Assembly (NCBI GenBank): GCA_036570125.1
Contig: DATCPK010000068.1
Coordinates: 1-62,468 of the forward strand
From: Candidatus Limnocylindria bacterium
Lineage (GTDB): Bacteria > Chloroflexota > Limnocylindria > P2-11E
Direction of reading: 5' to 3'
Length of the DNA: 62,468 nt
Part shown: positions 1 through 62,468 of the stretch, in pieces
Position numbering within the stretch: position 1 is the stretch's first letter
Layout: each line of letters starts with the position of its first letter
Position numbers and translations under genes: made by a program
The notes under the pieces: model-generated
Told to the model about the DNA's origin: nothing
The model's database searches: none
Seen by the model: the letters and a program-made list of their open reading frames with translations, nothing else

Positions 1-3000
1 GGCCGGAGCCGCTCGCGCTCACGCCGGCGACGAAGTAGCGGCTGCTTACCGCGACCGTCGTCGCAGCGCTCGACGAGCTATCCAGCGCAGCGCCGCCGAC
101 GATGAGCAAGGTGCCGTCGCCGTAGGTCGAGTTGTCGAACCCGACGATCGTCCGCGTGCCGAAGCCCGCGATGGTCACCTGCTGGCCGGCGGCGAAGCCG
201 AGGCTCTGCCACGGCTGGCCGTCCTTACGCGCGATCCTGTTGCTCGAGATGTCGAAGGTCGCGCTCACGGAGAGCCAGTCGCTGACGCCGACCGTTGCGG
301 CCGCTCCGCTCGAGGTGTCGAGCGCCGGGCCTGCCGTTTGAACGACCTGCAGCGTGCTGTCGGGCGCGCTCGAGGGTCCGGTGAAGCCGACGATCGTGAA
401 CGAGCGAGTGACGACGCCGGCGCTGGTCGTCGTGAGCATCGTGATCTGCTGGCCGACCGCGAATCCACCGGTCCGCCAGTCGACGCCATCGGTCCGGGTG
501 ATCAGGCCTGCGGTGGTGGTGTCGAAGGTGCCCGCGATCTGGAGCGGTGAGTTGCCGCCGCCGTGCACGGTCGTGAGACCGCCGTGCGAAGCGACGCGCA
601 TCGCGCCGTTGTTCGCGAGCTCCGCACCCGGCACGAGCGTGCTAATGATCGTGAAGGTGTCGTTGCCCGAGCCGAGCAGAAGGTTCAGGACCTCGATCGT
701 TGACGTGTTGCCGTCGGTCTTGAAGTTCTTGTTCGCGTCGAGCGTGATCGTTCCGTAGCTCACGCCGCCCGGGTACTTGCCCGGCTCGCCGAACGGGAAC
801 TTGAACCCGGTCGGGAACGACTTCGTGAAGTCGAGGTCGTCCGCCATGTTCAGGCCCGTGATCGCGGTCGAGGTCATCTGACCGACGTTGTCCTGCGTGC
901 TGCCGTCGGCGAAGACATTGAGCGTGTCGATCTGCTGCCATTCGGGCGGCTGCGCCGCGATCTGGAAGAGCGGTCCGTTCGACTCGCCCGGCAGCAGGAC
1001 GGCCTGGTGCAGCGAGCGGTCCGCGCCGGTCGTCCCGCCCTCGACGGCGAGCGGCCCGCGGATGCCGGAGAGCAGGTGCGCGCGCTTCGGGAACGTCTTC
1101 AGGTTCTCGCGACCGGCCGGCAGGCTGAAGGTCGGATCCGCGAGGAGCGGAACGGTGACCTGCTGGTACCAGTTGCTCGACGTGAACGTGATGACCGGCG
1201 CGCACTGCGTGATCGCCGTGACGGTCCCGCACGACGCGGCGTTCGCGACCGCGAGCGTCGCCAGATCGAGCTTGCCCGAGTTCGGCGTCGCGTCGGTGAT
1301 CGACACGATCTTGAAGGTGCCCGTGACGCCCACCAGCTGGATGAGCTGACCCTCGAGGAAGCCGCTGTCGAGCCAGCTCTTGCCGTCGGTGCGAACGAGC
1401 GTCTTCGTGGTGCTGTTGTAGGTGGACGTGCCCGCGTAGATGCCGCGGTCGACAAGCTGGCTGATCGTCGCGAACCCTGGGCTAACGGCGCCGCTCAGCG
1501 TCATGGACTTCCCGTCTCCCGAGATCGAGAGGATGTCGAGGTCGGTGCTCGTCGTGCCGACGGTCACGCGGACGTGCATGCCCGTGGTGAAGCCGTCGTC
1601 TAGGAAGCTGCCGAGGTCGGCGCCGATGTAACGCGTGACCACGGCGCCGCTCGCGGTGATGTTGCCGGTGAAGAGCTGCTGCGGGCGCGCCCCGCCGACG
1701 AGCTTGAGGCTCACGCCGCCGCCCAGCGTCACGTCGGTCTGGCCGTCGGTCACGATCGCGATGTCGACCGGTGCCGTCGGCGCCTTCGTGAGACGGATGC
1801 TGTAGCTGTCGCCCGTGCCGGGGGTCGTGCAGTCCGCGCCGCAGGCGACGACAAGCGTGCGCCCGTTGCTCTCAAGGATGAACACGCCGGGCGTCTCGTC
1901 GTCGATCGAGAGCGCGTTGACCCGAGCCGAGATGGCCGCCTTCGCCGCGTTGTAGTCCGCGTCGTTCGTGGTCGTGACGGTGTGCAGGAGCGTGGTGCTC
2001 TGCGGGTCCTGCGCGACGAAGTCGTTGCGCGCGCGGACGGTGATGCGCACCGGGATGTTCCAGTCCGCCTGGGTGAACACGATCGTGTAGGTCGTCCCGA
2101 GCACCGGGCAGGTGCCGTCCGCGGCGGCGAAGCGGCTGTCGGCGCTCGACAGGCAGAGGCGGTTGTTGCTCGGCGCGACCAGGACGGTCACCGATCCGGT
2201 GCTGTCGACGGGCGCCTTCGCCAGCTGCACGTCGTAGATGTCGGTGACCTGCGTCGTCGTGTTGCCTTCGAGCACGATCGTGTTGCTGTCGGGCTGGGTC
2301 GTGTTCGGGTCGAGCTCGGTCACGATCACGTCGGCCTTGTCGTTGTCGACGACGTCGACCTCGACATTGCGCACCGTCGCGTGGTCGAACCGCGCGTCCT
2401 GGCTGATCACGGACTGCGCCGAGATCGCGACGCGCTCGCCCTCCGGACGCGTGTCGTCGTAAGCGAACACGTAGACCGCCTGCGGCGTGTTCCAGTTGGT
2501 CTCGTCGAAGACGAGGACGATCGCACGCTGGCGGATGGTCTTCGGGTCGCCGTTGAGCGTGATGGTCCGGTTGAACGCGGCCTCCGACGACGGATCCGTC
2601 GACACGAGGAACGTCTCGCCGTTGGACTGCTCTTCCTGGCCGGTCATCGTGCCCGACACCGTCACGTAGACCTTCTTCGTCGGCGCGACGGCGAGGCGGA
2701 TGTTGTACTGGTCGATCGACTGGATGCAGCTCACCGGAGTCAGGCTGAAGCAGCCGCCCTCGGCGATCCGCGTGGCGGTGCCGACCTCTTCGACGATGAC
2801 CTGACCCTGGTTCGTGCGCGCGACCGCGAGGTCGATGCCGTCCGCGAGGATGCCCGCGTACATCGAGTCGGCCGAGCGCACGAAGTGGTTGATCGTGCCG
2901 CTCGTGCCTTCGATGTTCCGCGAGACCACGTCGCCCGCGACGTCGCCGGCGACGTTGATGGTGTCGCTGCCGAGGCCGCCGATGACGCGGGTGAGGACGC

Positions 3001-6000
3001 CGGGCTGCGTGCTCAGGACGTCGATCGTGTCGTCGCCCTCGAGCGCGTCGACCTCGAGCACCTCGACGTTCGCGTAGGTGACCGATAGGCCGGCCCCGAA
3101 GATGCCCTTCGCCGTGATCACGATGTGGTCGGCGAACTCGGTGCCGAGGATGTCGACCTTGTCGAAGCCGTTGCCGCCGTCGATCGAGACGGGCGCGTTG
3201 ATGTTGTAGACGACCTGGTTGTTCCCACCGCCGGTCCGGATGTCGGACTCGGCCGCGGTCGAGAAGCCGTTCGTGAGGCGCGGCATCGCGATCTGGTCCT
3301 GGAGGTTCAGCCAGACGATGTCGCAGTGCAGTGAGGCGGCGGTCGTGCTCGGATCGCAGTCGGCGCCGGTGCCGTAGTTCGTCCTGGTCTGCGCGAGCGC
3401 GAATGCGCGCACCGTGAACAGGTCGTTGTCGTCCTCACCCTCGAGCCGCAGCGTCGCCTGGTTCGAGTAGACGGTGAACGTGTCGTCGCCCGTGCCGCCC
3501 TTCGCGATGAGCGGCTGACTCGAGCCGGCGGACAGCCACCCACGGGTCGTCGCGACCGTGCCGAAGACGTCCTGCGGCGTGAGCGTGCCGCCGGTGGTGT
3601 TGCCGGCCGGCGTCGCGGAGTGCGCGGTCGTGTCGCGCTGCAGGCCGTAGATCTGGCCGATCTGGAAGGTGTCGTTGCCGGCGCCGCCGTCCAGCGTGGT
3701 GATCGAGCTGTTGTCGTCGACCGCGAAGTAGTCGTTCCCGCCGAGGCCGTAGACGATGAGGCGCCCGTTGATGGCGGTGTCGTAGTTGATGCGCTCGACC
3801 TTGAACGCGCTCGCGCCGAGCTGCGCGAAGCCGTTGGGTGACGCCTGCGCCACCGTCGAGTGGAGCAGTGCGACGAACGCCGGCCGGTCGGCGAACTCGT
3901 TGGCCGTGCCTGTGTTCGTCGGCGAGGCGAGGTAGGTCACACGACGGAGCAGGAACAGGTCGTCGGTCGGGTACGAGTTCGTCGCGGCCGTTGAGTCGTA
4001 GCCGCTCTGCGCGGAGTCGTACCCGCTGATCGCGAGGACATCCACGCCGTCGTCCGGACGACCTGTGTCGAGCACGTTGATCACGTACTGCCGGCACGGC
4101 GCCGCACCGATCGCGAGGCACGGCTGGCTGCCGGTCGTGTTGATGACATACGTGTCCGAGGCCGACTGACCGTCGAGGGTCAGCGTGATGCCGTTCGCGG
4201 TGTCCATGGTCTGCAGGTAGTTGACGGTGAGCGTGTCCTCGTCCGGCCGACCGAAGGCGTCGGTCGTGACCGCCGCGGTCCCGTCGTACGGCGTGGCCGC
4301 GCTCTCGCCGTAGGCGCGCGTCTTGTTGCGCAGGTACGTCTCGTCGAACGTGATCGTGTCGACGTCGTTGTTTCCGAAGACGCGCGTGAAGTTGCAGGTC
4401 TGCGCGTTGGGCCGCAGGTCGGCCGCGCAGCTGTTGACGAGGGTGCCGCCGAAGTCCGTCGCGCCGTTCCAACCGGACCAGATCTCGCCGTGCAGACGCA
4501 TGGTCGTGCCCCAGCCGTCGTCGGCGTTGCCGTCGTCGCCGTAGAGCTCGATCCACTGCGTCGCGCGGATCGTCGCGACGCGCGTGGCGCCTTCGTCAGC
4601 GACGACCACGCCGTTCGCGCCGTCCGTCGTGATGTTGTCGCCCGCGCGCAGCAGCACGTAGCCGCTCGAGGCCTGGATCAGGCCGCGGACGATCCCGCTG
4701 TTCGCGGTCGTCTGCGGCTGGTTCTCGATGAAGAGGTAGGCGCAGGCCGAGCGGCCGGCGAATGTGCCGCAGGGCAGGAGGTTGAGGTCCTCGCCCTGCG
4801 CCGACGTCTCGGCGACGGTGAGCCGGACGTTGCCGTTCAGGGCGCGCGCGAGGATCACGTTGAGCGCGCCCGGTGCCCCACCAGCGGAGTCGGGTGTCTC
4901 GGTCACGAAGATGGCCGCCGTCGCCTGGAGCGCCACGTCCGCCGTGCTCCAGCGCGATGAGTCGATCTCGAGGTCGTTGCCGCCGGCCGCGTCGCCGATC
5001 GACCCGCCGACCGCGTTCAGGTCGACGTTGTTGCCGATGACGTCGGCCGCCGCGTCGTTGTTCGCGTCGACGATCGAGCCGCCCGTCGTGGCGAGCGAGA
5101 CGTCGCCCTTCGTCTTGACGTTGCCGACGCGCAGATCGCCGGTGATCTCGGTGACGAACACGCCCAGGGTGTTGGCCGACGCGGTGTCGGTCACGGTGAG
5201 CGCGCCGGTCGCGTTGTCGGTCCGGGCCACGTTGATCTCGAGGAAGTCGCTCGGTGTGCCGACCCCGCCCTGCGTGGTGCCGGTGCCCGCGGTCATCGTG
5301 ATGTTCACGCCGGTCACGTCGATCGTCGGCTGACCGTCGGCGTCGGTGATGCGGCGCGGTGCGAAGAGCGTCACGTCGCCCGCGGTCGAGTTGATGTGCC
5401 CGACCTGCAGATCGCCCGACAGCTCCGTGTCGGTGATGAAGCCGTTCGTCTGCATATCGATCCGCGCGACGTCCGACGTGCAGCAGTCGTCGTTTTCGAC
5501 CGGGGCGACCATCGCGACACCGGTGTCGAGGTCGTTCATCACGGCGGCGACGTCTGTGAACGCGGTGAACGTGAGCGTGGTCCCGGTCTCGGTGTGGTTG
5601 ACGATGATGTCGTCGCCCGCGCGCAGGTCGCCGTACTGCGTGCCCGCGTCACCGAAGGTGTAGTCGCTGTTCACGAGGTTGCGGTCGGTCCCGTAGGCGC
5701 GGCGGATGCGTGCGAGGCCCGGCGGATCGACGTTCGGCCGGAAGTGACCGCTGTAATCGCCGCTCTGGTCGGTGCCTGTGATCTCCGTGGTGCTCGGCGG
5801 GTTGAAGAGCGAGATGTGGACGTTCCCGCCCGCGCCCGCGTTCGTGCCCTGAACGCTGTCGTGGACAAGGACGTCGACGTCGTTGCCCGCGCGCAGGTAA
5901 TCGATCTGGACGGCGATGCTCGTCGCGGCGGTCTCGAGCGAACGCTCGTTCGCGGTCAGGTCGAGGACGAGGTCGCCCTTCGCCTCGGCCTGGACGACGA

Positions 6001-9000
6001 TGTCGAACAGGGTGTCGGCCTCGTCGCGGAAGCGGATGAGCTCGGCGGCGATCGGCACGCGCGGTCCGGCCTGCTGCCCGATGGATCCGTTGTCGGCGTC
6101 GAGCTCGAGCTTGTTGGTGCGGATCAGCTCGGCGTCCGTATCCGTCGTGCAGCAGCTGAAGTTCGCCACGAACGTCGTCGAGTTGACGCCGTTGCTCTCG
6201 ATCCCGTGCAGGTCAAGCGCGTTGTCGGACAGGATGTTGCCGCGCACGTTCTTGATGAGCGTGTGGCCGATGACGTTCTCGATGCCGCCGTCGAGGACGA
6301 TGTCCGACGGCGTGGTCGTGCCGCTCAGGTTCTGGATCTGCACCTCGGTCTTCGCGAAGACGTGCGTGACCTTGAACTCGAACGTCGGGAAGCTCGTCGT
6401 GCTCTCAGCAAGATGCAGGTCGTCGGCCGGCGAGCTGACCGGGCCGGGAATCGTGTCGAGTGAGACCTCGATCTTCGGCGGGTTCGCCGTGGTCACGACG
6501 ACGATGTCGTTCACGACGAGCTTGCGGTCCGAGTAATTCGTGATCGTGACGGAGTCCCACGTGTCTTTCACCTGGAACTCGCCCGCGTTCCCGTAGATGA
6601 CGCTCGCCGGCGAGCGGTCGTTCGCCTCGAACCGGACGTTGCCACCCTCGTCGTAGATGAGGTCGCCGACCACGATCCACGCGCCGGCCGGAACGACGTC
6701 ACCAACGTTGAGCAGGCCTGTCGAGTACGTGTTCGTGCTCGGGTCGAACCACTTCACGTAGACGTTCTTCGTCTTCGCGGTGATCGTCCCGCTCGCGTCG
6801 ATCGTCAGCACCGGGTTCGGCTCGCCAAGCAGGATGACCGTGGACTCCCAGTAAATGCGACGGGTGGCCGAGCTCGCGCCGTGTGAGCCGCCGTTGTGAT
6901 CGACGAACACGCCGCCGTGGGCGTTCTGCGGCCGCGACGGATCCGATCCGAACGCGTTGGTCGAGACGGTCAGCGACGCCGTCTTCAGGAACGAGTCGTT
7001 CTCGCCGAACACGAGAGCCGTGGCGGTCAGGTCACCGGTGCTGTTCGCTGTCGCGTTGCCCGCGAAGCAGTGACACGCCGCGTCCGAGTCCGCGCTCATG
7101 TCGATCCCGCGGAACTCGCTCGTGATCGTGATCGTGTCGTTCCCGACGAGCTGCTCGCCCGAGCCGCCCGTGCGTGTCTTGATCCGAACCTCGTTCGTGC
7201 TCGGTAGCGAGACCACCGCGGTCGCGTCGCCGTTGCCGCCGCCGGCCCACGTGTCGGCGCTCGCGGCGGCGTGCAGGAAGGCCTTCGAGCCGATGGCGTT
7301 GACCTGGAGGTCGTTCGCGCTCACACGCGCGCCGCCCCAGATCTCGGTCCTCGTGACGGAGCCGTCCGCGACGTCCACGCGCGCGTCGGCGTTCGTGTCC
7401 GCGCCGAGCCCGGCGCTGTCGCTCTCGGCGTTCGCGGTGCCCGTGAGGCTCGTGTTCGATTCGATGCGCGCCGTGCCACCCGACGCGATCGTGCCCTTCA
7501 CGATCGTCTGCGTCGTGTGACCAAGCGTCGAGATCGCGTGCGAGTGCACGCCGGCGATGAGGCCGCCACCGGCGCCCTCGGAGTCGACGCTCGAGACGAT
7601 GGTCGCGCCCGCGACGACCGTGACATTCCCGGTCGCGATGAGCTGCGCGCCCGTCTCGATCGTGACCGTCGTGTTGGTCGTCGCCGCGGTCGCCGCGTCG
7701 GCGCTGCCGATCGAGACGAGGCCGCCGCCGCCGCTCGTGGTGTTCGCACCGACGAGGCCGCGGTTATCGGTGGTCACGTTGATCGTGCCCGCGCGGATGA
7801 CCGCGCCCGCGCCGATCGTGTTGGTGATCGTGGGCTCGACGGTCGCGCTCGCGGTCGCGCCCTTCACGTCGATGACACCGCCGCTCGAGCCGGACGACGA
7901 GGCCGTGGCGACCTGATCGCCCGTCGGCGCGCCGGCGAGCGTGCTGCTGCCGCCGACGCCGAGGAGCTTCTGCATGCCGCTGCCGCCGGAGGCGAGGTCG
8001 ATGATCAGGTACTGCGGACCCGTGCCGGGGGCGGTGATGTTCACGCCCTCAGCTGCGAAGGAGTGCGTGCCGATGCCGCCTGTCCGGCCGCCGTTGCTGA
8101 AGAAGATCGGCGTACCGCCCGGCGACGTGGCGAGCTGGAACGTCGTGCTGCTCTGGTTGCGCACGAAGTACACGCGGCCGTCCTCGAGGCCGCTGAGCGG
8201 CGCCTCGGCCACCTTGGTGAGCGAGTGCTCGGCCTTGTTGCCGGCGGTCGACGTGTCGCGGGTCAGCGTGAGCGCAACGACCGCCTGGTCGGTGTCCGGC
8301 GTCCCGTCGGAGTCCGTGTCGAGCTGCGGGCAGTTGGTCGAGTCGCCCGCGGTGCCAACGGCACGGCAGTAGGTCGTCGCGAGCTTGACCAAGAACGGAT
8401 CCGACTGGTTGATCACGTAGTAGACGCCGCCGCTCACGATCCCGGAGCCGATCGTGCTTCCCGGGTTCGTCGAGCGATACGTCACCGCTTCGCCGTTCGC
8501 GAAGCTCATGTGCGTCGAGAACGTCCCGGACGTGTTCGGGTCGCCCGTCGCGACGAAGATCGTGTTTGCAGTGTTGTATTGCAGCTGCGGCGGGGTGGCC
8601 CCGCTCAGGGTCGGCGTACCACCCGACGTGATCAGGTTCACCACGACGTTCGTGAACGTCGCCACGGCCGGGGCGTGGTACGTCACGGGCTGGTTGGGCG
8701 TGAACGAGTTGGACGCGCTGATCACGCCCTGACCCGATCCGTTGACCGTCACCGCGCTCGCGGTCGTGATCGATGCGGGCGGCGTCGTCACAGAGGGGTC
8801 CTGCAGCTTGATCGTGCGCCCATCGATGACGTGGACGCGGTAGAGCGTGCCGGAGGAGAGACCGGGCACGAGGCCGCCGGTCGGCGACGGGAAGTACCAG
8901 ACCATGTCGCCTTCGACGAGGCCGTGCGAGCCGCCGAAGCTGATCGCGTCCCTTGTCTCATCGATCGACGCGCCGGCGAACGTCGTGCCGAGCTGCAGCG

Positions 9001-12000
9001 AGTTCGTCGAGGCGACGCCGCCGATGACCGGCACGATGACCCCGTAGCGGCGCCCGTCGGTCAGGCCGAAGCCGCCGCCACCGAGCCGCTGGTAGGTCAC
9101 GAACTGGCCGGTGTTCAGGCCGTGCGCGTCGGTGAACGTGATGCGGTTGCCGGTGAGCCCGTCGGTCGAGGTGACTGCACCCGGCACGGTGAAGAGTCCG
9201 TTGCTGTACACGGGCGGCGTCGTGTTGTGCGTCGCTTCGATCGTGACGGTGGCGGCCGTGATGCTCGCGCCCGCGCCGACCCCGACGTCGACGTGCGGCG
9301 TCGTGTGCACGGTCGCGCCGAAGCTCTGCACGTTGATCGCGCCGCCCGATGCGGACCGCGTCGTCGCGTCCGCGTCGGTGATGCTCGCCGCGATGACGTG
9401 GACGGTCGTCGTAGCGATGACGACCGAGCCCGCCGTGCCGATCTGCGCGCTGACGGCGGAGGCGACGGTCGCGTTCGAAGCCGTGCTCGCGCCGATGTTG
9501 ATCGCGCCGCCGGTCGTGGTGTCGAACACGCTCGTCGCGAGGTCGTAGCCCTGCGACGAGACCTCGACGGAGTTCGCACCCGTGGTCGCGGTCGGGCCGG
9601 TCCCCTGGCGGACGTGCCCGAGCAGCCACGCGTTCGTCGATCCGCGCGTCGTCGCTACCGGGTTGATGTCGGCGGACACCTGAACCAGCGCGCCGCCCGC
9701 GGTCTGGGCGCGTGCGTCCGAGATGTTCGCCGACCGCGCCTCGACGGTCACGATGCCGTTCGGCGCCGCGAGCGTCGACCCGGCGCTTGCCGTCACGTCC
9801 GTGGCCGCCTGCGCGTCAGCGCTCACGTTCGCGCTGCTCACCGATAGGAGGAGCGACGCGGCGAGCGATTCGACCGACGCCGAGGTGGCGTAGGTGCTGA
9901 GGAAGCTCGACGAGGAGCGGTCGTAGTTGTGCAGCGCGCTCAGGCGCACGTTCCCGTTGGTGCTCGTGATCGACGCGCCGGGCGCCAGGGTCGTCGCGAT
10001 CGAGCTCGAGTCCGTCGCGCGTGCGGTCATCACGCCGACCGACACACCCAGAGCGAGGTTGACTCCCTGCGCGAGAGACTCGGCCTTGGTCCTCACGGAG
10101 GACTCGATGACCACGTCGCCCGAAGCGGTGATGCTGCCGCCGACCGACGTCGTCACGGCGGGCGAGACGGTCGCGATGGTCGTGGTGTCGGTCGCGGCGC
10201 CGCCGAGCGCGTAGGTCTGGCCCGCGGCCGTCGCGCGGCTCGCCGCGTCGACGATGGTGCTGACCGTCACCGTGGCGGCGTTCGTGACCGTTCCGTTGAA
10301 GCCGGTAGAGATGGTGCCGCCCACGAGCGCTGTCGGGTTGATGACCCCGACGCCACCCAGGAGCGCGATCGTCAGCTGCGATCCGTCGACATCCGCGCGC
10401 TGGTACACGCGGGTCTTGACCGAGAGGTTCCCGGTGATGTTCACGGTCTTGCCGGCGCCGATCGTCGCGGTCACCGTCGGCTGGTCGTACGCGAACACGA
10501 CGGCGCCCGCACCGCTCACGAGGCCGATCGAGCCGAGCGACACTTCGCCGCTCGCCGGGATCGAGAAGCCCGCCGGCAGGTCCGCGGCGGTGCCGGCCTC
10601 ATTGCTGTTGAGGCGCGTGAGGAACGTGGCGTTGCGGCCGGTGATCGCGCCGCTGCCGACCGTGAACGCGCCGACCTGCGGCTGCAATGTCGCGGTCGAC
10701 TGCGTCGTTCCAGCCGAGAACGCGCCGGCGCCGACGCCGCTGCCGTGCGAGAGCGCGATCGCGTGGGCGATCGCGGTGAAGGTCAGATCGCCCGTGCCGG
10801 TGTCGACGCTCGCGTTCGTGCCCACCCACGCCTTGGAGCTGGACGTGTTGGTCGCGGCCGTCTCCGTGAACTGACCGTTGGCGAGCAGGCTGATGGCGAG
10901 GAAGCTGGCCGACGCCGACGGTGTCGAGTCCGCTGTCGCCGTGGCGGTCACGCCGGTGCCGGTCGTGGTGACGTCCGTCGGCGTGCCGCTGCCCGCCTGA
11001 CTGCCGACGAATGCCGCGACGGACGCCGAGTCGCTCGCCAACACGGTCGCCGCGCCGATCCCGAGGCCGAGGCTCACGCCCAGGAACGAGTTGCTCGCGT
11101 TCGGCAGCTGGCTCCCGTGCGCGCTCAGCGACAGCGATCCGGCGCGGACGTTCGCTCCGTCGCCGACGTAAGCGCGCGTGGCGCCGCTCGTCGTCGCGGA
11201 GATCGACGCGAGGTTCACGTTGACCGCGACGCTGATGCTCGTGGACTTCGCGGCCGCGGTCGCGGCGGACGTGCCGTTCGCCGTGAACGAGGCCGCGCCG
11301 GTCCCGACGTTGACCGAAGCGCGGTCGCCGATCTTCGCGTCGACGGTCTGGTTGAGTGACGCGCTCGTGAGCGAACCCGCGCCGCCGGCGAGCGAGAAGC
11401 CGACGAAGAACGTCGTCGCGGACGAGACGGCGTCGCCGGTGGCGGTCGCTGTGAGCGACGTTGCGCTGACGGATCCGTCGTTCGCGACGCCGGCGCTCGT
11501 CAGTCCGCTCAGGCGCGATCGCACGTCGACGACCGTGATCGTGATGCCGCCGATCGAGACGTTGTCGTTCGACGAGGTCGAGTGGGTCGTCGATTGCGCA
11601 GTGACCGTCGCGGGCCCGGTCAGGTTGATGACGCCGCCGAGCTCCGCCGTCGTCTGCTGGGTGACGCCTGTCTCGATGACCGTGCCGCTTCCGCCGAGGA
11701 GCGAGACGCCCACGAAGCTCACAGTCGCGGAGGTGTCGTTCGTCGAGGTGGCGGTCACGGAGAGCGACGGGCCGCTGAGCTGCGCGCCCGTGTCGCTGCC
11801 CGCGTTCGTGCTTCCGCCGAGCGCCGTCGTGATGAACTGTGCGGCGCCGCTGACGATGCCGACGCTCACGGCATTCGTGGTGACGGTCGGTGTCGAGTGC
11901 GATGTCGCGGTGAAGGTCGCCGCGCCGGTGAGCGTCACGTTCGCGCCCGACTTCAGCTTCGCGTTCGTCGCCGCGCTCACCTGCGCGAGCGTCGTCGAGA

Positions 12001-15000
12001 CCGTGAACGTACCCGCCGCGACGCTGACGGAGCTCGACGTGGGCGTCGCGATGTTGGTGCCGTTCGCGGTCAGCGTCAGGCCGCGCGCGGTGAGCCGACC
12101 GGCAAGGTACGCCTCCGTCGTGCCGCCCGCGTCCGCCTCGACGTAGACGATCGAACCGCTGATCAGCCCCACGCTGATCCCATCGCTGCTCGCGAGCGCG
12201 GTGTTGGTCGTCGTCGCGCTGAAGCTCGCGTCGTTGGTGACGACCGTGGTGCCGCCGTTCGCGATGTACGCCGCGGTCGAGTGAGTCGTCTTCGCCGTCA
12301 CCGACGCACCTGAGCCGGTCACCCCGCCGACACCGGTGAGCACCGCGCTCGCGTTCGAGTTGTTGGTGGCCGTCGCGGAGACGATCAGCGAGCCGGCATT
12401 CACGTTGGCGTTCGAGCCGAGGTAGGCGCTCGTCGTGCCGCCGACGTTGGCACGCGGGAAGACGACGGAGATCGAGAGGCCGCCGACGCTCAGGCCGCGG
12501 GTCCGTGCAAGGGCGCGCGCGTCGCGATCGATCGCGGTCAGCGTCAGGGTTCCGGTCACGTTCGCGGACCCATCGACGAACGCGGATGTCGTCGACTGGG
12601 CGGCGGCCGAAGCATCGGCGCCCTGGCCGGCGAGACCCGCGACGCCGACGACGTTCGTCGTCGACTCGGCGTCCACCTGCTTCATGTCCGCGGTCACATT
12701 GAGCGTCGTCGTGAAGAGATCGCTCCCGGCGCCGAGGTACGCGCGGAGCGTTCCGGTGATGAGCGATGTCGGGAACATGAGAGCGACGGTCGCGCCGCCA
12801 GCGTTGGTGCCATCCGCCTTCGCGTCGGTCGTCATCTTCCCGATGGCCGTGACCGTCGTCGTGCCCGCCACGGACAGGGTCGTGCCCGCGGCGCCGCCGG
12901 CGGCCGAGCCCGCGTGAGCGCCGATGAACGCCTCGACGGTGCCGGAGACCGTCGCCTCGGCGTCGATGCCCGTGCCGCTCGCCCCGCCAATGCCGAGCAC
13001 CTTGGAGGTCGCGCTCGCGCTGTAGACGACCGGCAAGGTTTCGACGAGGTCGGTCGCGAGAACGGTGAGCGTGCCCGCGGTCATGCGTACGCCGTCCCTT
13101 ACGTACGCGCGCGTCGTTCCGTCGATCCTCGCGGTCGGGAACATGATCGCGACGGCGGCCACGCCGACGCCGACGGCGTCGGTGACCGAGGTCGCGGTCA
13201 TGGTCGAGCTCGCCTTTACCTTCACGGTGCCACTGCCGACGTTCGCCGTCGGGATGTTCGAGGTCGCCGCGGTTCCGGCCCGCTCTCCGATGAGCGCCTC
13301 GACGACGCCGGTGATCTCGGCGAGCGCCGACACGCCAGCCCCGGCGACGATGCCGACGGTGACCGGCGACGACGTCGCGGTCGCCTCGTACGGCGCGGAC
13401 GCTTCGACTGTGAGGCCGGTCGCGCTCGTGATGGCGCCGTTCATCTGCGCGCGGGTGTCGCCGCTGATGGTCGCCGTCGGCAGCGAGATCGCGATGGAGA
13501 TGCCGAGGCTCGCCGACGCGGCGTCGGAGTCAGCGGTCGCGGTGTCATTGCCTGTGGCCTTCAGGTGCACGAGACCGGACGAGGCCACCGTCGCGCCTGC
13601 GCCGACGAGCGCTTCTGTGGCACCGCTCACCGTCGCGAGGGTCCGCGACCCGGAGACGCTCGCGAAGCCACCGATGCCGACCACGGAGGTGTGCGCATCC
13701 GCGGTGGACAGGCCGTCCGCGAGGATGTCGACGTTCGAGGACGAGGTGACGTCCCCATCCAGCTCGGCGCGGACGTCGCCGTTCATCGTCGCGATGCCGC
13801 CCATCACGGAGAAGGTGCCGATGCCACCGAACGAACCGGCGAGCGCCTCCGCCTTGGCCTTGTTGCTGTCGCCCTTCAGCTTCGCCTCGATCTTCACCGG
13901 TCCGGTCGAAGCGATGGAGCCGGTCGCGCCGACGATCGCCTCGACGTTGGAGTCCACCTGCGCCGTCGCGACCGCGCCGGTGATACCGATGACGCTGACA
14001 CCGACGACCTTGACGTTGGCCGTCGCAACGTTCTCGCCGATCGCCTGCACGGTCACGTCCGTCGAGCTCGAGATCGTCCCGTCGAGCCGCGCTCGGGTGT
14101 CGCCGCTCACCAGGGCGATCGGCACGAGGATGGCGATGCTGACGCCGCCGCCCACACCGCCTGGCGCGTCGGCCGTCGCTTTGTTCGAGGCCTCTGCCTT
14201 CACGAGCACCGATCCGGTCACGGCGAGGTTGGTGGTCGACGTCATCGTCGCCTCGGTCGTGCGCGCCTCGTTGACGCGCGAGACGGTGATGCCGATGGCG
14301 AGCACGCCGGTCGCGACGTTGATCGTGAACGAGCTCGCCACGTGCGTTCCGTTCGCGCTCACGGTGACGCCGCCTGCGCCGACCCAGCCGTGCGCGCCCG
14401 AGGCCGCGCGTGTGGTGCCGGTGAGGTTCACGAAGGACACCGCACCCGAGACGCCGGCGCCCACGCCGCCCTGGACCGCGATCGAGAGCGTCGGCGCGGT
14501 GATCGTGTCGGTCGCCGCGACGTTCAGGTGCGCGATCGGCGTGGACGCGGTGCCGACCTGGACATTGCCGATCTCGGCGATGTTGTCGCCGGTCACGTTC
14601 GTGACCGCCACGGCGGCGCCCGTGGAGAACGCGCCGGTGCCGACGCCGATCGCGTACGTGTTCACCTCGCGGACCGCGTTCGAGGTCACGTCGACGCCGC
14701 CGCCGGCACGCGTGATCCGCGCGAGGTCGTCGATGTGCGCGCGCTGCGTGGCGCTGTCGTTGATGACGGCGACCTGCGCGCCGACCGAGACGAATCCGCC
14801 GGCGCCCGCGAGGCCGATGCCGGTGAAGTCCTCCTGCATGTCCGCGTTGACGCTCACGACGTCGCCCGCGCCCGCCCCGGCGCTGATGTCCGCGCTCGCC
14901 CCGATCTGCGCCTCGGTCGCGCTTCCGACGTTGGTGATGAGGACGGCGACGCCGACGCCGACGAAGCCTCCTGCGACCGCGCCCGCGAGGGAGACGACGG

Positions 15001-18000
15001 TGAGCTTGTCGTTCGCGCGAACCCGCACGCTGTGACCGGCGACGATCGTTCCGTTGACGGCCGCGAATGTGCCTGGCTGAACAGGGGTCGCCTTGATGGC
15101 GTTGCTCGCGGTGGATCCGTCGCTCGGCGCGCGCGCCGCGATCGTCGAAGAGGACGCGGTCGTCGTCGTGCTGATCCGGTTGTTCGTGATGACCTCGTTG
15201 TCGTTCTGCTGCCAGTCGGTCGCGTTCGCGGCCGGGGTCATCGTGCGGCGAGCGAGGGGCACGTCCCCGGTCGCCTTGTAGTAGTGGACCGTCGTCCCAT
15301 CGTCGTAGCTGACGCGCGCGCCGTTCAGGTACGCGGTCCCCGATACCCACGCGGTCGGCGTCGATGCGGACGAACCCATGAGGACGTTCTTGTAGCCGGG
15401 CGCGCCGCCCGAGTCGTCGCCGGACGCGGCCGTGTCGGCGCTGCCCTGCGCGCTGCCACCCTTCGAGACGCCGACCCATTCGTCGAGGTTCTCCCGCGGC
15501 CGCTTGGTCGTGTTCGGATGGCTCTTGCGCGCGATGTAGTGGTTCGCGGTGTCGTGGCTCTCGGCCGAGTTGCTCGAGTCGTAGTCGACGACCTCGGTGT
15601 CCACCGCGTAGTCGGTCCCGGACACCCAGTTCGCCGCGCTCGCGTTGCCGCTGCTTCCGTCGGCGGGCGCGAGCGAGTTCGTCTCGCCTTCCCACTCCGC
15701 GGTGTTGCTCGGGTCGGAGAGCGGCCGCTCGACCTTCGCCGCGTACGTCTTGGCGGGCGAGCCGAACGTCACGACGTCGCCCTTCTTGTAGTAGACGTCC
15801 TGATCCGAGCTGTTCGCCGTCGTGGTCGACCAGGCGCCCCGCTGGGGACCGGCCGGGGCGTCGTGATAGGTCGTCGTGGCCTGGGTGCCGATGCTCCACA
15901 CCGAGACCGAGCCCGCGACGCCGACGAAGCCGCCGCCGACGCTGACCGCGTAGGTCGAGACGTCCTTGCGCGACAGCGCGTTGACGTCGACGTTGTTCGC
16001 GGCGTTCACGAACGAGCCGTTCCCGATGTACGCGGTCACGCTCGAGTTCGCGATGCCGATGTCGATGCCGCCGGCGACTCCGACGAATCCGCCGGCGACG
16101 CCACCCGCGACGGTCAGCGACTTGAAGCTGTCCACCGCGGTCACGTTCACCGACTGCGTCAGGCTCGTCGTCGAGCGCTGGTTGATCCGCGCGTTCTCCG
16201 CGATGAACGCCGCCGTGCCGACGGCGATGAGCGTGACGCCGACGCCGCCGGCGACGCCGACGAAGCCGCCACCGGCGCTCGCCGCCAGACCGAAGATGTT
16301 CTCGAGCGAGCTCGCCTGCACCGCGAGGCCGTGGAACTCGCTCGGCGCGGCCTCGTTCTCGTAGGTGCCGAACCCGGAGTCGGTGATGCGTCCGTCGTGC
16401 ACGCCGACGATCGGCGTTGTCCCGTCCTGGGCGCCCGCGTCGACGCTCGAGTTCTGGCCGATGAACGCCTGCGTGTCTTTGTCGACCTTCGCGACGCCCA
16501 CGGCCACGCCGACGCCGACGTAGCCACCCGCGAGGCTGGCGGTGATGAGCAGCAGCTTCGTGCCGTCGCTGGCCGAGATGAGGACGTTGTTGCCTGCAAC
16601 GATCGTCACGCCGGAGGACGCGTTGTTGCAGCCCTTGCCATCGTCCGTCCACTGGCCGACGCACGCGAACGTGTGGGTCTTCAGGATCGTCACACCGATC
16701 GTGCCGGCGACGCCGACCTGACCGCCAGCCGCGCCCGCGACGATCGCGATGATCGAGTTCGTCGCCTTCGCCGTGACAGAGACGTCCTTCGCCGCGTTGA
16801 CCCACGCGCCGTCGTCGATGTACGCGTCGGTGTTGAGGGTCACGACGTGCACGCCGACCCCGACGCCGACGCCCGCGGTCCCGGCGACCGCGATCGTCGC
16901 CGCGATCGAGAGCTCGTGGTACTGGTTACCGGCCGCGACGCGCACGGACTGCTGCGGGTCCGCACCTGCGACGTTCGTCGCGCACGTCGTGTCGCAGTTG
17001 ACCTTCGCGTCGCTGCCGATGTGCGCCGTGGTGTTCGCGGTGACGACGGCGACCGCGCCGGAGATGTTGACCGCGGCGGTGCCGGCGAATCCAGCGCTGA
17101 CGCCCACCGCGGCGATGTCGTCGCTGTTCGTCGCGGTGACGCTCACGCCCCTGAACGAGTCGGCGAGCGGTGTGATCGTGCGCGGGCCCATCTCGCTCGC
17201 GTCACCCGCGGGCTGCGACCCCGACTTCACGATGCTGTGCGACCGGCCGGTGCCGTTCGACGAGCCGAGCGCGATCGCGTGGACCGCGAGCGGCGTCGAG
17301 CAGGGACTGTCCGACGGTCCGGCGAGGCCGGTGTCGCAGAACGTCGCCGCGAGCTTGAGGCTGTTGGGACCGGTCTTGATCGCGTAGTAGGTCGCGCCGT
17401 CCACGAGGCCGGCGATCGGATCGCCGCCGCCGGAGCTGTAGACGACCTTGTCGCCGGTGACGACCGCCGCGAACGTGTAGGGCAGGTTGATCACGTCGCC
17501 CGAGCGGTCGACTGCCGGATCGAACCGCGGCGACTTGTCGGCGCGCACGCCGGCCGCGTTCGTCGGCACGAGGCGGTGGCTTTCGCCATACAGCACCCCG
17601 CCGGCGAGCGAGTTGAGGTGGATCGGGTTGACCGTTCCCGGGCAGGCGGCGTCGCCGGCGTGGCCGACCGCGTCGCAATACGTCTCGGCAAGCTGCACGT
17701 GCTGCGAGTCAACGACGATCACGAAGTACGCGTGCCCGTCCTTGAGGGTCGTGCCGCCGCCGCTCGTGTCCGCGGGGATGCTCGCGGCGTTCGACGTGTC
17801 GACGCCGTTGTCGTACACGACCTCCTGGCCGTTCGTGAAGCCGTGGTCGAAGCCGAGGTTGATCGTGTCCAGCGTTGTGTTGATCGACGTCGATGACGGG
17901 GTGAAGCGCGTGTCTCGCGGCAGCACGCTGAACCCGCCGGTCATGACGAGCACGCCGGCGTGGCCGGCCGCGCTGACGTTCGCGTTGTCGCCGATCGACG

Positions 18001-21000
18001 CGTGGGTGTTCTTCGTGACGACCGGGACCGCCGCGGCCGCGCCGACAGCGGCCGTGCCGCCGCCGCCGATGTTGCCGCCGATGACGTCCATCTTGAGCTG
18101 CTCGTCTGCCGCGACGCGGACGCTGCCCTGGGCCCTGACGGCCGCGCTGTCGGTCGACGAGAAGTTGCCGACGATCGAGGCGGTCGTCGTGATGTCGTAG
18201 ACGGAGACGCCCACGTTGACGTTCACCGAGGCCGTGCCGCCGAATCCGCCGCCGACCGCGAGCGACATGACGTTCTCGCTCGACGTGGCGTCCACCGTGA
18301 CGTTGCCGGCGACGATCGCATTCGTGTTCTGGCCGATCCACGCCTTGGTGCGCTTGGTGATCACCTCGACGTCGACACCCGCGCCGACGCCGGCCGTACC
18401 GCCGATCGCGAGAGCGCCGGCCAGGCTCATGATCTTCGTCGTGTCGGTCGCCGCGACCGCGACGCCACCGCTCGGGGTCGTCGTGCTGCCGATGGTGACG
18501 TGGTCGTCGATGTGCGCGGTCGTGTCGTTCGTCATCACGTTGACGACGACCGAGCCCGCGACGCCGGCCGATTCACCACCAGCGCCACCGACCACGATCG
18601 CGGTCACGTCCTCGTCCTGGGTCGCGGTGACGGTGACACCGGTCGCGCCGTTCGCCGCGATCGTCGCGTACGAGTGGATCGCCGCGTCGACTCGGCTCGG
18701 CCGCACGAGGACGACGCTCGAGACACCGACGCCGGAGCTCGTGCCGAAGGCGACCGCGCCCGCGTAGAGCTCGATCTTGTTGGCGGTGTCGCTCGCCGTG
18801 ATGGTGAGGTTGCCGCCCGCGCGCACCGTGGTCGGTTGAGCGCTCGTGCTGTCGACGTACGCGTGCGTTCCGCTGTCCATGCCGCTCTCGGCATTCGGGT
18901 CGAGGACCACGACGATGATCGAGGCAGCGAGGCCGAACCCGTCGCCGCCGACGCCGATCGTCGCGGCGAAGGCGAGGATGCGCTCGATGCGGACCGCGGT
19001 GATCGTGATGTCGCCGGCGGCCTTCACGTTCGCGCCCTTGCCGATGTACGCGCGGGTGTCCTTGTCGATGACCGCGACGTAGAGGCCGACGCCCACGCCG
19101 GAGCCGCCGGTCGAAACGCCGAGCCCGCCGCCGCCTGCGACGAGGTGCGTGTCGTCGGTCGCGCTGATCACGATGTTCTGCGCCGTGCCGGCCGTGATCG
19201 TCTGGTTCACGGAGGCGCCGTCGCCGATGTACGCGCGCGTTTTCAGGTCGAAGATGTCGACCACCGCGGAGGCGCCGACCGCCGCGTCACCGGTCCCCGC
19301 GCCGCCGGCGATGCCGATGGAGGTGACGGACGGGCCGTCGTTGATGATCGGCAGGATGATCTGGAGCGGCGAGATCGACGACGACGCGGTGACACTGAGG
19401 GTCTCGCGAACGTTGACGATCGCGCCGGCTTCGATGATCGCTTCGGTCGTGATGTCCTCGAGAACGTTGACCGCGACCGCGGCGCCGACGCCCGTGCCGC
19501 TTCCGCTCGAGCTGCTGTAGGCGAGAGCGCCCGACGCCGCGATGTTCTGGAGGCCGATCGGCGCGGTCGCCGCGACGGTCATCGCGCCGGTCGACGTGAC
19601 CGTCGCGTTCGCGCCGACGGTCGCGCGGTTCGAGAGGTTGATGATGTTCACGCCGATCGACGCGGCGACGGCCGTGTCCGACTTGCCGCCCGCGGCCGCG
19701 AGGCCCCAGACGATGAAGTCATTGCGCTCGCCGGTCGGGGTGATCGCTTCGACGGTGACGCCGACACCGGTGACGATCGCATTCGCGCCGATCCTCGCGG
19801 CGTTGCGCGCGTCGACGTAGTTCAGACCGACCGCCGCGCCGACGTTCTTCGAACCGGACGAGCCAGACCCGCCGCCGCCGCCGGAGCCGCCGCCTGAACC
19901 GCCGCCGCCACCGCTACCGGAATCGCCGGAGCTGGTCAGCTCGGAGAGCGTCGGGATCTTGACGCTCGTCGCGGTGCCCTTTGCGGTCGCGTCGGTCTGG
20001 TTCTGCGCGCTGATCGTCACCGCGCCGGTGCGCGCCGTGACGGTGAGGCCGTCGAGGATCCGCGCCGTATTCGTCGAGATGACGACATTCACGCTGATCG
20101 CGGCGGCGACGCCCGTGCCACCCGAAGACGTGCCGGACTGGCCGCCCGAGGTCGAGCTCGCCTGGCCCGTGCCCGAGCTGGAGGACGGCATCGAGAATCC
20201 GGAGAGTCCGCCGCCGGATCCGGTACCCGTGTTCGGGTTGTCGAAGAGCGACGACGTCGCGTCCTCGTCCGCGGTCTTGGTGCACTTCGCGTGACCGGCG
20301 GTGCCGCACTGCGGGTCGTCGTTGTCCTTGCTCGCGTTACCGGTCGTGCCCGCCTTCGTCGAGGCAGAGCTGTCGATCGCCGATCCGGAGGCGATCGTGA
20401 CCGAGGTGCCCTCGAGGTTGCGCGCGGTCTCGGCGAGCGCGTTATCGATGACCACGTTCACCGCGATCGCCGCGCCGACCGCGACGTTCGGGCCGCCGGC
20501 CTCGCCGTCGCCGGTCGACCAGTTGCGCAGGGTGCGCGTCGCGCGGATCTCGATCGACCCGGTCGCGTTGATCCCGGTGCCCGTGCCGGCGCGCGCCGTC
20601 GTGTCGGAGAGGACGACCGCGACCGCGACGGCGGGACTCACGGCCGTGTCGCCGGACGCGCCGGCCTGGACGTTCGTGTCGACCGCCTGCGTCGACGTCG
20701 CGCGGATCGCGTAGTTCGCGCCACCGGTGACCACGGCGCCGTCTTCGATCTCAGCGCGGGTCAGGTTCGGCGTAATGATGTTGAGCGCGATCGACGCGCC
20801 GACACCGGTGCTGCTGTTGCTGCTTCCACCGCTACCGCTGCTGCCGCCGCTGGTCAGCTGCTGCTTCGAGTTCGCGGTCGCGACGTCCGTGCGGTCGTTC
20901 GTCGCGATGACGGACACGTTGCCGGTGCCCGCCGCGACGACCGCGCCGCTGCGAACGACGGCCTCGGTCTTGTCGAGGACGTAGTTGAGAGCGAAGGAGC

Positions 21001-24000
21001 CGGCGACGCCGACGCCCGCGCTGCCGGCGCCCGAGACGGACGCCGCGACGAACTGGTGCGTCGCGTCGCCACCGACGGTCGTCATGGTGGCCTCGACGTC
21101 CAGGCCGTTCGAGGTGATCCGCGTTACCCCGGTCGACGCGTAGTTGATGACATCGGCGTAGTTCACGGAGATCGCCACGCCGACACCCACGCCCTTGCTG
21201 CCGCCGCTGCTGCTTCCGCTCGAGCCGCCTGTCCCGCCGGTGTCACCCGTTCCGCTGCCGGTCCCGCCCGTTCCGCCACCGGTGCCACCGGTGCCGCTGC
21301 TGCTCGAGCTGCCGCTGCTGTCGGCTGGGATCGAGACGGCGGAGCCGTCGGTCTGCGCGCGCGCGTCGGTGTTCGCGGACGACCGCACGCTCACCAGGCC
21401 ACCCGAGCTGATCAGGAGTCCGTCGGCGAAGAAGGCGCGCGAACGCGTGACCGCGATATTCACGGCGATCGCCGCGCCGATCGCGATCGGACCGCTCGAG
21501 GTCGAGGTCTTCGCGCTCGAGCCGTCGCCGCTCGTGCTGCTGCCGCCGCCCTGACTTCCGGTATCCGACGCCTTCGTGTTGCCGAGGTCGCGCTGATCGC
21601 CGACCTGCTTCTCGACGCCGCCGCTCGCCGCGCCGGTCGTCGCGTCGCCGGGTGCGCCGCGCGAGCTCGCCGTCGCGTCGCTCGAGGTCGCTGACGATCC
21701 AAACGCGAGAACGCTGATCGCGCCGACGGCGCTGACGTTGCGGTTGATCGACGCCTCGACGTTGTGGTGCGCGATGGTGAGAGCGAGCGCGACGCCGATC
21801 GCCACGCTCTTGCCCTTGGTGTCGCCCTGCGCGTCGGTGAACGCCGCTGCGGTCTGCTCGGCCTTCACCAGGACGGCGCCGGTGACGTTGAGCGCGGCGC
21901 CGCCCGCGACCGTCGCGGTCGTGGTGACGTTCGAGATGATGATCGCGATCGCCGGAGCGATCGTGACGTTGCCACCGAACGCGCCGGTCTTCGCCTTCGT
22001 CGTGTCGGCGTGCGTCGTGGTCGCCCCCACCGTGACGTTGCGGCCGCCATTCAGCGTTCCGTTCAGCGACGCGGTCGTGGTGTCGTTCGCCACGACCACG
22101 ACGACCGACGCACCGACGCCGACGCTCGACGAGCCACTCACGCCACCGAGCTCGTTCGGCAGCGCCGTGTTCACCGCGGTCGTGTTGGAGGTCGCGACGA
22201 TCGAGACATCGTCGGTCGCGCCCACCGTGAGCGTCCCGTCGAGCGAGGCGATCGTGTCGATCTTCTCGATGTTCACCGCGACCGAACCCGCGACGCCGAC
22301 GGTGCCGCCGCCCGCGCCGCTCGTCGCGCTCGCGCCGAGCTCGTGGGTCGACGCCATCAGCGCTTCGAGAGTCGCGCCCTTCGCCGTGACGACGGCGCCC
22401 GCGGGCAGGATCGCGGTGTTCGTGATCTGCGCGTAGTTGATCGCGACCGCGACGCCGATGGCGACGGACGTCGAGCCGCCGCTGCTGCTGCCGGAACCGC
22501 TGGAGCCGCCGGTGCCGCCACCCGTGCCGCCGCCGGTGCCACCCGTTCCACCGCTACCACCGCTGCCGCTCGAGCTCGAGCTGCTGCTCGCGCTCGCGTC
22601 GGGCGGCTGGACCGCGCTGCCGTCGGCGGTCGCGCGCGAGTCGGTGTCGGCCGAGGTCGAAAGGGTGAAGCGGCCGCCGCGCGCGAATACGGTCACCGCA
22701 CCGATCGTCGCGATCGAGGTCGTCTTCGCGAGGTTGATCGCGACGGCCGCGGCGACCGAAACGCCGCCCGACGATGTGTCGGACGACGGCGTCTCGTTGG
22801 CGTCGCTCGTTCCCTTGCCGCCGTTGCTCGTCGACGTCGTGTTGGCGTAGCTGCGCTCGCCCTGGACCTGCTGCGTGACGCCGTTGCCGCTGTTGCCGCC
22901 GCTCGTCGTGTTGTCTCCGGGCGCGCCCGCGGCCGATGCCTTCGCGTACGCGGAGCTCTCCGACTTGCCGTGCGCCGCGAGCGACACGGAGCCGGCCGCG
23001 TCGAGGTTCCGGAGGAGCGTCGTCTCGGTGCGGTGGTTCGCGATAGTGAGCGCGAGCGCGACTCCGACCGCCGCGGTCTTGGCGTCCTTCGCGTCGCCCT
23101 CCGCCTCGGTGTTCGCGGAAGCGGTCTGGTCGGCGCTCGCGGTGAACGATCCGGTGATAACGAGGTCGTTCCCGGCGCCGACCGTGGCCATCGTCGTGAT
23201 GTTCGAGATCGCGATCGCGACGGACGGCACGACGGCGACCTTGCCACCGGCCGCGCCGGTCTTCGCGCGTGTCGTCATTCCGTGGAAGGTCGACGCCGTG
23301 ATCGTCAGGTTGCCTCCGCCGATCAGGGTTCCGGTGAGCTCCGCGGTCGTCGTGTCGTCGACGAGCGCGACCGCGACGGACGCGCCGATGCCGACCGACG
23401 AAGCGCCGCTGACGCCGCCCGTCGACTCCGACGGAAGAGCGCTCGTGCCCGATGTCGCGTCCGACGCGGCTGCGACGGATACGTCGCCGGAGCCCGCGTT
23501 CAGCCAGCCGCCCAGGGCCGCGGTGGTCTGGATGTTCTCGATCTCGATGGCCACCGAGCCCGCGATGCCGACCGCGCCTCCGCCGGCGCCGCTGGTCGCG
23601 GATGCGCCGAGCGCGTGCTGCGAGTGCATGAGCGCGGTGATCGATGCGCCGTTCGCGCTCACGGTGCTGTCGGATGGAGCGCGCGCCTCGTTCGTGATCC
23701 GCACGTAGTTGATGGCAACGCCGACGCCGACCGAGACGCCGCTCGAGCTCGAATCGCTCGGCGAGCCGCTCGATCCGGTCGAGTCCGCAGGCGCGCTCGC
23801 GTCGCTCGGCCGCACCGCGCTGCCATCGGCGAGCGCGAACGCGTCGGTGTCGGCGGTGGTCGCAAGGGTGAAGCGACCGCCCGACACGATCGTGACGGGG
23901 CCGATGGTCGCGAGCGAGATCGTCCTCGCGAGGTTGATCGCGACCGCCGCCGCGACGCTCACGCCGCCGGACGATGTGTTCGACTTCGGCGTCTGCTCGG

Positions 24001-27000
24001 CACCGCCGTCGCCGTTACCGCCGTTGTCCGTCGACATGCCGCTCGCGAACGACCGCTCGCCCCCGACCTGATTGGTGACACCGTCGCCCGCGCTGCCGCC
24101 GCTGCTCGGATCCGCTGGGGCGGCGGCGGCGGACTCGTCCTGCGGCGCGCCTGCGGCCGACGCCTTCGCGGTCGCCGATGTCTCTGATGTTCCGTTCGCG
24201 ACGAGCATGACCGCGCCACCCGCGTTGAGGTTCCGCCAAAGCGTCGCCTCGGAGCGGTGGTTCGCGATCGTGAGCGCGAGCGAGACGCCGATCGCCGCGG
24301 TCTTGCCCTTCGCGTCTCCTTCGGCACTCGTGTTCGCTGACGCGGTCTGGTCCGTGGTCGCGCTGAACGCGCCGGTGATGACGAGCGGCGTCCCGACGCC
24401 AACGGTCGCCAGCGTCGTGATGTTCGAGATGACGATCGCAACGGACGGCACGACGGCGACCTTGCCGCCCGAGGCGCCGGTCTTCGCGTGCGTCGTCGCG
24501 TAGTGCGTGGTGCCGGCTGCGATCGTGAGCCTGCCGCCGCCCACGAGGGTCCCGAGGAGCTGCGCCGTCGTGGTGTCGTCGATCACAGCGACGGCCACAG
24601 ATGCGCCGATACCCACGGAGCCGGCGCCGATCGCGCCGCCGGTCGATTCGGACGGCAACGCGCTCGTGCTGGTCGTGGAGTCGGAGGCTGCTCGGATGGA
24701 CACATCGCCGGTGCCGGCGTTGAGCCAGCCTTCGAGCGATGCACCCGTCTGAATGTTTTCGATCTCGATGGCGACGGAACCCGCGATCCCGACCGCGCCG
24801 CCGCCGGCGCCGCTAGTCGCGGATGCGCCGAGTGCGTTCTGCGATGTCGTGAGCGCTTCGATGGTCGCGCCGTGCGCGCTCACGGTGCTGTCCGGGGGCG
24901 CCCTCGCTTCATTCGTGACGCGGACGTAGTTGATCGCGACCGCGACGCCGATCGAGACACCCGATGTCGAGTCAGTCGGCGAACCGCTCGAGCTGCCTGA
25001 TGTCGAATCCGCCGGCGCGCTCGAATCGCTCGGTGCGCTCGAGTCCCTCGGCGCCTGCACCGCGCTGCCGTCCGCGGTTGCGTGCGCGTTGGCGTGCGCA
25101 GAGCTCAAGAGCGAGAAGAGACCCGTCGCCGTGACGACGATGCCGTCGATCACCGCGCGGGCGATCACATTGGCGAGGTTGATCGCGACCGCCGCAGCGA
25201 CGGACACGCCGCCGTTGGAAGTCTTCGCCTCGGGCGTGTTCGCGCCATCGCCGGTCCCGCTGCCGCCGTTATCCGTCGACATGCCGCTCGCGAACGAACG
25301 CTCACCGGCGACCTGGTCGCTCACGCCGCTGGAGGCGTGACCCGTCGAATCGGTCGGGCCTGCTGCACCGGATTCGTCCTGCGGCGCGCCGGCGGCCGAT
25401 GCCTTCGCGGTGGCGGACGTGTCCGAGGATGCGTGCGCCGCGATGGTGACCGCGCCGACCGCGATCAGGTTCCGCGAGAGCGTCGCCTCTGCGCGGTGGT
25501 TCGCGATGGTGAGCGCGAGCGAGACGCCGATCGCCGCCGACTTGCCCTGCGCGTCGCCCTCGGCTGTGGTGTTCGCCGACGCGGTCTGGTCGGCCGTAGC
25601 GCTGAACGAGCCGCCGATGGTGAGCGCGCCGCCGCCGGAAACCGTCGCGAGCGTCGTGATGTTCGAGAGCGCGATCGCGACGGACGGCACCACGGCGACC
25701 TTGCCGCCGGATGCGCCGGTCTTCGCCCGAGTCGTCATGAGGTGGGTCGTTCCCGCGACGAGGGTGACGTTGCCGCCGCCGATGAGCGTTCCGGTGAGCT
25801 TGGCGGTCGTCGTGTCGTCGACGATCGCCACCGCGACCGATGCGCCGATACCCACGGAACCTGCGCCGATCGCGCCGCCGGTCGATTCGGACGGCAACGC
25901 GCTCGTGCTCGTGGTCGAGTCGGATGCGGCTCGGATGGAAACGTCGGCGGTCCCCGCGTCGAGCCAGCCCTCGAGGGAGGCCGACGTCTGGATGTTCTCG
26001 ATCTCGATGGCGACGGAGCCCGCGATCCCAACCGCGCCGCCGCCGGCACCGCTCGTCGCGGATGCCCCGAGTGAGTTCTGCGATGTCGTAAGTGCTTCGA
26101 TGGTCGCGCCGGTCGCGCTCACGGTGCTGTCCGGGGGCGCCCTCGCTTCGTTCGTGACGCGGACGTAGTTGATAGCGACGGCGACGCCGATCGAGACGCC
26201 CGATGTCGAATCGGTCGGTGAGCCGGTTGATCCGCCGGAGGTCGAGTCCGCCGGTGCGCTCGAGTCTCTCGGCGTCTGCACCGCGCTGCCGTCGGCGGTC
26301 GCGTGCGCGTTCGCGTGCGCCGAGCTCAAGAGCGAGAACAGACCGCCGGCGACCACGACGATGCCGTCGATGACCGCGCGTGCGATCGCCTGCACCAGGT
26401 TGATCGCCACCGCCGCCGCGACCGACACGCCGCCCGAAGACGTCTTCGCCTCTGGTGTATTCGCGGCGTCGCCTGTCCCGCTGCCGCCGTTGCTCGTCGA
26501 CATGCCGTTCGCGAACGAACGCTCTCCGGCGACCTGGTCGGTCACGCCGCTCGAGGCGTGTCCGGTCGAGTCGGACGGCGCCGCGGCGCCGGACTCGTCC
26601 TGCGGTGCGCCGGCCGCGGAGGCTTTCGCGATCGCGGACGTGTCCGAAGAACCGTTCGCGGCGAGCGTCACCGCGCCGGTCGCGGTCAGGTTCCGTTGGA
26701 GAAGCGCTTCGGTGATGTGGTTCGCGATCGTGAGCGCCAACGAGACGCCGATCGCCGCGGACTTGCCCTGTGCGTCGCCCTCGGCCGTCGTGTTCGCGGA
26801 TGCCGTCTGATCGGCGGTCGCGCTGAACGATCCGGTGATCACGAGCGGCGCGCCCGGCGTGACGCGCGCGATCGTCGTGACATTCGAGAGAGCGATGGCC
26901 ACGCTCGGCACGACCGCGACTTTGCCGCCCGACGCGCCGGTCTTCGCGTGCGTCGTCGCGAGATGCGTCGTGCTCGCCGCGATCGCGAGATCGTTCGCGC

Positions 27001-30000
27001 CGGTCAGCGTTCCGCTGAGCTCGGCGAGCGTGGTGTCGTCGATGATCGTGACCGCGACCGACGCGCCGATGCCGACGGAGCCGACGCCCGACACGCCCGC
27101 TCCCTCAGGAAGCGCGTCGGTGGTCGTTTCCGAGTCAGCCGTCGCGGTGATCGCGACGTCGCCACCACCCGCGATGAGCGTTCCCGCGATTTGCGCGGTC
27201 GTCTGGATGTTCTCGATGTCGATCGCGACGGATCCGGCGATGCCGACTGCGCCGCCGCCCGCGCCGCTGGTGGCGGAGGCGCCAAGCGTGTTCGTTCCGT
27301 CGTCGGTCATCACGGCCTCGATCGTCGCGCCGTTCGCGGTGACCGTCGCGCCCGCGGGGAGGATCGCCATGTTCGTGATGCGCACGTAGTTGATCGCGAC
27401 GGCCGCGCCGATCGTCACGCCGGACGACGACGAATCGCTCGGCGCGCCTGCGCTCCCGGTGCCGCCGGAGCCCGAATCGAACATGCCGCTCGAGCCGTCA
27501 TCCTCGTCGCTCTCGTCTTCGTCGACGCCGAAGATCCCGGCGGGCGTGTTGCCCACGCCGCCGCGCTCGGAGTCGGCGGCGTCGGTCTCGTCGGCCGCGT
27601 TCTCCGCGGCAGCCGACCGGCCTGCGCTTCCGTCCGCCGTCGCCTGCGCGCTGGTGAGTGCGGAGCTCGAGAGCGTGAAGAGGCCGCCGGCGTGGATCGT
27701 GATCACGCCGATCGTCGCGAGCGAGATGGTCTTCGCGAGGTTGATCGCGACCGCGGCCGCGACGTTCACGCCGCCGCCCGAGGTCGATGCCGCGGGCGTG
27801 CTCTCGGCGTCGCCCGAACCATCGCCGCCGTTCGCGACGGAGGTCTGCGATGCGAATCCGCGCTCGTGCTCCACCTGATCGCTCACGCCGTTGCCGGGGT
27901 TACCGCCACCGGACTCGTCCTGCGGTGCGCCCGCCGCCGATGCGACCGCGCTCGCCGAGGTGTCCGACGAGGCATGCGCGCTGAGCGAGACCGCGCCGCC
28001 CGCGTCGAGGTCGCGGTAGAGCGTGGCCTCGGTGCGGTGGTTGGCGATCGTGAGCGCGAGCGAGACGCCGATCGCAGCGCTCGAGCCCTGCGCCGAACCT
28101 TCCGCGCTCGTGTGAGCAGATGCGGTCTGGTCGGCGCTCGCCGTGAACTCGCCGTCGATGTCGAGCGCGTCGCCGGCGCCGACGGTCGCGATCGTTGTGA
28201 TGTTCTCCAGGGCGATCGCGACGGACGGAACGATCGCGACCTTGCCGCCCGCGGCGCCCGTCTTCGCGTTGGTGTTTGCGAGGTGCGTCGTCAATGCGGC
28301 GATCTCGAGGTCGTTGCCGTTCTGCAGCGTTCCGATGAGCTCGGCGACCGTGAGGTCATCGATGAGCGCGACCGCGACCGATGCGCCGATGCCAACGCTC
28401 TTCGCGCCGGTGACGCCACCGGTCGCCGCGGCCGGGAGCGCCTCGGTCAGGGACTCTGCATTCGAAGCCGCCGCGATCTTCACGTCGCCGCTCCCCGCAT
28501 CGAGCGAGCCCGCGAGTGACGCGACGGCGTGGCTGTTCTCGATGTCGATCGCGACCGAGCCCGCGATCCCGACGGCGCCGCCGCCCGCGCCACTCGTCGC
28601 CGAGGCGCCGCGTGCGGAGAGGCCGTCGTCGGTGACGACCGCTTCGATCGTCGCGCCCTGCGCGTGGACCGTCGCGCCCGCCGGCAGCGTCGCGTCATTC
28701 GCGGTGCGCGCGTAGTTGATCGCGACCGCCGCACCGATCGAGACACCCGAGGTCGAGTCGGTAGGCTGCACGGCGCTACCGTCCGCGGTCGCCTGCGCGT
28801 CGGTGTCGGCTGAGCTCGAGAGAGTGAAGCGACCGATCGCGTGCACGACGATTTGGCCGATCGTCGCGCCTGCTGTTTCCTTCGCGAGGTTGATCGCGAC
28901 CGCGGCTGCGACATCGACACCACCGCCGCTGGTCGATGCGCTTGGCGTGCTTGCGGCGCCGCCTGAACCGTCGCCGCCATTCGCCACGGACGTGTCGTTC
29001 GCGAACGTCCGCTCGCGTCCGACCTGCTGATCGACGCCGTCGCCGGCCTGCCCGCCCTCGGTGCTCCCCTGCGGAGCGCCCGCGGCGGACGAGCGCGCGG
29101 TCGCCGAGCTACCCGACGCGCTGTGCGCGCCGATGGTGACGTCAGCGCCCGCGTCGATGTCGCGCAGGAGTGTCGCTTCCGCGCGGTGGTTCGCGATGGT
29201 GAGCGCGAGCGATACCCCGATCGCGGCGGACGAACCCTCGGCGTCGCCGAACGCCGTCGTGTGCGCGGACGCGTTCTGGTCCGCGGTCGCGCTGAAGCTT
29301 CCGGTGATGGTGAGAGCGGCGCCCGCGCCGACCGTCGCCGTCGTGGTGACGTTCGAGAGCGCGATCGCGACCGAGGGAACGACCGCGACCTTGCCGCCGG
29401 CGGCGCCGGTCTTCGCAGCCACCGTCGCTTCGTGCTTCGTCGACGCGGCGAGAGCCAGGTTGCGCCCGCCGGTCACGGTGCCGGAGAGGTCCGCGGTGGT
29501 CTTGTCATCGATCAGGGCGACGCCGACCGACGCGCCGATGCCCACCGAGCCCACGCCGGTGACGCCCGCGCCCGTCGGCATCGCTTCGGTCGCGCTCGTC
29601 GTGTTCGACGCGGCCGCGATGCGGATGTCGCCCGTGCCTGCGTGCAGCGTGCCCGCGAGCGATGCGCTCGTGTTGATGTTCTCGATCTCGATCGCGACGG
29701 ATCCTGCGATGCCGACCGCGCCCCCGCCGGCGCCGCTCGTCGCGGACGCGCCGAGCTCGTTCTGCGAGCCCATGAGCGCTTCGATCGTCGCGCCGTTCGA
29801 GTCGACCGTCGCGTGCTGCGGCAGTACGGCCTCGTTGGTGATCCGGGCGTAGTTGATCGCGACGCCCGCGCCGATCGATGCGCCCGTCGTCGGATCGGCC
29901 GGCGCTCCGGCGCCACCGCTCGTGTCGCTCGGGTCGCTCGCATCGCCCGCGCCGCGCGTGGCACTGCCGTCGGCCGTCGCGTGCGCGTCGCTATCGGTGG

Positions 30001-33000
30001 ACGTCGAGAGGATGAACCGGCCGCCCGCGATCACGTGGATATCGCCGATCGTCGCGCGCGACTCCGTCTTCGCGAGGTTGATGCCGACCGCTGCCGCGAC
30101 CGACACGCCGCCACCCGACGTCTTCGCGGCCGGAGTGCTCGCGGCGCCCGAGGTGCCGCTTCCGCTGTTGTCGGTCGACGTGTTCGCCGCGAACGTGCGC
30201 TCGCGCGCGACCTGCTGATCGACGCCGTCGCTGGGCTGCCCGCCTTCGGTCGAATCGCCGGGCGCGCCCGCGGCGCTCGCCTTCGCGGTCGCGTCGCTGT
30301 CCGACGAGCCGTGCGCGCGGAGCGCGACCGAGCCATCCGCCGTGATGTCGCGGTCGAGGGTCGTCTCGGTCTGGTGATTCGCGATCGTGAGCGCGACCGA
30401 CGCGCCGATCGCCGCGGTCTTGGCCTTCGCGCTGCCCTCGGCCGTCGTGCTCGCGGACGCGGTCTGGTCCGCCGTCGCATAGAAGCTCCCGGAGATGTCG
30501 AGCGCCGTGCCGCCCGAGACCGTCGCGTTCGTGGTGACATTCGAGAGCGTGATGGCGACGCTCGGCGTGATCGCGACCTTACCCGCCGCGCCTGTCTTCG
30601 AGTGCGTCGTCGTCGCGTGCGTCGTGCTCGCAACGAGCGTGAGGTCGTGACCGCCGTCGATCGTGCCGGTGATCTCGGCGGTCGTCGTGTCGTCGACGAT
30701 CGCGAGCGCGACCGATGCGCCGATCCCGGTCGGACCTTCGTCGGGCGCGGGCTGCGGGATGTTGATGCGGACGCGCCACACACCGCGGCCCTGCGTGCCG
30801 ATGTAAAGGTCGAACGAATTCGCGGTCAGGTGATCGAAGTACGCGAATTCCGGACGCGACAGGTTCGGCACACCCGAGACATCCGACGTCAACGGATCGG
30901 TAATGAGCGTCCAATTCTTACCCGCGTCGACGCTGAGGAACACACCAGAGTCGCGGCCGCCGGCCACGACGTTGTTCGGATCCTTCGGGTCGAACGCGAC
31001 GAGCGATGGCTGCGGGTAGCCGAGGACGCCATTGAATCCGGTGATCGGCGAGATCGTGCTGAAGTTCCCGAACCCGCGCTGCGTCGTGTAGCGGAACGCG
31101 CCGTTGCCGGTCATGAGCGTGTCGAGCTCCGGATCCGTGTTCCAGGTCAGACCGGCATCGGTCGAGAAGACCATTCGCGGACCGGTCGCGCTCATGTTCG
31201 ATGCGTAGAGGCGGCTCGAGTTGCTCGCGTCGACCGCGAAGATGCCGACGCCGCCGGCCTGTCCGTCGGTGTTGTCGACCTGCGTCCACGCTCCACCCGC
31301 GGTCGCGCCGGTGTAGCGCCAGAGCTGGTCGCCGTTCGTGCCCATCGTCCGCTCGTTGCAGATGCCGGCCTGGATGTAGAGGGTCGGCGTGCCTGGGCGG
31401 CCCGCGGTGTCCGCGACGGTCACTGCGCACGCATTCGCCGGGCTCCCGGGAAGCGGCGTCCAGATGACGGGAGTCGCGGTGATGTCGGTCGTCACGTAGA
31501 CGCCGCTCGACGTGAGGATCACGTACTGCTTATCCGCGAGCCGACCGATCGCCTCGCTCGCGCGGAAGCCGACGATCTGACCCGGCGGCTGCGACGCGGC
31601 GGGGAGCTGACCCGCACCCGCGAGACCAGGACCGCTCATGAAGAGGACGGTCTGTCCTCCGTAGCAGCACGAGGTGTAGAGGACGCGGTTGGCGTCGGCC
31701 GAGAAGTCGAACACGTCGCAGCAGTCCGGGTTCTGCCATGTCGGGGTCGCGGCACCGGCGTTCGTCGTTCCCCACGAGCCGTCGTCCTGCACGCCGAAGT
31801 AGAGGTCCTCGGCCAGAGCGCCGGGACGGTGGACGCCGGCCACCGCGAGCAGCCACAGCGCGTGCGGTGTCGTGATCGGCTGCTCGAACTTCGGGTTCTG
31901 GCAGTCGGCGCCGGCGTCGGTGTTGCGATACACGCCGCCGTCCGACGCGAGGATCTTCGGGCATGCGTCGGTCGCGGCCTGCGTGTCGAACACGAGATCG
32001 CCGAGGTCGTCGTGCGCGCCCTGCGTCGCGGGCGCCGGCAGCGCCGCACGGAACCGCGTGAATGGGCCGACCCAGGTGTTCGCGGTCGGGCATCGCGGGC
32101 CCGCGATGAACGAGGTGCAGCCGGCGCGGAAGAGGCTCACATCGCCGAACCACAGATCGAACACGTTGTTCGCGCCGACGTTGGCGCGCTGGTTCGTCAC
32201 GACGAACGGAATGCGTCCCTGCTGGTTCGCGCCGGCGACGTTGAACTCACGCGACCACGTGACGCCCGCGTCATCCGACTCGAAGAGGCGCAGGCCGCTC
32301 ACCGCGAAGATCACGTTCGGTTCGTCCGGCGAGACCGCGATCGAGCACGGCCCAAGCGGCAGGCCGCCGGAGCCGATCGCGCCGCCGATCCACGTCGCCC
32401 CGCCGTCGGTGGAGCGGAAGTGGCCGTCGTCGCCGCAGATGTCGACGATGCCGTTCGCGCCGCCGCTCTGTACGACGATGTCCCACACGTCGCTCGCGGG
32501 CGTGAGCGGTGTCGGGTCGACGAAGTGCCACGTCACGCCGGAGTCGTTGCTGATCGCGACGCCGCAGTCGGTGCCGATGAAGACGTTGTTCGGCGCGTCG
32601 GGACGGATACCGATCCCCATCGCCGAGGGCTCGCTGATGTTCGCCGCTGGGCAGTTGAACCCACCGGCCGGCGTGGCGGTCGCGGGATGCGTCCATGTCG
32701 TCCCGCCGTCGGTGCTCACGTTGATGCCGGCGATGCTCGCGACCCGGCCGTCGTAGAACGACGTCGCGTACACACGCTGGATGTTGCTCGGGTCGACCTC
32801 GACGTCCCACGTCGCGAGCGGCTTGTGCCCGGAGAGGAACGTCCAGTGCTGGCCGCCGTCGATCGTCTTGTAGATGCCGCCCCACTCCGTCGCCGCGTAG
32901 AAGATCAGGTTGTTGCCGGCGACCGACGCGAGGTTGTTGACGCGGCCGCCCGACGCGCCGTCGGGGTCCGTCGAATCGCTGGGCGACGAGCTCGGGTTGA

Positions 33001-36000
33001 TGTCCGTGAAGCCGCCCACCGTGAACGGCGGAGGCGTCGGCGCGGCCGCCGGGTTGTGAACGATCTCGGCGGGCAGCGCGGTGACGTCGCCCGACGTGTT
33101 CGACGCGGCGAAGATCACGATGTTGCCCGTCCCGGCGTGGAGCGTCCCGGCGACGGATGCGGTCGTCTGGATGTTCTCGATGTCGATCGCGACCGAGCCA
33201 GCGATGCTGAGCGAGCCGCCGCCGGCGCCGCTCGTCGCCGATGCGCCGAGCTCGTGCGTCGAGGCCATGCGCGCTTCGAGCGTCGCGCCGTTCGCGGTCA
33301 CCGTCGCGCCGGTCGGAAGGATCGCCTCGTTGCGAATGCGCGCGTAGTCGATCGCCACGCCCGCTCCGATCGACACACCGGTCGTCGAATCGACGGGAGC
33401 GCCCGCGCCGCCCGTGGAGTCGGCGGGCGCGCTCGAGTCGACCGCGTTGCGGACCGCCTGGCCGTCGGCCACGGCGTGCGCGTCGGTTTCGGCGGAGGTC
33501 GAGAGCGTGAAGCGACCGACCGCGTTGACCACGACCGCGCCGATCGTCGCGAGCGAGCTGGTCTTGGCGAGGTTGATCGCGATCGCGGCCGCGACGGAGA
33601 TGCCGCCCGCCGATGTCGCGGCGTGCGGGGTGGCGTCGGCGCCGCTCGCGCCGCTACCGCCCGTCGTGCTGTCGGTCGCGCTCGCGAAGCTGCGCTCCTT
33701 CTGGACCGTTTGATCCACGCCATCGCCTGAGCTTCCACCGCCGGACGCGTCCCCCGGCGCGCCGGCGGCAGAAGCGGTCGCGGTTGACGAGGTGTCCGAG
33801 GACCCGTGCGCGGCGAACGTCACCGCCCCACCTGCGGTGAGGTCGCGCGCGAGTGTCGCCTCGGTGCGGTGATTGGCGATCGTGAGTGCGAGCGAGAACC
33901 CGACCGAGGCGCTCGCGCCCTTCGCGTCGCCCTCGGCGTTGGTCAGGGCAGACGCGGTCTGGTCGGCGGATGCTGCGAGCGATCCGCCGATCGTCATCGG
34001 CGAGCCCGTGCCGACCGCAGCTGTCGTGGTGATGTTCGAGAGCGCGATCGCGACGGCCGGGGCAATCGAGACGCCGCCGCCCGACGCGCCGGTCTGGGCG
34101 TCGGTGCTCATGTCGTCTGCGGCGCTCGCGCGAAGGGTCAGGTCGTGGCCGGTGATCGTCGCGCCGTCGGCGACCGAGGCGGTCGTCGTGTCGTCGACGA
34201 GGTTCAGGGCGACCGAGGCGCCGATGCCGAGCTTGCTCGCGCCGCTCACGCCGCCGTTCGCGGGGAGCGCCTTCGCGATCGACTGGGCATTGGAAGCCGC
34301 GGAGAGCTCGATCGAGCCCGCGCCTGCCGCGACCGTCCCGGTGACCGTCGCGTGCGTGTCGAGATGGACGATGTTGATGGCGAGCGAACCGGCGAAGCCG
34401 ACCTTGCCGCCCCCCGCACCCGAGGTCGCCGTGGCGCCGAAGTCGTGACGACCGTCGCCTGCAGCTGTGACCAGCGCCCGCACCGTTGTCGGACCGTTTG
34501 CCGTTCCGGCGACCGTGGCGGAGTTGGTGACCGTCGCGTAGTTGATCGCGACCGCTGCCCCGATGTTCGTGCCCGACGGGGGACCCCTCGCTGTGGTCGC
34601 GCTGCCGTCGGCGTTCGCCTTCGCGTCGGAGCTCGCCGAGGACCAGAAGCTCAGGCTTCCGGCGCTCACTGAGACGTCCGCGGGGAGGCTCGAGCTCGAC
34701 GAGGTCTTCAGAATGTTGATCGAGACCGCGGCCGCGACGCTGATCGCGCCGCTCGATGAGTTCGCAGGAGGCGTGGCCGGGGCCGAGTCGCCGCTCCCGC
34801 CGTTCGCTGAGCGCACGCCGGTCCCGAACGAACGCTGGCTGGCGACCTGTTGGTTCACGTCCGGCGTGCCGGACCCTTCGGCGGCCGCGCCGTTCGCGCT
34901 GGCCTTCGCGTCGGTCTCGGTCCCGGAGGCGCCCGATGCGCCGAACTCGACGCTGCCAGCGGTGGAGAAGCTGCTACGGGTGGTCGCCGTCACGGAGTGG
35001 TCGGCGATCCCGAGCGCGAGTGCCGCGCCCACGGAGGTGTTCGTGCCCTTGGCGTCGCCCTGGGCGTGAGTCGTCACTGGCGCCGACGAGTCGGTCGCGG
35101 TCGCGACGAGGTTGCCGGTCATGGCGAGCGAGACGCCCGTGCCGATCGACGCCTCGGTGCTGAAGCCCGAGTAGGTGAAGGCAACGACCGGGGTGATCGC
35201 GGTCCCGCCGGCGGCGCCGCCCTGGGCGGTGGTGGCGACGGTGCGGTCGCTCGTCGCGTCGAGCGTGAGGTCGTGCACCGTCACGGTCGACCCGTCCTCG
35301 AGCACCGCTCGCGTGTCGTCGTCAACGATGTGCACGGCGACCGAGGCGCCGATGCCGGTCTTCGCGCCGGAGGAGCTGTCCTCGGCGGCGGTGGCGGCGG
35401 CCGTGCTGTCGAGCGCCGAGTTCGCGACGAACCGCATGTCCGTCGTGGGCGAGCCGCTGACCGTCGCGTCGTGCTGGACCGATGCGGTGGTGTCGAGGCT
35501 GACGACGTTCACCGCAAGCGATCCGGCGAAGCCGACCTTCGTCGCGTCGCCGACGCCGGACGTCGACTGGGCCTCGAACGAGCCACGCGTCGGCGTGATG
35601 GCCTCGACGGTCACGCGGCTGGCATGCAGCGTGGCGCTCCCGAGCTGCGCGCTCGTCGTTACGTTCGCGAGGTTCACGGCGATGGCGACGCCCACGCCCG
35701 AGGCGCTCGAGTCGACCGGGCTGCCGTCGGCGATCGCCGACGAGCTCGCGGTCGACGCCGCGTGCACCTTCTGTTCGCCCGTCGTGGTGATCGAGAGCGC
35801 CGTGTCGCTGCCCACCTTCGCGCTGGTATCGCCGTGCAGGCGACTGAAGGAGAGGGCGCCGGCGTAGGTCAGGCTGCCCTCGCTCGTCCGCGCGTTACCG
35901 CCGGTGCGGTCGGACGGCGACTCGTCGTTATTCGTCGATCCACCGGGGCTCGCCTTCGACCAGCTCGTCACACGGCCATCCGAGTCCGCGGACACGGTCG

Positions 36001-38689: not shown

Positions 38690-38896
38690 GACGAAGGACC
38701 GCCATTCGGCGGCCCCGATCGTCAGCGATGAATCGCTCCGCGACCCGTGCAAGTAATGCGGAGCGATCAATAAGTGCTGATAAGCCCCACCAGGCTTCCC
38801 CTTCTCTCACGTGCGCTGCGCGCCTTCCCCTAAACGCGACGCTGCGAATCATGCGGTGCGGGTAACGGTTACGCAACAGAAATCTCAAAAGAATTT

Positions 38897-40018
38897 TCAG
38901 CGCACGTCGATCGCGTACCCCTCCTCGGCCCGATCGAGGGCGTGATCGAGGACGACGGCCCATCCGCGGACGACCTCTTCGATCGGCCGACCGCACTTTC
39001 GCTCCACCCATTCGCGCCGAGCCGGATCAGCGATGCGTGCGATCCAGAATGCAATGACCGGCGCGAGGTAAAGCGCCGTCGATGCGGCGTACGCGAATCG
39101 GACATCGCGCTCTTCCCCGCGCCATCCGGCATCGCGCAAACCATCGACGTATGCCGTGAACGCTCGCTTGCTCATCGTTGCCAGCTGGTCTGGTTCGGCG
39201 TCGAGCCAGATGTGGCTTCCGCCGACGAGGACCGCGAGCTCCTGCCCCGCGGGTGCGGTGCCCACCGATGACCAGTCGATCGCGATCGTCTGGACCTCGT
39301 TATGAGGTCCATGCGCCGCGATCAGATTCGACCGCCAGGCATCGAGATGCGAGAACGTCTGAGGCTGCCGATCCATGCGATCGAAGAGAGGACCGACCTG
39401 CGAATAGAGGTGTTCGAGGCGCTCGATGGGCGGGTCCGGCAGCGCGGCCGCAGCCAATGGGTGCGACCACGAGCCGGGTGAACGGACGATGTCCACCCAC
39501 GGGATCCAGTTTGTCCAGGAGCGCAGCTGATCGCGCGAGAGGAACGGAGGGTTCGGGATTGGCCTGCCCGCGAGGTAGGCGCCGTTGAATCTCCCGAAAT
39601 GTAAGGCGGCCGTGACGTAGCGCTCCGTCGGCCACCGATGGTCGCCCTGCTCGGAGATCTCCTCGAGCCACACGAATGCGACGTCGCCTTCATCCGCTGC
39701 CCCGAAGAGACGGGGCGCGGAGATCCCTGGTAGGTCGTCGAGGATCCCGGAGCTGTACGCAAGGAACTCGCGCTTCCAGTAGGTCCACTCGGCGGCGGCG
39801 TCCGTCGTCGGATCGCGACGCCACGCCTTCAGGATTAGCGACCATTCACGCTCGGCTCCGCCGACCGAAGCGCGGCCGTTCCAGTGGAAGAGGGCGCGAG
39901 TGTTCGGGTTCATCCCGATCCAGGTGAGAGGCGCATGAGTCGCCGCGAGCAGGCGTACATCGTTCGTAGAGAAGAGCGTTCGTAACGGAGCGTCGAGCGA
40001 GTGCGGATCGCCGGCCAA
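38897..40018 (-). CDS. Phosphotransferase (aminoglycoside/choline kinase-like, APH fold) family protein
   Basis: Track ORF of 373 aa. It carries the Brenner-type catalytic motif HLDAWRSNL and the downstream IDWSSVG metal-binding motif. The start is uncertain: the TTG at 40018 has no clear SD. Confidence 0.7.
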   Translation of the reverse strand: MAGDPHSLDAPLRTLFSTNDVRLLAATHAPLTWIGMNPNTRALFHWNGRASVGGAEREWSLILKAWRRDPTTDAAAEWTYWKREFLAYSSGILDDLPGISAPRLFGAADEGDVAFVWLEEISEQGDHRWPTERYVTAALHFGRFNGAYLAGRPIPNPPFLSRDQLRSWTNWIPWVDIVRSPGSWSHPLAAAALPDPPIERLEHLYSQVGPLFDRMDRQPQTFSHLDAWRSNLIAAHGPHNEVQTIAIDWSSVGTAPAGQELAVLVGGSHIWLDAEPDQLATMSKRAFTAYVDGLRDAGWRGEERDVRFAYAASTALYLAPVIAFWIARIADPARREWVERKCGRPIEEVVRGWAVVLDHALDRAEEGYAIDVR

Positions 40019-40043
40019 TCGGCCGGCGAGGACGTCGAGTTCG

Positions 40044-40226
40044 CTACTCGCCGTCGAGCGTGTTCCCCACCGTCAGCTCGCGCATCCAATCCTCGAGGAG
40101 CAGTCCGATGCGATCGTGTTGAGGCGGCGCGCTCTTGGACACTCGGTGGGAGCGGGGAGGCTCCGGGAGGGGGCGCGCAGCCCAGTGCCTCGCCTGCACT
40201 CGCGCGAGCTCTTGGGTGGCGACCAT
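40044..40226 (-). CDS. Small hypothetical protein (60 aa) upstream of the kinase gene
   Basis: ATG 40226 is preceded by GGAGG (40237-40241, 10-nt spacer), third positions are G/C-rich, and the product is MVATQELARVQARHWAARPLPEPP...TVGNTLDGE. It is the 3' part of the longer track ORF 40044..40508, whose 5' part is antisense to the ArsR gene. Confidence 0.35.
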   Translation of the reverse strand: MVATQELARVQARHWAARPLPEPPRSHRVSKSAPPQHDRIGLLLEDWMRELTVGNTLDGE

Positions 40227-40321
40227 CTCTTCGTTACCTCCAGCTAAGGTGTGACACGAAGCGTCGCGCCAGTGGCGTGCGAGGTAACGTCCGGTTCGGT
40301 CGTGATTGGGTCGTGAATCGG

Positions 40322-40372
40322 TGACGCCGAACGGCGTCAGTGCCTTGACGGTGAGTAAGCGTGCACTTACTC
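40322..40372 (+). promoter_or_regulatory. Two 7-bp perfect inverted repeats in the divergent promoter region upstream of the ArsR gene (candidate operators)
   Basis: The repeats are TGACGCC-gaac-GGCGTCA (40322-40339) and GAGTAAG-cgtgca-CTTACTC (40353-40372). The second lies between a TTGACG -35-like hexamer (40345-40350) and a TACTCT -10-like hexamer (40368-40373, 17-nt spacer). Confidence 0.4.
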
Positions 40373-40379
40373 TCAAAAA

Positions 40380-40718
40380 ATCGACGCATTTGCCGCACTT
40401 GGAGAACCCCGACGCCGCGAGATCCTTCGGCTCGTCGCGAGTAAGGAGCTCTCGGTCGGCGACATCGCGCGCCGCTTCGACGTCACCCGACCGGCCATCT
40501 CCCAGCATCTTCGCGTCCTCAAGGAGGCGGGCCTCGTCACCGAGCGGCGCGACGGGACCAAGCGTCTGTACCGCGCGCGGCCGGAGACCATCGCCCAGCT
40601 CTGGGCATCGCTCGAGGTGTTCTGGTCCGAGAGTCTGCGTACCCTGAAGGCTGCCGCGGAACGCGAAGAGCAGCAGAGGAGGTCAAAGCGGCATGGCCCT
40701 CGACACGAAAGTCATTGA
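40380..40718 (+). CDS. ArsR/SmtB-family winged-helix transcriptional regulator (start codon unresolved)
   Basis: Hand translation gives IDAFAALGEPRRREILRLVASKELSVGDIARRFDVTRPAISQHLRVLKEAGLVTERRDGTKRLYRARPE.... This is the classic ArsR HTH signature. The frame opens after TAA 40356-40358 and has no ATG/GTG/TTG before the HTH, so it is absent from the track. The stop is TGA 40716-40718 and overlaps the next gene. Confidence 0.75.
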   Translation: MDAFAALGEPRRREILRLVASKELSVGDIARRFDVTRPAISQHLRVLKEAGLVTERRDGTKRLYRARPETIAQLWASLEVFWSESLRTLKAAAEREEQQRRSKRHGPRHESH

Positions 40719-41139
40719 GCGGGTGATCACGATCGACGCGTCGCCGGACATCGTCTTCCGCCTGCTGACGGACCCGGTCCAGTACGTCCGCTGGAAGGGA
40801 CGGCTCGCCGAGCTCGAGCCTCGGCCGGACGGGACCTTCCGCGTCGAATTCGGAAGTGCCAAGGACATCGCGGCCGGCAAGTACGTCGAGGTCGTCCGCG
40901 ATCGGCGCGTGGTCTTCACCTGGGGCTGGCAAGGTAACGAGGCGGTCCCGCCCGGATCGAGCACGGTCGAGATCGACCTCAAGCCGATGGGATCGGGGAC
41001 CCTCCTCCGACTCGTGCATCGCGGCTTGCCGCAGGAGGCGGTCGCCAGTCACACCGAGGGGTGGGACTACTTCCTCCCGCGTCTCGCCGATGTGGCCGAG
41101 GGACGACCGGCGCGCGAGGCACCGACGAAGACCGAGTAG
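40693..41139 (+). CDS. SRPBCC-superfamily protein (AHSA1/Aha1-like domain), typical ArsR partner
   Basis: Track ORF of 148 aa, MALDTKVIERVITIDASPDIVFRLLTDPVQYVRWKG...VVFTWGW...GTLLRLVHRGLP. It overlaps the ArsR stop. Confidence 0.8.
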   Translation: MALDTKVIERVITIDASPDIVFRLLTDPVQYVRWKGRLAELEPRPDGTFRVEFGSAKDIAAGKYVEVVRDRRVVFTWGWQGNEAVPPGSSTVEIDLKPMGSGTLLRLVHRGLPQEAVASHTEGWDYFLPRLADVAEGRPAREAPTKTE

Positions 41140-41154
41140 CGGACCGACAACGAA

Positions 41155-41186
41155 GAGGACCACGCCCGTCACCGGGCCTGGTCCTC
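41155..41186. terminator. GC-rich hairpin between convergent genes (possible bidirectional terminator)
   Basis: GAGGACCACGCCCG-tcac-CGGGCCTGGTCCTC pairs at 13 of 14 positions. It has only a weak T tract, on the minus side (ttcgttgt). Confidence 0.45.
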
Positions 41187-41210
41187 AATCGACCGTTGTG
41201 AGCTGTGTGC

Positions 41211-41324
41211 CTACGCCGCCTTGCGCTCCTCCGCCTGACTGACCGCGGCGACTCCGCCACGCGACGGCGCGACTAGCCACGCGACGACCAAGATCGCGAA
41301 CGAGGCGAATGCAAGGATCTCCAT
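41211..41324 (-). CDS. 37-aa hydrophobic micro-protein directly downstream of amt
   Basis: ATG 41324 lies 7 nt after AAGGAGG, which overlaps the amt stop codon. The product is MEILAFASFAILVVAWLVAPSRGGVAAVSQAEERKAA, one predicted TM helix. It is too short for the track. Confidence 0.45.
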   Translation of the reverse strand: MEILAFASFAILVVAWLVAPSRGGVAAVSQAEERKAA

Positions 41325-41336
41325 CAAACTGCCTCC

Positions 41337-42563
41337 TTAAATCTGGTACGCGGCTTCGCGGTGCTGCGACGCGTCGAGGCCGAGCACTTCCTCGCTCTCG
41401 GGCACACGCAGTCCGACGAAGACATTGATGAGCTTCAGGATCACGAAGGTCATGACCGCCGAGTACAAGACCGATGCGCCCACCGCGACGGCCTGGACGC
41501 CGAGCTGTCCCGGGTTGCCGTAGAAGAGTCCGTCCTTCGCGCCGCTGTTGATCGCGACGGTCGCGAACAGGCCGGTCGCGATCGCGCCCCACGCACCGCC
41601 GACGCCGTGAACACCGAAGACGTCGAGCGCGTCGTCGACCTTGAGACGCTTGGTGAGCTGGATCGCGGTGTAGCAGAAGACGCCCGCGCCGAGTCCGATG
41701 AGGATCGACGCTGAGACGTCGACGTAGCCCGACGCCGGTGTGATCGCGACGAGACCGGCGACCGCGCCGGCCGCCGCACCGAGAACGCTCGGCGCGCCTT
41801 TGTGCAGCCACGAGACGGTCATCCACGTGAGGGCCGCCATCGCTGCCGCGGTGTTCGTGACGACGAACGCGTTCGCCGCAAGACCGCCTGAGGTGATCGC
41901 GCTTCCCGCGTTGAAACCGAACCAGCCGAACCAGAGCAGCGATGCGCCGAGAACGGTCATAGTCGCGTCGTGCGGCTCGAGCGCCTCGCGTCCGTAGCCG
42001 ACGCGACGACCGAGAACGAGCGCCGCGACGAGAGCAGAGACGCCGCTCGTGATGTGCACGACGGTGCCACCCGCGAAGTCGAGAGCGCCGAGCTGACCGA
42101 GCCACCCGCCGCCCCAGACCCAGTGCGCGACCGGGTCGTAGACGAACGTGGCCCACAGCAGCGTGAAGATGACGAAGGCCTTGAAGCGCTTGCGCTCGGC
42201 GAACGCGCCGGTGATCAGAGCCGGCGTGATAACGGCGAACATCATCTGGAACACCATGTACGCCTCGTGCGGGACGGTCGGCGCGTAGGGTCCCGCGTCC
42301 TGGCCGACGCCTCGAAGCGCGAGCCAGTCCAGACCGCCGATGAGCCCACCGTGGTCGGGACCGAATGCCAGCGTGTAGCCCCAGAGGACCCACTGCACGC
42401 TGATCAACGCGAGGATGAAGAAGCTGTGCATGATCGTCGCGAGGACGTTCTTCCTCCGGACGAGCCCGCCGTAGAAGAACCCGAGCGCAGGGGTCATGAG
42501 CATGACGAGCGCCGCTGACATGAGAAGCCACGCGGTGTCGCCGGCGGAAATGGTTGTCGGCAT
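41337..42563 (-). CDS. amt: Ammonium transporter (Amt/MEP family)
   Basis: MPTTISAGDTAWLLMSAALVMLMTPALGFFYGGLVRRKNVL...FAGGTVVHITSG...VFGVHGVGGAWGAIATGLF. ATG 42563 has GGGAGG 6 nt upstream. The track ORF (to 42692) adds an implausible 43-aa leader. Confidence 0.93.
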   Translation of the reverse strand: MPTTISAGDTAWLLMSAALVMLMTPALGFFYGGLVRRKNVLATIMHSFFILALISVQWVLWGYTLAFGPDHGGLIGGLDWLALRGVGQDAGPYAPTVPHEAYMVFQMMFAVITPALITGAFAERKRFKAFVIFTLLWATFVYDPVAHWVWGGGWLGQLGALDFAGGTVVHITSGVSALVAALVLGRRVGYGREALEPHDATMTVLGASLLWFGWFGFNAGSAITSGGLAANAFVVTNTAAAMAALTWMTVSWLHKGAPSVLGAAAGAVAGLVAITPASGYVDVSASILIGLGAGVFCYTAIQLTKRLKVDDALDVFGVHGVGGAWGAIATGLFATVAINSGAKDGLFYGNPGQLGVQAVAVGASVLYSAVMTFVILKLINVFVGLRVPESEEVLGLDASQHREAAYQI

Positions 42564-43171
42564 TCGTACCTCCCGCGACAGAGCCTGAGCGTCGGTGGTG
42601 CCCCGGTCAGCGACGGTTAGGCACCACGAGGGTTGCGGTTCGGTCGTGGCCACAGTCGAGAAGCGGGGAGCGAACCGGTAGCCGCACAACACGCTGGTTC
42701 GAATCGCTTACTTGTGCCGTGGGATCAGCGCAAGCTCGGGACGACGTGACGCGCGCGAAGCAAGTCCGGATCCGGCGAGTCGATCGGTTCGTCGTGCCGC
42801 GCCGCGCGGGCAGAGGCGGCAAGGGAGACCGACAGATTGAGCTCGCCGAGTGAGACGCGAGCCGCGATGTCATCTGGCGCCTGCGCGACCCGAGCTTCGA
42901 GCGCGGCCCTGACCTCGGCGATCGCCGCTGGAAGGATGAGCCTGGACCGCAGCCGTGAACGCATCACCGTGATCGGGGTGGTTGTGAATGTCGGTTGCTG
43001 CATGAGGGGACACTACCGAGCCGGACCCGAATGAATGTGCTCATGCGCGGTAGAAGCGGTTGCGAAATCGCTGCCCTTTCGCGGCCCGATCCGCTCGCGA
43101 CCGTGGCACGACCGTTGCGTCAGAGTGACGGCCGGGGCTTCGGCATAGAATCGAGAAGCACACAACTGAAT

Positions 43172-43265
43172 ACGACGGGGGAGCGCCCGACGAAGGGGGC
43201 GCTGAGAGTGCGGACGGCCGCAGACCCCAGAACCTGATCTGAGTAATGTCAGCGTAGGGAGTCGA
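43172..43265 (+). promoter_or_regulatory. TPP (THI-box) riboswitch
   Basis: ACGACGGGGGAGCGCCCGACGAAGGGGGCGCTGAGAGTGCGGACGGCCGCAGACCCCAGAACCTGATCTGAGTAATGTCAGCGTAGGGAGTCG. It contains the conserved CUGAGA, ACCC, GAACCUGAUC and GCGUAGGGA elements and a CGAC/GTCG closing stem. Confidence 0.9.
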
Positions 43266-43285
43266 GACGCGTGGAAACCCTTACG

Positions 43286-43313
43286 AGCGGCGCTCAGGCG
43301 CCGCTTTTATTTT
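43286..43313 (+). terminator. Intrinsic terminator forming the riboswitch expression platform
   Basis: AGCGGCGC-tcag-GCGCCGCT is followed by TTTTATTTT. It ends 5 nt before the thiN ATG. Confidence 0.75.
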
Positions 43314-43317
43314 GGCC

Positions 43318-43965
43318 ATGAGGGCCGTCGTCGTCGCACACGGTGACGTGCTGCCGTCGGACCGCGCGGTCATCGATTCGAAGGACTACATCGTCGCGGC
43401 GGACGGCGGCGCCTTCGCCCTCGAGCGCTGGAAGATCCTTCCCCACCTCGTCGTCGGGGACATGGACTCGCTGGGCGACGCCGGCGTGGAGCGCATGGCG
43501 CGCAAAGGCATCGCCGTCGCGAAGTTCCCGGCGGCGAAGGACGAGTCCGACCTTGAGCTTGCGGTCGGGCAGGCGATCGAGGCGGGCGCGACCGAGATCG
43601 TGTTGCTCGGCGCGCTTGGCGGCGACCGGCTCGATCACGAGACCGCCAACCTTCTCCTCCTCGCCGATCCGGGGTACGACGGCGTCCGGCTCGAGGCGCG
43701 TCGCGGAGCGCTTCGCATCCGTCCCCTTCGCGGCGAGGGATCGCTCGCGCTCGCGGGACCGGTCGGTGCGCTCGTCACGCTCCTGCCGGTGAACGGCGAC
43801 GCCGACGGCATCACGACGGAGGGACTCCGCTTCCCGCTCCACGGCGAGACGCTTCGCTTTGGTCGCGCGCGCGGCCTGAGCAACGAGGTCGCGTCGTTAC
43901 CCGCGACGGTCACGGTTCGCAAAGGCTCGCTGCTCGTTTTCGAAACACCACAGGGAGGTGCGTGA
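43318..43965 (+). CDS. thiN: Thiamine pyrophosphokinase
   Basis: MRAVVVAHGD...YIVAADGGA...LVVGDMDSLG...KDESDLELAV...VLLGALGGDRLDHE, plus the C-terminal B1-binding-like part. I prefer ATG 43318 to the track TTG at 43312. Confidence 0.88.
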   Translation: MRAVVVAHGDVLPSDRAVIDSKDYIVAADGGAFALERWKILPHLVVGDMDSLGDAGVERMARKGIAVAKFPAAKDESDLELAVGQAIEAGATEIVLLGALGGDRLDHETANLLLLADPGYDGVRLEARRGALRIRPLRGEGSLALAGPVGALVTLLPVNGDADGITTEGLRFPLHGETLRFGRARGLSNEVASLPATVTVRKGSLLVFETPQGGA

Positions 43966-43966
43966 C

Positions 43967-44551
43967 ATGAATAGGACTAACTGGACGTGGCGCACGGTCG
44001 ACATCGTCGTCGCCGCGGCGATCGCGATCGCCTTCGGCGTCGTCTTCTGGGCGTGGAACCAGGTGTGGGCGGCCGCGACCCCGGCGTTCGTCGCGATCCC
44101 GCCGGCGCAGAACATCCTCTACGGGGTCTGGCTCGTTCCGGCCGTGCTCGCGGGACTGATCATCCGCAAGCCCGGCGCGGCGCTCTTCACCGAGCTCGTG
44201 GCCGCGAGCGTCTCGGCGATCCTCGGATCGCAGTGGGGCCTCGACGCGGTCGTGTCCGGTGCGCTCCAGGGGCTCGGCGCCGAGATCGTTTTCCTGGTCC
44301 TGGGCTACCGCCGCTGGACGATCACGGTCGCGCTCATCGCGGCGATCGGCACGGCCATCGCCGCCTGGGTGCACGACACACCTCTTTATTACGCCGATAT
44401 CGGGCTCACCGCGCAGCTCGTGATCCTCGCCTTCATGGTCGTGAGCGCGATCGTCATCGCAGGGATCGGCTCATGGCTCCTCATGCGGTCACTCGTGCAG
44501 ACGGGAGTACTCGCTCAGTTCCCGGCCGGCCGGGCGCAGCAACGGGTCTGA
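43967..44551 (+). CDS. ykoE: ECF-type transporter substrate-specific (S) component, YkoE-like (HMP/thiamine)
   Basis: A ~195-aa polytopic membrane protein, MNRTNWTWRTVDIVVAAAIAIAFGVVFW.... GGAGG at 43954-43958 lies 8 nt before ATG 43967. Its position in a TPP-riboswitch operon with a duplicated ATPase and a T component matches ykoEDC. Confidence 0.75.
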   Translation: MNRTNWTWRTVDIVVAAAIAIAFGVVFWAWNQVWAAATPAFVAIPPAQNILYGVWLVPAVLAGLIIRKPGAALFTELVAASVSAILGSQWGLDAVVSGALQGLGAEIVFLVLGYRRWTITVALIAAIGTAIAAWVHDTPLYYADIGLTAQLVILAFMVVSAIVIAGIGSWLLMRSLVQTGVLAQFPAGRAQQRV

Positions 44552-45951
44552 GCGAACCGGCCATCGTCGCGCGCGGCTGGGGCTGGCGGCACCCCGGCCG
44601 CAAGGCGTGGGCTTTGCGCGGAATCGATCTGCGCGTCGAACCTGGCGAGCGTGTCCTATTAATAGGAGCGTCCGGCGCTGGGAAGAGCACGCTGCTCCTC
44701 GCGCTCGCCGGGCTGTTGGACCAAAGCTCGGGCGAGCAGGAGGGCGAGCTCGCGGTCCGAGGTCGTGCCGGCCTCGTGCTCCAGGACCCCGAGACCCAGC
44801 TCGTCATGGCGCGCGCCGGCGACGACGTCGCGTTCGGGCTCGAGAATCACTGCGTCCCCACCGCCGAGATCTGGCCGCGGGTCCATCGAGCGCTCGCGGA
44901 CGTCGGCTTCCCCTACCCCGAGGATCGCGCGACCGCGGCGCTCTCGGGCGGCGAGAAGCAGCGGCTCGCGATCGCGGGGATCCTCGCGCTCCGACCTAGC
45001 GTGCTCCTCCTCGACGAGCCGACCGCGAACCTCGACCCCGACGGCGCGCGCGCGATACGCGGCGTGCTCGCGCGCATCGCCGAGCGCCGCGACGTAACGA
45101 TGGTCGTCGTCGAGCACCGCATCGCCGACATCCTGCCGCTCATCGACCGCGTGGTCGTGATCGAGGCGGGCGGCGGCGTGGTCGCCGATGGCCCGCCTGA
45201 AACGGTCTTCGCGCGCGAGGGCGAGCGCCTCGAGAAGCTCGGCGTGTGGGTGCCTGGCGCTTCGCCCGTCGCGCCTACCCGCCGCACCCCGCCCGGCGGG
45301 CAGGCGATCGTCGCGCGCGATCTCTCCTATCTATATCCGCCCGGAGAGGCCGCGGCGCTCGACGGCGTCGCCGCGACCGTTACACGCGGCCGCGTGCTCG
45401 CGATCACGGGGCCGAACGGAAGCGGGAAGTCCACGCTCGCGATGCTCCTCGCCGGCCTGCTCCGGCCGCAGCGCGGCGAGGTGCGCGCCTTCGGTGAGGA
45501 CCCGTCGCGTCTGTCGCCACGAGCGCTCGTGCGCCTGATCGGCACCGTCTTTCAAGACCCCGAGCACCAGCTCGTCGCCGCGCGGGTCGACGAGGAGCTG
45601 CGCGTCGGGCCGCGCGCGACCGGTCTTCCGACCGACGAGATCGAGCGACGGGTGCGCACGCTGCTCGAACGGCTCGACCTCGCGAAGGTCGCGGCCGCCA
45701 ATCCGTTCACGCTCTCGGGCGGCGAGAAGCGGCGACTCTCCGTCGGGACCGCACTCGCCACGTCGCCTGGCGCGCTGGTGCTCGACGAACCGACGTTCGG
45801 TCAGGACCGCCGAACATTCACCGAGCTCCTTGCGCTCCTGGCCGAATTCAGGGACGGCGGCGGCGCCATCGCGTTCGCCAGTCACGACGAGCTCTTCGTC
45901 GACGCCCTCGCGGACGAACGACTCCATCTCGACCGAGGACGTGCGGCGTGA
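44473..45951 (+). CDS. ykoD: ECF transporter duplicated ATPase (two ABC domains), YkoD-like
   Basis: It has two Walker A motifs (GASGAGKST, GPNGSGKST), two LSGGEKQR/LSGGEKRR signatures and two Walker B motifs. The start is uncertain: either ATG 44473, overlapping ykoE by 79 nt, or CTG 44548, overlapping the ykoE stop. The track ORF from 43987 is an out-of-gene extension. Confidence 0.85.
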   Translation: MAPHAVTRADGSTRSVPGRPGAATGLSEPAIVARGWGWRHPGRKAWALRGIDLRVEPGERVLLIGASGAGKSTLLLALAGLLDQSSGEQEGELAVRGRAGLVLQDPETQLVMARAGDDVAFGLENHCVPTAEIWPRVHRALADVGFPYPEDRATAALSGGEKQRLAIAGILALRPSVLLLDEPTANLDPDGARAIRGVLARIAERRDVTMVVVEHRIADILPLIDRVVVIEAGGGVVADGPPETVFAREGERLEKLGVWVPGASPVAPTRRTPPGGQAIVARDLSYLYPPGEAAALDGVAATVTRGRVLAITGPNGSGKSTLAMLLAGLLRPQRGEVRAFGEDPSRLSPRALVRLIGTVFQDPEHQLVAARVDEELRVGPRATGLPTDEIERRVRTLLERLDLAKVAAANPFTLSGGEKRRLSVGTALATSPGALVLDEPTFGQDRRTFTELLALLAEFRDGGGAIAFASHDELFVDALADERLHLDRGRAA

Positions 45952-46685
45952 GATTGCTCGAACCCCTCACGCCGGATCCTCGTGCGCCGCTCGCGCACGC
46001 GCACCCGCTCGCGAAGATCGCGGCGGCGTTCGTGCTCATGCTCGCGCTCTTCATCACGATCGACCCGCTGACGCCGACCCTCGTGCTCCTTGCGGAGATC
46101 GCGGCGGTCCCGCTCATCGGGATCCCGGCGCGCGCGCTCCTTCGCCGCGCGCTACCGGCGTTCATCGGCGCGATCGGAATCGGGATCTTCAACGCGCTCT
46201 TAAGCGGTGACATCACCGGTGGCGTCGCGATCGGACTTCGCCTTGTGGGCATCGCGCTCGCCGGCATCGTCGCGGTCGCGAGCATCGACCCGACCGACCT
46301 GTCCGACGCGCTGGTCGAGCATCTTCACGCTCCACGCCGTTTCACGGTCGGCGCGCTCGCCGCGTTCCGCCTCATGCCGCTCTTCGCGGACGAGTGGCAG
46401 ACGATTGCGATGGGTCGCCGCGCCCGCGGTCTCGATAACGGACGCGTGACCGCGTTCTACCCCATGACCCGATCGCTGCTCGTCGCCGCGATACGCCGCG
46501 CGACGCGACTCGCGACCGCGATGGACGGCCGCGGCTTCGCGGATCCAGGGTGCCGGACGCTCGCGCGGCCGCGAGCCATCTTGCCGCGCGATTGGGCACT
46601 CATCGCGGCCGCGATCGGAGTGGCCCTGGGCGCGACGGCGACCAGCGTGGCAATCGGCAGTTGGCGGTTCTTCCTTACGGGCTAG
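45948..46685 (+). CDS. ykoC: ECF transporter transmembrane (T) component, CbiQ/EcfT family
   Basis: Track ORF of 245 aa. It is polytopic and carries the family's conserved Arg-rich loop (AMGRRARGLD...RRATRLATAMDGRGF). Its GTG start overlaps the ATPase stop. Confidence 0.82.
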   Translation: MRLLEPLTPDPRAPLAHAHPLAKIAAAFVLMLALFITIDPLTPTLVLLAEIAAVPLIGIPARALLRRALPAFIGAIGIGIFNALLSGDITGGVAIGLRLVGIALAGIVAVASIDPTDLSDALVEHLHAPRRFTVGALAAFRLMPLFADEWQTIAMGRRARGLDNGRVTAFYPMTRSLLVAAIRRATRLATAMDGRGFADPGCRTLARPRAILPRDWALIAAAIGVALGATATSVAIGSWRFFLTG

Positions 46686-46788
46686 CCGGGGCGTCGCCTG
46701 ACTTTGTGAGTGCTAGCCGAGAAGGTCAGCGGGCGAACCCCTGCTGGTTGCGGGCCCAGCGGTATTCTGCTATTCAACTAGGGTCATA

Positions 46789-47217
46789 GTGGAACTTGAA
46801 GAGCGGAGCATCGCGTTCCATCTCGACGCTCGGTCGGGCATCCCGACGTATCTGCAGCTCGTGCAACAGGTAAAGCACGCGGTCCGCTACGACATGCTTC
46901 GGCCAGGGGATCGCCTCCCAACCGCGCGCGAAGTCGTTGAAGACCTAGCGATCAATCCCAACACGGTGCTGAAGGCGTACCGCGAGCTCGAACGGGATGG
47001 ATTCGTTCACAGCCGCCCGGGCGCCGGCACGTTCGTCGCTAATGGCGCGCCCGCTCCGCTCGCGCGCTCGGTGCACGCACCGCTTCGCAGAACGTTGGAC
47101 CGCTGGCTCGCGCACGCCCACGAGGCGCACCTCGACCGCGAGAGCGTGATCGCGCTGTTCACGCTCGCGCTCCAGGACGCCTACGGATCGGAGGAGACCC
47201 ATGCCCACCGTTCTTGA
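46789..47217 (+). CDS. GntR-family (YtrA-like) transcriptional regulator
   Basis: IPTYLQLVQQVKHAVRYDMLRPGDRLPTAREVVEDLAINPNTVLKAYRELERDGFVHSRPGAGTFV. The C-terminal part is short and an ABC transporter follows. Confidence 0.85.
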   Translation: MELEERSIAFHLDARSGIPTYLQLVQQVKHAVRYDMLRPGDRLPTAREVVEDLAINPNTVLKAYRELERDGFVHSRPGAGTFVANGAPAPLARSVHAPLRRTLDRWLAHAHEAHLDRESVIALFTLALQDAYGSEETHAHRS

Positions 47218-48070
47218 GGCGAAAGCTCTCACCAAACGCTTCGGGAAGGTCGCAGCGCTGCGCGACTGCGACGTGGCGCTCCCAGCTGGGAAGGTCACCG
47301 GTCTTGTCGGGCCGAACGGCGCCGGGAAGACAACTCTCCTCCAGATTGCGGTCGGACTCCGCAGGGCGAGCTCGGGAACGATTCGGGTGCTCGACATGGA
47401 TCCGGCAGACGACACCGTGGCGCTCCTGACGCGGGTGGGATACGTCGGCCAAGATCGGCCGCTCTATCTCGATCTGACGGCCACCGAAACGCTCGAGCTC
47501 GGGCGCCGGCTGAGCGCACGCTGGGATCAGGACTTCGCGCGCTCGCGGCTGGCGCGATTCGAAATCCCGCTCGATAGACCGGTGCGATCGCTCTCGACCG
47601 GCCAGCGGGCGCAGGTGGCGCTGACGCTCGCGCTGGGGAAGCGTCCGGACCTGCTCCTGCTCGACGAACCGGTCGCGAACCTCGATCCCGTCGCGCGACT
47701 CGACCTACTCGAGGAGCTCATGGGCGCCGTCGCCGAAGACGGCCCGGCGGTCGTCCTATCGTCGAACGTCCTGTCCGATGTCGAGCGGGTCTGCGAACAC
47801 GTCGTGATCCTTGCGAACGGACGGGTCCGCATCGCGGGCGACATCGATGAGTTGCAGCGGAGTCATTTCCTGGTGGTCGGTCCCCGTAAAGCCGAGCCCG
47901 CATCGACCGGGCAAGAGGTCGTCGACATCCGCGAGGCAGAGCGCCAGACCGTCCGCCTCGTCCGCGGTCCGGTCACATGGGGCGATGACGACGGAACGAT
48001 CACGCGGCCGGCGACCCTCGAGGAAGTCGTCCTCGGTTACCTGCGATCGAGCCGCGCGGAGGTGAAGTAG
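47201..48070 (+). CDS. ABC transporter ATP-binding protein
   Basis: Walker A is GPNGAGKTT, the signature is LSTGQRAQV and Walker B is LLLLDEP. It overlaps the GntR stop. Confidence 0.9.
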   Translation: MPTVLEAKALTKRFGKVAALRDCDVALPAGKVTGLVGPNGAGKTTLLQIAVGLRRASSGTIRVLDMDPADDTVALLTRVGYVGQDRPLYLDLTATETLELGRRLSARWDQDFARSRLARFEIPLDRPVRSLSTGQRAQVALTLALGKRPDLLLLDEPVANLDPVARLDLLEELMGAVAEDGPAVVLSSNVLSDVERVCEHVVILANGRVRIAGDIDELQRSHFLVVGPRKAEPASTGQEVVDIREAERQTVRLVRGPVTWGDDDGTITRPATLEEVVLGYLRSSRAEVK

Positions 48071-48074
48071 GGAC

Positions 48075-49088
48075 ATGTTGTGGCTCGCCTGGCGTCAACA
48101 TCGCATCATGCTCATCGGGCTCATGGTCGTTGCCAGCGTCCTCGCGATCGCGATCGCTTTGGCGGCGGCGTTCGCCGCTCGCACGCGAATCGAGCTGGGT
48201 GTCGACACCTGTGTGCCGTTGTTCAACACCAACCGAAACTGCGTCGACCTTGCCGACGAGTGGAGCCGTAGGGTCGGGAGCCTGCGCTATCTCGGCTTCG
48301 CGCTGTATCTCGTCCCAGCGCTTGTCGGCTCGTATGTCGGGGGCCCTCTTCTCGCCCGCGAGCTCGAGAGGGGAACGCATCGCCTCGCGTGGACCCAGGG
48401 TATCGGCCGCATCCGGTGGGCAGCGACGATCCTGGAGGTCGTCTTGGCCGTCACGCTCGCGGCCGGTGTCGTCCTCGCATTCGGCGGTGGTCAGAGTTGG
48501 CCGCTCCTAGGCGTCAGCACGTTCCGACCCTTCGACATCTTCGACCTCGAGGGCCCCGCGTTGGTCTCGTACATGATCTTTGGCCTCGCCATCGGGGCTT
48601 TTGTCGGTGCGTGGCGCCGGCGGATCCTCAGTGGAATGTTCTACGGCCTCGTTGTTTTCGCCCTGGTACGCGGGTTGGTCATTACTGAGTTGCGGCCGAA
48701 CTACGAGCCCCCGCGCAGCGAGCTCATCGAGCCGACCCTCCCGCTCGTTGGGCTGCCGCCCGTGTTTCCTCCGCCGTCCGGATCGCACATTCCCGCGGAC
48801 GCGTGGACCGTGGGTACCGCGTCGATCGACGGGCAAGGTCAGCCGGTCACGATCGATCGGGTTCGCGCGATGCTTGACGCCTTCAGCCGCGCGGGCTGCC
48901 CTGCACTGGCCGGGCGCAACTGTGACAGCACGCGGTACCTGAACGAGAACGGTGTCTATCAGTACAGGCTTTACCAGCCCGCCGATCGTTTCTGGCGGTT
49001 CCAGCTGTACGAGGCCGGCCTCTACCTGTTGCTCACGGCCGCGCTCGTAGCGGGGACACTCGTCATGCTGCGTCGCAGGGACGCCTAG
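48075..49088 (+). CDS. ABC-2-type transporter permease
   Basis: Track ORF of 337 aa with multiple hydrophobic helices. It lies immediately after the ATPase. Confidence 0.7.
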   Translation: MLWLAWRQHRIMLIGLMVVASVLAIAIALAAAFAARTRIELGVDTCVPLFNTNRNCVDLADEWSRRVGSLRYLGFALYLVPALVGSYVGGPLLARELERGTHRLAWTQGIGRIRWAATILEVVLAVTLAAGVVLAFGGGQSWPLLGVSTFRPFDIFDLEGPALVSYMIFGLAIGAFVGAWRRRILSGMFYGLVVFALVRGLVITELRPNYEPPRSELIEPTLPLVGLPPVFPPPSGSHIPADAWTVGTASIDGQGQPVTIDRVRAMLDAFSRAGCPALAGRNCDSTRYLNENGVYQYRLYQPADRFWRFQLYEAGLYLLLTAALVAGTLVMLRRRDA

Positions 49089-49099
49089 CGGAGTAGTAA

Positions 49100-49837
49100 T
49101 CGAATTGCCGCCGAATCGCGCGGTTAGGTCATCAGAGTTCGCAATACAAACAGGCCCCACTCGCGTTGGCTTTCCTGAGCGCGCCACCACGCCTCGATCG
49201 GGCTTATTCATCTCCGGATGCGCCCTGAGCCACCTCTTTTCGGCGGACGTGATCGCCGCCGCCAGCTCGTGGGGATCTTCCACGAGGGTAAGAAGAAAGG
49301 CGACGTCGAGACGCTGACTGTCCTTCGCATCGTCCACCGCGATTGCGCGCGTCTTCACCAGGATCGCGCCAAGAAGATTGGGTCGTGGCAACGCGCCACG
49401 CCGGCCGCCGACCTCGACCTCTACGACTTCGCTCCGCTGAAGTGCTTGACTCCCTCCGGGTACCTCAACTGTGTGGAGGGGTGGCACGGTCACGCGCCGC
49501 TCCATCGAGTTGAGTCCATCGGGCGCCAGGACATCAATATCGACGTCGCCTCTCCTGAAACGATGCCCGTGCCCGAAGCCAGAAACATCGATCACCTCGT
49601 ACCCGAGTTCGATTAGGAGCTTGGAGAAGCGCTCGGTACCGTGAGGAATGAGCCGCACGTTCACGAGCGCGTCGCGTCCAAGCTAAAGCGCGGCGGCGTG
49701 CGGCCATGCTCGAGGGCGTAGAGCGTCACCATCCGCGCGCCGATGAGGGTCCAACCGTCCGGGTAGCGTGTGCGCAGTTCGAGCAGCGACTCCCAGACTC
49801 GTTCGTCCTGCGCGTCGGCCGGAATGATGCGAATCAT
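49100..49837 (-). pseudogene. Nucleotidyltransferase toxin-like gene (AbiEii-like), disrupted by a frameshift in the catalytic DxD motif and lacking a proper stop
   Basis: ATG 49837 overlaps the upstream gene's stop (ATGA). The frame reads MIRIIPADAQDERVWESLLELRTRYPDGWTLIGARMVTLYALEHGRTPPRFSLDATRS and stops at 49663-49661. The continuation ALVNVRLIPHG...GDVDIDVLAPDG...RAIAVDDAKDSQRLDVAFLL is in the -1 frame (track ORF starting at 49664). Adding one base near 49670 would give RFSLDADALVNV (G-x-n-D-x-D). The second frame then stays open antisense through the permease gene to 48507. Confidence 0.55.
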
Positions 49838-50517
49838 CGTCGACGGCGTGCGAGCTCGCGGCCAGCTCGCTGAGCGCGCGCGTCCCCCGACTCGAGAAGA
49901 TCGAGCGCCACCGCAGCCACGGGCGCAACGCCGTCGGCCGTGCGCGGCACCGACCCATCGACGATATGGAGGACGAGGTTGGCGTCCGCCACTCCGGCTG
50001 GGCGCAGTGCGTATCGATAGACGAGCGCGTCGAGGTGATCGCGAGGCACATACGCCTCGACCACGCCTGGTGCCCGGAGGTCGACGCCGTACGCGGCAGC
50101 GGCGCTCACCCCGGAACGCACGAGGGCTGGATCGGAGCGGAGCTGGTCGAGCACCCGCGGGTCCGCACGGAAGAGCCGCAGATCGGCTCTACCGCGCAGC
50201 TCGGTCGCGAGCGAGAGGAGCGATCCTTCTGCCATTTTTTGCTTCAGCCGGGATCGATCCCAAGCCGGCAGTGGAGGCCAATCTGCACCCGAGAGCTTGG
50301 AAACCAGCGCCCATGCGTTCCTCCGGCTCATGGGTCGGCCGGACCGCCCGCGTCGGCTGATGCGCTGCTCGAGATCGTCCCTCCGGATCAGCCAACGACC
50401 GCCGCTACGGCGACCCACCAGCACGCCGTCTCGGACCATGGCGCGGACACGGCGGTCGCTAACACCAAGGGCGCGCGAGGCCTCGCCGACCGAGTATTCC
50501 TCGTGGATAAAGTTCAT
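49834..50517 (-). CDS. Helix-turn-helix (excisionase/MerR-like HTH) protein, putative antitoxin/regulator of the adjacent NTase gene
   Basis: MNFIHEEYSVGEASRALGVSDRRVRAMVRDGVLVGRRSGGRWLIRRDDLEQRI.... ATG 50517 sits at a leaderless distance from a consensus-like promoter. The track uses TTG 50526. Confidence 0.65.
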   Translation of the reverse strand: MNFIHEEYSVGEASRALGVSDRRVRAMVRDGVLVGRRSGGRWLIRRDDLEQRISRRGRSGRPMSRRNAWALVSKLSGADWPPLPAWDRSRLKQKMAEGSLLSLATELRGRADLRLFRADPRVLDQLRSDPALVRSGVSAAAAYGVDLRAPGVVEAYVPRDHLDALVYRYALRPAGVADANLVLHIVDGSVPRTADGVAPVAAVALDLLESGDARAQRAGRELARRRR

Positions 50518-50525
50518 GCTGCACA

Positions 50526-50554
50526 ACTATACCGATATCGGAATAATTGTGCAA
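50526..50554 (-). promoter_or_regulatory. Sigma-70-like promoter with embedded palindromes (candidate autoregulatory operator), probably giving a leaderless mRNA
   Basis: The minus strand reads TTGCAC (50554-50549), a 17-nt spacer and TATAGT (50531-50526), with ATG 8 nt downstream. The inverted repeat TTGCACAA...TTGTGCA flanks the palindrome CCGATATCGG (50532-50541). The stretch is locally AT-rich in a 70% GC background. Confidence 0.5.
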
Positions 50555-50565
50555 GCGGCCCCCCC

Positions 50566-51234
50566 CTACCCGAGCCGGTAACCCACCCCGCGCACGTTCG
50601 CCAACGTCGGCGCGCCAGCGGCGTCGAGCTTCGAGCGAAGCCGTGCGAGATGCGCCTTGAGCCATTCCGGATCCGGGTCGCGCTCCTCAGGCCACCCTGC
50701 GCGAAGCAGCGCGCGTCGCTCGAGAACCTCGCCGGGGCGCGCGACGAGAGCGGCGAGAAGTCGGAACTCCGTCGGCGTCAGATCAAGCGCATCGCCGTCC
50801 ACGCTCGCGACGTGCGTCTTCGGATCGACGCGCAGCCGACCGATAGACGTCGCGGCGCGCGCGGCGTTCGCCGGCGCGGCGCGGCGAAGCAAGGCGCGCA
50901 CGCGCGAGCGAAGCTCCTTCGAGCTGAACGGCTTCTCGAGATAGTCGTCGGCGCCGAGATCGAGGAGTTTCGCGCGCTCGTCGGCCCCACGCTCGCCGGT
51001 GAGCATGAGGATCGGCGTGGTCGAGATCGCGCGGATCCGCTTGCAGACCTCGTCGCCGGAAAGTCGCGGGAGCTTGCGATCGAGGATCACGAGGTCCGGC
51101 GATTCCTCCGCGTGCCGGCGCAGGGCGGTCTCGCCGTCGTAGGCGGTGACCACCTCGTACCCATCCTCGCCGAGCAGCGACGCGACCATGCCGACGAGTG
51201 CGCGCTCGTCGTCGACAACGAGGACGCTGCTCAA
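50566..51234 (-). CDS. OmpR/PhoB-family response regulator
   Basis: The receiver domain shows VLVVDDE...DLVILDRKLP...ILMLTG...DDYLEKPF. The winged-helix output shows LTPTEFRLLAALV...VRGVGYRL. Confidence 0.93.
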   Translation of the reverse strand: MSSVLVVDDERALVGMVASLLGEDGYEVVTAYDGETALRRHAEESPDLVILDRKLPRLSGDEVCKRIRAISTTPILMLTGERGADERAKLLDLGADDYLEKPFSSKELRSRVRALLRRAAPANAARAATSIGRLRVDPKTHVASVDGDALDLTPTEFRLLAALVARPGEVLERRALLRAGWPEERDPDPEWLKAHLARLRSKLDAAGAPTLANVRGVGYRLG

Positions 51235-52886
51235 CGTGACGCCGCTTCTGCGGCCGCGCGCGCGAGCGGCACGCTGAACGCGAACACCGCGCCGCCCTCC
51301 GGCGCGTCCTCGACCCAGAGATCACCACCTTGACCCTCGACCACACGCCGCGACGCGAAGAGTCCGATGCCTGAACCCGGGACCTCGTCGTTGCCGGCGC
51401 CGCGCGCGTACGGCTCGAAGATCCGCGATCGCTCGTTCGGTGGAACGCCGCGGCCCTCGTCTTGAACGCGCACGATCGCGCGGTCGCCGGCGCGCTCGAT
51501 CTTCACCACGATGCGCGTCCCCTGCGGCGCGTACTTCGTCGCGTTGTGCACGAGACCCGCGACGACCTCCGCGGTGCGCCGCCGATCCCCGCGCACGAAC
51601 ACCGCCTGCCCCGCGCGCGGACCGCTGAGCTTGTGGCGGCGCGCCATCGGAGCGACCTCTTTCAGCGCGGCGGTGACCGTCGCGCGCAGATCGAACCGCG
51701 CGCGCTTGAGTGAAAGCTCCGGTCGATCGGTACGCACGCCCGCGAGGATCCGGTCAACGAGCTCGTCGAGGCGGAGCACCTGCGCGGTCGCTTCCGATAT
51801 CGGCAGCTTCGACTTGCCATTTTTCTCGGCGAGCATCTCGAGGTGGCCGCGGATCACCGAGAGCGGCGTGCGCAGGTCGTGCGTGACCACGGCGACGAAG
51901 TCGGAGCGCGCGCGCTCGAGCTCGCGCAGGCTCTCGGTGGTCTTGCGCTCGAGCGCGTAGAGAGACGCCTTGTCGATTGCGAGCGCGGCCTGGTTCGCGA
52001 GCGCGCCGACGAACCGCACCTCCTCCTCGAGGAACTCCTTGTAGTCAGGGACCTGGAGCACCACCGCGCCGAGAAGACGGTCGTTCGCGATCAGCGGCAC
52101 CGCGATGTGGTCGAACGCGACGATCGGTCGGCGCTCGTCGAGGGCCTGCTGGGCCGCGGCGCCCGCGGTCTTGCCGAGCTCGCCGGTGCGTGCCCGTTCG
52201 CGAACAGCCTCGCCTTCCTCGCGCAGCAGGATCGCGCCGGACGCACCCGGATAGACGCGGACGAGGCGGTCGACGATCAGCGACAGCACCTCGTCCAGAT
52301 CTAACGTCGATGTGAGGACGTTCGAGACCTCGAAGAGCGCGGACACCTCGCGCAGCTTTCGGTCCGACTCGCGCTGCAGCCGGCCCTTCTCGATGATGCC
52401 CGCGACCTGGTTCGCGATCGTCTGAAGAAAATCGATCTCCTCGCGGCCGAAATCCCGCGGCTGCACCGTCTGCACGTTCATCACGCCGATGACCTCGTCG
52501 CGCGCGACCACCGGGACCGAGAGCATCGAGGTGAACCGCTTCTCGTCGACCTCCGGCACCCACTTCCAGCGCGGGTCGGTGCGCACGTCGCGAGCCGCGA
52601 GCGGGACGCGCGCGTTCGCGACCCAGCCGACGATCCCCTCGCCCACCCGAAGTGTCGCGCGCCCGATGCCGCCGCGATTGAGTCCGTTCGTCGCCACCAG
52701 ACGCAGCACGCCATCGGATCGTTCGAGGAGATACAGAGATGACACTTCGGCGCCCATCGCGTCTGTGGTTCGGCCGATAACGACGCGAAGCATCTCGTCC
52801 CAGTCGCGCGCGGACGACGCAAGGCGCGCGACTTCATGAAGAAAAGACAGCTCACCGAGCTTTCGCTCCGCGTCAGATGCGCTCAT
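51231..52886 (-). CDS. Cytoplasmic sensor histidine kinase with two GAF domains
   Basis: There is no TM segment. Two GAF-like regions are followed by an H-box (FVAVVTHDLRTPL), an N-box (HNATKY) and G-boxes (DEGRGV, GSGIGL). It overlaps the regulator gene by 4 nt. Confidence 0.9.
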   Translation of the reverse strand: MSASDAERKLGELSFLHEVARLASSARDWDEMLRVVIGRTTDAMGAEVSSLYLLERSDGVLRLVATNGLNRGGIGRATLRVGEGIVGWVANARVPLAARDVRTDPRWKWVPEVDEKRFTSMLSVPVVARDEVIGVMNVQTVQPRDFGREEIDFLQTIANQVAGIIEKGRLQRESDRKLREVSALFEVSNVLTSTLDLDEVLSLIVDRLVRVYPGASGAILLREEGEAVRERARTGELGKTAGAAAQQALDERRPIVAFDHIAVPLIANDRLLGAVVLQVPDYKEFLEEEVRFVGALANQAALAIDKASLYALERKTTESLRELERARSDFVAVVTHDLRTPLSVIRGHLEMLAEKNGKSKLPISEATAQVLRLDELVDRILAGVRTDRPELSLKRARFDLRATVTAALKEVAPMARRHKLSGPRAGQAVFVRGDRRRTAEVVAGLVHNATKYAPQGTRIVVKIERAGDRAIVRVQDEGRGVPPNERSRIFEPYARGAGNDEVPGSGIGLFASRRVVEGQGGDLWVEDAPEGGAVFAFSVPLARAAAEAASR

Positions 52887-52917
52887 CGGTGAATTCTAGA
52901 AATAGACTCCGAATCCG

Positions 52918-53847
52918 ATGAAGACCGTCATCCGCACAGAGAAATTGACCAAGCGATTCGGGGCACTCACGGCGGTGGACGGCATCGATCTCGACGTGCG
53001 CGAGGGCGAGGTCTTCGGCTTTCTCGGACCCAACGGCGCGGGCAAAACGACGACCCTGCGCCTCCTCTGCGCGCTCATCGCGCCCACGTCTGGGACCGCG
53101 GAGATCGCCGGCTTTCGCCTCGGTCGCGAGGACGCGAAGATCCGCGCGGCGGTTGGGATCCTCACCGAGCAACCGGGCCTGTACGAGCGCCAGTCGGCCT
53201 GGGACAACCTCGTCTTTTACGCGACGCTGTACGGCCTTCCGCCGTCCGTGGCGAAGTCGCAGGCGGAGCGTTACCTGCGGCTCATGGGCCTCTGGGAGCG
53301 GCGGACCGACGCGGTCGTGACGTTCTCGCGCGGCATGAAGCAGAAGATGGCCATCGCGCGCTCCGCGTTGCACGAGCCGCGCGTCCTCTTTCTCGACGAA
53401 CCGACCACCGGTCTCGACCCCGACGCCGCGAAGACGGTGCGCGAGTTCATCGTCAAGCTCCGCGGCGAGGGCCGCACGGTGTTCCTCTGCACGCACAACC
53501 TCGACGAAGCGGATCGTCTCTGCGACCGCATCGCCTTCTTCCGCCACCGCGTGCTGCGCATCGCGAACCCGGACGAGCTCCGCGCCGAGCTCTACGGCCG
53601 CGCCACCGAGTTCCGCCTCATGCCGAAGCCGCGCGCGGAGGATCTCGCGCGCGTGCAGGCTGTGCCCGGCGTCCACGAAGCGCATCTCGAGAATGGATCG
53701 ATCGTCGTCGCGTCGACGGACCCTCTTCTCACGAACCCGCTGCTGGTGAGGGCTCTCGTCGACGGTGGCGCGGAGATCGCGTTCGTCACCGAGCGCAAGG
53801 CCCATCTCGAGGACATCTACCTACAGATCGTGGAGCCGCTCGAGTGA
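52918..53847 (+). CDS. ABC transporter ATP-binding protein (ABC-2 exporter type)
   Basis: It shows GPNGAGKTT, the signature FSRGMKQK and LFLDEPTTGLD. Confidence 0.9.
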   Translation: MKTVIRTEKLTKRFGALTAVDGIDLDVREGEVFGFLGPNGAGKTTTLRLLCALIAPTSGTAEIAGFRLGREDAKIRAAVGILTEQPGLYERQSAWDNLVFYATLYGLPPSVAKSQAERYLRLMGLWERRTDAVVTFSRGMKQKMAIARSALHEPRVLFLDEPTTGLDPDAAKTVREFIVKLRGEGRTVFLCTHNLDEADRLCDRIAFFRHRVLRIANPDELRAELYGRATEFRLMPKPRAEDLARVQAVPGVHEAHLENGSIVVASTDPLLTNPLLVRALVDGGAEIAFVTERKAHLEDIYLQIVEPLE

Positions 53848-54656
53848 CGGTCTTCGCGATGACCCCGACGCGTCCCACGCTCCTGCGCGCGGTCTGCGTG
53901 CGCGAGTGGCGCGAGGCGCTCGGGAACAAGCTGCTCGTCGGCATGACGCTCCTGCCGCCGGTCGTGATCCTCGTCGCGGGGATCGCCGCCGTTGCGGCCG
54001 CCGCGGTCAACCCGCCGAGCGACAAGGATGTCCAGGCCCTCTACGCATCGGCACCCGCTGTCGCCGGTCTCGATCCGAAGGATGCGGTGCAGGGATTCAT
54101 CGCGACGTACTTCCTCATCCTCTTCATGCTCATTCCAACGGTCGTGCCGCTCACGATGGCGATCTACTCGGTCATCGGCGAGAAGGCATCGCGCACGCTC
54201 GAGCCGCTGCTCGCGACGCCGGTTGGCGTCGGCGATCTCCTCTTCGCGAAGAGCCTCGCCTCGACGATCCCGAGCGTGATCGTCACGTGGGCGGCGTACG
54301 GCGTCTATCTCGCGACGGTGATCGCGATCGGCTCGAGCGCGGCCGTTCACGCGGTGACCGCGCCGCGATGGATCCTCGCGATCATCGTGTTAGTCCCACT
54401 GCTCACGCTCCTGTCGGTGAACCTCGGCATCCTCATCTCGACGCGCGTGAATGACGTGCGCGTCGCGCAGCAGATCGGCGGTCTGGTGGTCGTCCCGGTG
54501 GTGGGCCTCGGGATCGCGCAGGTGACCGGACGCGTCATCCTCGACAACGGCGCATTTCTGCAAATGACGATCGTCCTCATCGTGCTCGACCTCGCCGTTT
54601 TCTGGCTCGCGCGGCTCGCGTTCCAGCGGGAGAACATCCTCGTCCGCTGGCGCTGA
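53844..54656 (+). CDS. ABC-2-type transporter permease
   Basis: Track ORF of 270 aa with six hydrophobic segments. Its GTG start overlaps the ATPase stop. Confidence 0.75.
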   Translation: MTVFAMTPTRPTLLRAVCVREWREALGNKLLVGMTLLPPVVILVAGIAAVAAAAVNPPSDKDVQALYASAPAVAGLDPKDAVQGFIATYFLILFMLIPTVVPLTMAIYSVIGEKASRTLEPLLATPVGVGDLLFAKSLASTIPSVIVTWAAYGVYLATVIAIGSSAAVHAVTAPRWILAIIVLVPLLTLLSVNLGILISTRVNDVRVAQQIGGLVVVPVVGLGIAQVTGRVILDNGAFLQMTIVLIVLDLAVFWLARLAFQRENILVRWR

Positions 54657-54666
54657 CCTCCCGCGG

Positions 54667-55155
54667 CTAGAGAAGTTGCGCGAACCCAGGCCGTAGCGAC
54701 TCGGCGATCCGGAACAGGTCGTCGTGGCTCAGATGGCCCTCGATCGAGATCGAGAGGCGACCGATCGTTGTCCTAAGGGCGTTGACCCGGCCGCTAAGCG
54801 CGGTGGCCTCTTCCCACTTGGTACGCGTGTGAATCGCGGCGAGGAGCTCGTCGTAGCTCGGCTCTCCGCCGAGCAGGATCGAATAGGGCGCGACGTCCTC
54901 GGAGATGTGGACGGCTCCGCCACCGGCCAATGGCCAGTCCTGTTCAAGGTGGTACGGGCCGGCGCGTATCGTCATGTTCCCTGCCGGACCCAGCTCGTCC
55001 GCCGTTCCACCAAGGAGAAACTCGGTGTGCGGGGAGATTCGTCCCTCAATCGCGTAGCCCAGCGGTGCGTCCATCACGCCGATCCACAGCCAGGTCTGTA
55101 CGAGGACGGCGACGCCGATCGCGATCACGGCGAGCGTGCGGGGACGCGGGTTCAC
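54667..55155 (-). CDS. Hypothetical membrane-anchored protein
   Basis: Track ORF of 162 aa with an N-terminal TM segment (TLAVIAIGVAVLVQTWLWIGV). It lies 23 nt downstream of the beta-lactamase-fold gene on the same strand. Confidence 0.5.
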   Translation of the reverse strand: MNPRPRTLAVIAIGVAVLVQTWLWIGVMDAPLGYAIEGRISPHTEFLLGGTADELGPAGNMTIRAGPYHLEQDWPLAGGGAVHISEDVAPYSILLGGEPSYDELLAAIHTRTKWEEATALSGRVNALRTTIGRLSISIEGHLSHDDLFRIAESLRPGFAQLL

Positions 55156-55177
55156 TACCGGAACACTAGGGCCCGAA

Positions 55178-56860
55178 TTACGGGCGCGGCGACCTGCCGT
55201 GCAGGAATGGGATCTCGAGCGACGGTTTGGGGATCGTGATCGTCGGGAAATCGAACCGCGGCGCCGGCACCGGGACCGCGCCGATCTCCGACGAAGGCGC
55301 GGGCAGTCCGTCGTCCGGGTACGTGCGGGGTCCAGCGATCTCGACCGTCGTCGTCGCCGGCTCGCTCACAGAGACCGTGCCATCGCGCAGCTCGTACGTC
55401 AGCTTGTACGTGCCGAGCATGCTCGGCGCCACGAACGGAACGAAGAAGGTGCCGATCGTGTCCACCTTGAACGTGCCCACTGGGCTGGACCCCTGCTGCA
55501 CGGTCCTACTCATGCGGGGGTCGACGAGGCGCCACCCGATCAACAGCGGACGCTCCGCCGCGCCCGCGAACTCGCCGTAGTTCACGACGAGCAACGACGC
55601 CTCGCCACGGTGAAGCGTGTGCGGCATCGCGATCTCCGCGGTGACGAGGTAGGGCTGATGCGCGCGAAGGGTGAACGTCGCGGTCGCGGCGCCCGCGGGA
55701 GCGAGCGCGGTGCCGGTCGCGTCGGCGAGACCGATCGTCACCGTGTACGTCCCTGGCTGCTGCGGCACGGGGATAGTGATCCCCACGTTCTCCGTTTGAT
55801 TCGGCCGTAGCGCGGGCAGCGGCAGCGGCTTTGGCGCGCTCATGAGGAGTGCACCCTGCGCGTTGGTGAGATCCCAGATGAGACCGACCGCCCCCGCGCC
55901 GTTGGGCGTCCAGGGGCGCGTACCGATGTTCGTGATCGGCACCGTAACGCGGGTGTCGGTGCTCACGTCCACCGCGAGCGCGGTCTTCGAGACTTGGTAG
56001 CGCGCATTCGCGGCGGGCTGCAGGTTCGCGCTGTACACGAGCGAGCCGATCGACGAGATGAAGTTCGCGGCATCTTCGTCGGGGGCGTCCCACGTCATCG
56101 CGACGACGACGCGTGGACCGGTCTTCGTGAAGATGATGCCCGCGTCGTGTGTGACGTTGCTGAGATTGCCGGTCTTGTGCGCGACGACGACGCCCGGCGG
56201 TAGCTGCGCCGGAAGACGGTCGTTGATCTGCTGGCGCTCGAGTCGGGCGAGCATCCGATCGGACGCCGCAGCGGAGATGAGCTGACGCTTCGCGAGCAGC
56301 GTGAAGTACGTGCCGATCGCATGCGGGGTGGCCCAGTTGTCTTCGGTGTCGTCGAGCGCGACGTGGAAGTCCTGGATGCCGGCCTTCTCGAGGGTCGCGT
56401 CGATGTTCGCGCCCCCGAGGATCCGCCAGAGCGCGAGCGCCGAGCCGTTGTCGGAGATCGTGACCATCGCCTCGAGCGCTTCGTCGAGCGTGAGCTCCGT
56501 CCCGGCATCTTCGAACGACCCATCGAGCGTGATGTCCTCAGGCTGGATCGTGATCACGTCGTTGTAATGAAGCTCTCCCGCGTCGACTCTCCGCTCCGTC
56601 TCGGCGAGCACGCCGAGCTTGTACAGGGATGCGGCGATCACCCGCTCGTCGGGGTCGTGGGTGAAGAGCGGTGTGGCCAGGGTCGGGTCGCCGACCCAGA
56701 TCCCGGCGCCGCCCGGGAATGACGAGACCAGGCCGTCCAGCTGCTGAACCAGATCCGAGGTGCTCGCCCGCGAGGGGGCGGCCGTCGAGACGGCCATGAC
56801 GATCGAGGCGACGAGAACGAAACCGACCGTGCGCACCCACAAGAGGTAACGGCCGGCCAT
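55178..56860 (-). CDS. Secreted class-A beta-lactamase-fold serine hydrolase fused to two C-terminal beta-sandwich domains
   Basis: The signal peptide is MAGRYLLWVRTVGFVLVASIVMAVSTAAPSRA (ATG 56860; the track start at 56974 would overlap ybeY). It carries SLYK (SxxK), SDN and KTG motifs. Two ~130-aa Ig-like repeats follow (VTVPITNIGTRPW..., LLVVNYGEF...). Confidence 0.8.
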   Translation of the reverse strand: MAGRYLLWVRTVGFVLVASIVMAVSTAAPSRASTSDLVQQLDGLVSSFPGGAGIWVGDPTLATPLFTHDPDERVIAASLYKLGVLAETERRVDAGELHYNDVITIQPEDITLDGSFEDAGTELTLDEALEAMVTISDNGSALALWRILGGANIDATLEKAGIQDFHVALDDTEDNWATPHAIGTYFTLLAKRQLISAAASDRMLARLERQQINDRLPAQLPPGVVVAHKTGNLSNVTHDAGIIFTKTGPRVVVAMTWDAPDEDAANFISSIGSLVYSANLQPAANARYQVSKTALAVDVSTDTRVTVPITNIGTRPWTPNGAGAVGLIWDLTNAQGALLMSAPKPLPLPALRPNQTENVGITIPVPQQPGTYTVTIGLADATGTALAPAGAATATFTLRAHQPYLVTAEIAMPHTLHRGEASLLVVNYGEFAGAAERPLLIGWRLVDPRMSRTVQQGSSPVGTFKVDTIGTFFVPFVAPSMLGTYKLTYELRDGTVSVSEPATTTVEIAGPRTYPDDGLPAPSSEIGAVPVPAPRFDFPTITIPKPSLEIPFLHGRSPRP

Positions 56861-56870
56861 TGCGTTTGGT

Positions 56871-57350
56871 TCACCGTTTAACGGACTTTTGACGCGTCGC
56901 ATCGTGCCCGAGTCGGACCATTTCCCGGTAGCCAGCCGGTGTCTCGTCCTCGTAACCCAGTAGGTGGAGCACACCGTGGGCCGCCAGGAAAGCGACCTCC
57001 TCCCCGACCGCCCTGCTCCGACGCCGCGCTTGTCTGGACGCTTGCTCCGGGCTGATCAGGATCTCCCCCAGGTCGAAGCGTCCGCCGTTCTCTGCCCTGC
57101 GCCCATTTATGTGTGCGACGGCGCCGGTACCGCGGTCGCGCGGCGGGATCGCCTCTCCGAACGAGAGCACGTCGGTCGTCTTGTCGATCCGACGAAACCG
57201 CTTGTTCAGCGCGCGCATCTCTTCGTCCGAAATGAACGCGACGTCGACCTCGGCATCGCGCGGGACACCGTAGGGTCGGACGGCGTTGCGGATCGCCTGG
57301 CGGATCGGAGCGAGCTCGCATGGCGCCTCGCCGGCGATGGCGATGCGCAT
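56871..57350 (-). CDS. ybeY: rRNA maturation endoribonuclease YbeY
   Basis: It has the metal-binding motif HGVLHLLGYED and is 159 aa. Confidence 0.92.
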   Translation of the reverse strand: MRIAIAGEAPCELAPIRQAIRNAVRPYGVPRDAEVDVAFISDEEMRALNKRFRRIDKTTDVLSFGEAIPPRDRGTGAVAHINGRRAENGGRFDLGEILISPEQASRQARRRSRAVGEEVAFLAAHGVLHLLGYEDETPAGYREMVRLGHDATRQKSVKR

Positions 57351-57354
57351 CGCG

Positions 57355-59454
57355 CTAGCCGCTCGCGGCGGGCTTGATGCGCGTGATGCGGTCCTCGGGG
57401 TACGGGATGCGCTCGTGATACACGCCGAGGAGCAGCTCGCAGAACGCGTCCTTGATGCGCTCGACGTCGCGGAAGGTGAGATCGCATTCGTCGAGCTGAC
57501 CGTCGGCGACGCGCTCGTCGATCATGCGGTCGACCATCGCGCGGATCGTCTCGGGATTCTTCTCGGAGAGCGAGCGGACAGACGCCTCGGTGCCGTCGGC
57601 GAGCATGACGATCCCAGCCTCTTTGCTCTGTGGCCGCGGGCCGGGATAGCGGAACGAACGCTCGTCGGGTGCCTGGCCGCGCTGCTGCGCGATCTGGAAG
57701 AAGTACTTCACGACGCTCGTCCCGTGATGGCCCGGGATCATCTCGCGAATACGCTCCGGCAGGCGGTACCGGTCCGCGAGGGCCAGCCCGTCCTTCACGT
57801 GCGCGGCCACGATGCCCGCGGAGACGAGCGGATCGAGCTCGTCGTGCGGGTTCTGCCCGGTCTGGTTCTCGATGAACGCGGTCGGGTTCCGCATTTTTCC
57901 GATGTCGTGGTAGTACGCGCCCACGCGAGCGACGAGCGGATCGGCGCCGATCACCTCGGCGGCGCGCTCCGCGAGATTTCCGACGAGCAGCGAGTGGTGA
58001 TAGGTGCCGGGCGTCCGAAGCAAGAGCTGCCGCAGGAGCGGATGGTTCGGATCGCCGAGCTCGCGGAGCTCGAAGACCGTGGAGATCCCGAAGACGTGGC
58101 CGAGGATCGCCATTCCGGCGAACGCGAGGAGTCCAGAGCCCAGACCGCTCACCAGCGCGCCCGAGAGCAGCTGCGCCACGCCGAGCGGGTCCGCCGCGCG
58201 ATTCACGAGGACGAACGAGAGGATCACGCCGACGGCCCCGGCCGCCACCGCGACCGCTCCGACCGCGAACTCGCGCGCCGTCGTCGCGCGCCGCACCGCC
58301 GCCATGCCGAGGAGCGCGGGCACGAGGACATACGCGACGAGCTCGACCTGGCTGGACATGATCCCGACGTGCAGCGCACCCGCGATCTGCGTCGCGAGCG
58401 CGGTGCGCCCACCGACGAGGACGGTGAGCATCATCGCGATCGCCGCGAAGGGTGCGAAGTACACCGCGATGGTGTGACCCGGAACGAGCGCGCGGCCCGC
58501 CGCCGTGATCGCCACGAGCGACAGGATGACGAGGATCATCTTGCGGTCTTCGAGCCACGCCTCGGGCGCGTAGCGCTCGAGGAAGAGCGCGAGGACCCCG
58601 GCGATGAGCCCCGCCCAGAGCAGCAGGCCGATCGTGCCACGCCAGTCGTTGCTCTCGTTGGCGAGGCCGAGGGCGCGGAGCTTTTCGACCTCGAGCGTCG
58701 TGATGACCTCATCAGTCCGCACGACGGCTTCGCCTGCCGTCACCTGTACCTGCACGGGGGTGACGCCATTTCGAGCATCCTGCCGCGCGAGGCTCGTCGC
58801 GAGCTCGTCCACTTTCACGTTCACGTCGAGGTTTTGCTTCAGGATCTCGGTGCCCGCGCGCTTCTGCCGCTCCGTCCAGCCCGCGGGTAGCGCCTTGCCG
58901 GCGTCGGCCTTCACCGCGTCGAGCTGCTCGGCGCGGATGCCTTGCGCGTAGAGGGTGCGCAGGGCGCCGTCCAAAGTCGTGCCGAGCTGATCCCACTCGG
59001 GTTGCGTCATGTCGACGATGTCCGTCGCGACCGCGGGCGTGAGCGCGACGTCGGGAAGCCGGATCAGCGCGGCGATCTTCTGGTCGCGCTGCTGCGCGGC
59101 GTCAGCGCGGATCCGAGCGATCGCGGGGACGGCGCTCTGAATGCGCGCGCTGGCGTTCGCGAGGATGGTCGGATCGGTCGCGACCTGCTTCGGTACCGCC
59201 GCTTCGGCCTTGGCTCGCTCGGCCTCCGTCAACGACTCCGATATGAAGGAGACGCTGCGCGGCGCGCGGATCGCGCCCTTCGCCACCTCGCCGACGCTGT
59301 ACGTGACCGTCGCCGGCGGCGCGATGAGCAGCGCGATCGCGGTGAGGATCCCTGCGATGATGACGAACGCCGTCGCCCGCGCGCGCGGGTCGCTGCGCAC
59401 GGCCGCTCGGAACCGCGCGAATCGCGGATCGCTCACTTGAAGTCGGCGGATCAC
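57355..59454 (-). CDS. pgpH: 7TM-HD membrane phosphohydrolase (PgpH/YqfF-like, HDIG domain)
   Basis: It has an N-terminal extracellular region, seven TM helices and an HD domain (HHSLLVGNLAE...YYHDIGK...HHG). Its GTG start overlaps the phoH stop. Confidence 0.85.
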   Translation of the reverse strand: MIRRLQVSDPRFARFRAAVRSDPRARATAFVIIAGILTAIALLIAPPATVTYSVGEVAKGAIRAPRSVSFISESLTEAERAKAEAAVPKQVATDPTILANASARIQSAVPAIARIRADAAQQRDQKIAALIRLPDVALTPAVATDIVDMTQPEWDQLGTTLDGALRTLYAQGIRAEQLDAVKADAGKALPAGWTERQKRAGTEILKQNLDVNVKVDELATSLARQDARNGVTPVQVQVTAGEAVVRTDEVITTLEVEKLRALGLANESNDWRGTIGLLLWAGLIAGVLALFLERYAPEAWLEDRKMILVILSLVAITAAGRALVPGHTIAVYFAPFAAIAMMLTVLVGGRTALATQIAGALHVGIMSSQVELVAYVLVPALLGMAAVRRATTAREFAVGAVAVAAGAVGVILSFVLVNRAADPLGVAQLLSGALVSGLGSGLLAFAGMAILGHVFGISTVFELRELGDPNHPLLRQLLLRTPGTYHHSLLVGNLAERAAEVIGADPLVARVGAYYHDIGKMRNPTAFIENQTGQNPHDELDPLVSAGIVAAHVKDGLALADRYRLPERIREMIPGHHGTSVVKYFFQIAQQRGQAPDERSFRYPGPRPQSKEAGIVMLADGTEASVRSLSEKNPETIRAMVDRMIDERVADGQLDECDLTFRDVERIKDAFCELLLGVYHERIPYPEDRITRIKPAASG

Positions 59455-60422
59455 CTCTGAGCGTTTCCCTTTTCGAAACGATCGTACGCCCGGACGATCC
59501 GGGCCACGAGCTCGTGGCGGATGACGTCGCGGTCGTTGAAGTCGACCATCGCGATGCCCTCGACGTCGCGCAGGATCTCGCGCGCGAGGACCAATCCGCT
59601 CTTGTCGCCGGCGAGGTCGATCTGCGTTACGTCGCCGGTGACGACGGCCTGCGAACCGAACCCAAGACGCGTGAGGAACATCTTCATCTGCGGCGCCGTG
59701 GTGTTCTGCGCCTCGTCCAGGATGATGAACGCCTCGTTAAGACTTCTGCCGCGCATGTACGCCAGCGGCGCCACCTCGATCTCGCCGCGTTCCGTCGCGC
59801 GCGCGAAACGTTCCGGCGGCATGAGCTCATAGAGCGCGTCGTACAACGGCCGCAGGTACGGATCGATTTTCTCCTGCAGGTCGCCCGGCAGAAATCCGAG
59901 TCGCTCCCCCGCTTCGACCGCCGGGCGCGTGAGGATCAGCCGGCTCACTTTGCGATCGCGGAGCGCGGCCACGCCCATCGCAACAGCCAAATAGCTTTTT
60001 CCCGTGCCCGCAGGACCTACCGCGAAGACGAGGTCGTGCTTGCGAATCGCTTCGATGTACGTGCGCTGGTTCTCAGACTGCGGCGAGATCCGTTTGCCGC
60101 GCACGGTCGTCGCGATGACCTCGCGCATCTCGGACGGCGGCGCGACCGGGGCTTCCTTCGCGTCGCCGATCAAGCGCTCCAACGCGGGCTTGCGCAGGGA
60201 CTGATCGCGGCCGGACAGAGTCCGCATCGCGCCAACGAGATCGCCGACGCGCGCGACGGCCGGGGGTTCGCCGCTGATGCGCAGCTCCGCGCCGCGCGAG
60301 ATGATCTTCACGCCGAACTCACGCTCGATGCGGTCGATATTCGCCTCGTTGTCGCCCGCGACGAACATCATCTCGTCGGGGTCAGGGATGAGAATGGTGA
60401 TCTGCGAGCCAGCCGCGGTCAT
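59451..60422 (-). CDS. phoH: PhoH-family ATPase (YbeZ-like)
   Basis: Walker A is GPAGTGKSYLAV, with ILDEAQN and VVTGDVTQIDL. Confidence 0.92.
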   Translation of the reverse strand: MTAAGSQITILIPDPDEMMFVAGDNEANIDRIEREFGVKIISRGAELRISGEPPAVARVGDLVGAMRTLSGRDQSLRKPALERLIGDAKEAPVAPPSEMREVIATTVRGKRISPQSENQRTYIEAIRKHDLVFAVGPAGTGKSYLAVAMGVAALRDRKVSRLILTRPAVEAGERLGFLPGDLQEKIDPYLRPLYDALYELMPPERFARATERGEIEVAPLAYMRGRSLNEAFIILDEAQNTTAPQMKMFLTRLGFGSQAVVTGDVTQIDLAGDKSGLVLAREILRDVEGIAMVDFNDRDVIRHELVARIVRAYDRFEKGNAQR

Positions 60423-60946
60423 GACGCGCGCTCCTTGAGCAGCGCGGCGACGATGCCCGAAACCACCTTGCCGTCGGCACGGCCCTTCGTCTCCGCGACG
60501 ACCTTCGGCATCACGAGCTTCATGTCCTGCGGACTTTTGGCTCCGGTCTCGCCGATGACACGCGCAACGATCTCGCGGATCTTCGCTTCGTCGAGCTGCT
60601 CTGGTAGATACGCGCTGATGAGCGCCAGTTCGTTCTCCTCTTTCTTCACGAGATCGGGCCGTTCACCTTTGCGAAATGCCTCGATCGAATCGCGGCGCAT
60701 CTTCGCCTGCTTCGTGAGCACATCGGTGACCGCAACATCGTCGAGGTCACCGGGTTTGTTCTGCGCGAGCCACGCCTGGCGCGCGGTCTCGTCCTTGCCC
60801 TCGGCAACGAGCTTGTCGACCGCGGCACCAAGCCGCGCCTTCTCCTCGGTCTGTATCGCGGCGAGAAGAAAGCGCACGGTGTCACGACGAAGAGTCTCGC
60901 CCGAACGCATCGCGGCTTTGAGATCGCTCTCGAGCCGCTGTTTCAA
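60419..60946 (-). CDS. yqeY: GatB/YqeY-domain protein
   Basis: It begins MKQRLESDLKAAMRSGETLRRDTVRFLLAAIQTEE and ends ...GKVVSGIVAALL. Confidence 0.85.
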   Translation of the reverse strand: MKQRLESDLKAAMRSGETLRRDTVRFLLAAIQTEEKARLGAAVDKLVAEGKDETARQAWLAQNKPGDLDDVAVTDVLTKQAKMRRDSIEAFRKGERPDLVKKEENELALISAYLPEQLDEAKIREIVARVIGETGAKSPQDMKLVMPKVVAETKGRADGKVVSGIVAALLKERAS

Positions 60947-60973
60947 TTGCGCGCTTATGCGCCTAGCTCCGCG

Positions 60974-61141
60974 TCAGCGCTTGCGGCGCTTCGCTTCCTT
61001 GCGCTTGCGGCGTGCTGCAGGCCTTTCGTAGAACTCGCGGCGGCGGGCCTCCGCGAGGATCCCGGCCTGCTGGATCTTTTTGTTGAATCGGCGAAGCGCT
61101 GCCTCAAAAGACTCGCCTTCACCAATGATCACTTCCGACAA
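60974..61141 (-). CDS. rpsU: 30S ribosomal protein S21
   Basis: Hand translation gives (M)[54 protein letters not shown], 55 aa. The start is TTG 61141 (alternative GTG 61132). It is below the track's length cut-off. Confidence 0.85.
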
Positions 61142-61168
61142 CGGTTACTGGTCACCCCGCCTTCTTTT

Positions 61169-61233
61169 CAAAAGGAAACCGGCCCCGCAGAGGCCGGACA
61201 TTCGAATAATAGAGGGAGTCGGCCTCTGGTAAA
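61169..61233 (-). promoter_or_regulatory. Candidate rpsU promoter plus leader hairpin with U-tract
   Basis: The minus strand reads TTTACC (61233-61228), a 16-nt spacer and TATTAT (61211-61206). Then comes CCGGCC-tctgcgg-GGCCGG followed by TTTCCTTTT (61197-61169). The hairpin could equally be the terminator of the upstream GrpB gene. Confidence 0.35.
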
Positions 61234-61244
61234 GATGCGCATCT

Positions 61245-61805
61245 TTATCGAACGGACCAGCCGGTCTGCGCCGCCCACTCCTCCGCGGCGATGAAGATGA
61301 GGTCGCAGGCCGGGTCCTTCACGTCGGCGTAGAGACCGCGATCGATCCCCAGATCGGCCAGCGCCCGCTTCAGCTTCGCGTAGGCGGCCGCGGACTGCGG
61401 GTGGGCGCGGAGGTAGTCCCGGAAGAGCAGCGCGTACCGCTGGTTGGGCCGGCCCGCGACGCGGATGTGGAGGTTCACGGGGCGGCCCGAGCCTGCCTGG
61501 AAGAAGAGCTTGCGCCAGTCGTCGTCCGGGCCCGTCGCGCCCGGGGGCCGATGGTCGCTCCCGATGTTTTGGTCGACGAATCCCGCGCGTTCGAGCGACG
61601 GTGCGAGTCGACCGCGGTCGAGCGCGGTGACGGTCAGCTGGACGTCGATGACGTCCTTGGCCGGCAGGCCCGGCACCGAGGTCGAGCCGATGTGGTCGAT
61701 GCGGAGAACGAGAGGTCCCAACGCGTCGCGGACCGCCGTGGAGATCGTGCCGAACTCGTTTGACCAGCTCGCCTTGGGCTCGACGATGGTGACCCGCCGA
61801 TCCAC
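61245..61805 (-). CDS. GrpB-family (UPF0157, nucleotidyltransferase-like) protein
   Basis: It shows IDHIGSTSVPGLPAKDVIDVQL...NLHIRV...FRDYLRAHP...YAKLK. Confidence 0.85.
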   Translation of the reverse strand: MDRRVTIVEPKASWSNEFGTISTAVRDALGPLVLRIDHIGSTSVPGLPAKDVIDVQLTVTALDRGRLAPSLERAGFVDQNIGSDHRPPGATGPDDDWRKLFFQAGSGRPVNLHIRVAGRPNQRYALLFRDYLRAHPQSAAAYAKLKRALADLGIDRGLYADVKDPACDLIFIAAEEWAAQTGWSVR

Positions 61806-61824
61806 GTCCGTACTCTACCCATCG

Positions 61825-62468
61825 ATGATCGACGCGGTCGCGGTCGCGGCGTCCTATCTCCTCGCGTCGATCTCGTTCCCCTACTGGATCGCGCGCGCGA
61901 AGGGGATCGACCTTCGCGCCTTCGGCTCGCGAAAGCTCGGCGGCTCCAATCTCGCGAAGGCGATCACGCCGTGGCATGGCGTCGCGGGCGGCGTGCTCGA
62001 TGGAGCAAAAGGCTTCGCCGCAGTCGTCATCACGCGCGCGCTCGACTTGCCGCTCGAGACGCAGCTCCTCTCTGGCCTCGCCGCGATCGCCGGACAGATG
62101 TGGCCGGTCTTCCATCAGTTCGACGGCGGTCGCGCCAATGCCACTGCGTGGGGCTTCCAGCTCGCGGCCGATTTCATCGCTTTCTTCATCGCGTGGATCC
62201 CGGTGATCGTCGCCGCGCTGCTTCGGATCACGGTGCGGCCGCGACCGAAGCGACTGCTGCCGATCGCGAATCTGCTTTCGTACGCGGTGTTTCCCGCGGT
62301 CATCTGGGAGCAGGAAGGCACCACACCGACCGTTCTGGCTGGGATCGCGGCGCTCGTGCTCATCCTTGTGCGACGCCTCACTGCCGGCCTCGGTGAGGAC
62401 CTCGCGACCGGCGCGCCCGCGGCACGCGTGATCCTGAACCGCGCCCTCTTCGATCGGAGCGAGCTCTG
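61825..62468 (+). CDS. PlsY-family (glycerol-3-phosphate acyltransferase-like) membrane protein with divergent motifs; 3' end beyond the window
   Basis: Hand translation from ATG 61825 gives MIDAVAVAASYLLASISFPYWIARAKGIDLRAFGSRKLGGSNLAKAI...LDGAKGFAAVV...AGQMWPVFHQFDGGRANATAWG.... The architecture is PlsY-like, but the canonical GSGNxGATN, GH and GGKG motifs are altered. It is not in the track because it has no stop in the window. Confidence 0.65.
   Translation, partial: MIDAVAVAASYLLASISFPYWIARAKGIDLRAFGSRKLGGSNLAKAITPWHGVAGGVLDGAKGFAAVVITRALDLPLETQLLSGLAAIAGQMWPVFHQFDGGRANATAWGFQLAADFIAFFIAWIPVIVAALLRITVRPRPKRLLPIANLLSYAVFPAVIWEQEGTTPTVLAGIAALVLILVRRLTAGLGEDLATGAPAARVILNRALFDRSEL

Follow-up and report, generated by a model that had tools for sequence, protein, structure and literature searches.

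Fibrillar RTX adhesins are proteins of 1,500–15,000 aa with distally located ligand-binding regions (bioRxiv 10.1101/2025.09.30.679566). Proteins of at least 10,000 aa are known from several phyla; West-Roberts et al. tied giant genes and adjacent lytic enzymes to the degradation of prey cell walls, and described antiparallel β-helix tubules with exterior helices (bioRxiv 10.1101/2023.11.21.568195). A further related group is the LktA-type proteins (NF012206), typified by LktA of the diderm pathogen Fusobacterium necrophorum, a two-partner-secretion (TPS) exoprotein. The window analysed here is a whole contig of 62,468 bp from a soil member of Chloroflexota, probably Ca. Limnocylindria. It contains a real gene, cut off after its 5′ 38.7 kb, the product of which is best explained, with a probability of roughly 0.6, as a giant extracellular filamentous protein, a fibre working like RTX adhesins.

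The giant ORF occupies complement(2..38689). Its translation comprises 12,896 codons from ATG 38689 without a single stop, as claimed for this minus-strand frame in an earlier note made from the DNA letters alone. The ORF is complete at its 5′ end and, as the window is the whole contig, is cut at its 3′ end by the end of the contig; it was missing from the ORF track because it runs off that end. The nearest upstream in-frame stop is TGA 38807–38809. Over the window, 170–702 stops occur in each of the other five frames, and the 136 stops of the giant-ORF frame all lie outside the ORF. At the stop probability expected from base composition (0.0202 per codon), an open run of 12,896 codons would arise by chance with a probability of about 1e-114. 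GC content at codon positions 1, 2 and 3 is 0.60, 0.58 and 0.915; along the ORF, GC3 is uniformly high and shifts in composition are smooth. The near-saturated GC3 and the Arg/Lys-poor, Gly/Ala/Thr/Ser/Val-rich composition reported earlier are borne out by these values and by the amino acid content (A 15.4%, G 12.8%, T 12.4%, S 10.9%, V 9.0%, K 1.6%, R 2.6%, C 0.37%). Internal repeat copies have diverged with a dN/dS of 0.17–0.52, and five strain-variant contigs differ by 37 synonymous and 9 non-synonymous changes, with no indels; selection on the frame is purifying. A single uninterrupted gene with no fewer than 12,896 codons, real and incomplete, is confirmed. The ENA gene caller places the start at the same ATG 38689, and the JGI caller places it at ~37363 of the window, with antisense calls within the region encoding the Pro/Ser/Thr-rich (PST) linker.

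The protein begins with a hydrophobic segment, FVVLYVLFISMPLTTALVL (aa 3–21; 38627..38683, minus strand; KD19 = 2.34), a putative Sec signal peptide or signal anchor. It is the sole transmembrane- or signal-like segment with KD19 > 2.0 in the 12,896 aa and is kept in a 73%-identical homolog (P0356). Its signal role is uncertain since, with the ATG start, it has neither a charged n-region nor an AXA cleavage motif. The upstream intergenic region (38690..38896, minus strand), which includes the TGA mentioned above, offers in-frame TTG 38770 and TTG 38749 as alternative starts; these would place a positively charged n-region before the segment. The segment is followed by a lineage-specific globular region with an internal duplication (aa ~55–225; 38015..38527, minus strand), weakly self-similar at offsets of 94–126. 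The N-terminal head (aa 1–235) is nearly unique, with two homologs among 5.8 billion proteins, and Pfam and NCBIfam searches with aa 1–1000 gave no matches. A low-complexity linker rich in Pro, Ser, Thr and Ala, recognised from sequence and composition, comes next (aa 226–405; 37475..38014, minus strand); 55 P, 43 S, 26 A and 23 T account for most of the 181 residues at ~225–405.

About 10,000 aa of the protein form a stalk of ~53-aa repeats, spaced at 50–60 aa in an iterated HMM map. The first block (aa 406–1890; 33020..37474, minus strand), outlined by self-similarity and the HMM map, consists of units that diverge towards the N-terminus and reaches a sub-threshold 43 bits against NF012206. 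The main stalk (aa 2641–6900; 17990..30769, minus strand), recognised by self-similarity, the HMM map, AlphaFold2 (AF2), NF012206 and direct coupling, is arranged in super-repeats of ~380–440 aa, in each of which some eight 53-aa hairpin units are accompanied by a single helix and by two loops of acidic/Ser-rich sequence; the copies are 50–90% identical in protein and 66–77% in DNA sequence. The further stalk (aa 7201–9800; 9290..17089, minus strand) retains the 53-aa type to ~7600, contains a unique Trp/Tyr-rich insert at 7600–7800 and then continues with a diverged ~104-aa period. When run on 1,000-aa tiles, the NF012206 profile (LktA_tand_53, ‘tandem repeat-containing filamentous protein’; curated cutoff 50 bits) matched aa 6001–7000 with 150.7 bits and aa 7001–8000 with 70.9 bits, and stayed below the cutoff in five further tiles (16.7–43 bits). 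Database searches with the repeats also gave over 100 homologs, which go by the names ‘beta strand repeat-containing’, ‘LEPR-XLL domain-containing’ or ‘DUF4347’, and distant matches to TpsA proteins; the view that the core repeats belong to no placeable family had to be abandoned. It is proposed that the giant size was reached through old tandem duplication of the ~410-aa super-repeat.

The AF2 model of aa 4167–4986 (pLDDT 86, pTM 0.82) is all-β, with strands of ~20 residues in tight antiparallel hairpins. A Foldseek search with this model gave no significant match in the PDB, the best entries being Hbp, EspC and EtpA at E 0.3–3.5 and TM 0.05–0.07, and none in the viral BFVD library. Coupling analysis (DCA) of 692 repeat pairs indicated antiparallel registers every ~27 residues, centred at 50, 76–77 and 103 (z 4.2–6.4). 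Couplings from i to i+54 (z up to 9.1) were not counted in favour of parallel stacking, since the similarity of adjacent repeats gives the same signal. A classical parallel right-handed β-helix, which has short strands in rungs of ~18–25 aa, was rejected on the ~20-residue hairpin strands, the TM values of 0.05–0.07 to solved β-helices and the antiparallel couplings. The stalk is predicted with high confidence to be built of long antiparallel β-hairpins; as this predicted fold has no PDB counterpart, the repeat is a good structural target for learning how bacteria build sub-micrometre fibres.

Several inserts interrupt the stalk. A β-propeller of the BNR/Asp-box type lies at aa ~1900–2640 (30770..32992, minus strand); it has seven Asp-boxes (S-x-D-x-G-x-T-W) and seven pairs of cysteines, 14 in all, and was matched by PF02012 with 34.5 bits (cutoff 27). 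The Asp-boxes are at aa 1942, 1992, 2047, 2093, 2138, 2509 and 2586, all between aa 1942 and 2593. The same region gave weak Sortilin-Vps10 and NF045728 matches. A second insert (aa 6901–7200; 17090..17989, minus strand) consists of small repeated domains, each closing in a Cys-x(11–12)-Cys loop (YYxI...LAxTxC...C), and another Cys-loop insert at aa 9801–10200 is followed by the final stalk-type repeats (together aa 9801–10399; 7493..9289, minus strand). All 48 cysteines of the protein fall into 24 close pairs with a spacing of 1–30. The hydrophobic N-terminus, the PST linker, the nested propeller and the paired cysteines listed in the earlier note are thus all present. In the tiled Pfam searches and structure comparisons that had been suggested there, Pfam found only BNR and the weak Sortilin-Vps10 match in thirteen 1,000-aa tiles, and of the two structural models the C-terminal one was matched significantly by Foldseek and the stalk one was not. 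No carbohydrate-binding or other recognised ligand-binding domain was detected within the window. The original picture of a giant surface fibre or adhesin survives as the best reading, together with its propeller, but without the classical β-helical stalk and the carbohydrate-binding modules attributed to it.

The last ~2,500 aa (aa 10400–12896; 2..7492, minus strand) form a family-conserved, non-repetitive and truncated C-terminal region, delimited by AF2, Foldseek and colinearity with relatives. It appears as a series of Ig-like/Calx-β-like β-sandwiches in tandem, which contain Cys pairs and have Asp-rich motifs between the domains. The AF2 model of the last 1000 aa matched CfaB, PrgB Ig domains, integrin legs and NCX1/CALX CBD12 in Foldseek, the NCX1/CALX CBD12 fold at E 1e-7 to 4e-6. 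No PF03160 profile match was found in the window, and the tails of relatives carry weak ones. NCBIfam gave no match for aa 9,001–12,896, and PDB-chain searches at E <= 1 gave none for the last 2,496 aa or the propeller region as single sequences or for profiles A1 and A2. Six GGxGxD-like motifs are scattered over the protein; an LPXTG motif is absent from the 12,896 aa on the contig, the C-terminus lying off it. The colinear relatives extend 1,600–2,900 aa past the end of the window protein, and their tails carry RTX repeats (PF00353, 61–139 bits). Judging from this extension, the full-length protein probably has about 14,600 aa. The Microbacterium ortholog terminates in a hydrophobic segment followed by RRRRE, an end that the closest relatives do not have.

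Giant ORFs colinear with the C-terminal part are found in Chloroflexota, Actinomycetota (Arthrobacter, Sinomonas, Microbacterium) and Bradyrhizobium. The hosts include Arthrobacter nanjingensis A33 (L040), Sinomonas spp. (L042, L044, L047), Microbacterium candidum (L046), Bradyrhizobium iriomotense/japonicum (L034, L035, L038) and Chloroflexota MAGs (L014, L027, L033). In 27 of 30 related loci the ORF is open over the full 10-kb upstream flank. Colinear identity amounts to 74% over 2,600 aa in L014, 73% over 2,648 aa in L033, 46% over 3,577 aa in L022 and 39–50% over ~3,850 aa in L040; this ‘beta strand repeat-containing’ family resembles the window protein over the last 2,500–3,900 aa (39–74% identity) and has the same type of stalk repeats upstream. 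A homolog of 7,632 aa (P0227) is colinear end to end, from the N-terminal repeats through to the C-terminal module, and the module itself has 391 representative homologs at E <= 1e-30. By its colinearity over the C-terminal ~2,500 aa and its stalk repeats, joined in one ORF, the window gene belongs, as an unusually expanded representative, to a giant-protein family that is widespread but uncharacterised. It has ~11,900 aa before the C-terminal module, compared with ~4,800 in P0227, and is about twice as long as the long colinear homologs recovered (4.2–7.6 kaa); it differs from the family in its nearly unique N-terminal head, and its RTX-containing tail would lie off the contig. If the length holds, it is among the largest bacterial proteins, and it is the largest family member found. 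The protein is no orphan, and the earlier stress on the rarity of proteins above 10,000 aa was overstated: such proteins are documented in several phyla, and colinear giant ORFs occur in many phyla, cultured species included. Since the family is present in culturable soil bacteria (Arthrobacter, Sinomonas, Microbacterium, Bradyrhizobium), its function is testable by genetics.

Of the described systems, RTX adhesins such as LapA, MpIBP, SiiE and FrhA would share with the window protein the logic of a cell-proximal N-terminus, a long repetitive extender and distal Ca2+/binding modules; RTX repeats near the C-terminus are seen in the relatives of the window protein. The Bradyrhizobium ortholog has SapC and a HlyD-family T1SS membrane-fusion gene beside it, on its downstream side. 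Genes for RTX adhesins, like the giant gene, typically break short-read assemblies. The differences lie in the extender, made of hairpin repeats instead of BIg domains, and in the N-terminus, which consists of a hydrophobic segment and the PST linker and for which neither Pfam nor NCBIfam gave a match to a retention module. Membership in the BIg-type RTX adhesins was rejected, as no BIg/Big_* Pfam match was obtained in any tile. No T1SS genes (ABC transporter, HlyD-type membrane-fusion protein, TolC) were found in the 24 kb upstream, the downstream side being off the contig.

LktA-type proteins have the 53-residue repeat and the 50–60-aa spacing in common with the window protein. In contrast to LktA, the latter has no TPS domain (PF05860), is ~4 times longer, and contains super-repeats and propeller and Cys-loop inserts. 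The hosts differ as well: LktA belongs to a diderm pathogen, whereas the host here is a member of Chloroflexota. Chloroflexota are generally considered monoderm. Membership in the TpsA exoproteins (FhaB, LktA, CdiA) was rejected, since PF05860 is missing from aa 1–1000; a TpsB (Omp85-type) gene was likewise not found in the 24 kb upstream, with the downstream side off the contig. The giants of Ca. Omnitrophota resemble the window protein in exceeding 10,000 aa, in the predicted antiparallel-β stalk with regularly spaced exterior helices and in having no solved counterpart; cell-wall hydrolase genes near the giant gene are seen in them and in some relatives of the window protein alike. An Omnitrophota-type assignment was rejected as well: the window protein has one hydrophobic segment, not many TM segments, and no SecA_DEAD or enzymatic Pfam match. 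The kind of protein is already known, that of giant repeat-rich surface proteins and RTX-type fibres, with no sign here of a new mechanism.

From the observed ORF, its selection, its domain order, its repeat family, the predicted folds and the homology and colinearity with other giant ORFs, we infer the export route, anchoring, Ca2+ binding and adhesion of the protein. The N-terminal hydrophobic segment would direct Sec-dependent export and be either retained as a membrane anchor or cleaved, and the Pro/Ser/Thr linker would cross the wall. The ~10,000 aa of LktA-type repeats would then fold into one rigid, unbroken all-β stalk built from long hairpins with antiparallel strands, from which disordered acidic loops and one helix may jut once per ~410 aa, and which would bear the BNR β-propeller and the small disulfide-looped domains. 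Next would come a distal chain of putative calcium-binding Ig/Calx-β-like domains and, by homology, β-roll repeats of the RTX type with a terminal module. Contacts with surfaces, polymers or other cells may be made by these distal parts. Such a fibre would work like the Gram-negative fibrillar RTX adhesins, rigidification by Ca2+ included, although its extender would have another fold and its N-terminus would be of the Sec type.

The length of the ORF might in part be an artefact, that is, a chimeric or mis-ordered short-read assembly over paralogous repeats or strains, or else the gene might be a decaying pseudogene or its product be processed into smaller ones. The organism occurs in the JGI assemblies 3300011998, 3300012019 and 3300038756 and in ENA assemblies ERZ272486xx. 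Independent assemblies from at least five samples reproduce the same start and the ~7.4 kb that follow it at 99.8–99.99% identity, but each of the organism's eight other contigs (8/8) ends inside the gene, 1,657–2,560 aa in, just before high-identity repeats (window ~31.3–32.4 kb), so that only these ~7.4 kb are corroborated. For the inner and C-terminal parts (window 1–31,300), neither a large protein database nor metagenome and GTDB contigs yielded a near-identical sequence. Leftward extension, which the earlier note had called for, did not succeed: with the last 500 aa as query, the contigs of metagenomes and GTDB genomes yielded only relatives at <=77% identity and not the same organism. 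Repeat number or order could be wrong, since the sequence beyond aa ~2,460 comes from a single contig, and an in-frame mis-join would be invisible as the repeats share one frame. Relatives, too, can be fragmented, one locus being broken into eight ORFs on a long-read contig (L013) and another having a frameshift (L033). Against this stand the 38.7 kb free of stops, the uniformly high GC3 and smooth composition, and a domain order that matches that of full-length homologs such as P0227, and also L014, L022 and L040. Collapse of repeats, a concern raised from the outset, is unlikely, since the gene contains no exact DNA repeat of at least 51 bp and the copies are 66–77% identical in DNA; a dS of about 0.5 and a dN/dS of 0.17–0.35 between adjacent copies point to old duplication under selection. 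An artefact is the least probable of the alternatives, and very unlikely. As the eight contigs ending in this gene illustrate, metagenome assemblies systematically break up genes of this kind, so that their frequency and size are underestimated.

The remaining alternatives accept the gene and differ about its role. A structural envelope component (an S-layer-like coat, sheath, spacer or inter-cell tether), as opposed to a ligand-specific adhesin, would suit the extremely regular Ala/Gly/Thr/Ser/Val-rich β repeats, the lack of a specific ligand-binding domain in the window and the Ca-dependent RTX/Calx-β rigidification, which is typical of S-layer proteins too. SapC, known from S-layer/T1SS loci, adjoins the Bradyrhizobium ortholog. 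The S-layer protein RsaA is among the top Foldseek entries, although its match is insignificant (E = 5–7, TM 0.06); moreover, a single-copy 14-kaa protein would be costly for a bulk coat, and the sequence of anchor, linker, long extender and distal modules is the architecture of a fibre and not of a lattice subunit. Such a component is unlikely, if the best placed of the alternatives. Somewhat less probable is an offensive or lytic contact-dependent protein, with the stalk delivering a C-terminal toxin or wall-degrading activity as in LktA, CdiA-type TpsA and Omnitrophota predation models. The repeat family is named after the leukotoxin LktA, distant repeat homologs (P0217, P0220) carry TPS domains, and the C-terminal ends of relatives vary (M10-like, lectin-like, DUF7507). 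In the Chloroflexota loci L017 and L027 a gene for a ~1,030-aa SpoIID-domain protein directly follows the giant gene, and L027 additionally has an N-acetylmuramoyl-L-alanine amidase gene nearby, an arrangement recalling the giant genes and neighbouring lytic enzymes that West-Roberts et al. connect to prey wall degradation. This neighbourhood, however, is seen in relatives only. The 12,896 aa contain no toxin, protease or glycosidase domain above the Pfam/NCBIfam threshold, a TPS domain is absent from the N-terminus, neither a TpsB nor an immunity gene was found in the 24 kb upstream, and in the closest relatives (L014, L015, L027) the conserved module at the end lacks the first His of an HExxH site. 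It is more doubtful still that the stalk is a new β-architecture in which 20-residue antiparallel hairpins run on without a break, perhaps as a hollow tubule like the antiparallel β-helix predicted for Omnitrophota giants, and that the family, found across Chloroflexota, Actinomycetota and Proteobacteria, employs it not just as a passive spacer but, with SpoIID and amidase, as a reach-and-degrade or conduit device on neighbours’ walls. An RTX-adhesin-like extracellular fibre remains the preferred reading.

A scan of the region upstream of the giant gene gave no sigma-70-type promoter and no terminator match. A functional link between the giant gene and the upstream genes was considered but found no support: there is no Pfam link and the upstream genes do not lie beside homologs of the giant gene at the other loci examined. 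These upstream genes encode a 338/373-aa protein with a HxDxxxxN kinase-like motif, a 154-aa ORF product, an AHSA1-like protein and Amt.

The window protein is the largest member found of a giant beta-strand-repeat family. Proteins of at least 10,000 aa, called very rare in prokaryotes by the earlier note, are rare but documented in several phyla (bioRxiv 10.1101/2023.11.21.568195). Giant repeat-rich surface fibres, a curated profile for the core repeat and hundreds of homologues are already known. What is new is the protein's size, the lineage of its host, an N-terminal head that is nearly unique, and a stalk fold predicted with confidence but without a solved counterpart. The family is experimentally untouched, and its presence in culturable bacteria makes its function testable.

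The giant ORF comprises 12,896 codons with no stop on the minus strand, from ATG 38689 to base 2. The nearest upstream in-frame stop is TGA 38807–38809, and each remaining window frame contains 170–702 stops; with a per-codon stop probability of 0.0202, derived from the window base composition, a stop-free run of this length has a probability of about 1e-114. The GC content at codon positions 1, 2 and 3 is 0.60, 0.58 and 0.915; A, G, T, S and V together account for 60% of the protein, with K at 1.6%, R at 2.6% and C at 0.37%. An open frame running off the left edge, an Arg/Lys-poor, Gly/Ala/Thr/Ser/Val-rich composition and near-saturated GC3, all noticed earlier from the sequence, are thus borne out. 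A list of ORFs closed by stops at both ends omits it, since the frame is still open at the contig end. The longest contig that carries the window's proteins measures 62,468 bp; the window being the whole contig, the gene is cut by an assembly break. Between internal super-repeat copies, dS is about 0.5–0.7 and dN/dS 0.17–0.52; neighbouring super-repeats share 78–87% protein identity, with only ~66–77% between repeat copies at the DNA level. ATG 38689 is the start given by the ENA gene caller; alternative in-frame TTG starts at 38770 and 38749 would put an Arg-containing n-region before the hydrophobic segment. The JGI calls start ~440 codons late, leaving out window ~37363–38689 (PST-linker region; L005 13808–15208), and include two antisense ORFs (106–107 and 229–242 aa) across the Pro/Ser/Thr-rich region; these antisense calls look spurious, a product of GC-rich, low-complexity sequence.

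The sole TM/signal-like hydrophobic segment detected by hydropathy lies at aa 3–21 and is kept in the database homologue P0356 (73% identical). It is followed by the head domain (aa ~55–225), for which database searching gave only two homologues among 5.8 billion proteins, and by a Pro/Ser/Thr/Ala linker recognised from sequence and composition (aa 226–405). Repeats with a unit of 50–60 aa extend over aa ~406–10,400; they include super-repeats of ~380–440 aa, mutually 50–90% identical (aa ~2,640 to ~6,900), and a diverged version with a ~104-aa period (aa ~7,800 to ~9,800). The inserts are a BNR propeller of ~700 aa that contains seven Asp-boxes and seven Cys pairs (aa ~1,900–2,640), two sets of small domains, each closing with a C-x(11–12)-C loop (aa 6,900–7,200 and 9,800–10,200), and a Trp/Tyr-rich stretch (aa 7,600–7,800). 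The C-terminal region (aa ~10,400–12,896) is non-repetitive. All 48 cysteines occur in 24 close pairs; four pairs are vicinal (aa 2323/2324, 2341/2342, 10846/10847 and 11069/11070), the first two being near each other in the propeller insert. The hydrophobic N-terminus, PST linker, paired cysteines and propeller module proposed at the outset are all present.

No Pfam profile matches the stalk repeat. The NCBIfam profile NF012206 ('LktA_tand_53, tandem repeat-containing filamentous protein') reaches, in two tiles, 150.7 and 70.9 bits (cutoff 50 bits), five further tiles being below threshold. Searching the protein database with two super-repeats yielded 111 proteins, named 'beta strand repeat-containing', 'LEPR-XLL domain-containing' or 'DUF4347 domain-containing' in the source, and distant matches to TpsA proteins carrying PF05860. 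The above-cutoff tiles and the 111 proteins place the core repeats, which the earlier note could not assign to any family that it knew.

The AlphaFold2 model of stalk residues 4167–4986, based on a 45-row alignment, has a pLDDT of 86.1 and a pTM of 0.82. It consists almost wholly of ~20-residue β-strands with turns of 2–3 residues; every super-repeat also contains a single short helix and a pair of disordered loops that are acidic/Ser-rich. A Foldseek search of the PDB gave nothing significant (best E = 0.32, TM 0.05), the top insignificant entries being autotransporter and TpsA β-helices, RTX and S-layer structures; BFVD likewise gave no significant Foldseek match, and profile searches of PDB sequences were empty. 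Mean-field direct-coupling analysis (DCA), independent of the model, of 692 aligned double units from the window protein and homologues (Meff 624) revealed antiparallel coupling registers centred at positions 50, 76–77 and 103 (z = 4.2–6.4). As read from these alignments, the registers indicate that the chain turns at intervals of ~27 residues and pairs to either side, as a long-hairpin meander would. Strong i to i+54 couplings were left uninterpreted, since similarity of adjacent repeats can produce them. By the hairpin model, the lack of a significant PDB match and the antiparallel couplings, the stalk is not a classical parallel β-helix; in that form the beta-helical stalk of the earlier note is not supported. 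'Antiparallel β-helix' tubules with exterior helices have been predicted in Omnitrophota giant proteins (bioRxiv 10.1101/2023.11.21.568195); the predicted secondary-structure pattern of the stalk is alike, a likeness seen at the level of secondary structure and to be taken as a lead only.

The last 1,000 aa were modelled at pLDDT 71 (80–93 for residues 30–640 of the segment) as a chain of β-sandwiches. Among the structures that Foldseek matched to it are CfaB pilin (9e-13), PrgB Ig-like domains, integrin leg domains, the NCX1/CALX CBD12 tandem Ca2+-binding domains and Gram-positive adhesin domains. Searching with the last 500 aa identified 34 loci, from MAGs of Chloroflexota, Dormibacterota, Thermoleophilia and Gaiellales and from cultured Bradyrhizobium iriomotense/japonicum, Arthrobacter nanjingensis, Sinomonas spp. 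and Microbacterium candidum. The matching ORF is open over the whole 10-kb upstream flank in 27 of the 30 loci analysed, and the relatives' ORFs run 1,600–2,900 aa past the window's end point. The relatives are colinear with the window protein over 2,500–3,900 aa, at identities of 74% for locus L014, 73% for L033, 46% for L022 and 39–50% for Arthrobacter. An exhaustive search of 1.84 billion representatives with the C-terminal module gave 2,479 matches, 391 of them at E ≤ 1e-30. Long colinear members comprise 4,200–7,600 aa; in one of them, P0227 (7,632 aa), colinearity extends from the N-terminal repeats through the C-terminal module. The relatives' tails carry strong RTX repeats (PF00353, 61–139 bits) and variable terminal modules. 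The tail is ~1,700 aa in each of the two closest relatives, being broken by a frameshift in L033; therefore, the full window protein is probably ~14,600 aa long, which by sequence comparison probably makes it about twice the size of the long colinear homologues recovered. The excess length stems from old tandem duplication of the super-repeat.

In Chloroflexi bacterium CF_39, the closest named relative, the frameshift lies at L033 ~8155–8209 and is followed by a tail 81% identical to that of L014. This genome has two paralogous C-terminal modules (L029 and L033, 57% and 77% identical to the window), so genomes of its lineage can carry more than one giant family gene. In L013 (783–21010; ENA contig_19920, 451 kb), the homologous gene appears as eight consecutive same-strand ORFs of 251–1,655 aa, probably split by indel errors.

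The window neighbourhood is shared with same-organism contigs from other samples (JGI 3300011998, 3300012019, 3300038756 and several ENA assemblies). Five of these cover the first ~7.4 kb of the giant gene at 99.8–99.99% identity; the window differs from them within the gene by 37 synonymous and 9 non-synonymous changes and no indels. The giant ORF contains no exact DNA repeat of at least 51 bp, so repeat collapse is unlikely. All eight other same-organism contigs (JGI and ENA, several samples) stop at window ~31.3–32.4 kb (aa ~2,100–2,460), inside the BNR insert and just ahead of the high-identity super-repeats; window ~31,300–32,400 is a systematic assembly breakpoint. For the other 31 kb of the gene, contig and protein database searches gave no independent copy, and beyond the breakpoint repeat number and order rest on this single contig. 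That the length is partly an assembly artefact, or the locus a pseudogene, is very improbable.

The reading with the best support (probability about 0.6) is a calcium-binding fibre on the cell surface, exported and either tethered or cleaved at its N-terminus. The all-β stalk would display the propeller and the small disulfide-looped domains, and contacts would be made by the Ig/Calx-β, RTX and terminal modules at the fibre's end. The giant fibre or adhesin suggested in the earlier note is thereby kept, with hairpins, as indicated by AlphaFold2 and DCA, in place of its helical stalk. The protein would resemble, by analogy of working logic, fibrillar RTX adhesins of 1,500–15,000 aa (bioRxiv 10.1101/2025.09.30.679566). 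Unlike them, it has no BIg extender and for this reason falls outside the customary definition of the family; RTX repeats are seen in the relatives' tails, and the 24 kb upstream of the gene hold no T1SS genes. A structural component of the envelope is an unlikely alternative, and an offensive or lytic contact-dependent device is slightly less likely still; the latter is suggested by the LktA name of the repeat family, by the distant matches to TpsA proteins and by the SpoIID and amidase genes beside the giant gene in relatives.

SapC (245 bits) and a GAF-HlyD membrane-fusion protein are encoded directly 3′ of the Bradyrhizobium iriomotense orthologue (L034 19046–21756), which points to type I secretion for the proteobacterial members of the family. 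In two Chloroflexota relatives (L017 16573–19647, L027 16408–19533), the gene immediately 3′ of the giant one encodes a ~1,030-aa protein that combines SpoIID and Ig-like domains, with an Amidase_2 N-acetylmuramoyl-L-alanine amidase (peptidoglycan amidase) at L027 19850–21490. These two proteins are cell-wall hydrolases and call to mind the lytic genes reported beside Omnitrophota giant genes. The Microbacterium orthologue ends in a hydrophobic segment and RRRRE; the terminus of the closest Chloroflexota relatives is a conserved motif that is M10-like but His-deficient. Since neighbours and termini differ by lineage, export and anchoring seem lineage-specific; for the window gene, the evidence consists solely of the N-terminal hydrophobic segment and the PST linker.

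YbeY, encoded in the neighbourhood, has counterparts of at least 90% identity in MAGs of Ca. Limnocylindria and Chloroflexota. The 24 kb upstream of the giant gene holds unrelated housekeeping genes and no secretion genes; it encodes Amt, an AHSA1-like protein, ABC-2 transporters, a GAF histidine kinase and its response regulator, PhoH, a 7TMR-HD protein and YbeY. A TPP riboswitch (43167–43277, plus strand; RF00059, 66.3 bits, gathering 54.3) sits just 5′ of an operon for thiamine pyrophosphokinase and an ECF-type transporter (~43.3–46.7 kb; PF04263/PF04265, PF09819, double ABC ATPase, CbiQ). Directly upstream of the giant gene, gene calls give a 338/373-aa protein (38897–40018, minus strand) with no Pfam match; its H-L-D-A-W-R-S-N stretch may be a counterpart of the catalytic HxDxxxxN loop in APH/choline-kinase-like phosphotransferases. 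Ammonium transporter genes are often followed directly by a glnB/glnK P-II gene; none was seen in the window, and a 37-aa ORF directly after the transporter gene (window ~41211–41324, minus strand; L005 11240–11353) is called in all assemblies.

Follow-up and report, generated by a model that had tools for sequence, protein, structure and literature searches.

The window, by which we mean the whole 62,468-nucleotide stretch of DNA analysed (Candidatus Limnocylindria bacterium, GCA_036570125.1 DATCPK010000068.1:1-62468), encodes a giant protein in which a domain of 755 residues, predicted to be a double beta-propeller, lies inside a loop of one stalk repeat. Insertion of a whole domain into this loop, as opposed to a terminal fusion, had been proposed in an earlier note on this DNA, and is supported by an alignment of the stalk modules, by the predicted structure of a module and by four related sequences with identical junctions. 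We suggest, with a probability of roughly 60%, that the product is a giant fibre protein bearing the loop-nested double propeller as a ligand-recognising head, most likely one that binds a glycan and possibly one that cleaves it.

The giant gene and the insertion site

The strand adopted in the earlier note had to be corrected. The gene lies on the minus strand, in a stop-free frame (38806..2) of 12,935 codons that is cut by the window edge. The likely start codon is TTG 38770, followed by a hydrophobic segment resembling a signal or anchor, and protein conservation against the ortholog L006 reaches upstream of ATG 38689, as far as 'LIAPHYL'. Long plus-strand ORFs over the insert region (e.g. 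29123-33730) were Arg/Asp-rich shadow frames. The two flank peptides quoted in the note, AASNTSGDVTALPAE (33109-33065) and GIGASVALAIVDDTTTAEITG (30727-30665), are both encoded on the minus strand inside the single frame. The main features were as follows.

2..38770, minus strand: giant ORF, at least 12,923 aa, 3′ end beyond the window
33065..33418, minus strand: N-terminal part of the host stalk module (giant-protein aa 1797-1914), ending ...VIFAASNTSGDVTALPAE
33026..33064, minus strand: Pro-rich entry linker IVHNPAAAPTPPP, 13 aa; pLDDT <50 for insert residues 1-8
30761..33025, minus strand: inserted-domain core (giant-protein aa 1928-2682), 755 aa, 14 four-stranded blades
30728..30760, minus strand: Pro-rich exit linker IPQPAPDEGPT, 11 aa; pLDDT <50 for residues 776-779
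29888..30727, minus strand: C-terminal part of the host stalk module (giant-protein aa 2694-2973), starting GIGASVALAIVDDTTTAEITG

The inserted segment comprised 779 aa (giant-protein aa 1915-2693; window 30728-33064, minus strand), and its core coincided nearly exactly with the ~755-aa Asp-box propeller that had been placed at 30760-33030. It sits exactly between ...ALPAE and GIGASVA... of one ~410-aa module. In a MAFFT alignment of eight modules, its flanks were in register with a contiguous stretch of the other seven, uninterrupted modules, in which ...ALPSESTGGAIGAGSV is followed directly by GIGASVAV.... BLASTP with an intact module agreed: module positions 1 to about 118 matched on the upstream side of the insert, and positions 127-413 directly after it (62.5% identity); the flanks are thus contiguous in the other modules, as had been claimed. 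The replaced loop is variable, with 13-21 residues among modules and homologs. In the module model the insertion site is a low-confidence loop (residues 117-128) between strands 100-116 and 129-148. As expected of a nested domain, the flanks form one contiguous unit in the paralogous copies and the limits of the guest are those of an independent domain, free-standing homologs spanning insert residues ~19-768.

Stalk modules of ~410 aa were detectable from aa ~440 to ~12,900 and are predicted to be beta-rich, with strands of about 20 residues (module model, pLDDT 88.7). A Pfam search of the stalk gave no match, all Pfam matches across the giant protein falling within the insert, and a PDB search with the module's confidently predicted long-strand beta fold likewise gave none. 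We infer that the protein is extracellular, from the hydrophobic segment at its N-terminus and from the cysteines of the insert, all 14 of which are conserved in its family.

Fold and catalytic positions of the inserted domain

Seven Asp boxes had been reported in the form SxDxGxTW. All seven are present, six as strict S-x-D-x-G-x-x-W and one, beginning with Thr, as T-x-D-G-G-x-x-W. In the other 12,156 residues the strict pattern occurred 0 times and the relaxed pattern once. The boxes and the other motifs of the insert are listed below.

32885..32887, minus strand: Glu1974 (insert E60, motif ATEWGG), in the column of GH74's first catalytic Asp
32843..32866, minus strand: Asp box 1, TIDGGQHW, blade 1
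32693..32716, minus strand: Asp box 2, STDGGTTW, blade 2
32528..32551, minus strand: Asp box 3, SNDSGVTW, blade 3
32390..32413, minus strand: Asp box 4, STDGGATW, blade 4
32255..32278, minus strand: Asp box 5, SDDAGVTW, blade 5
32204..32221, minus strand: QGRIPF motif, blade 6, nearly invariant in the family; its GRIPF, described earlier as mid-domain, is aa 2197-2201
31784..31786, minus strand: Asp2341 (insert D427, motif FGVQDDGSW), invariant in the family
31664..31723, minus strand: two vicinal Cys-Cys pairs, aa 2362-63 and 2380-81, as the earlier note had stated
31142..31165, minus strand: Asp box 6, STDAGLTW, blade 12
30911..30934, minus strand: Asp box 7, SVDAGKNW, blade 13

An AlphaFold2 model of the insert (pLDDT 88.7, pTM 0.91) showed a DSSP strand pattern of 14 four-stranded blades. 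Foldseek searches against the PDB returned GH74 xyloglucanases at all of ranks 1-25 (E 1e-22 to 2e-18, TM 0.36-0.59), which settled the question of one propeller or two that had been raised earlier: these best matches are all tandem 7+7 propellers. Profile comparison with GH74 by hhalign gave a probability of 98.3% over blades 1-4 and of about 88% over the last blades. On the predicted model, we interpret the core as a GH74-like tandem 7+7 Asp-box double beta-propeller, the 14 blades and the Foldseek ranks recovering the GH74 feature of two tandem seven-bladed Asp-box propellers in about 750 aa. Judged by sequence, the insert is not a GH74 member: identity in the fold alignments was 14-17%, and the family profile matched PDB GH74 chains through individual blades only (best E 1.6e-16).

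HMMER and hhalign aligned the family consensus fYaAsEwGG with YARTDIGG of GH74. The column of the first catalytic Asp was fixed by comparing 2cn3 (D70A mutant chain) with 2cn2, which differ exactly there. At this position, in propeller 1 blade 1 (D70 of Xgh74A; invariant D73 in alignment A5), the insert has Glu1974. This E60, like D352, is nearly invariant (at least 90% of the family, a figure taken for E60 over 58 members). Each residue of Q282, G283, R284, I285, P286 and F287 is also at least 90% conserved, and the invariant residues cluster mainly in blades 6-9 (H351, D353, D375, Q426, D427, D450), with Q426, D427 and G429 invariant in the family. Mapped blade for blade, EDLYFGVQDDGSWG corresponds to EAVLASGTGDIGGFI at an E of 0.29 only, whereas global and alternative hhalign alignments place GDIGGF (D480 of Xgh74A; invariant D491 in A5) elsewhere, on non-conserved residues. 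Asp2341, to which the blade-for-blade mapping points, may correspond to GH74's second catalytic Asp, a tentative assignment that the E value does not support.

The head could instead be an active glycoside hydrolase, with a Glu/Asp pair (E1974, D2341) in a GH74-like cleft between the propellers and with the fibre as an enzyme-display scaffold rather than an adhesin, an alternative that we consider possible and rather unlikely. The GH74 fold matches speak for it, as do the conserved Glu in the first catalytic column, the invariant Q-D-x-G that by blade counting matches G-D-I-G-G-F in the first blade of the second propeller, the very high sequence conservation across phyla and a weak NCBIfam match to the F510_1955 glycosylhydrolase family (90 bits). 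For an adhesin head, an identity of 50-60% between different phyla is unusually high, and it suits an enzyme at least equally well; a carboxylate kept at the first catalytic position counts against a head that only binds. However, that residue is not Asp, the second one is mapped as weakly as described above, and the NCBIfam score was far under the cut-off of 175. No CBM or dockerin partners were found, and the gene neighbourhoods of three free-standing homologs held no sugar-utilisation genes and gave no functional hint either way. In addition, several Asp-box propellers are non-enzymatic, e.g. the Vps10 domain (PMC2716378). The earlier view that lectin-like binding is as plausible as catalysis still stands, given the replacement of GH74's first catalytic Asp by a conserved Glu, and we favour a head that would bind a glycan rather than hydrolyse it.

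Of the Asp-box propeller groups named earlier (sialidases, GH74 enzymes, sortilin/Vps10 and Ycf48-like proteins), the predicted fold resembles only GH74. The profile search recommended in the earlier note did return Pfam BNR (39.8 bits, cut-off 27, E 1.5e-10) and Sortilin-Vps10 (34.2 bits, just over the cut-off of 33). The latter match, the 14 Cys of the insert, the conserved QGRIPF motif and weak PDB sequence matches to SorCS2 and a sialidase might suggest a 10-bladed propeller of the sortilin/Vps10 type with its Cys-rich 10CC module, or else a six-bladed sialidase. Yet the Pfam match extends over no more than 85 of the 446 profile positions (3-87), the sortilin sequence matches are single Asp-box blades (E 0.07-0.9), and the single sialidase match is one Asp-box stretch (E 1.9e-4). 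The predicted fold, with its 14 blades and with 25 GH74 chains leading the top 50 matches, among which neither of these folds appears, already contradicts such a reading, which we regard as highly improbable. GH33 sialidases (six-bladed, with an N-terminal F/YRIP, an Arg triad and a Tyr/Glu nucleophile pair) were rejected on the double-propeller fold and on the lone RIP motif, which lies in blade 6 and not N-terminal to the first Asp box; sortilin/Vps10 (a single 10-bladed propeller plus 10CC modules) was rejected on the blade count and the fold matches. Ycf48/HCF136, a single seven-bladed propeller of about 330 aa, was rejected as well, PSII_BNR scoring 17.2 bits against a cut-off of 27 and the NCBIfam Ycf48 model 17 bits against 326.

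The insert had also been described as Cys-rich unlike the stalk. Its 14 Cys (1.8%) could form seven disulfides, and Cys makes up 0.28% of the protein outside it, with none before aa 6167. The description holds in comparison with the first 6,100 aa of the stalk; it does not hold for the C-terminal part, which contains 17 Cys pairs.

The propeller family and conservation of the insertion

The propeller family numbered 1,971 matches at 90% clustering and 361 clusters at 50% identity (E <= 1e-30). In nearly all members the domain begins near the N-terminus, at residues ~15-110, and is followed by PKD, DUF11, CARDB, ASH/HYDIN or Big_13 domains, sometimes with an OMP beta-barrel. This disulfide-rich family is widespread and uncharacterised, and its domain usually forms the N-terminal head of surface proteins that are 750-1350 aa long and have Ig-like stalks. 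A literature search on the family found no experimental work. Surface proteins annotated as "photosystem II stability/assembly factor-like" or "TIGR01451 repeat" (P0001-P0120), including Gaiellaceae PKD-domain proteins and a Kaarinaea lacus hypothetical protein, belong to the same family as the insert. They are 50-62% identical to it over 96-98% of its length and share its conserved Cys and its E60, HDD, QD and GRIPF motifs. Their head follows a signal peptide and precedes Ig-like repeats, whereas in the window protein and its close orthologs it is spliced into the loop of an unrelated stalk module. In P0190, a 4,612-aa RTX/CARDB protein, the family domain is internal (residues 912-1680) and not visibly within a repeat.

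The same junctions were found in four further related sequences (L006, L007, L001/P0058 and P0156), from at least two other assemblies and one of unstated source; the insertion is therefore real and maintained, and is shared by related soil bacteria. Pairwise identity among the window, L006, L007 and L001 is 79-85%. L006 is a 22.7-kb contig with an ORF of 6,205 aa or more that runs colinear with the window protein, with 82.5% identity in the insert and 77-80% in the flanking stalk. The entry linker differs in sequence in L006 and P0156, yet the distance of 20 aa to a conserved DINP motif is kept; the exit linker is nearly identical in L006, L007 and L001. An assembly chimera or a self-splicing or mobile element such as an intein, suggested by the proneness of giant repetitive genes to misassembly and by a slightly lower overall G+C in the insert (0.686 against 0.71), is next to negligible given these shared junctions, an insert in frame throughout with a GC3 equal to that of the stalk (0.90), no junction microhomology, terminal residues that are not intein-type (the insert starts with Ile and ends with Thr, followed by Gly) and limits coinciding with those of the free-standing family.

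Proposed display of the head and comparison with known systems

We suggest that the giant gene encodes an extracellular fibre protein whose stalk would consist of the ~410-aa beta-rich modules. Some 1,900 residues into the protein, the variable surface loop of one module, between two long strands, has been replaced by the complete predicted double propeller, tethered by the two short Pro-rich linkers. Apart from this replacement the host module is complete on either side of the insert, and the propeller would therefore be expected to stand out laterally from the fibre. The family's head has been recruited here through nesting and not through end-fusion, and the insertion probably presents a head that binds or cuts sugars at the flank of the fibre. 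Such a head would most likely bind an extracellular glycan in the cleft between its two propellers, and may cleave it.

The GH74 xyloglucanases and OXG-RCBH enzymes (Xgh74A of C. thermocellum, 2CN2/2CN3; Paenibacillus odorifer, 6MGJ; ancestral GH74, 6P2K) share with the insert their size of about 750 aa, 14 blades, a predicted fold of two propellers in tandem (Foldseek E 1e-22, TM up to 0.59), Asp boxes in strand 3-4 hairpins, colinear alignment of the first four and last two blades and a carboxylate at the first catalytic position. That residue is Glu here and an invariant Asp there. The Asp boxes of the insert are in blades 1-5 and 12-13, whereas the GH74 pattern is blades 2,3,4,6 / 2,3,4,5,6 (PMC2716378). 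Further differences are its seven potential disulfides, its nesting inside another domain and the partners of its family, which are Ig-like stalks and anchors; bona fide GH74 enzymes carry CBM3, X2, CBM2, dockerin or SLH modules.

Fibrillar adhesins project an adhesive domain on a stalk of tandem repeats (PMC9210967, PMC8286594). The window protein has such a stalk and resembles them in its great length, its single distinct globular domain, its N-terminal hydrophobic segment and a stalk copy number that varies between orthologs; its adhesive function is putative, and its C-terminus, with any cell-wall anchor, lies beyond the window. Unlike in these adhesins, the globular domain sits within a stalk repeat and not at the tip, and the stalk is not built of known Ig-like stalk domains.

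In autotransporter passengers, functional sub-domains protrude from beta-helical stems (e.g. Hbp/SPATE domain 2). The Vibrio cholerae sialidase has lectin domains inserted in its propeller (PMC2716378). Both resemble the arrangement proposed here, in which a folded domain in the loop of a repetitive beta scaffold would be displayed sideways. The guest in the window protein is ten times larger (755 aa, two propellers), and its host has a different fold, without a PDB match. The propeller serves as host in the V. cholerae sialidase and as guest in the window protein.

The giant gene and its interrupted module

A six-frame search placed the peptides quoted in the earlier note on the minus strand, in one stop-free frame that runs from 38806 to 2 (12,935 codons) and continues past the window edge. 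The window has a G+C content of about 70%, and the long plus-strand ORFs between 12000 and 38000 (e.g. 12914-17896 and 29123-33730) were shadow frames of the minus-strand gene, rich in Arg, Asp and Gly, as is typical of 70% G+C DNA. Since protein-level conservation with the ortholog on metagenome contig L006 reaches upstream of the first ATG (38689), TTG 38770 is probably the start codon.

Features of the giant gene
Window 2-38770, minus strand: giant gene of at least 38.8 kb (12,900 aa or more), cut off by the window edge
Window 38627-38770, minus strand: N-terminus of the giant protein, in which a hydrophobic signal/anchor-like segment comes after a charged region if the start is TTG 38770

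Near the N-terminus lies a long Pro/Ser/Thr-rich low-complexity linker with PSPSxTPEPSPS... repeats (window ~37490-38000, minus strand, aa ~270-440). The flanking genes were ordinary (43987-46685 and 47201-48070 on the plus strand, 51231-52886 and 55178-56974 on the minus strand). Two ABC proteins were encoded there, one with a duplicated ATPase and accompanied by a CbiQ-type permease (ECF-like), the other with a single ATPase, as were a GAF histidine kinase and a protein of the beta-lactamase family. None of the flanking genes in the window was obviously tied to secretion of the giant protein.

A segment of 779 aa (giant protein aa 1915-2693, window 30728-33064) separates ...AASNTSGDVTALPAE from GIGASVALAIVDDTTTAEITG in one of the repeated stalk modules. 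The GIGASVA motif recurred every 376-440 aa (mostly 407-440), the sole exception being a spacing of 1,167 aa across the insert. In a MAFFT alignment of eight modules, both flanks were in register with the contiguous ...ALPSE-STGGAIGAGSV-GIGASVAV... of the other seven, and in BLASTP positions 1 to ~118 of an intact module matched just upstream of the insert and positions 127-413 just downstream (62.5% identity). The whole-domain insertion into a repeat loop proposed in the earlier note was thus borne out on both flanks. The loop that the insert replaces measures 13-21 residues and varies in length among modules and homologs. When an intact module was modelled with AlphaFold, the insertion point fell in loop 117-128, which has lower confidence and is flanked by strands 100-116 and 129-148.

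Seven Asp boxes had been reported in the segment, and seven were present, but only six read S-x-D-x-G-x-x-W and one is T-x-D-G-G-x-x-W. Among the other 12,156 residues, the strict pattern was absent and a relaxed pattern matched once. The insert was also said to be Cys-rich with two CC pairs, unlike the stalk. It does hold 14 of the protein's 48 Cys, but the contrast is true only of the N-terminal 6,100 aa, where the stalk has none. Over its C-terminal two-thirds, the stalk has 17 close Cys pairs, adjacent or 2-15 residues apart (window ~1200-20300, minus strand, aa 6167-12535).

Fold and family of the inserted domain

Pfam searches with the giant protein in pieces of 4,761-4,900 aa returned nothing, BNR included, and the insert had to be scanned alone, when BNR (39.8 bits) and Sortilin-Vps10 (34.2 bits) both exceeded their cut-offs. 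A single-sequence PDB search with the insert yielded one weak SorCS2 match only, and a family profile was needed. The AlphaFold model of the insert (58 aligned members, pLDDT 88.7, pTM 0.91) has 14 four-stranded blades, with low confidence limited to the two ends and one loop. The first 25 Foldseek matches in the PDB were GH74 xyloglucanase chains (E 1e-22 to 2e-18, TM up to 0.59, 14-17% identity), followed at far lower scores by other double propellers; sortilin and sialidases were absent from the top 50. A search of a viral structure library gave only poor matches (TM at most 0.31). Because GH74 chains occupy the top 25 ranks and such enzymes are built as tandem 7+7 Asp-box propellers (PMC2716378), the question raised in the earlier note, whether one or two propellers form, is answered by the model in favour of two, predicted to be of GH74 type.

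Insert residues 545-685, comprising blades 11-12 and the irregular stretch after them (DTLMTGNGAFRY), resembled blades 5-7 of the GH74 N-terminal propeller (hhalign, 94%). This likeness is out of colinear order and may reflect blade shuffling or convergence. A QGRIPF motif in blade 6 (window 32204-32221, minus strand) was nearly invariant across the family, and given this position the resemblance to the sialidase RIP motif is one of sequence only.

Homologs of the insert numbered 1,971 at 90% clustering, the best being 50-62% identical over 96-98% of its length, and an exhaustive search (E <= 1e-30) gave 361 clusters at 50% identity. Named sources were Gaiellaceae, Acidobacteriota, Saprospiraceae, Desulfobacterales and Kaarinaea. 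In nearly all homologs the propeller domain begins by residue ~110 and is followed by PKD, DUF11, CARDB, ASH/HYDIN, HYR or Big_13 repeats, at times with an outer-membrane barrel. In one homolog of 4,612 aa with RTX repeats and CARDB (P0190) the propeller is internal, at residues 912-1680. No curated family model in the libraries searched covered the head. The sole paper found on F510_1955, an NCBIfam glycosylhydrolase family matched below its cut-off, is an annotation without function.

Catalytic positions and the function of the head

The family motif fYaAsEWGG aligned with GH74 YARTDIGG in both HMMER and hhalign, at a probability of 96.5% with a small GH74 profile and of 98.3% (E 1e-14, blades 1-4) with a 50-sequence profile. 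Two PDB entries of the Clostridium thermocellum enzyme Xgh74A, 2cn2 and 2cn3 (D70A mutant), differ exactly in the column of this Glu and the GH74 Asp, which identifies it as that of the first catalytic Asp. There the head family has a conserved Glu, E1974 in the window protein (E60 of the insert). In GH74, the first blade of propeller 2 carries an invariant G-D-I-G-G-F motif that includes the second catalytic Asp. By blade count, the corresponding blade of the insert carries an invariant F-G-x-Q-D-x-G-S-[FW] with D2341 (D427 of the insert). A local profile alignment reproduced this pairing at E 0.29, but global and alternative alignments chose other registers. No settled register came from the C-terminal-half profile against the PDB, from hhalign runs with GH74 profiles of first 2 and later 50 sequences, or from global, sub-region and alternative alignments, and an internal comparison of the two halves paired blades 1-3 with blades 11-13 rather than 1 with 8. 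These four routes failed because repeated, mutually similar blades give several competing registers.

We consider binding the likeliest function of the head, with a probability of roughly 0.5. The domain context favours a binding head, since its partners are Ig-like stalks and anchors, whereas true GH74 enzymes are joined to CBM3, X2, CBM2, dockerin or SLH modules. Three gene neighbourhoods of free-standing homologs held no sugar-utilisation genes and had no shared context. Hydrolysis is possible though distinctly less probable than binding. Identity of 50-60% across phyla is seen more typically in enzymes or in ligand sites that are very conserved. The same holds for the invariant residues clustered tightly in blades 6-9 (H351, D353, D375, Q426-D427, D450) when E60 of blade 1, itself nearly invariant, is considered with them. 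Some other function is the least likely of the three. More speculatively, and somewhat less probably than hydrolysis as such, the head could be the founder of a new glycoside-hydrolase-like family with a GH74 fold, a Glu/Asp pair and disulfide stabilisation, spread over ~360 clusters at 50% identity in many phyla. These actinobacteria would then have nested it in a giant fibre built of ~410-aa modules, long-strand beta structures whose fold lacks a solved relative. If so, the fibre would be a new kind of surface filament in bacteria, with an enzyme or lectin mounted on its side.

Persistence of the insertion and comparison with known surface proteins

Identical junctions were found in four further related sequences.

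Related sequences with the same junctions
L006: 22.7-kb metagenome contig with an ORF (at least 6,205 aa) that runs colinear with the giant protein of the window
L007: second contig of the same assembly as L006
L001/P0058: soil Actinobacteria MAG fragment, GCA_005885305.1
P0156: fragment

Pairwise identity among the window, L006, L007 and L001 was 79-85%; between the window and L006 the insert was 82.5% identical and the flanking stalk 77-80%. GC3 was 0.90 in both insert and stalk. Tests for marks of recent transfer or recombination detected neither junction microhomology nor a codon-usage difference, and the entry linker varied in sequence among the relatives while keeping its length. These results exclude misassembly, recent transfer and an intein or make them very unlikely, and the insertion is real and maintained. 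The observation in the earlier note was confirmed, and its interpretation is supported. The window protein has one ~400-aa stalk module more than the 80%-identical L006 protein (window ~25600-26800, minus strand, aa ~4000-4400), an instance of repeat copy-number variation. A search of genome contigs found no ortholog, only a 47%-identical protein from a Micromonosporaceae MAG.

Outside the insert, the 12,935-aa protein had no Pfam match in pieces of ~1,000 aa or less. Homologs of the stalk module were rare (63 matches, mainly fragments), and those named came from Gaiellaceae MAGs, a Microbacterium and marine MAGs. The model of an intact module (aa 4190-4602, window 25001-26239, minus strand; AlphaFold, 72 aligned sequences, pLDDT 88.7, pTM 0.83) consists of ~20-residue strands in a long-short-long pattern and one helix. 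Foldseek found no fold match for it in the PDB (best E 3.4, FapC amyloid). The module may represent a new fold, provisionally, because Foldseek is weak on repetitive beta folds.

The protein is a clear case from nature of a very large domain (755 aa, two propellers) nested in the loop of a repeat module and retained through speciation, which is useful for seeing how giant surface proteins gain functional heads. It also points protein engineers to a permissive site for insertions, and a widespread, highly conserved, uncharacterised GH74-like family is now directly open to ligand or substrate testing. A protein of 12,900 aa, otherwise invisible to Pfam and with a stalk fold lacking a solved counterpart, is flagged as well. 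Like fibrillar adhesins (PMC9210967), it has a repetitive stalk, a single globular domain and a variable repeat number. Unlike them, its head is nested in a stalk repeat ~15% along the visible protein. The anchor end lies beyond the window. Nested domains, propellers like those of GH74 and fibrillar surface proteins are all known themes; here they involve an uncharacterised head family and an unannotated stalk.
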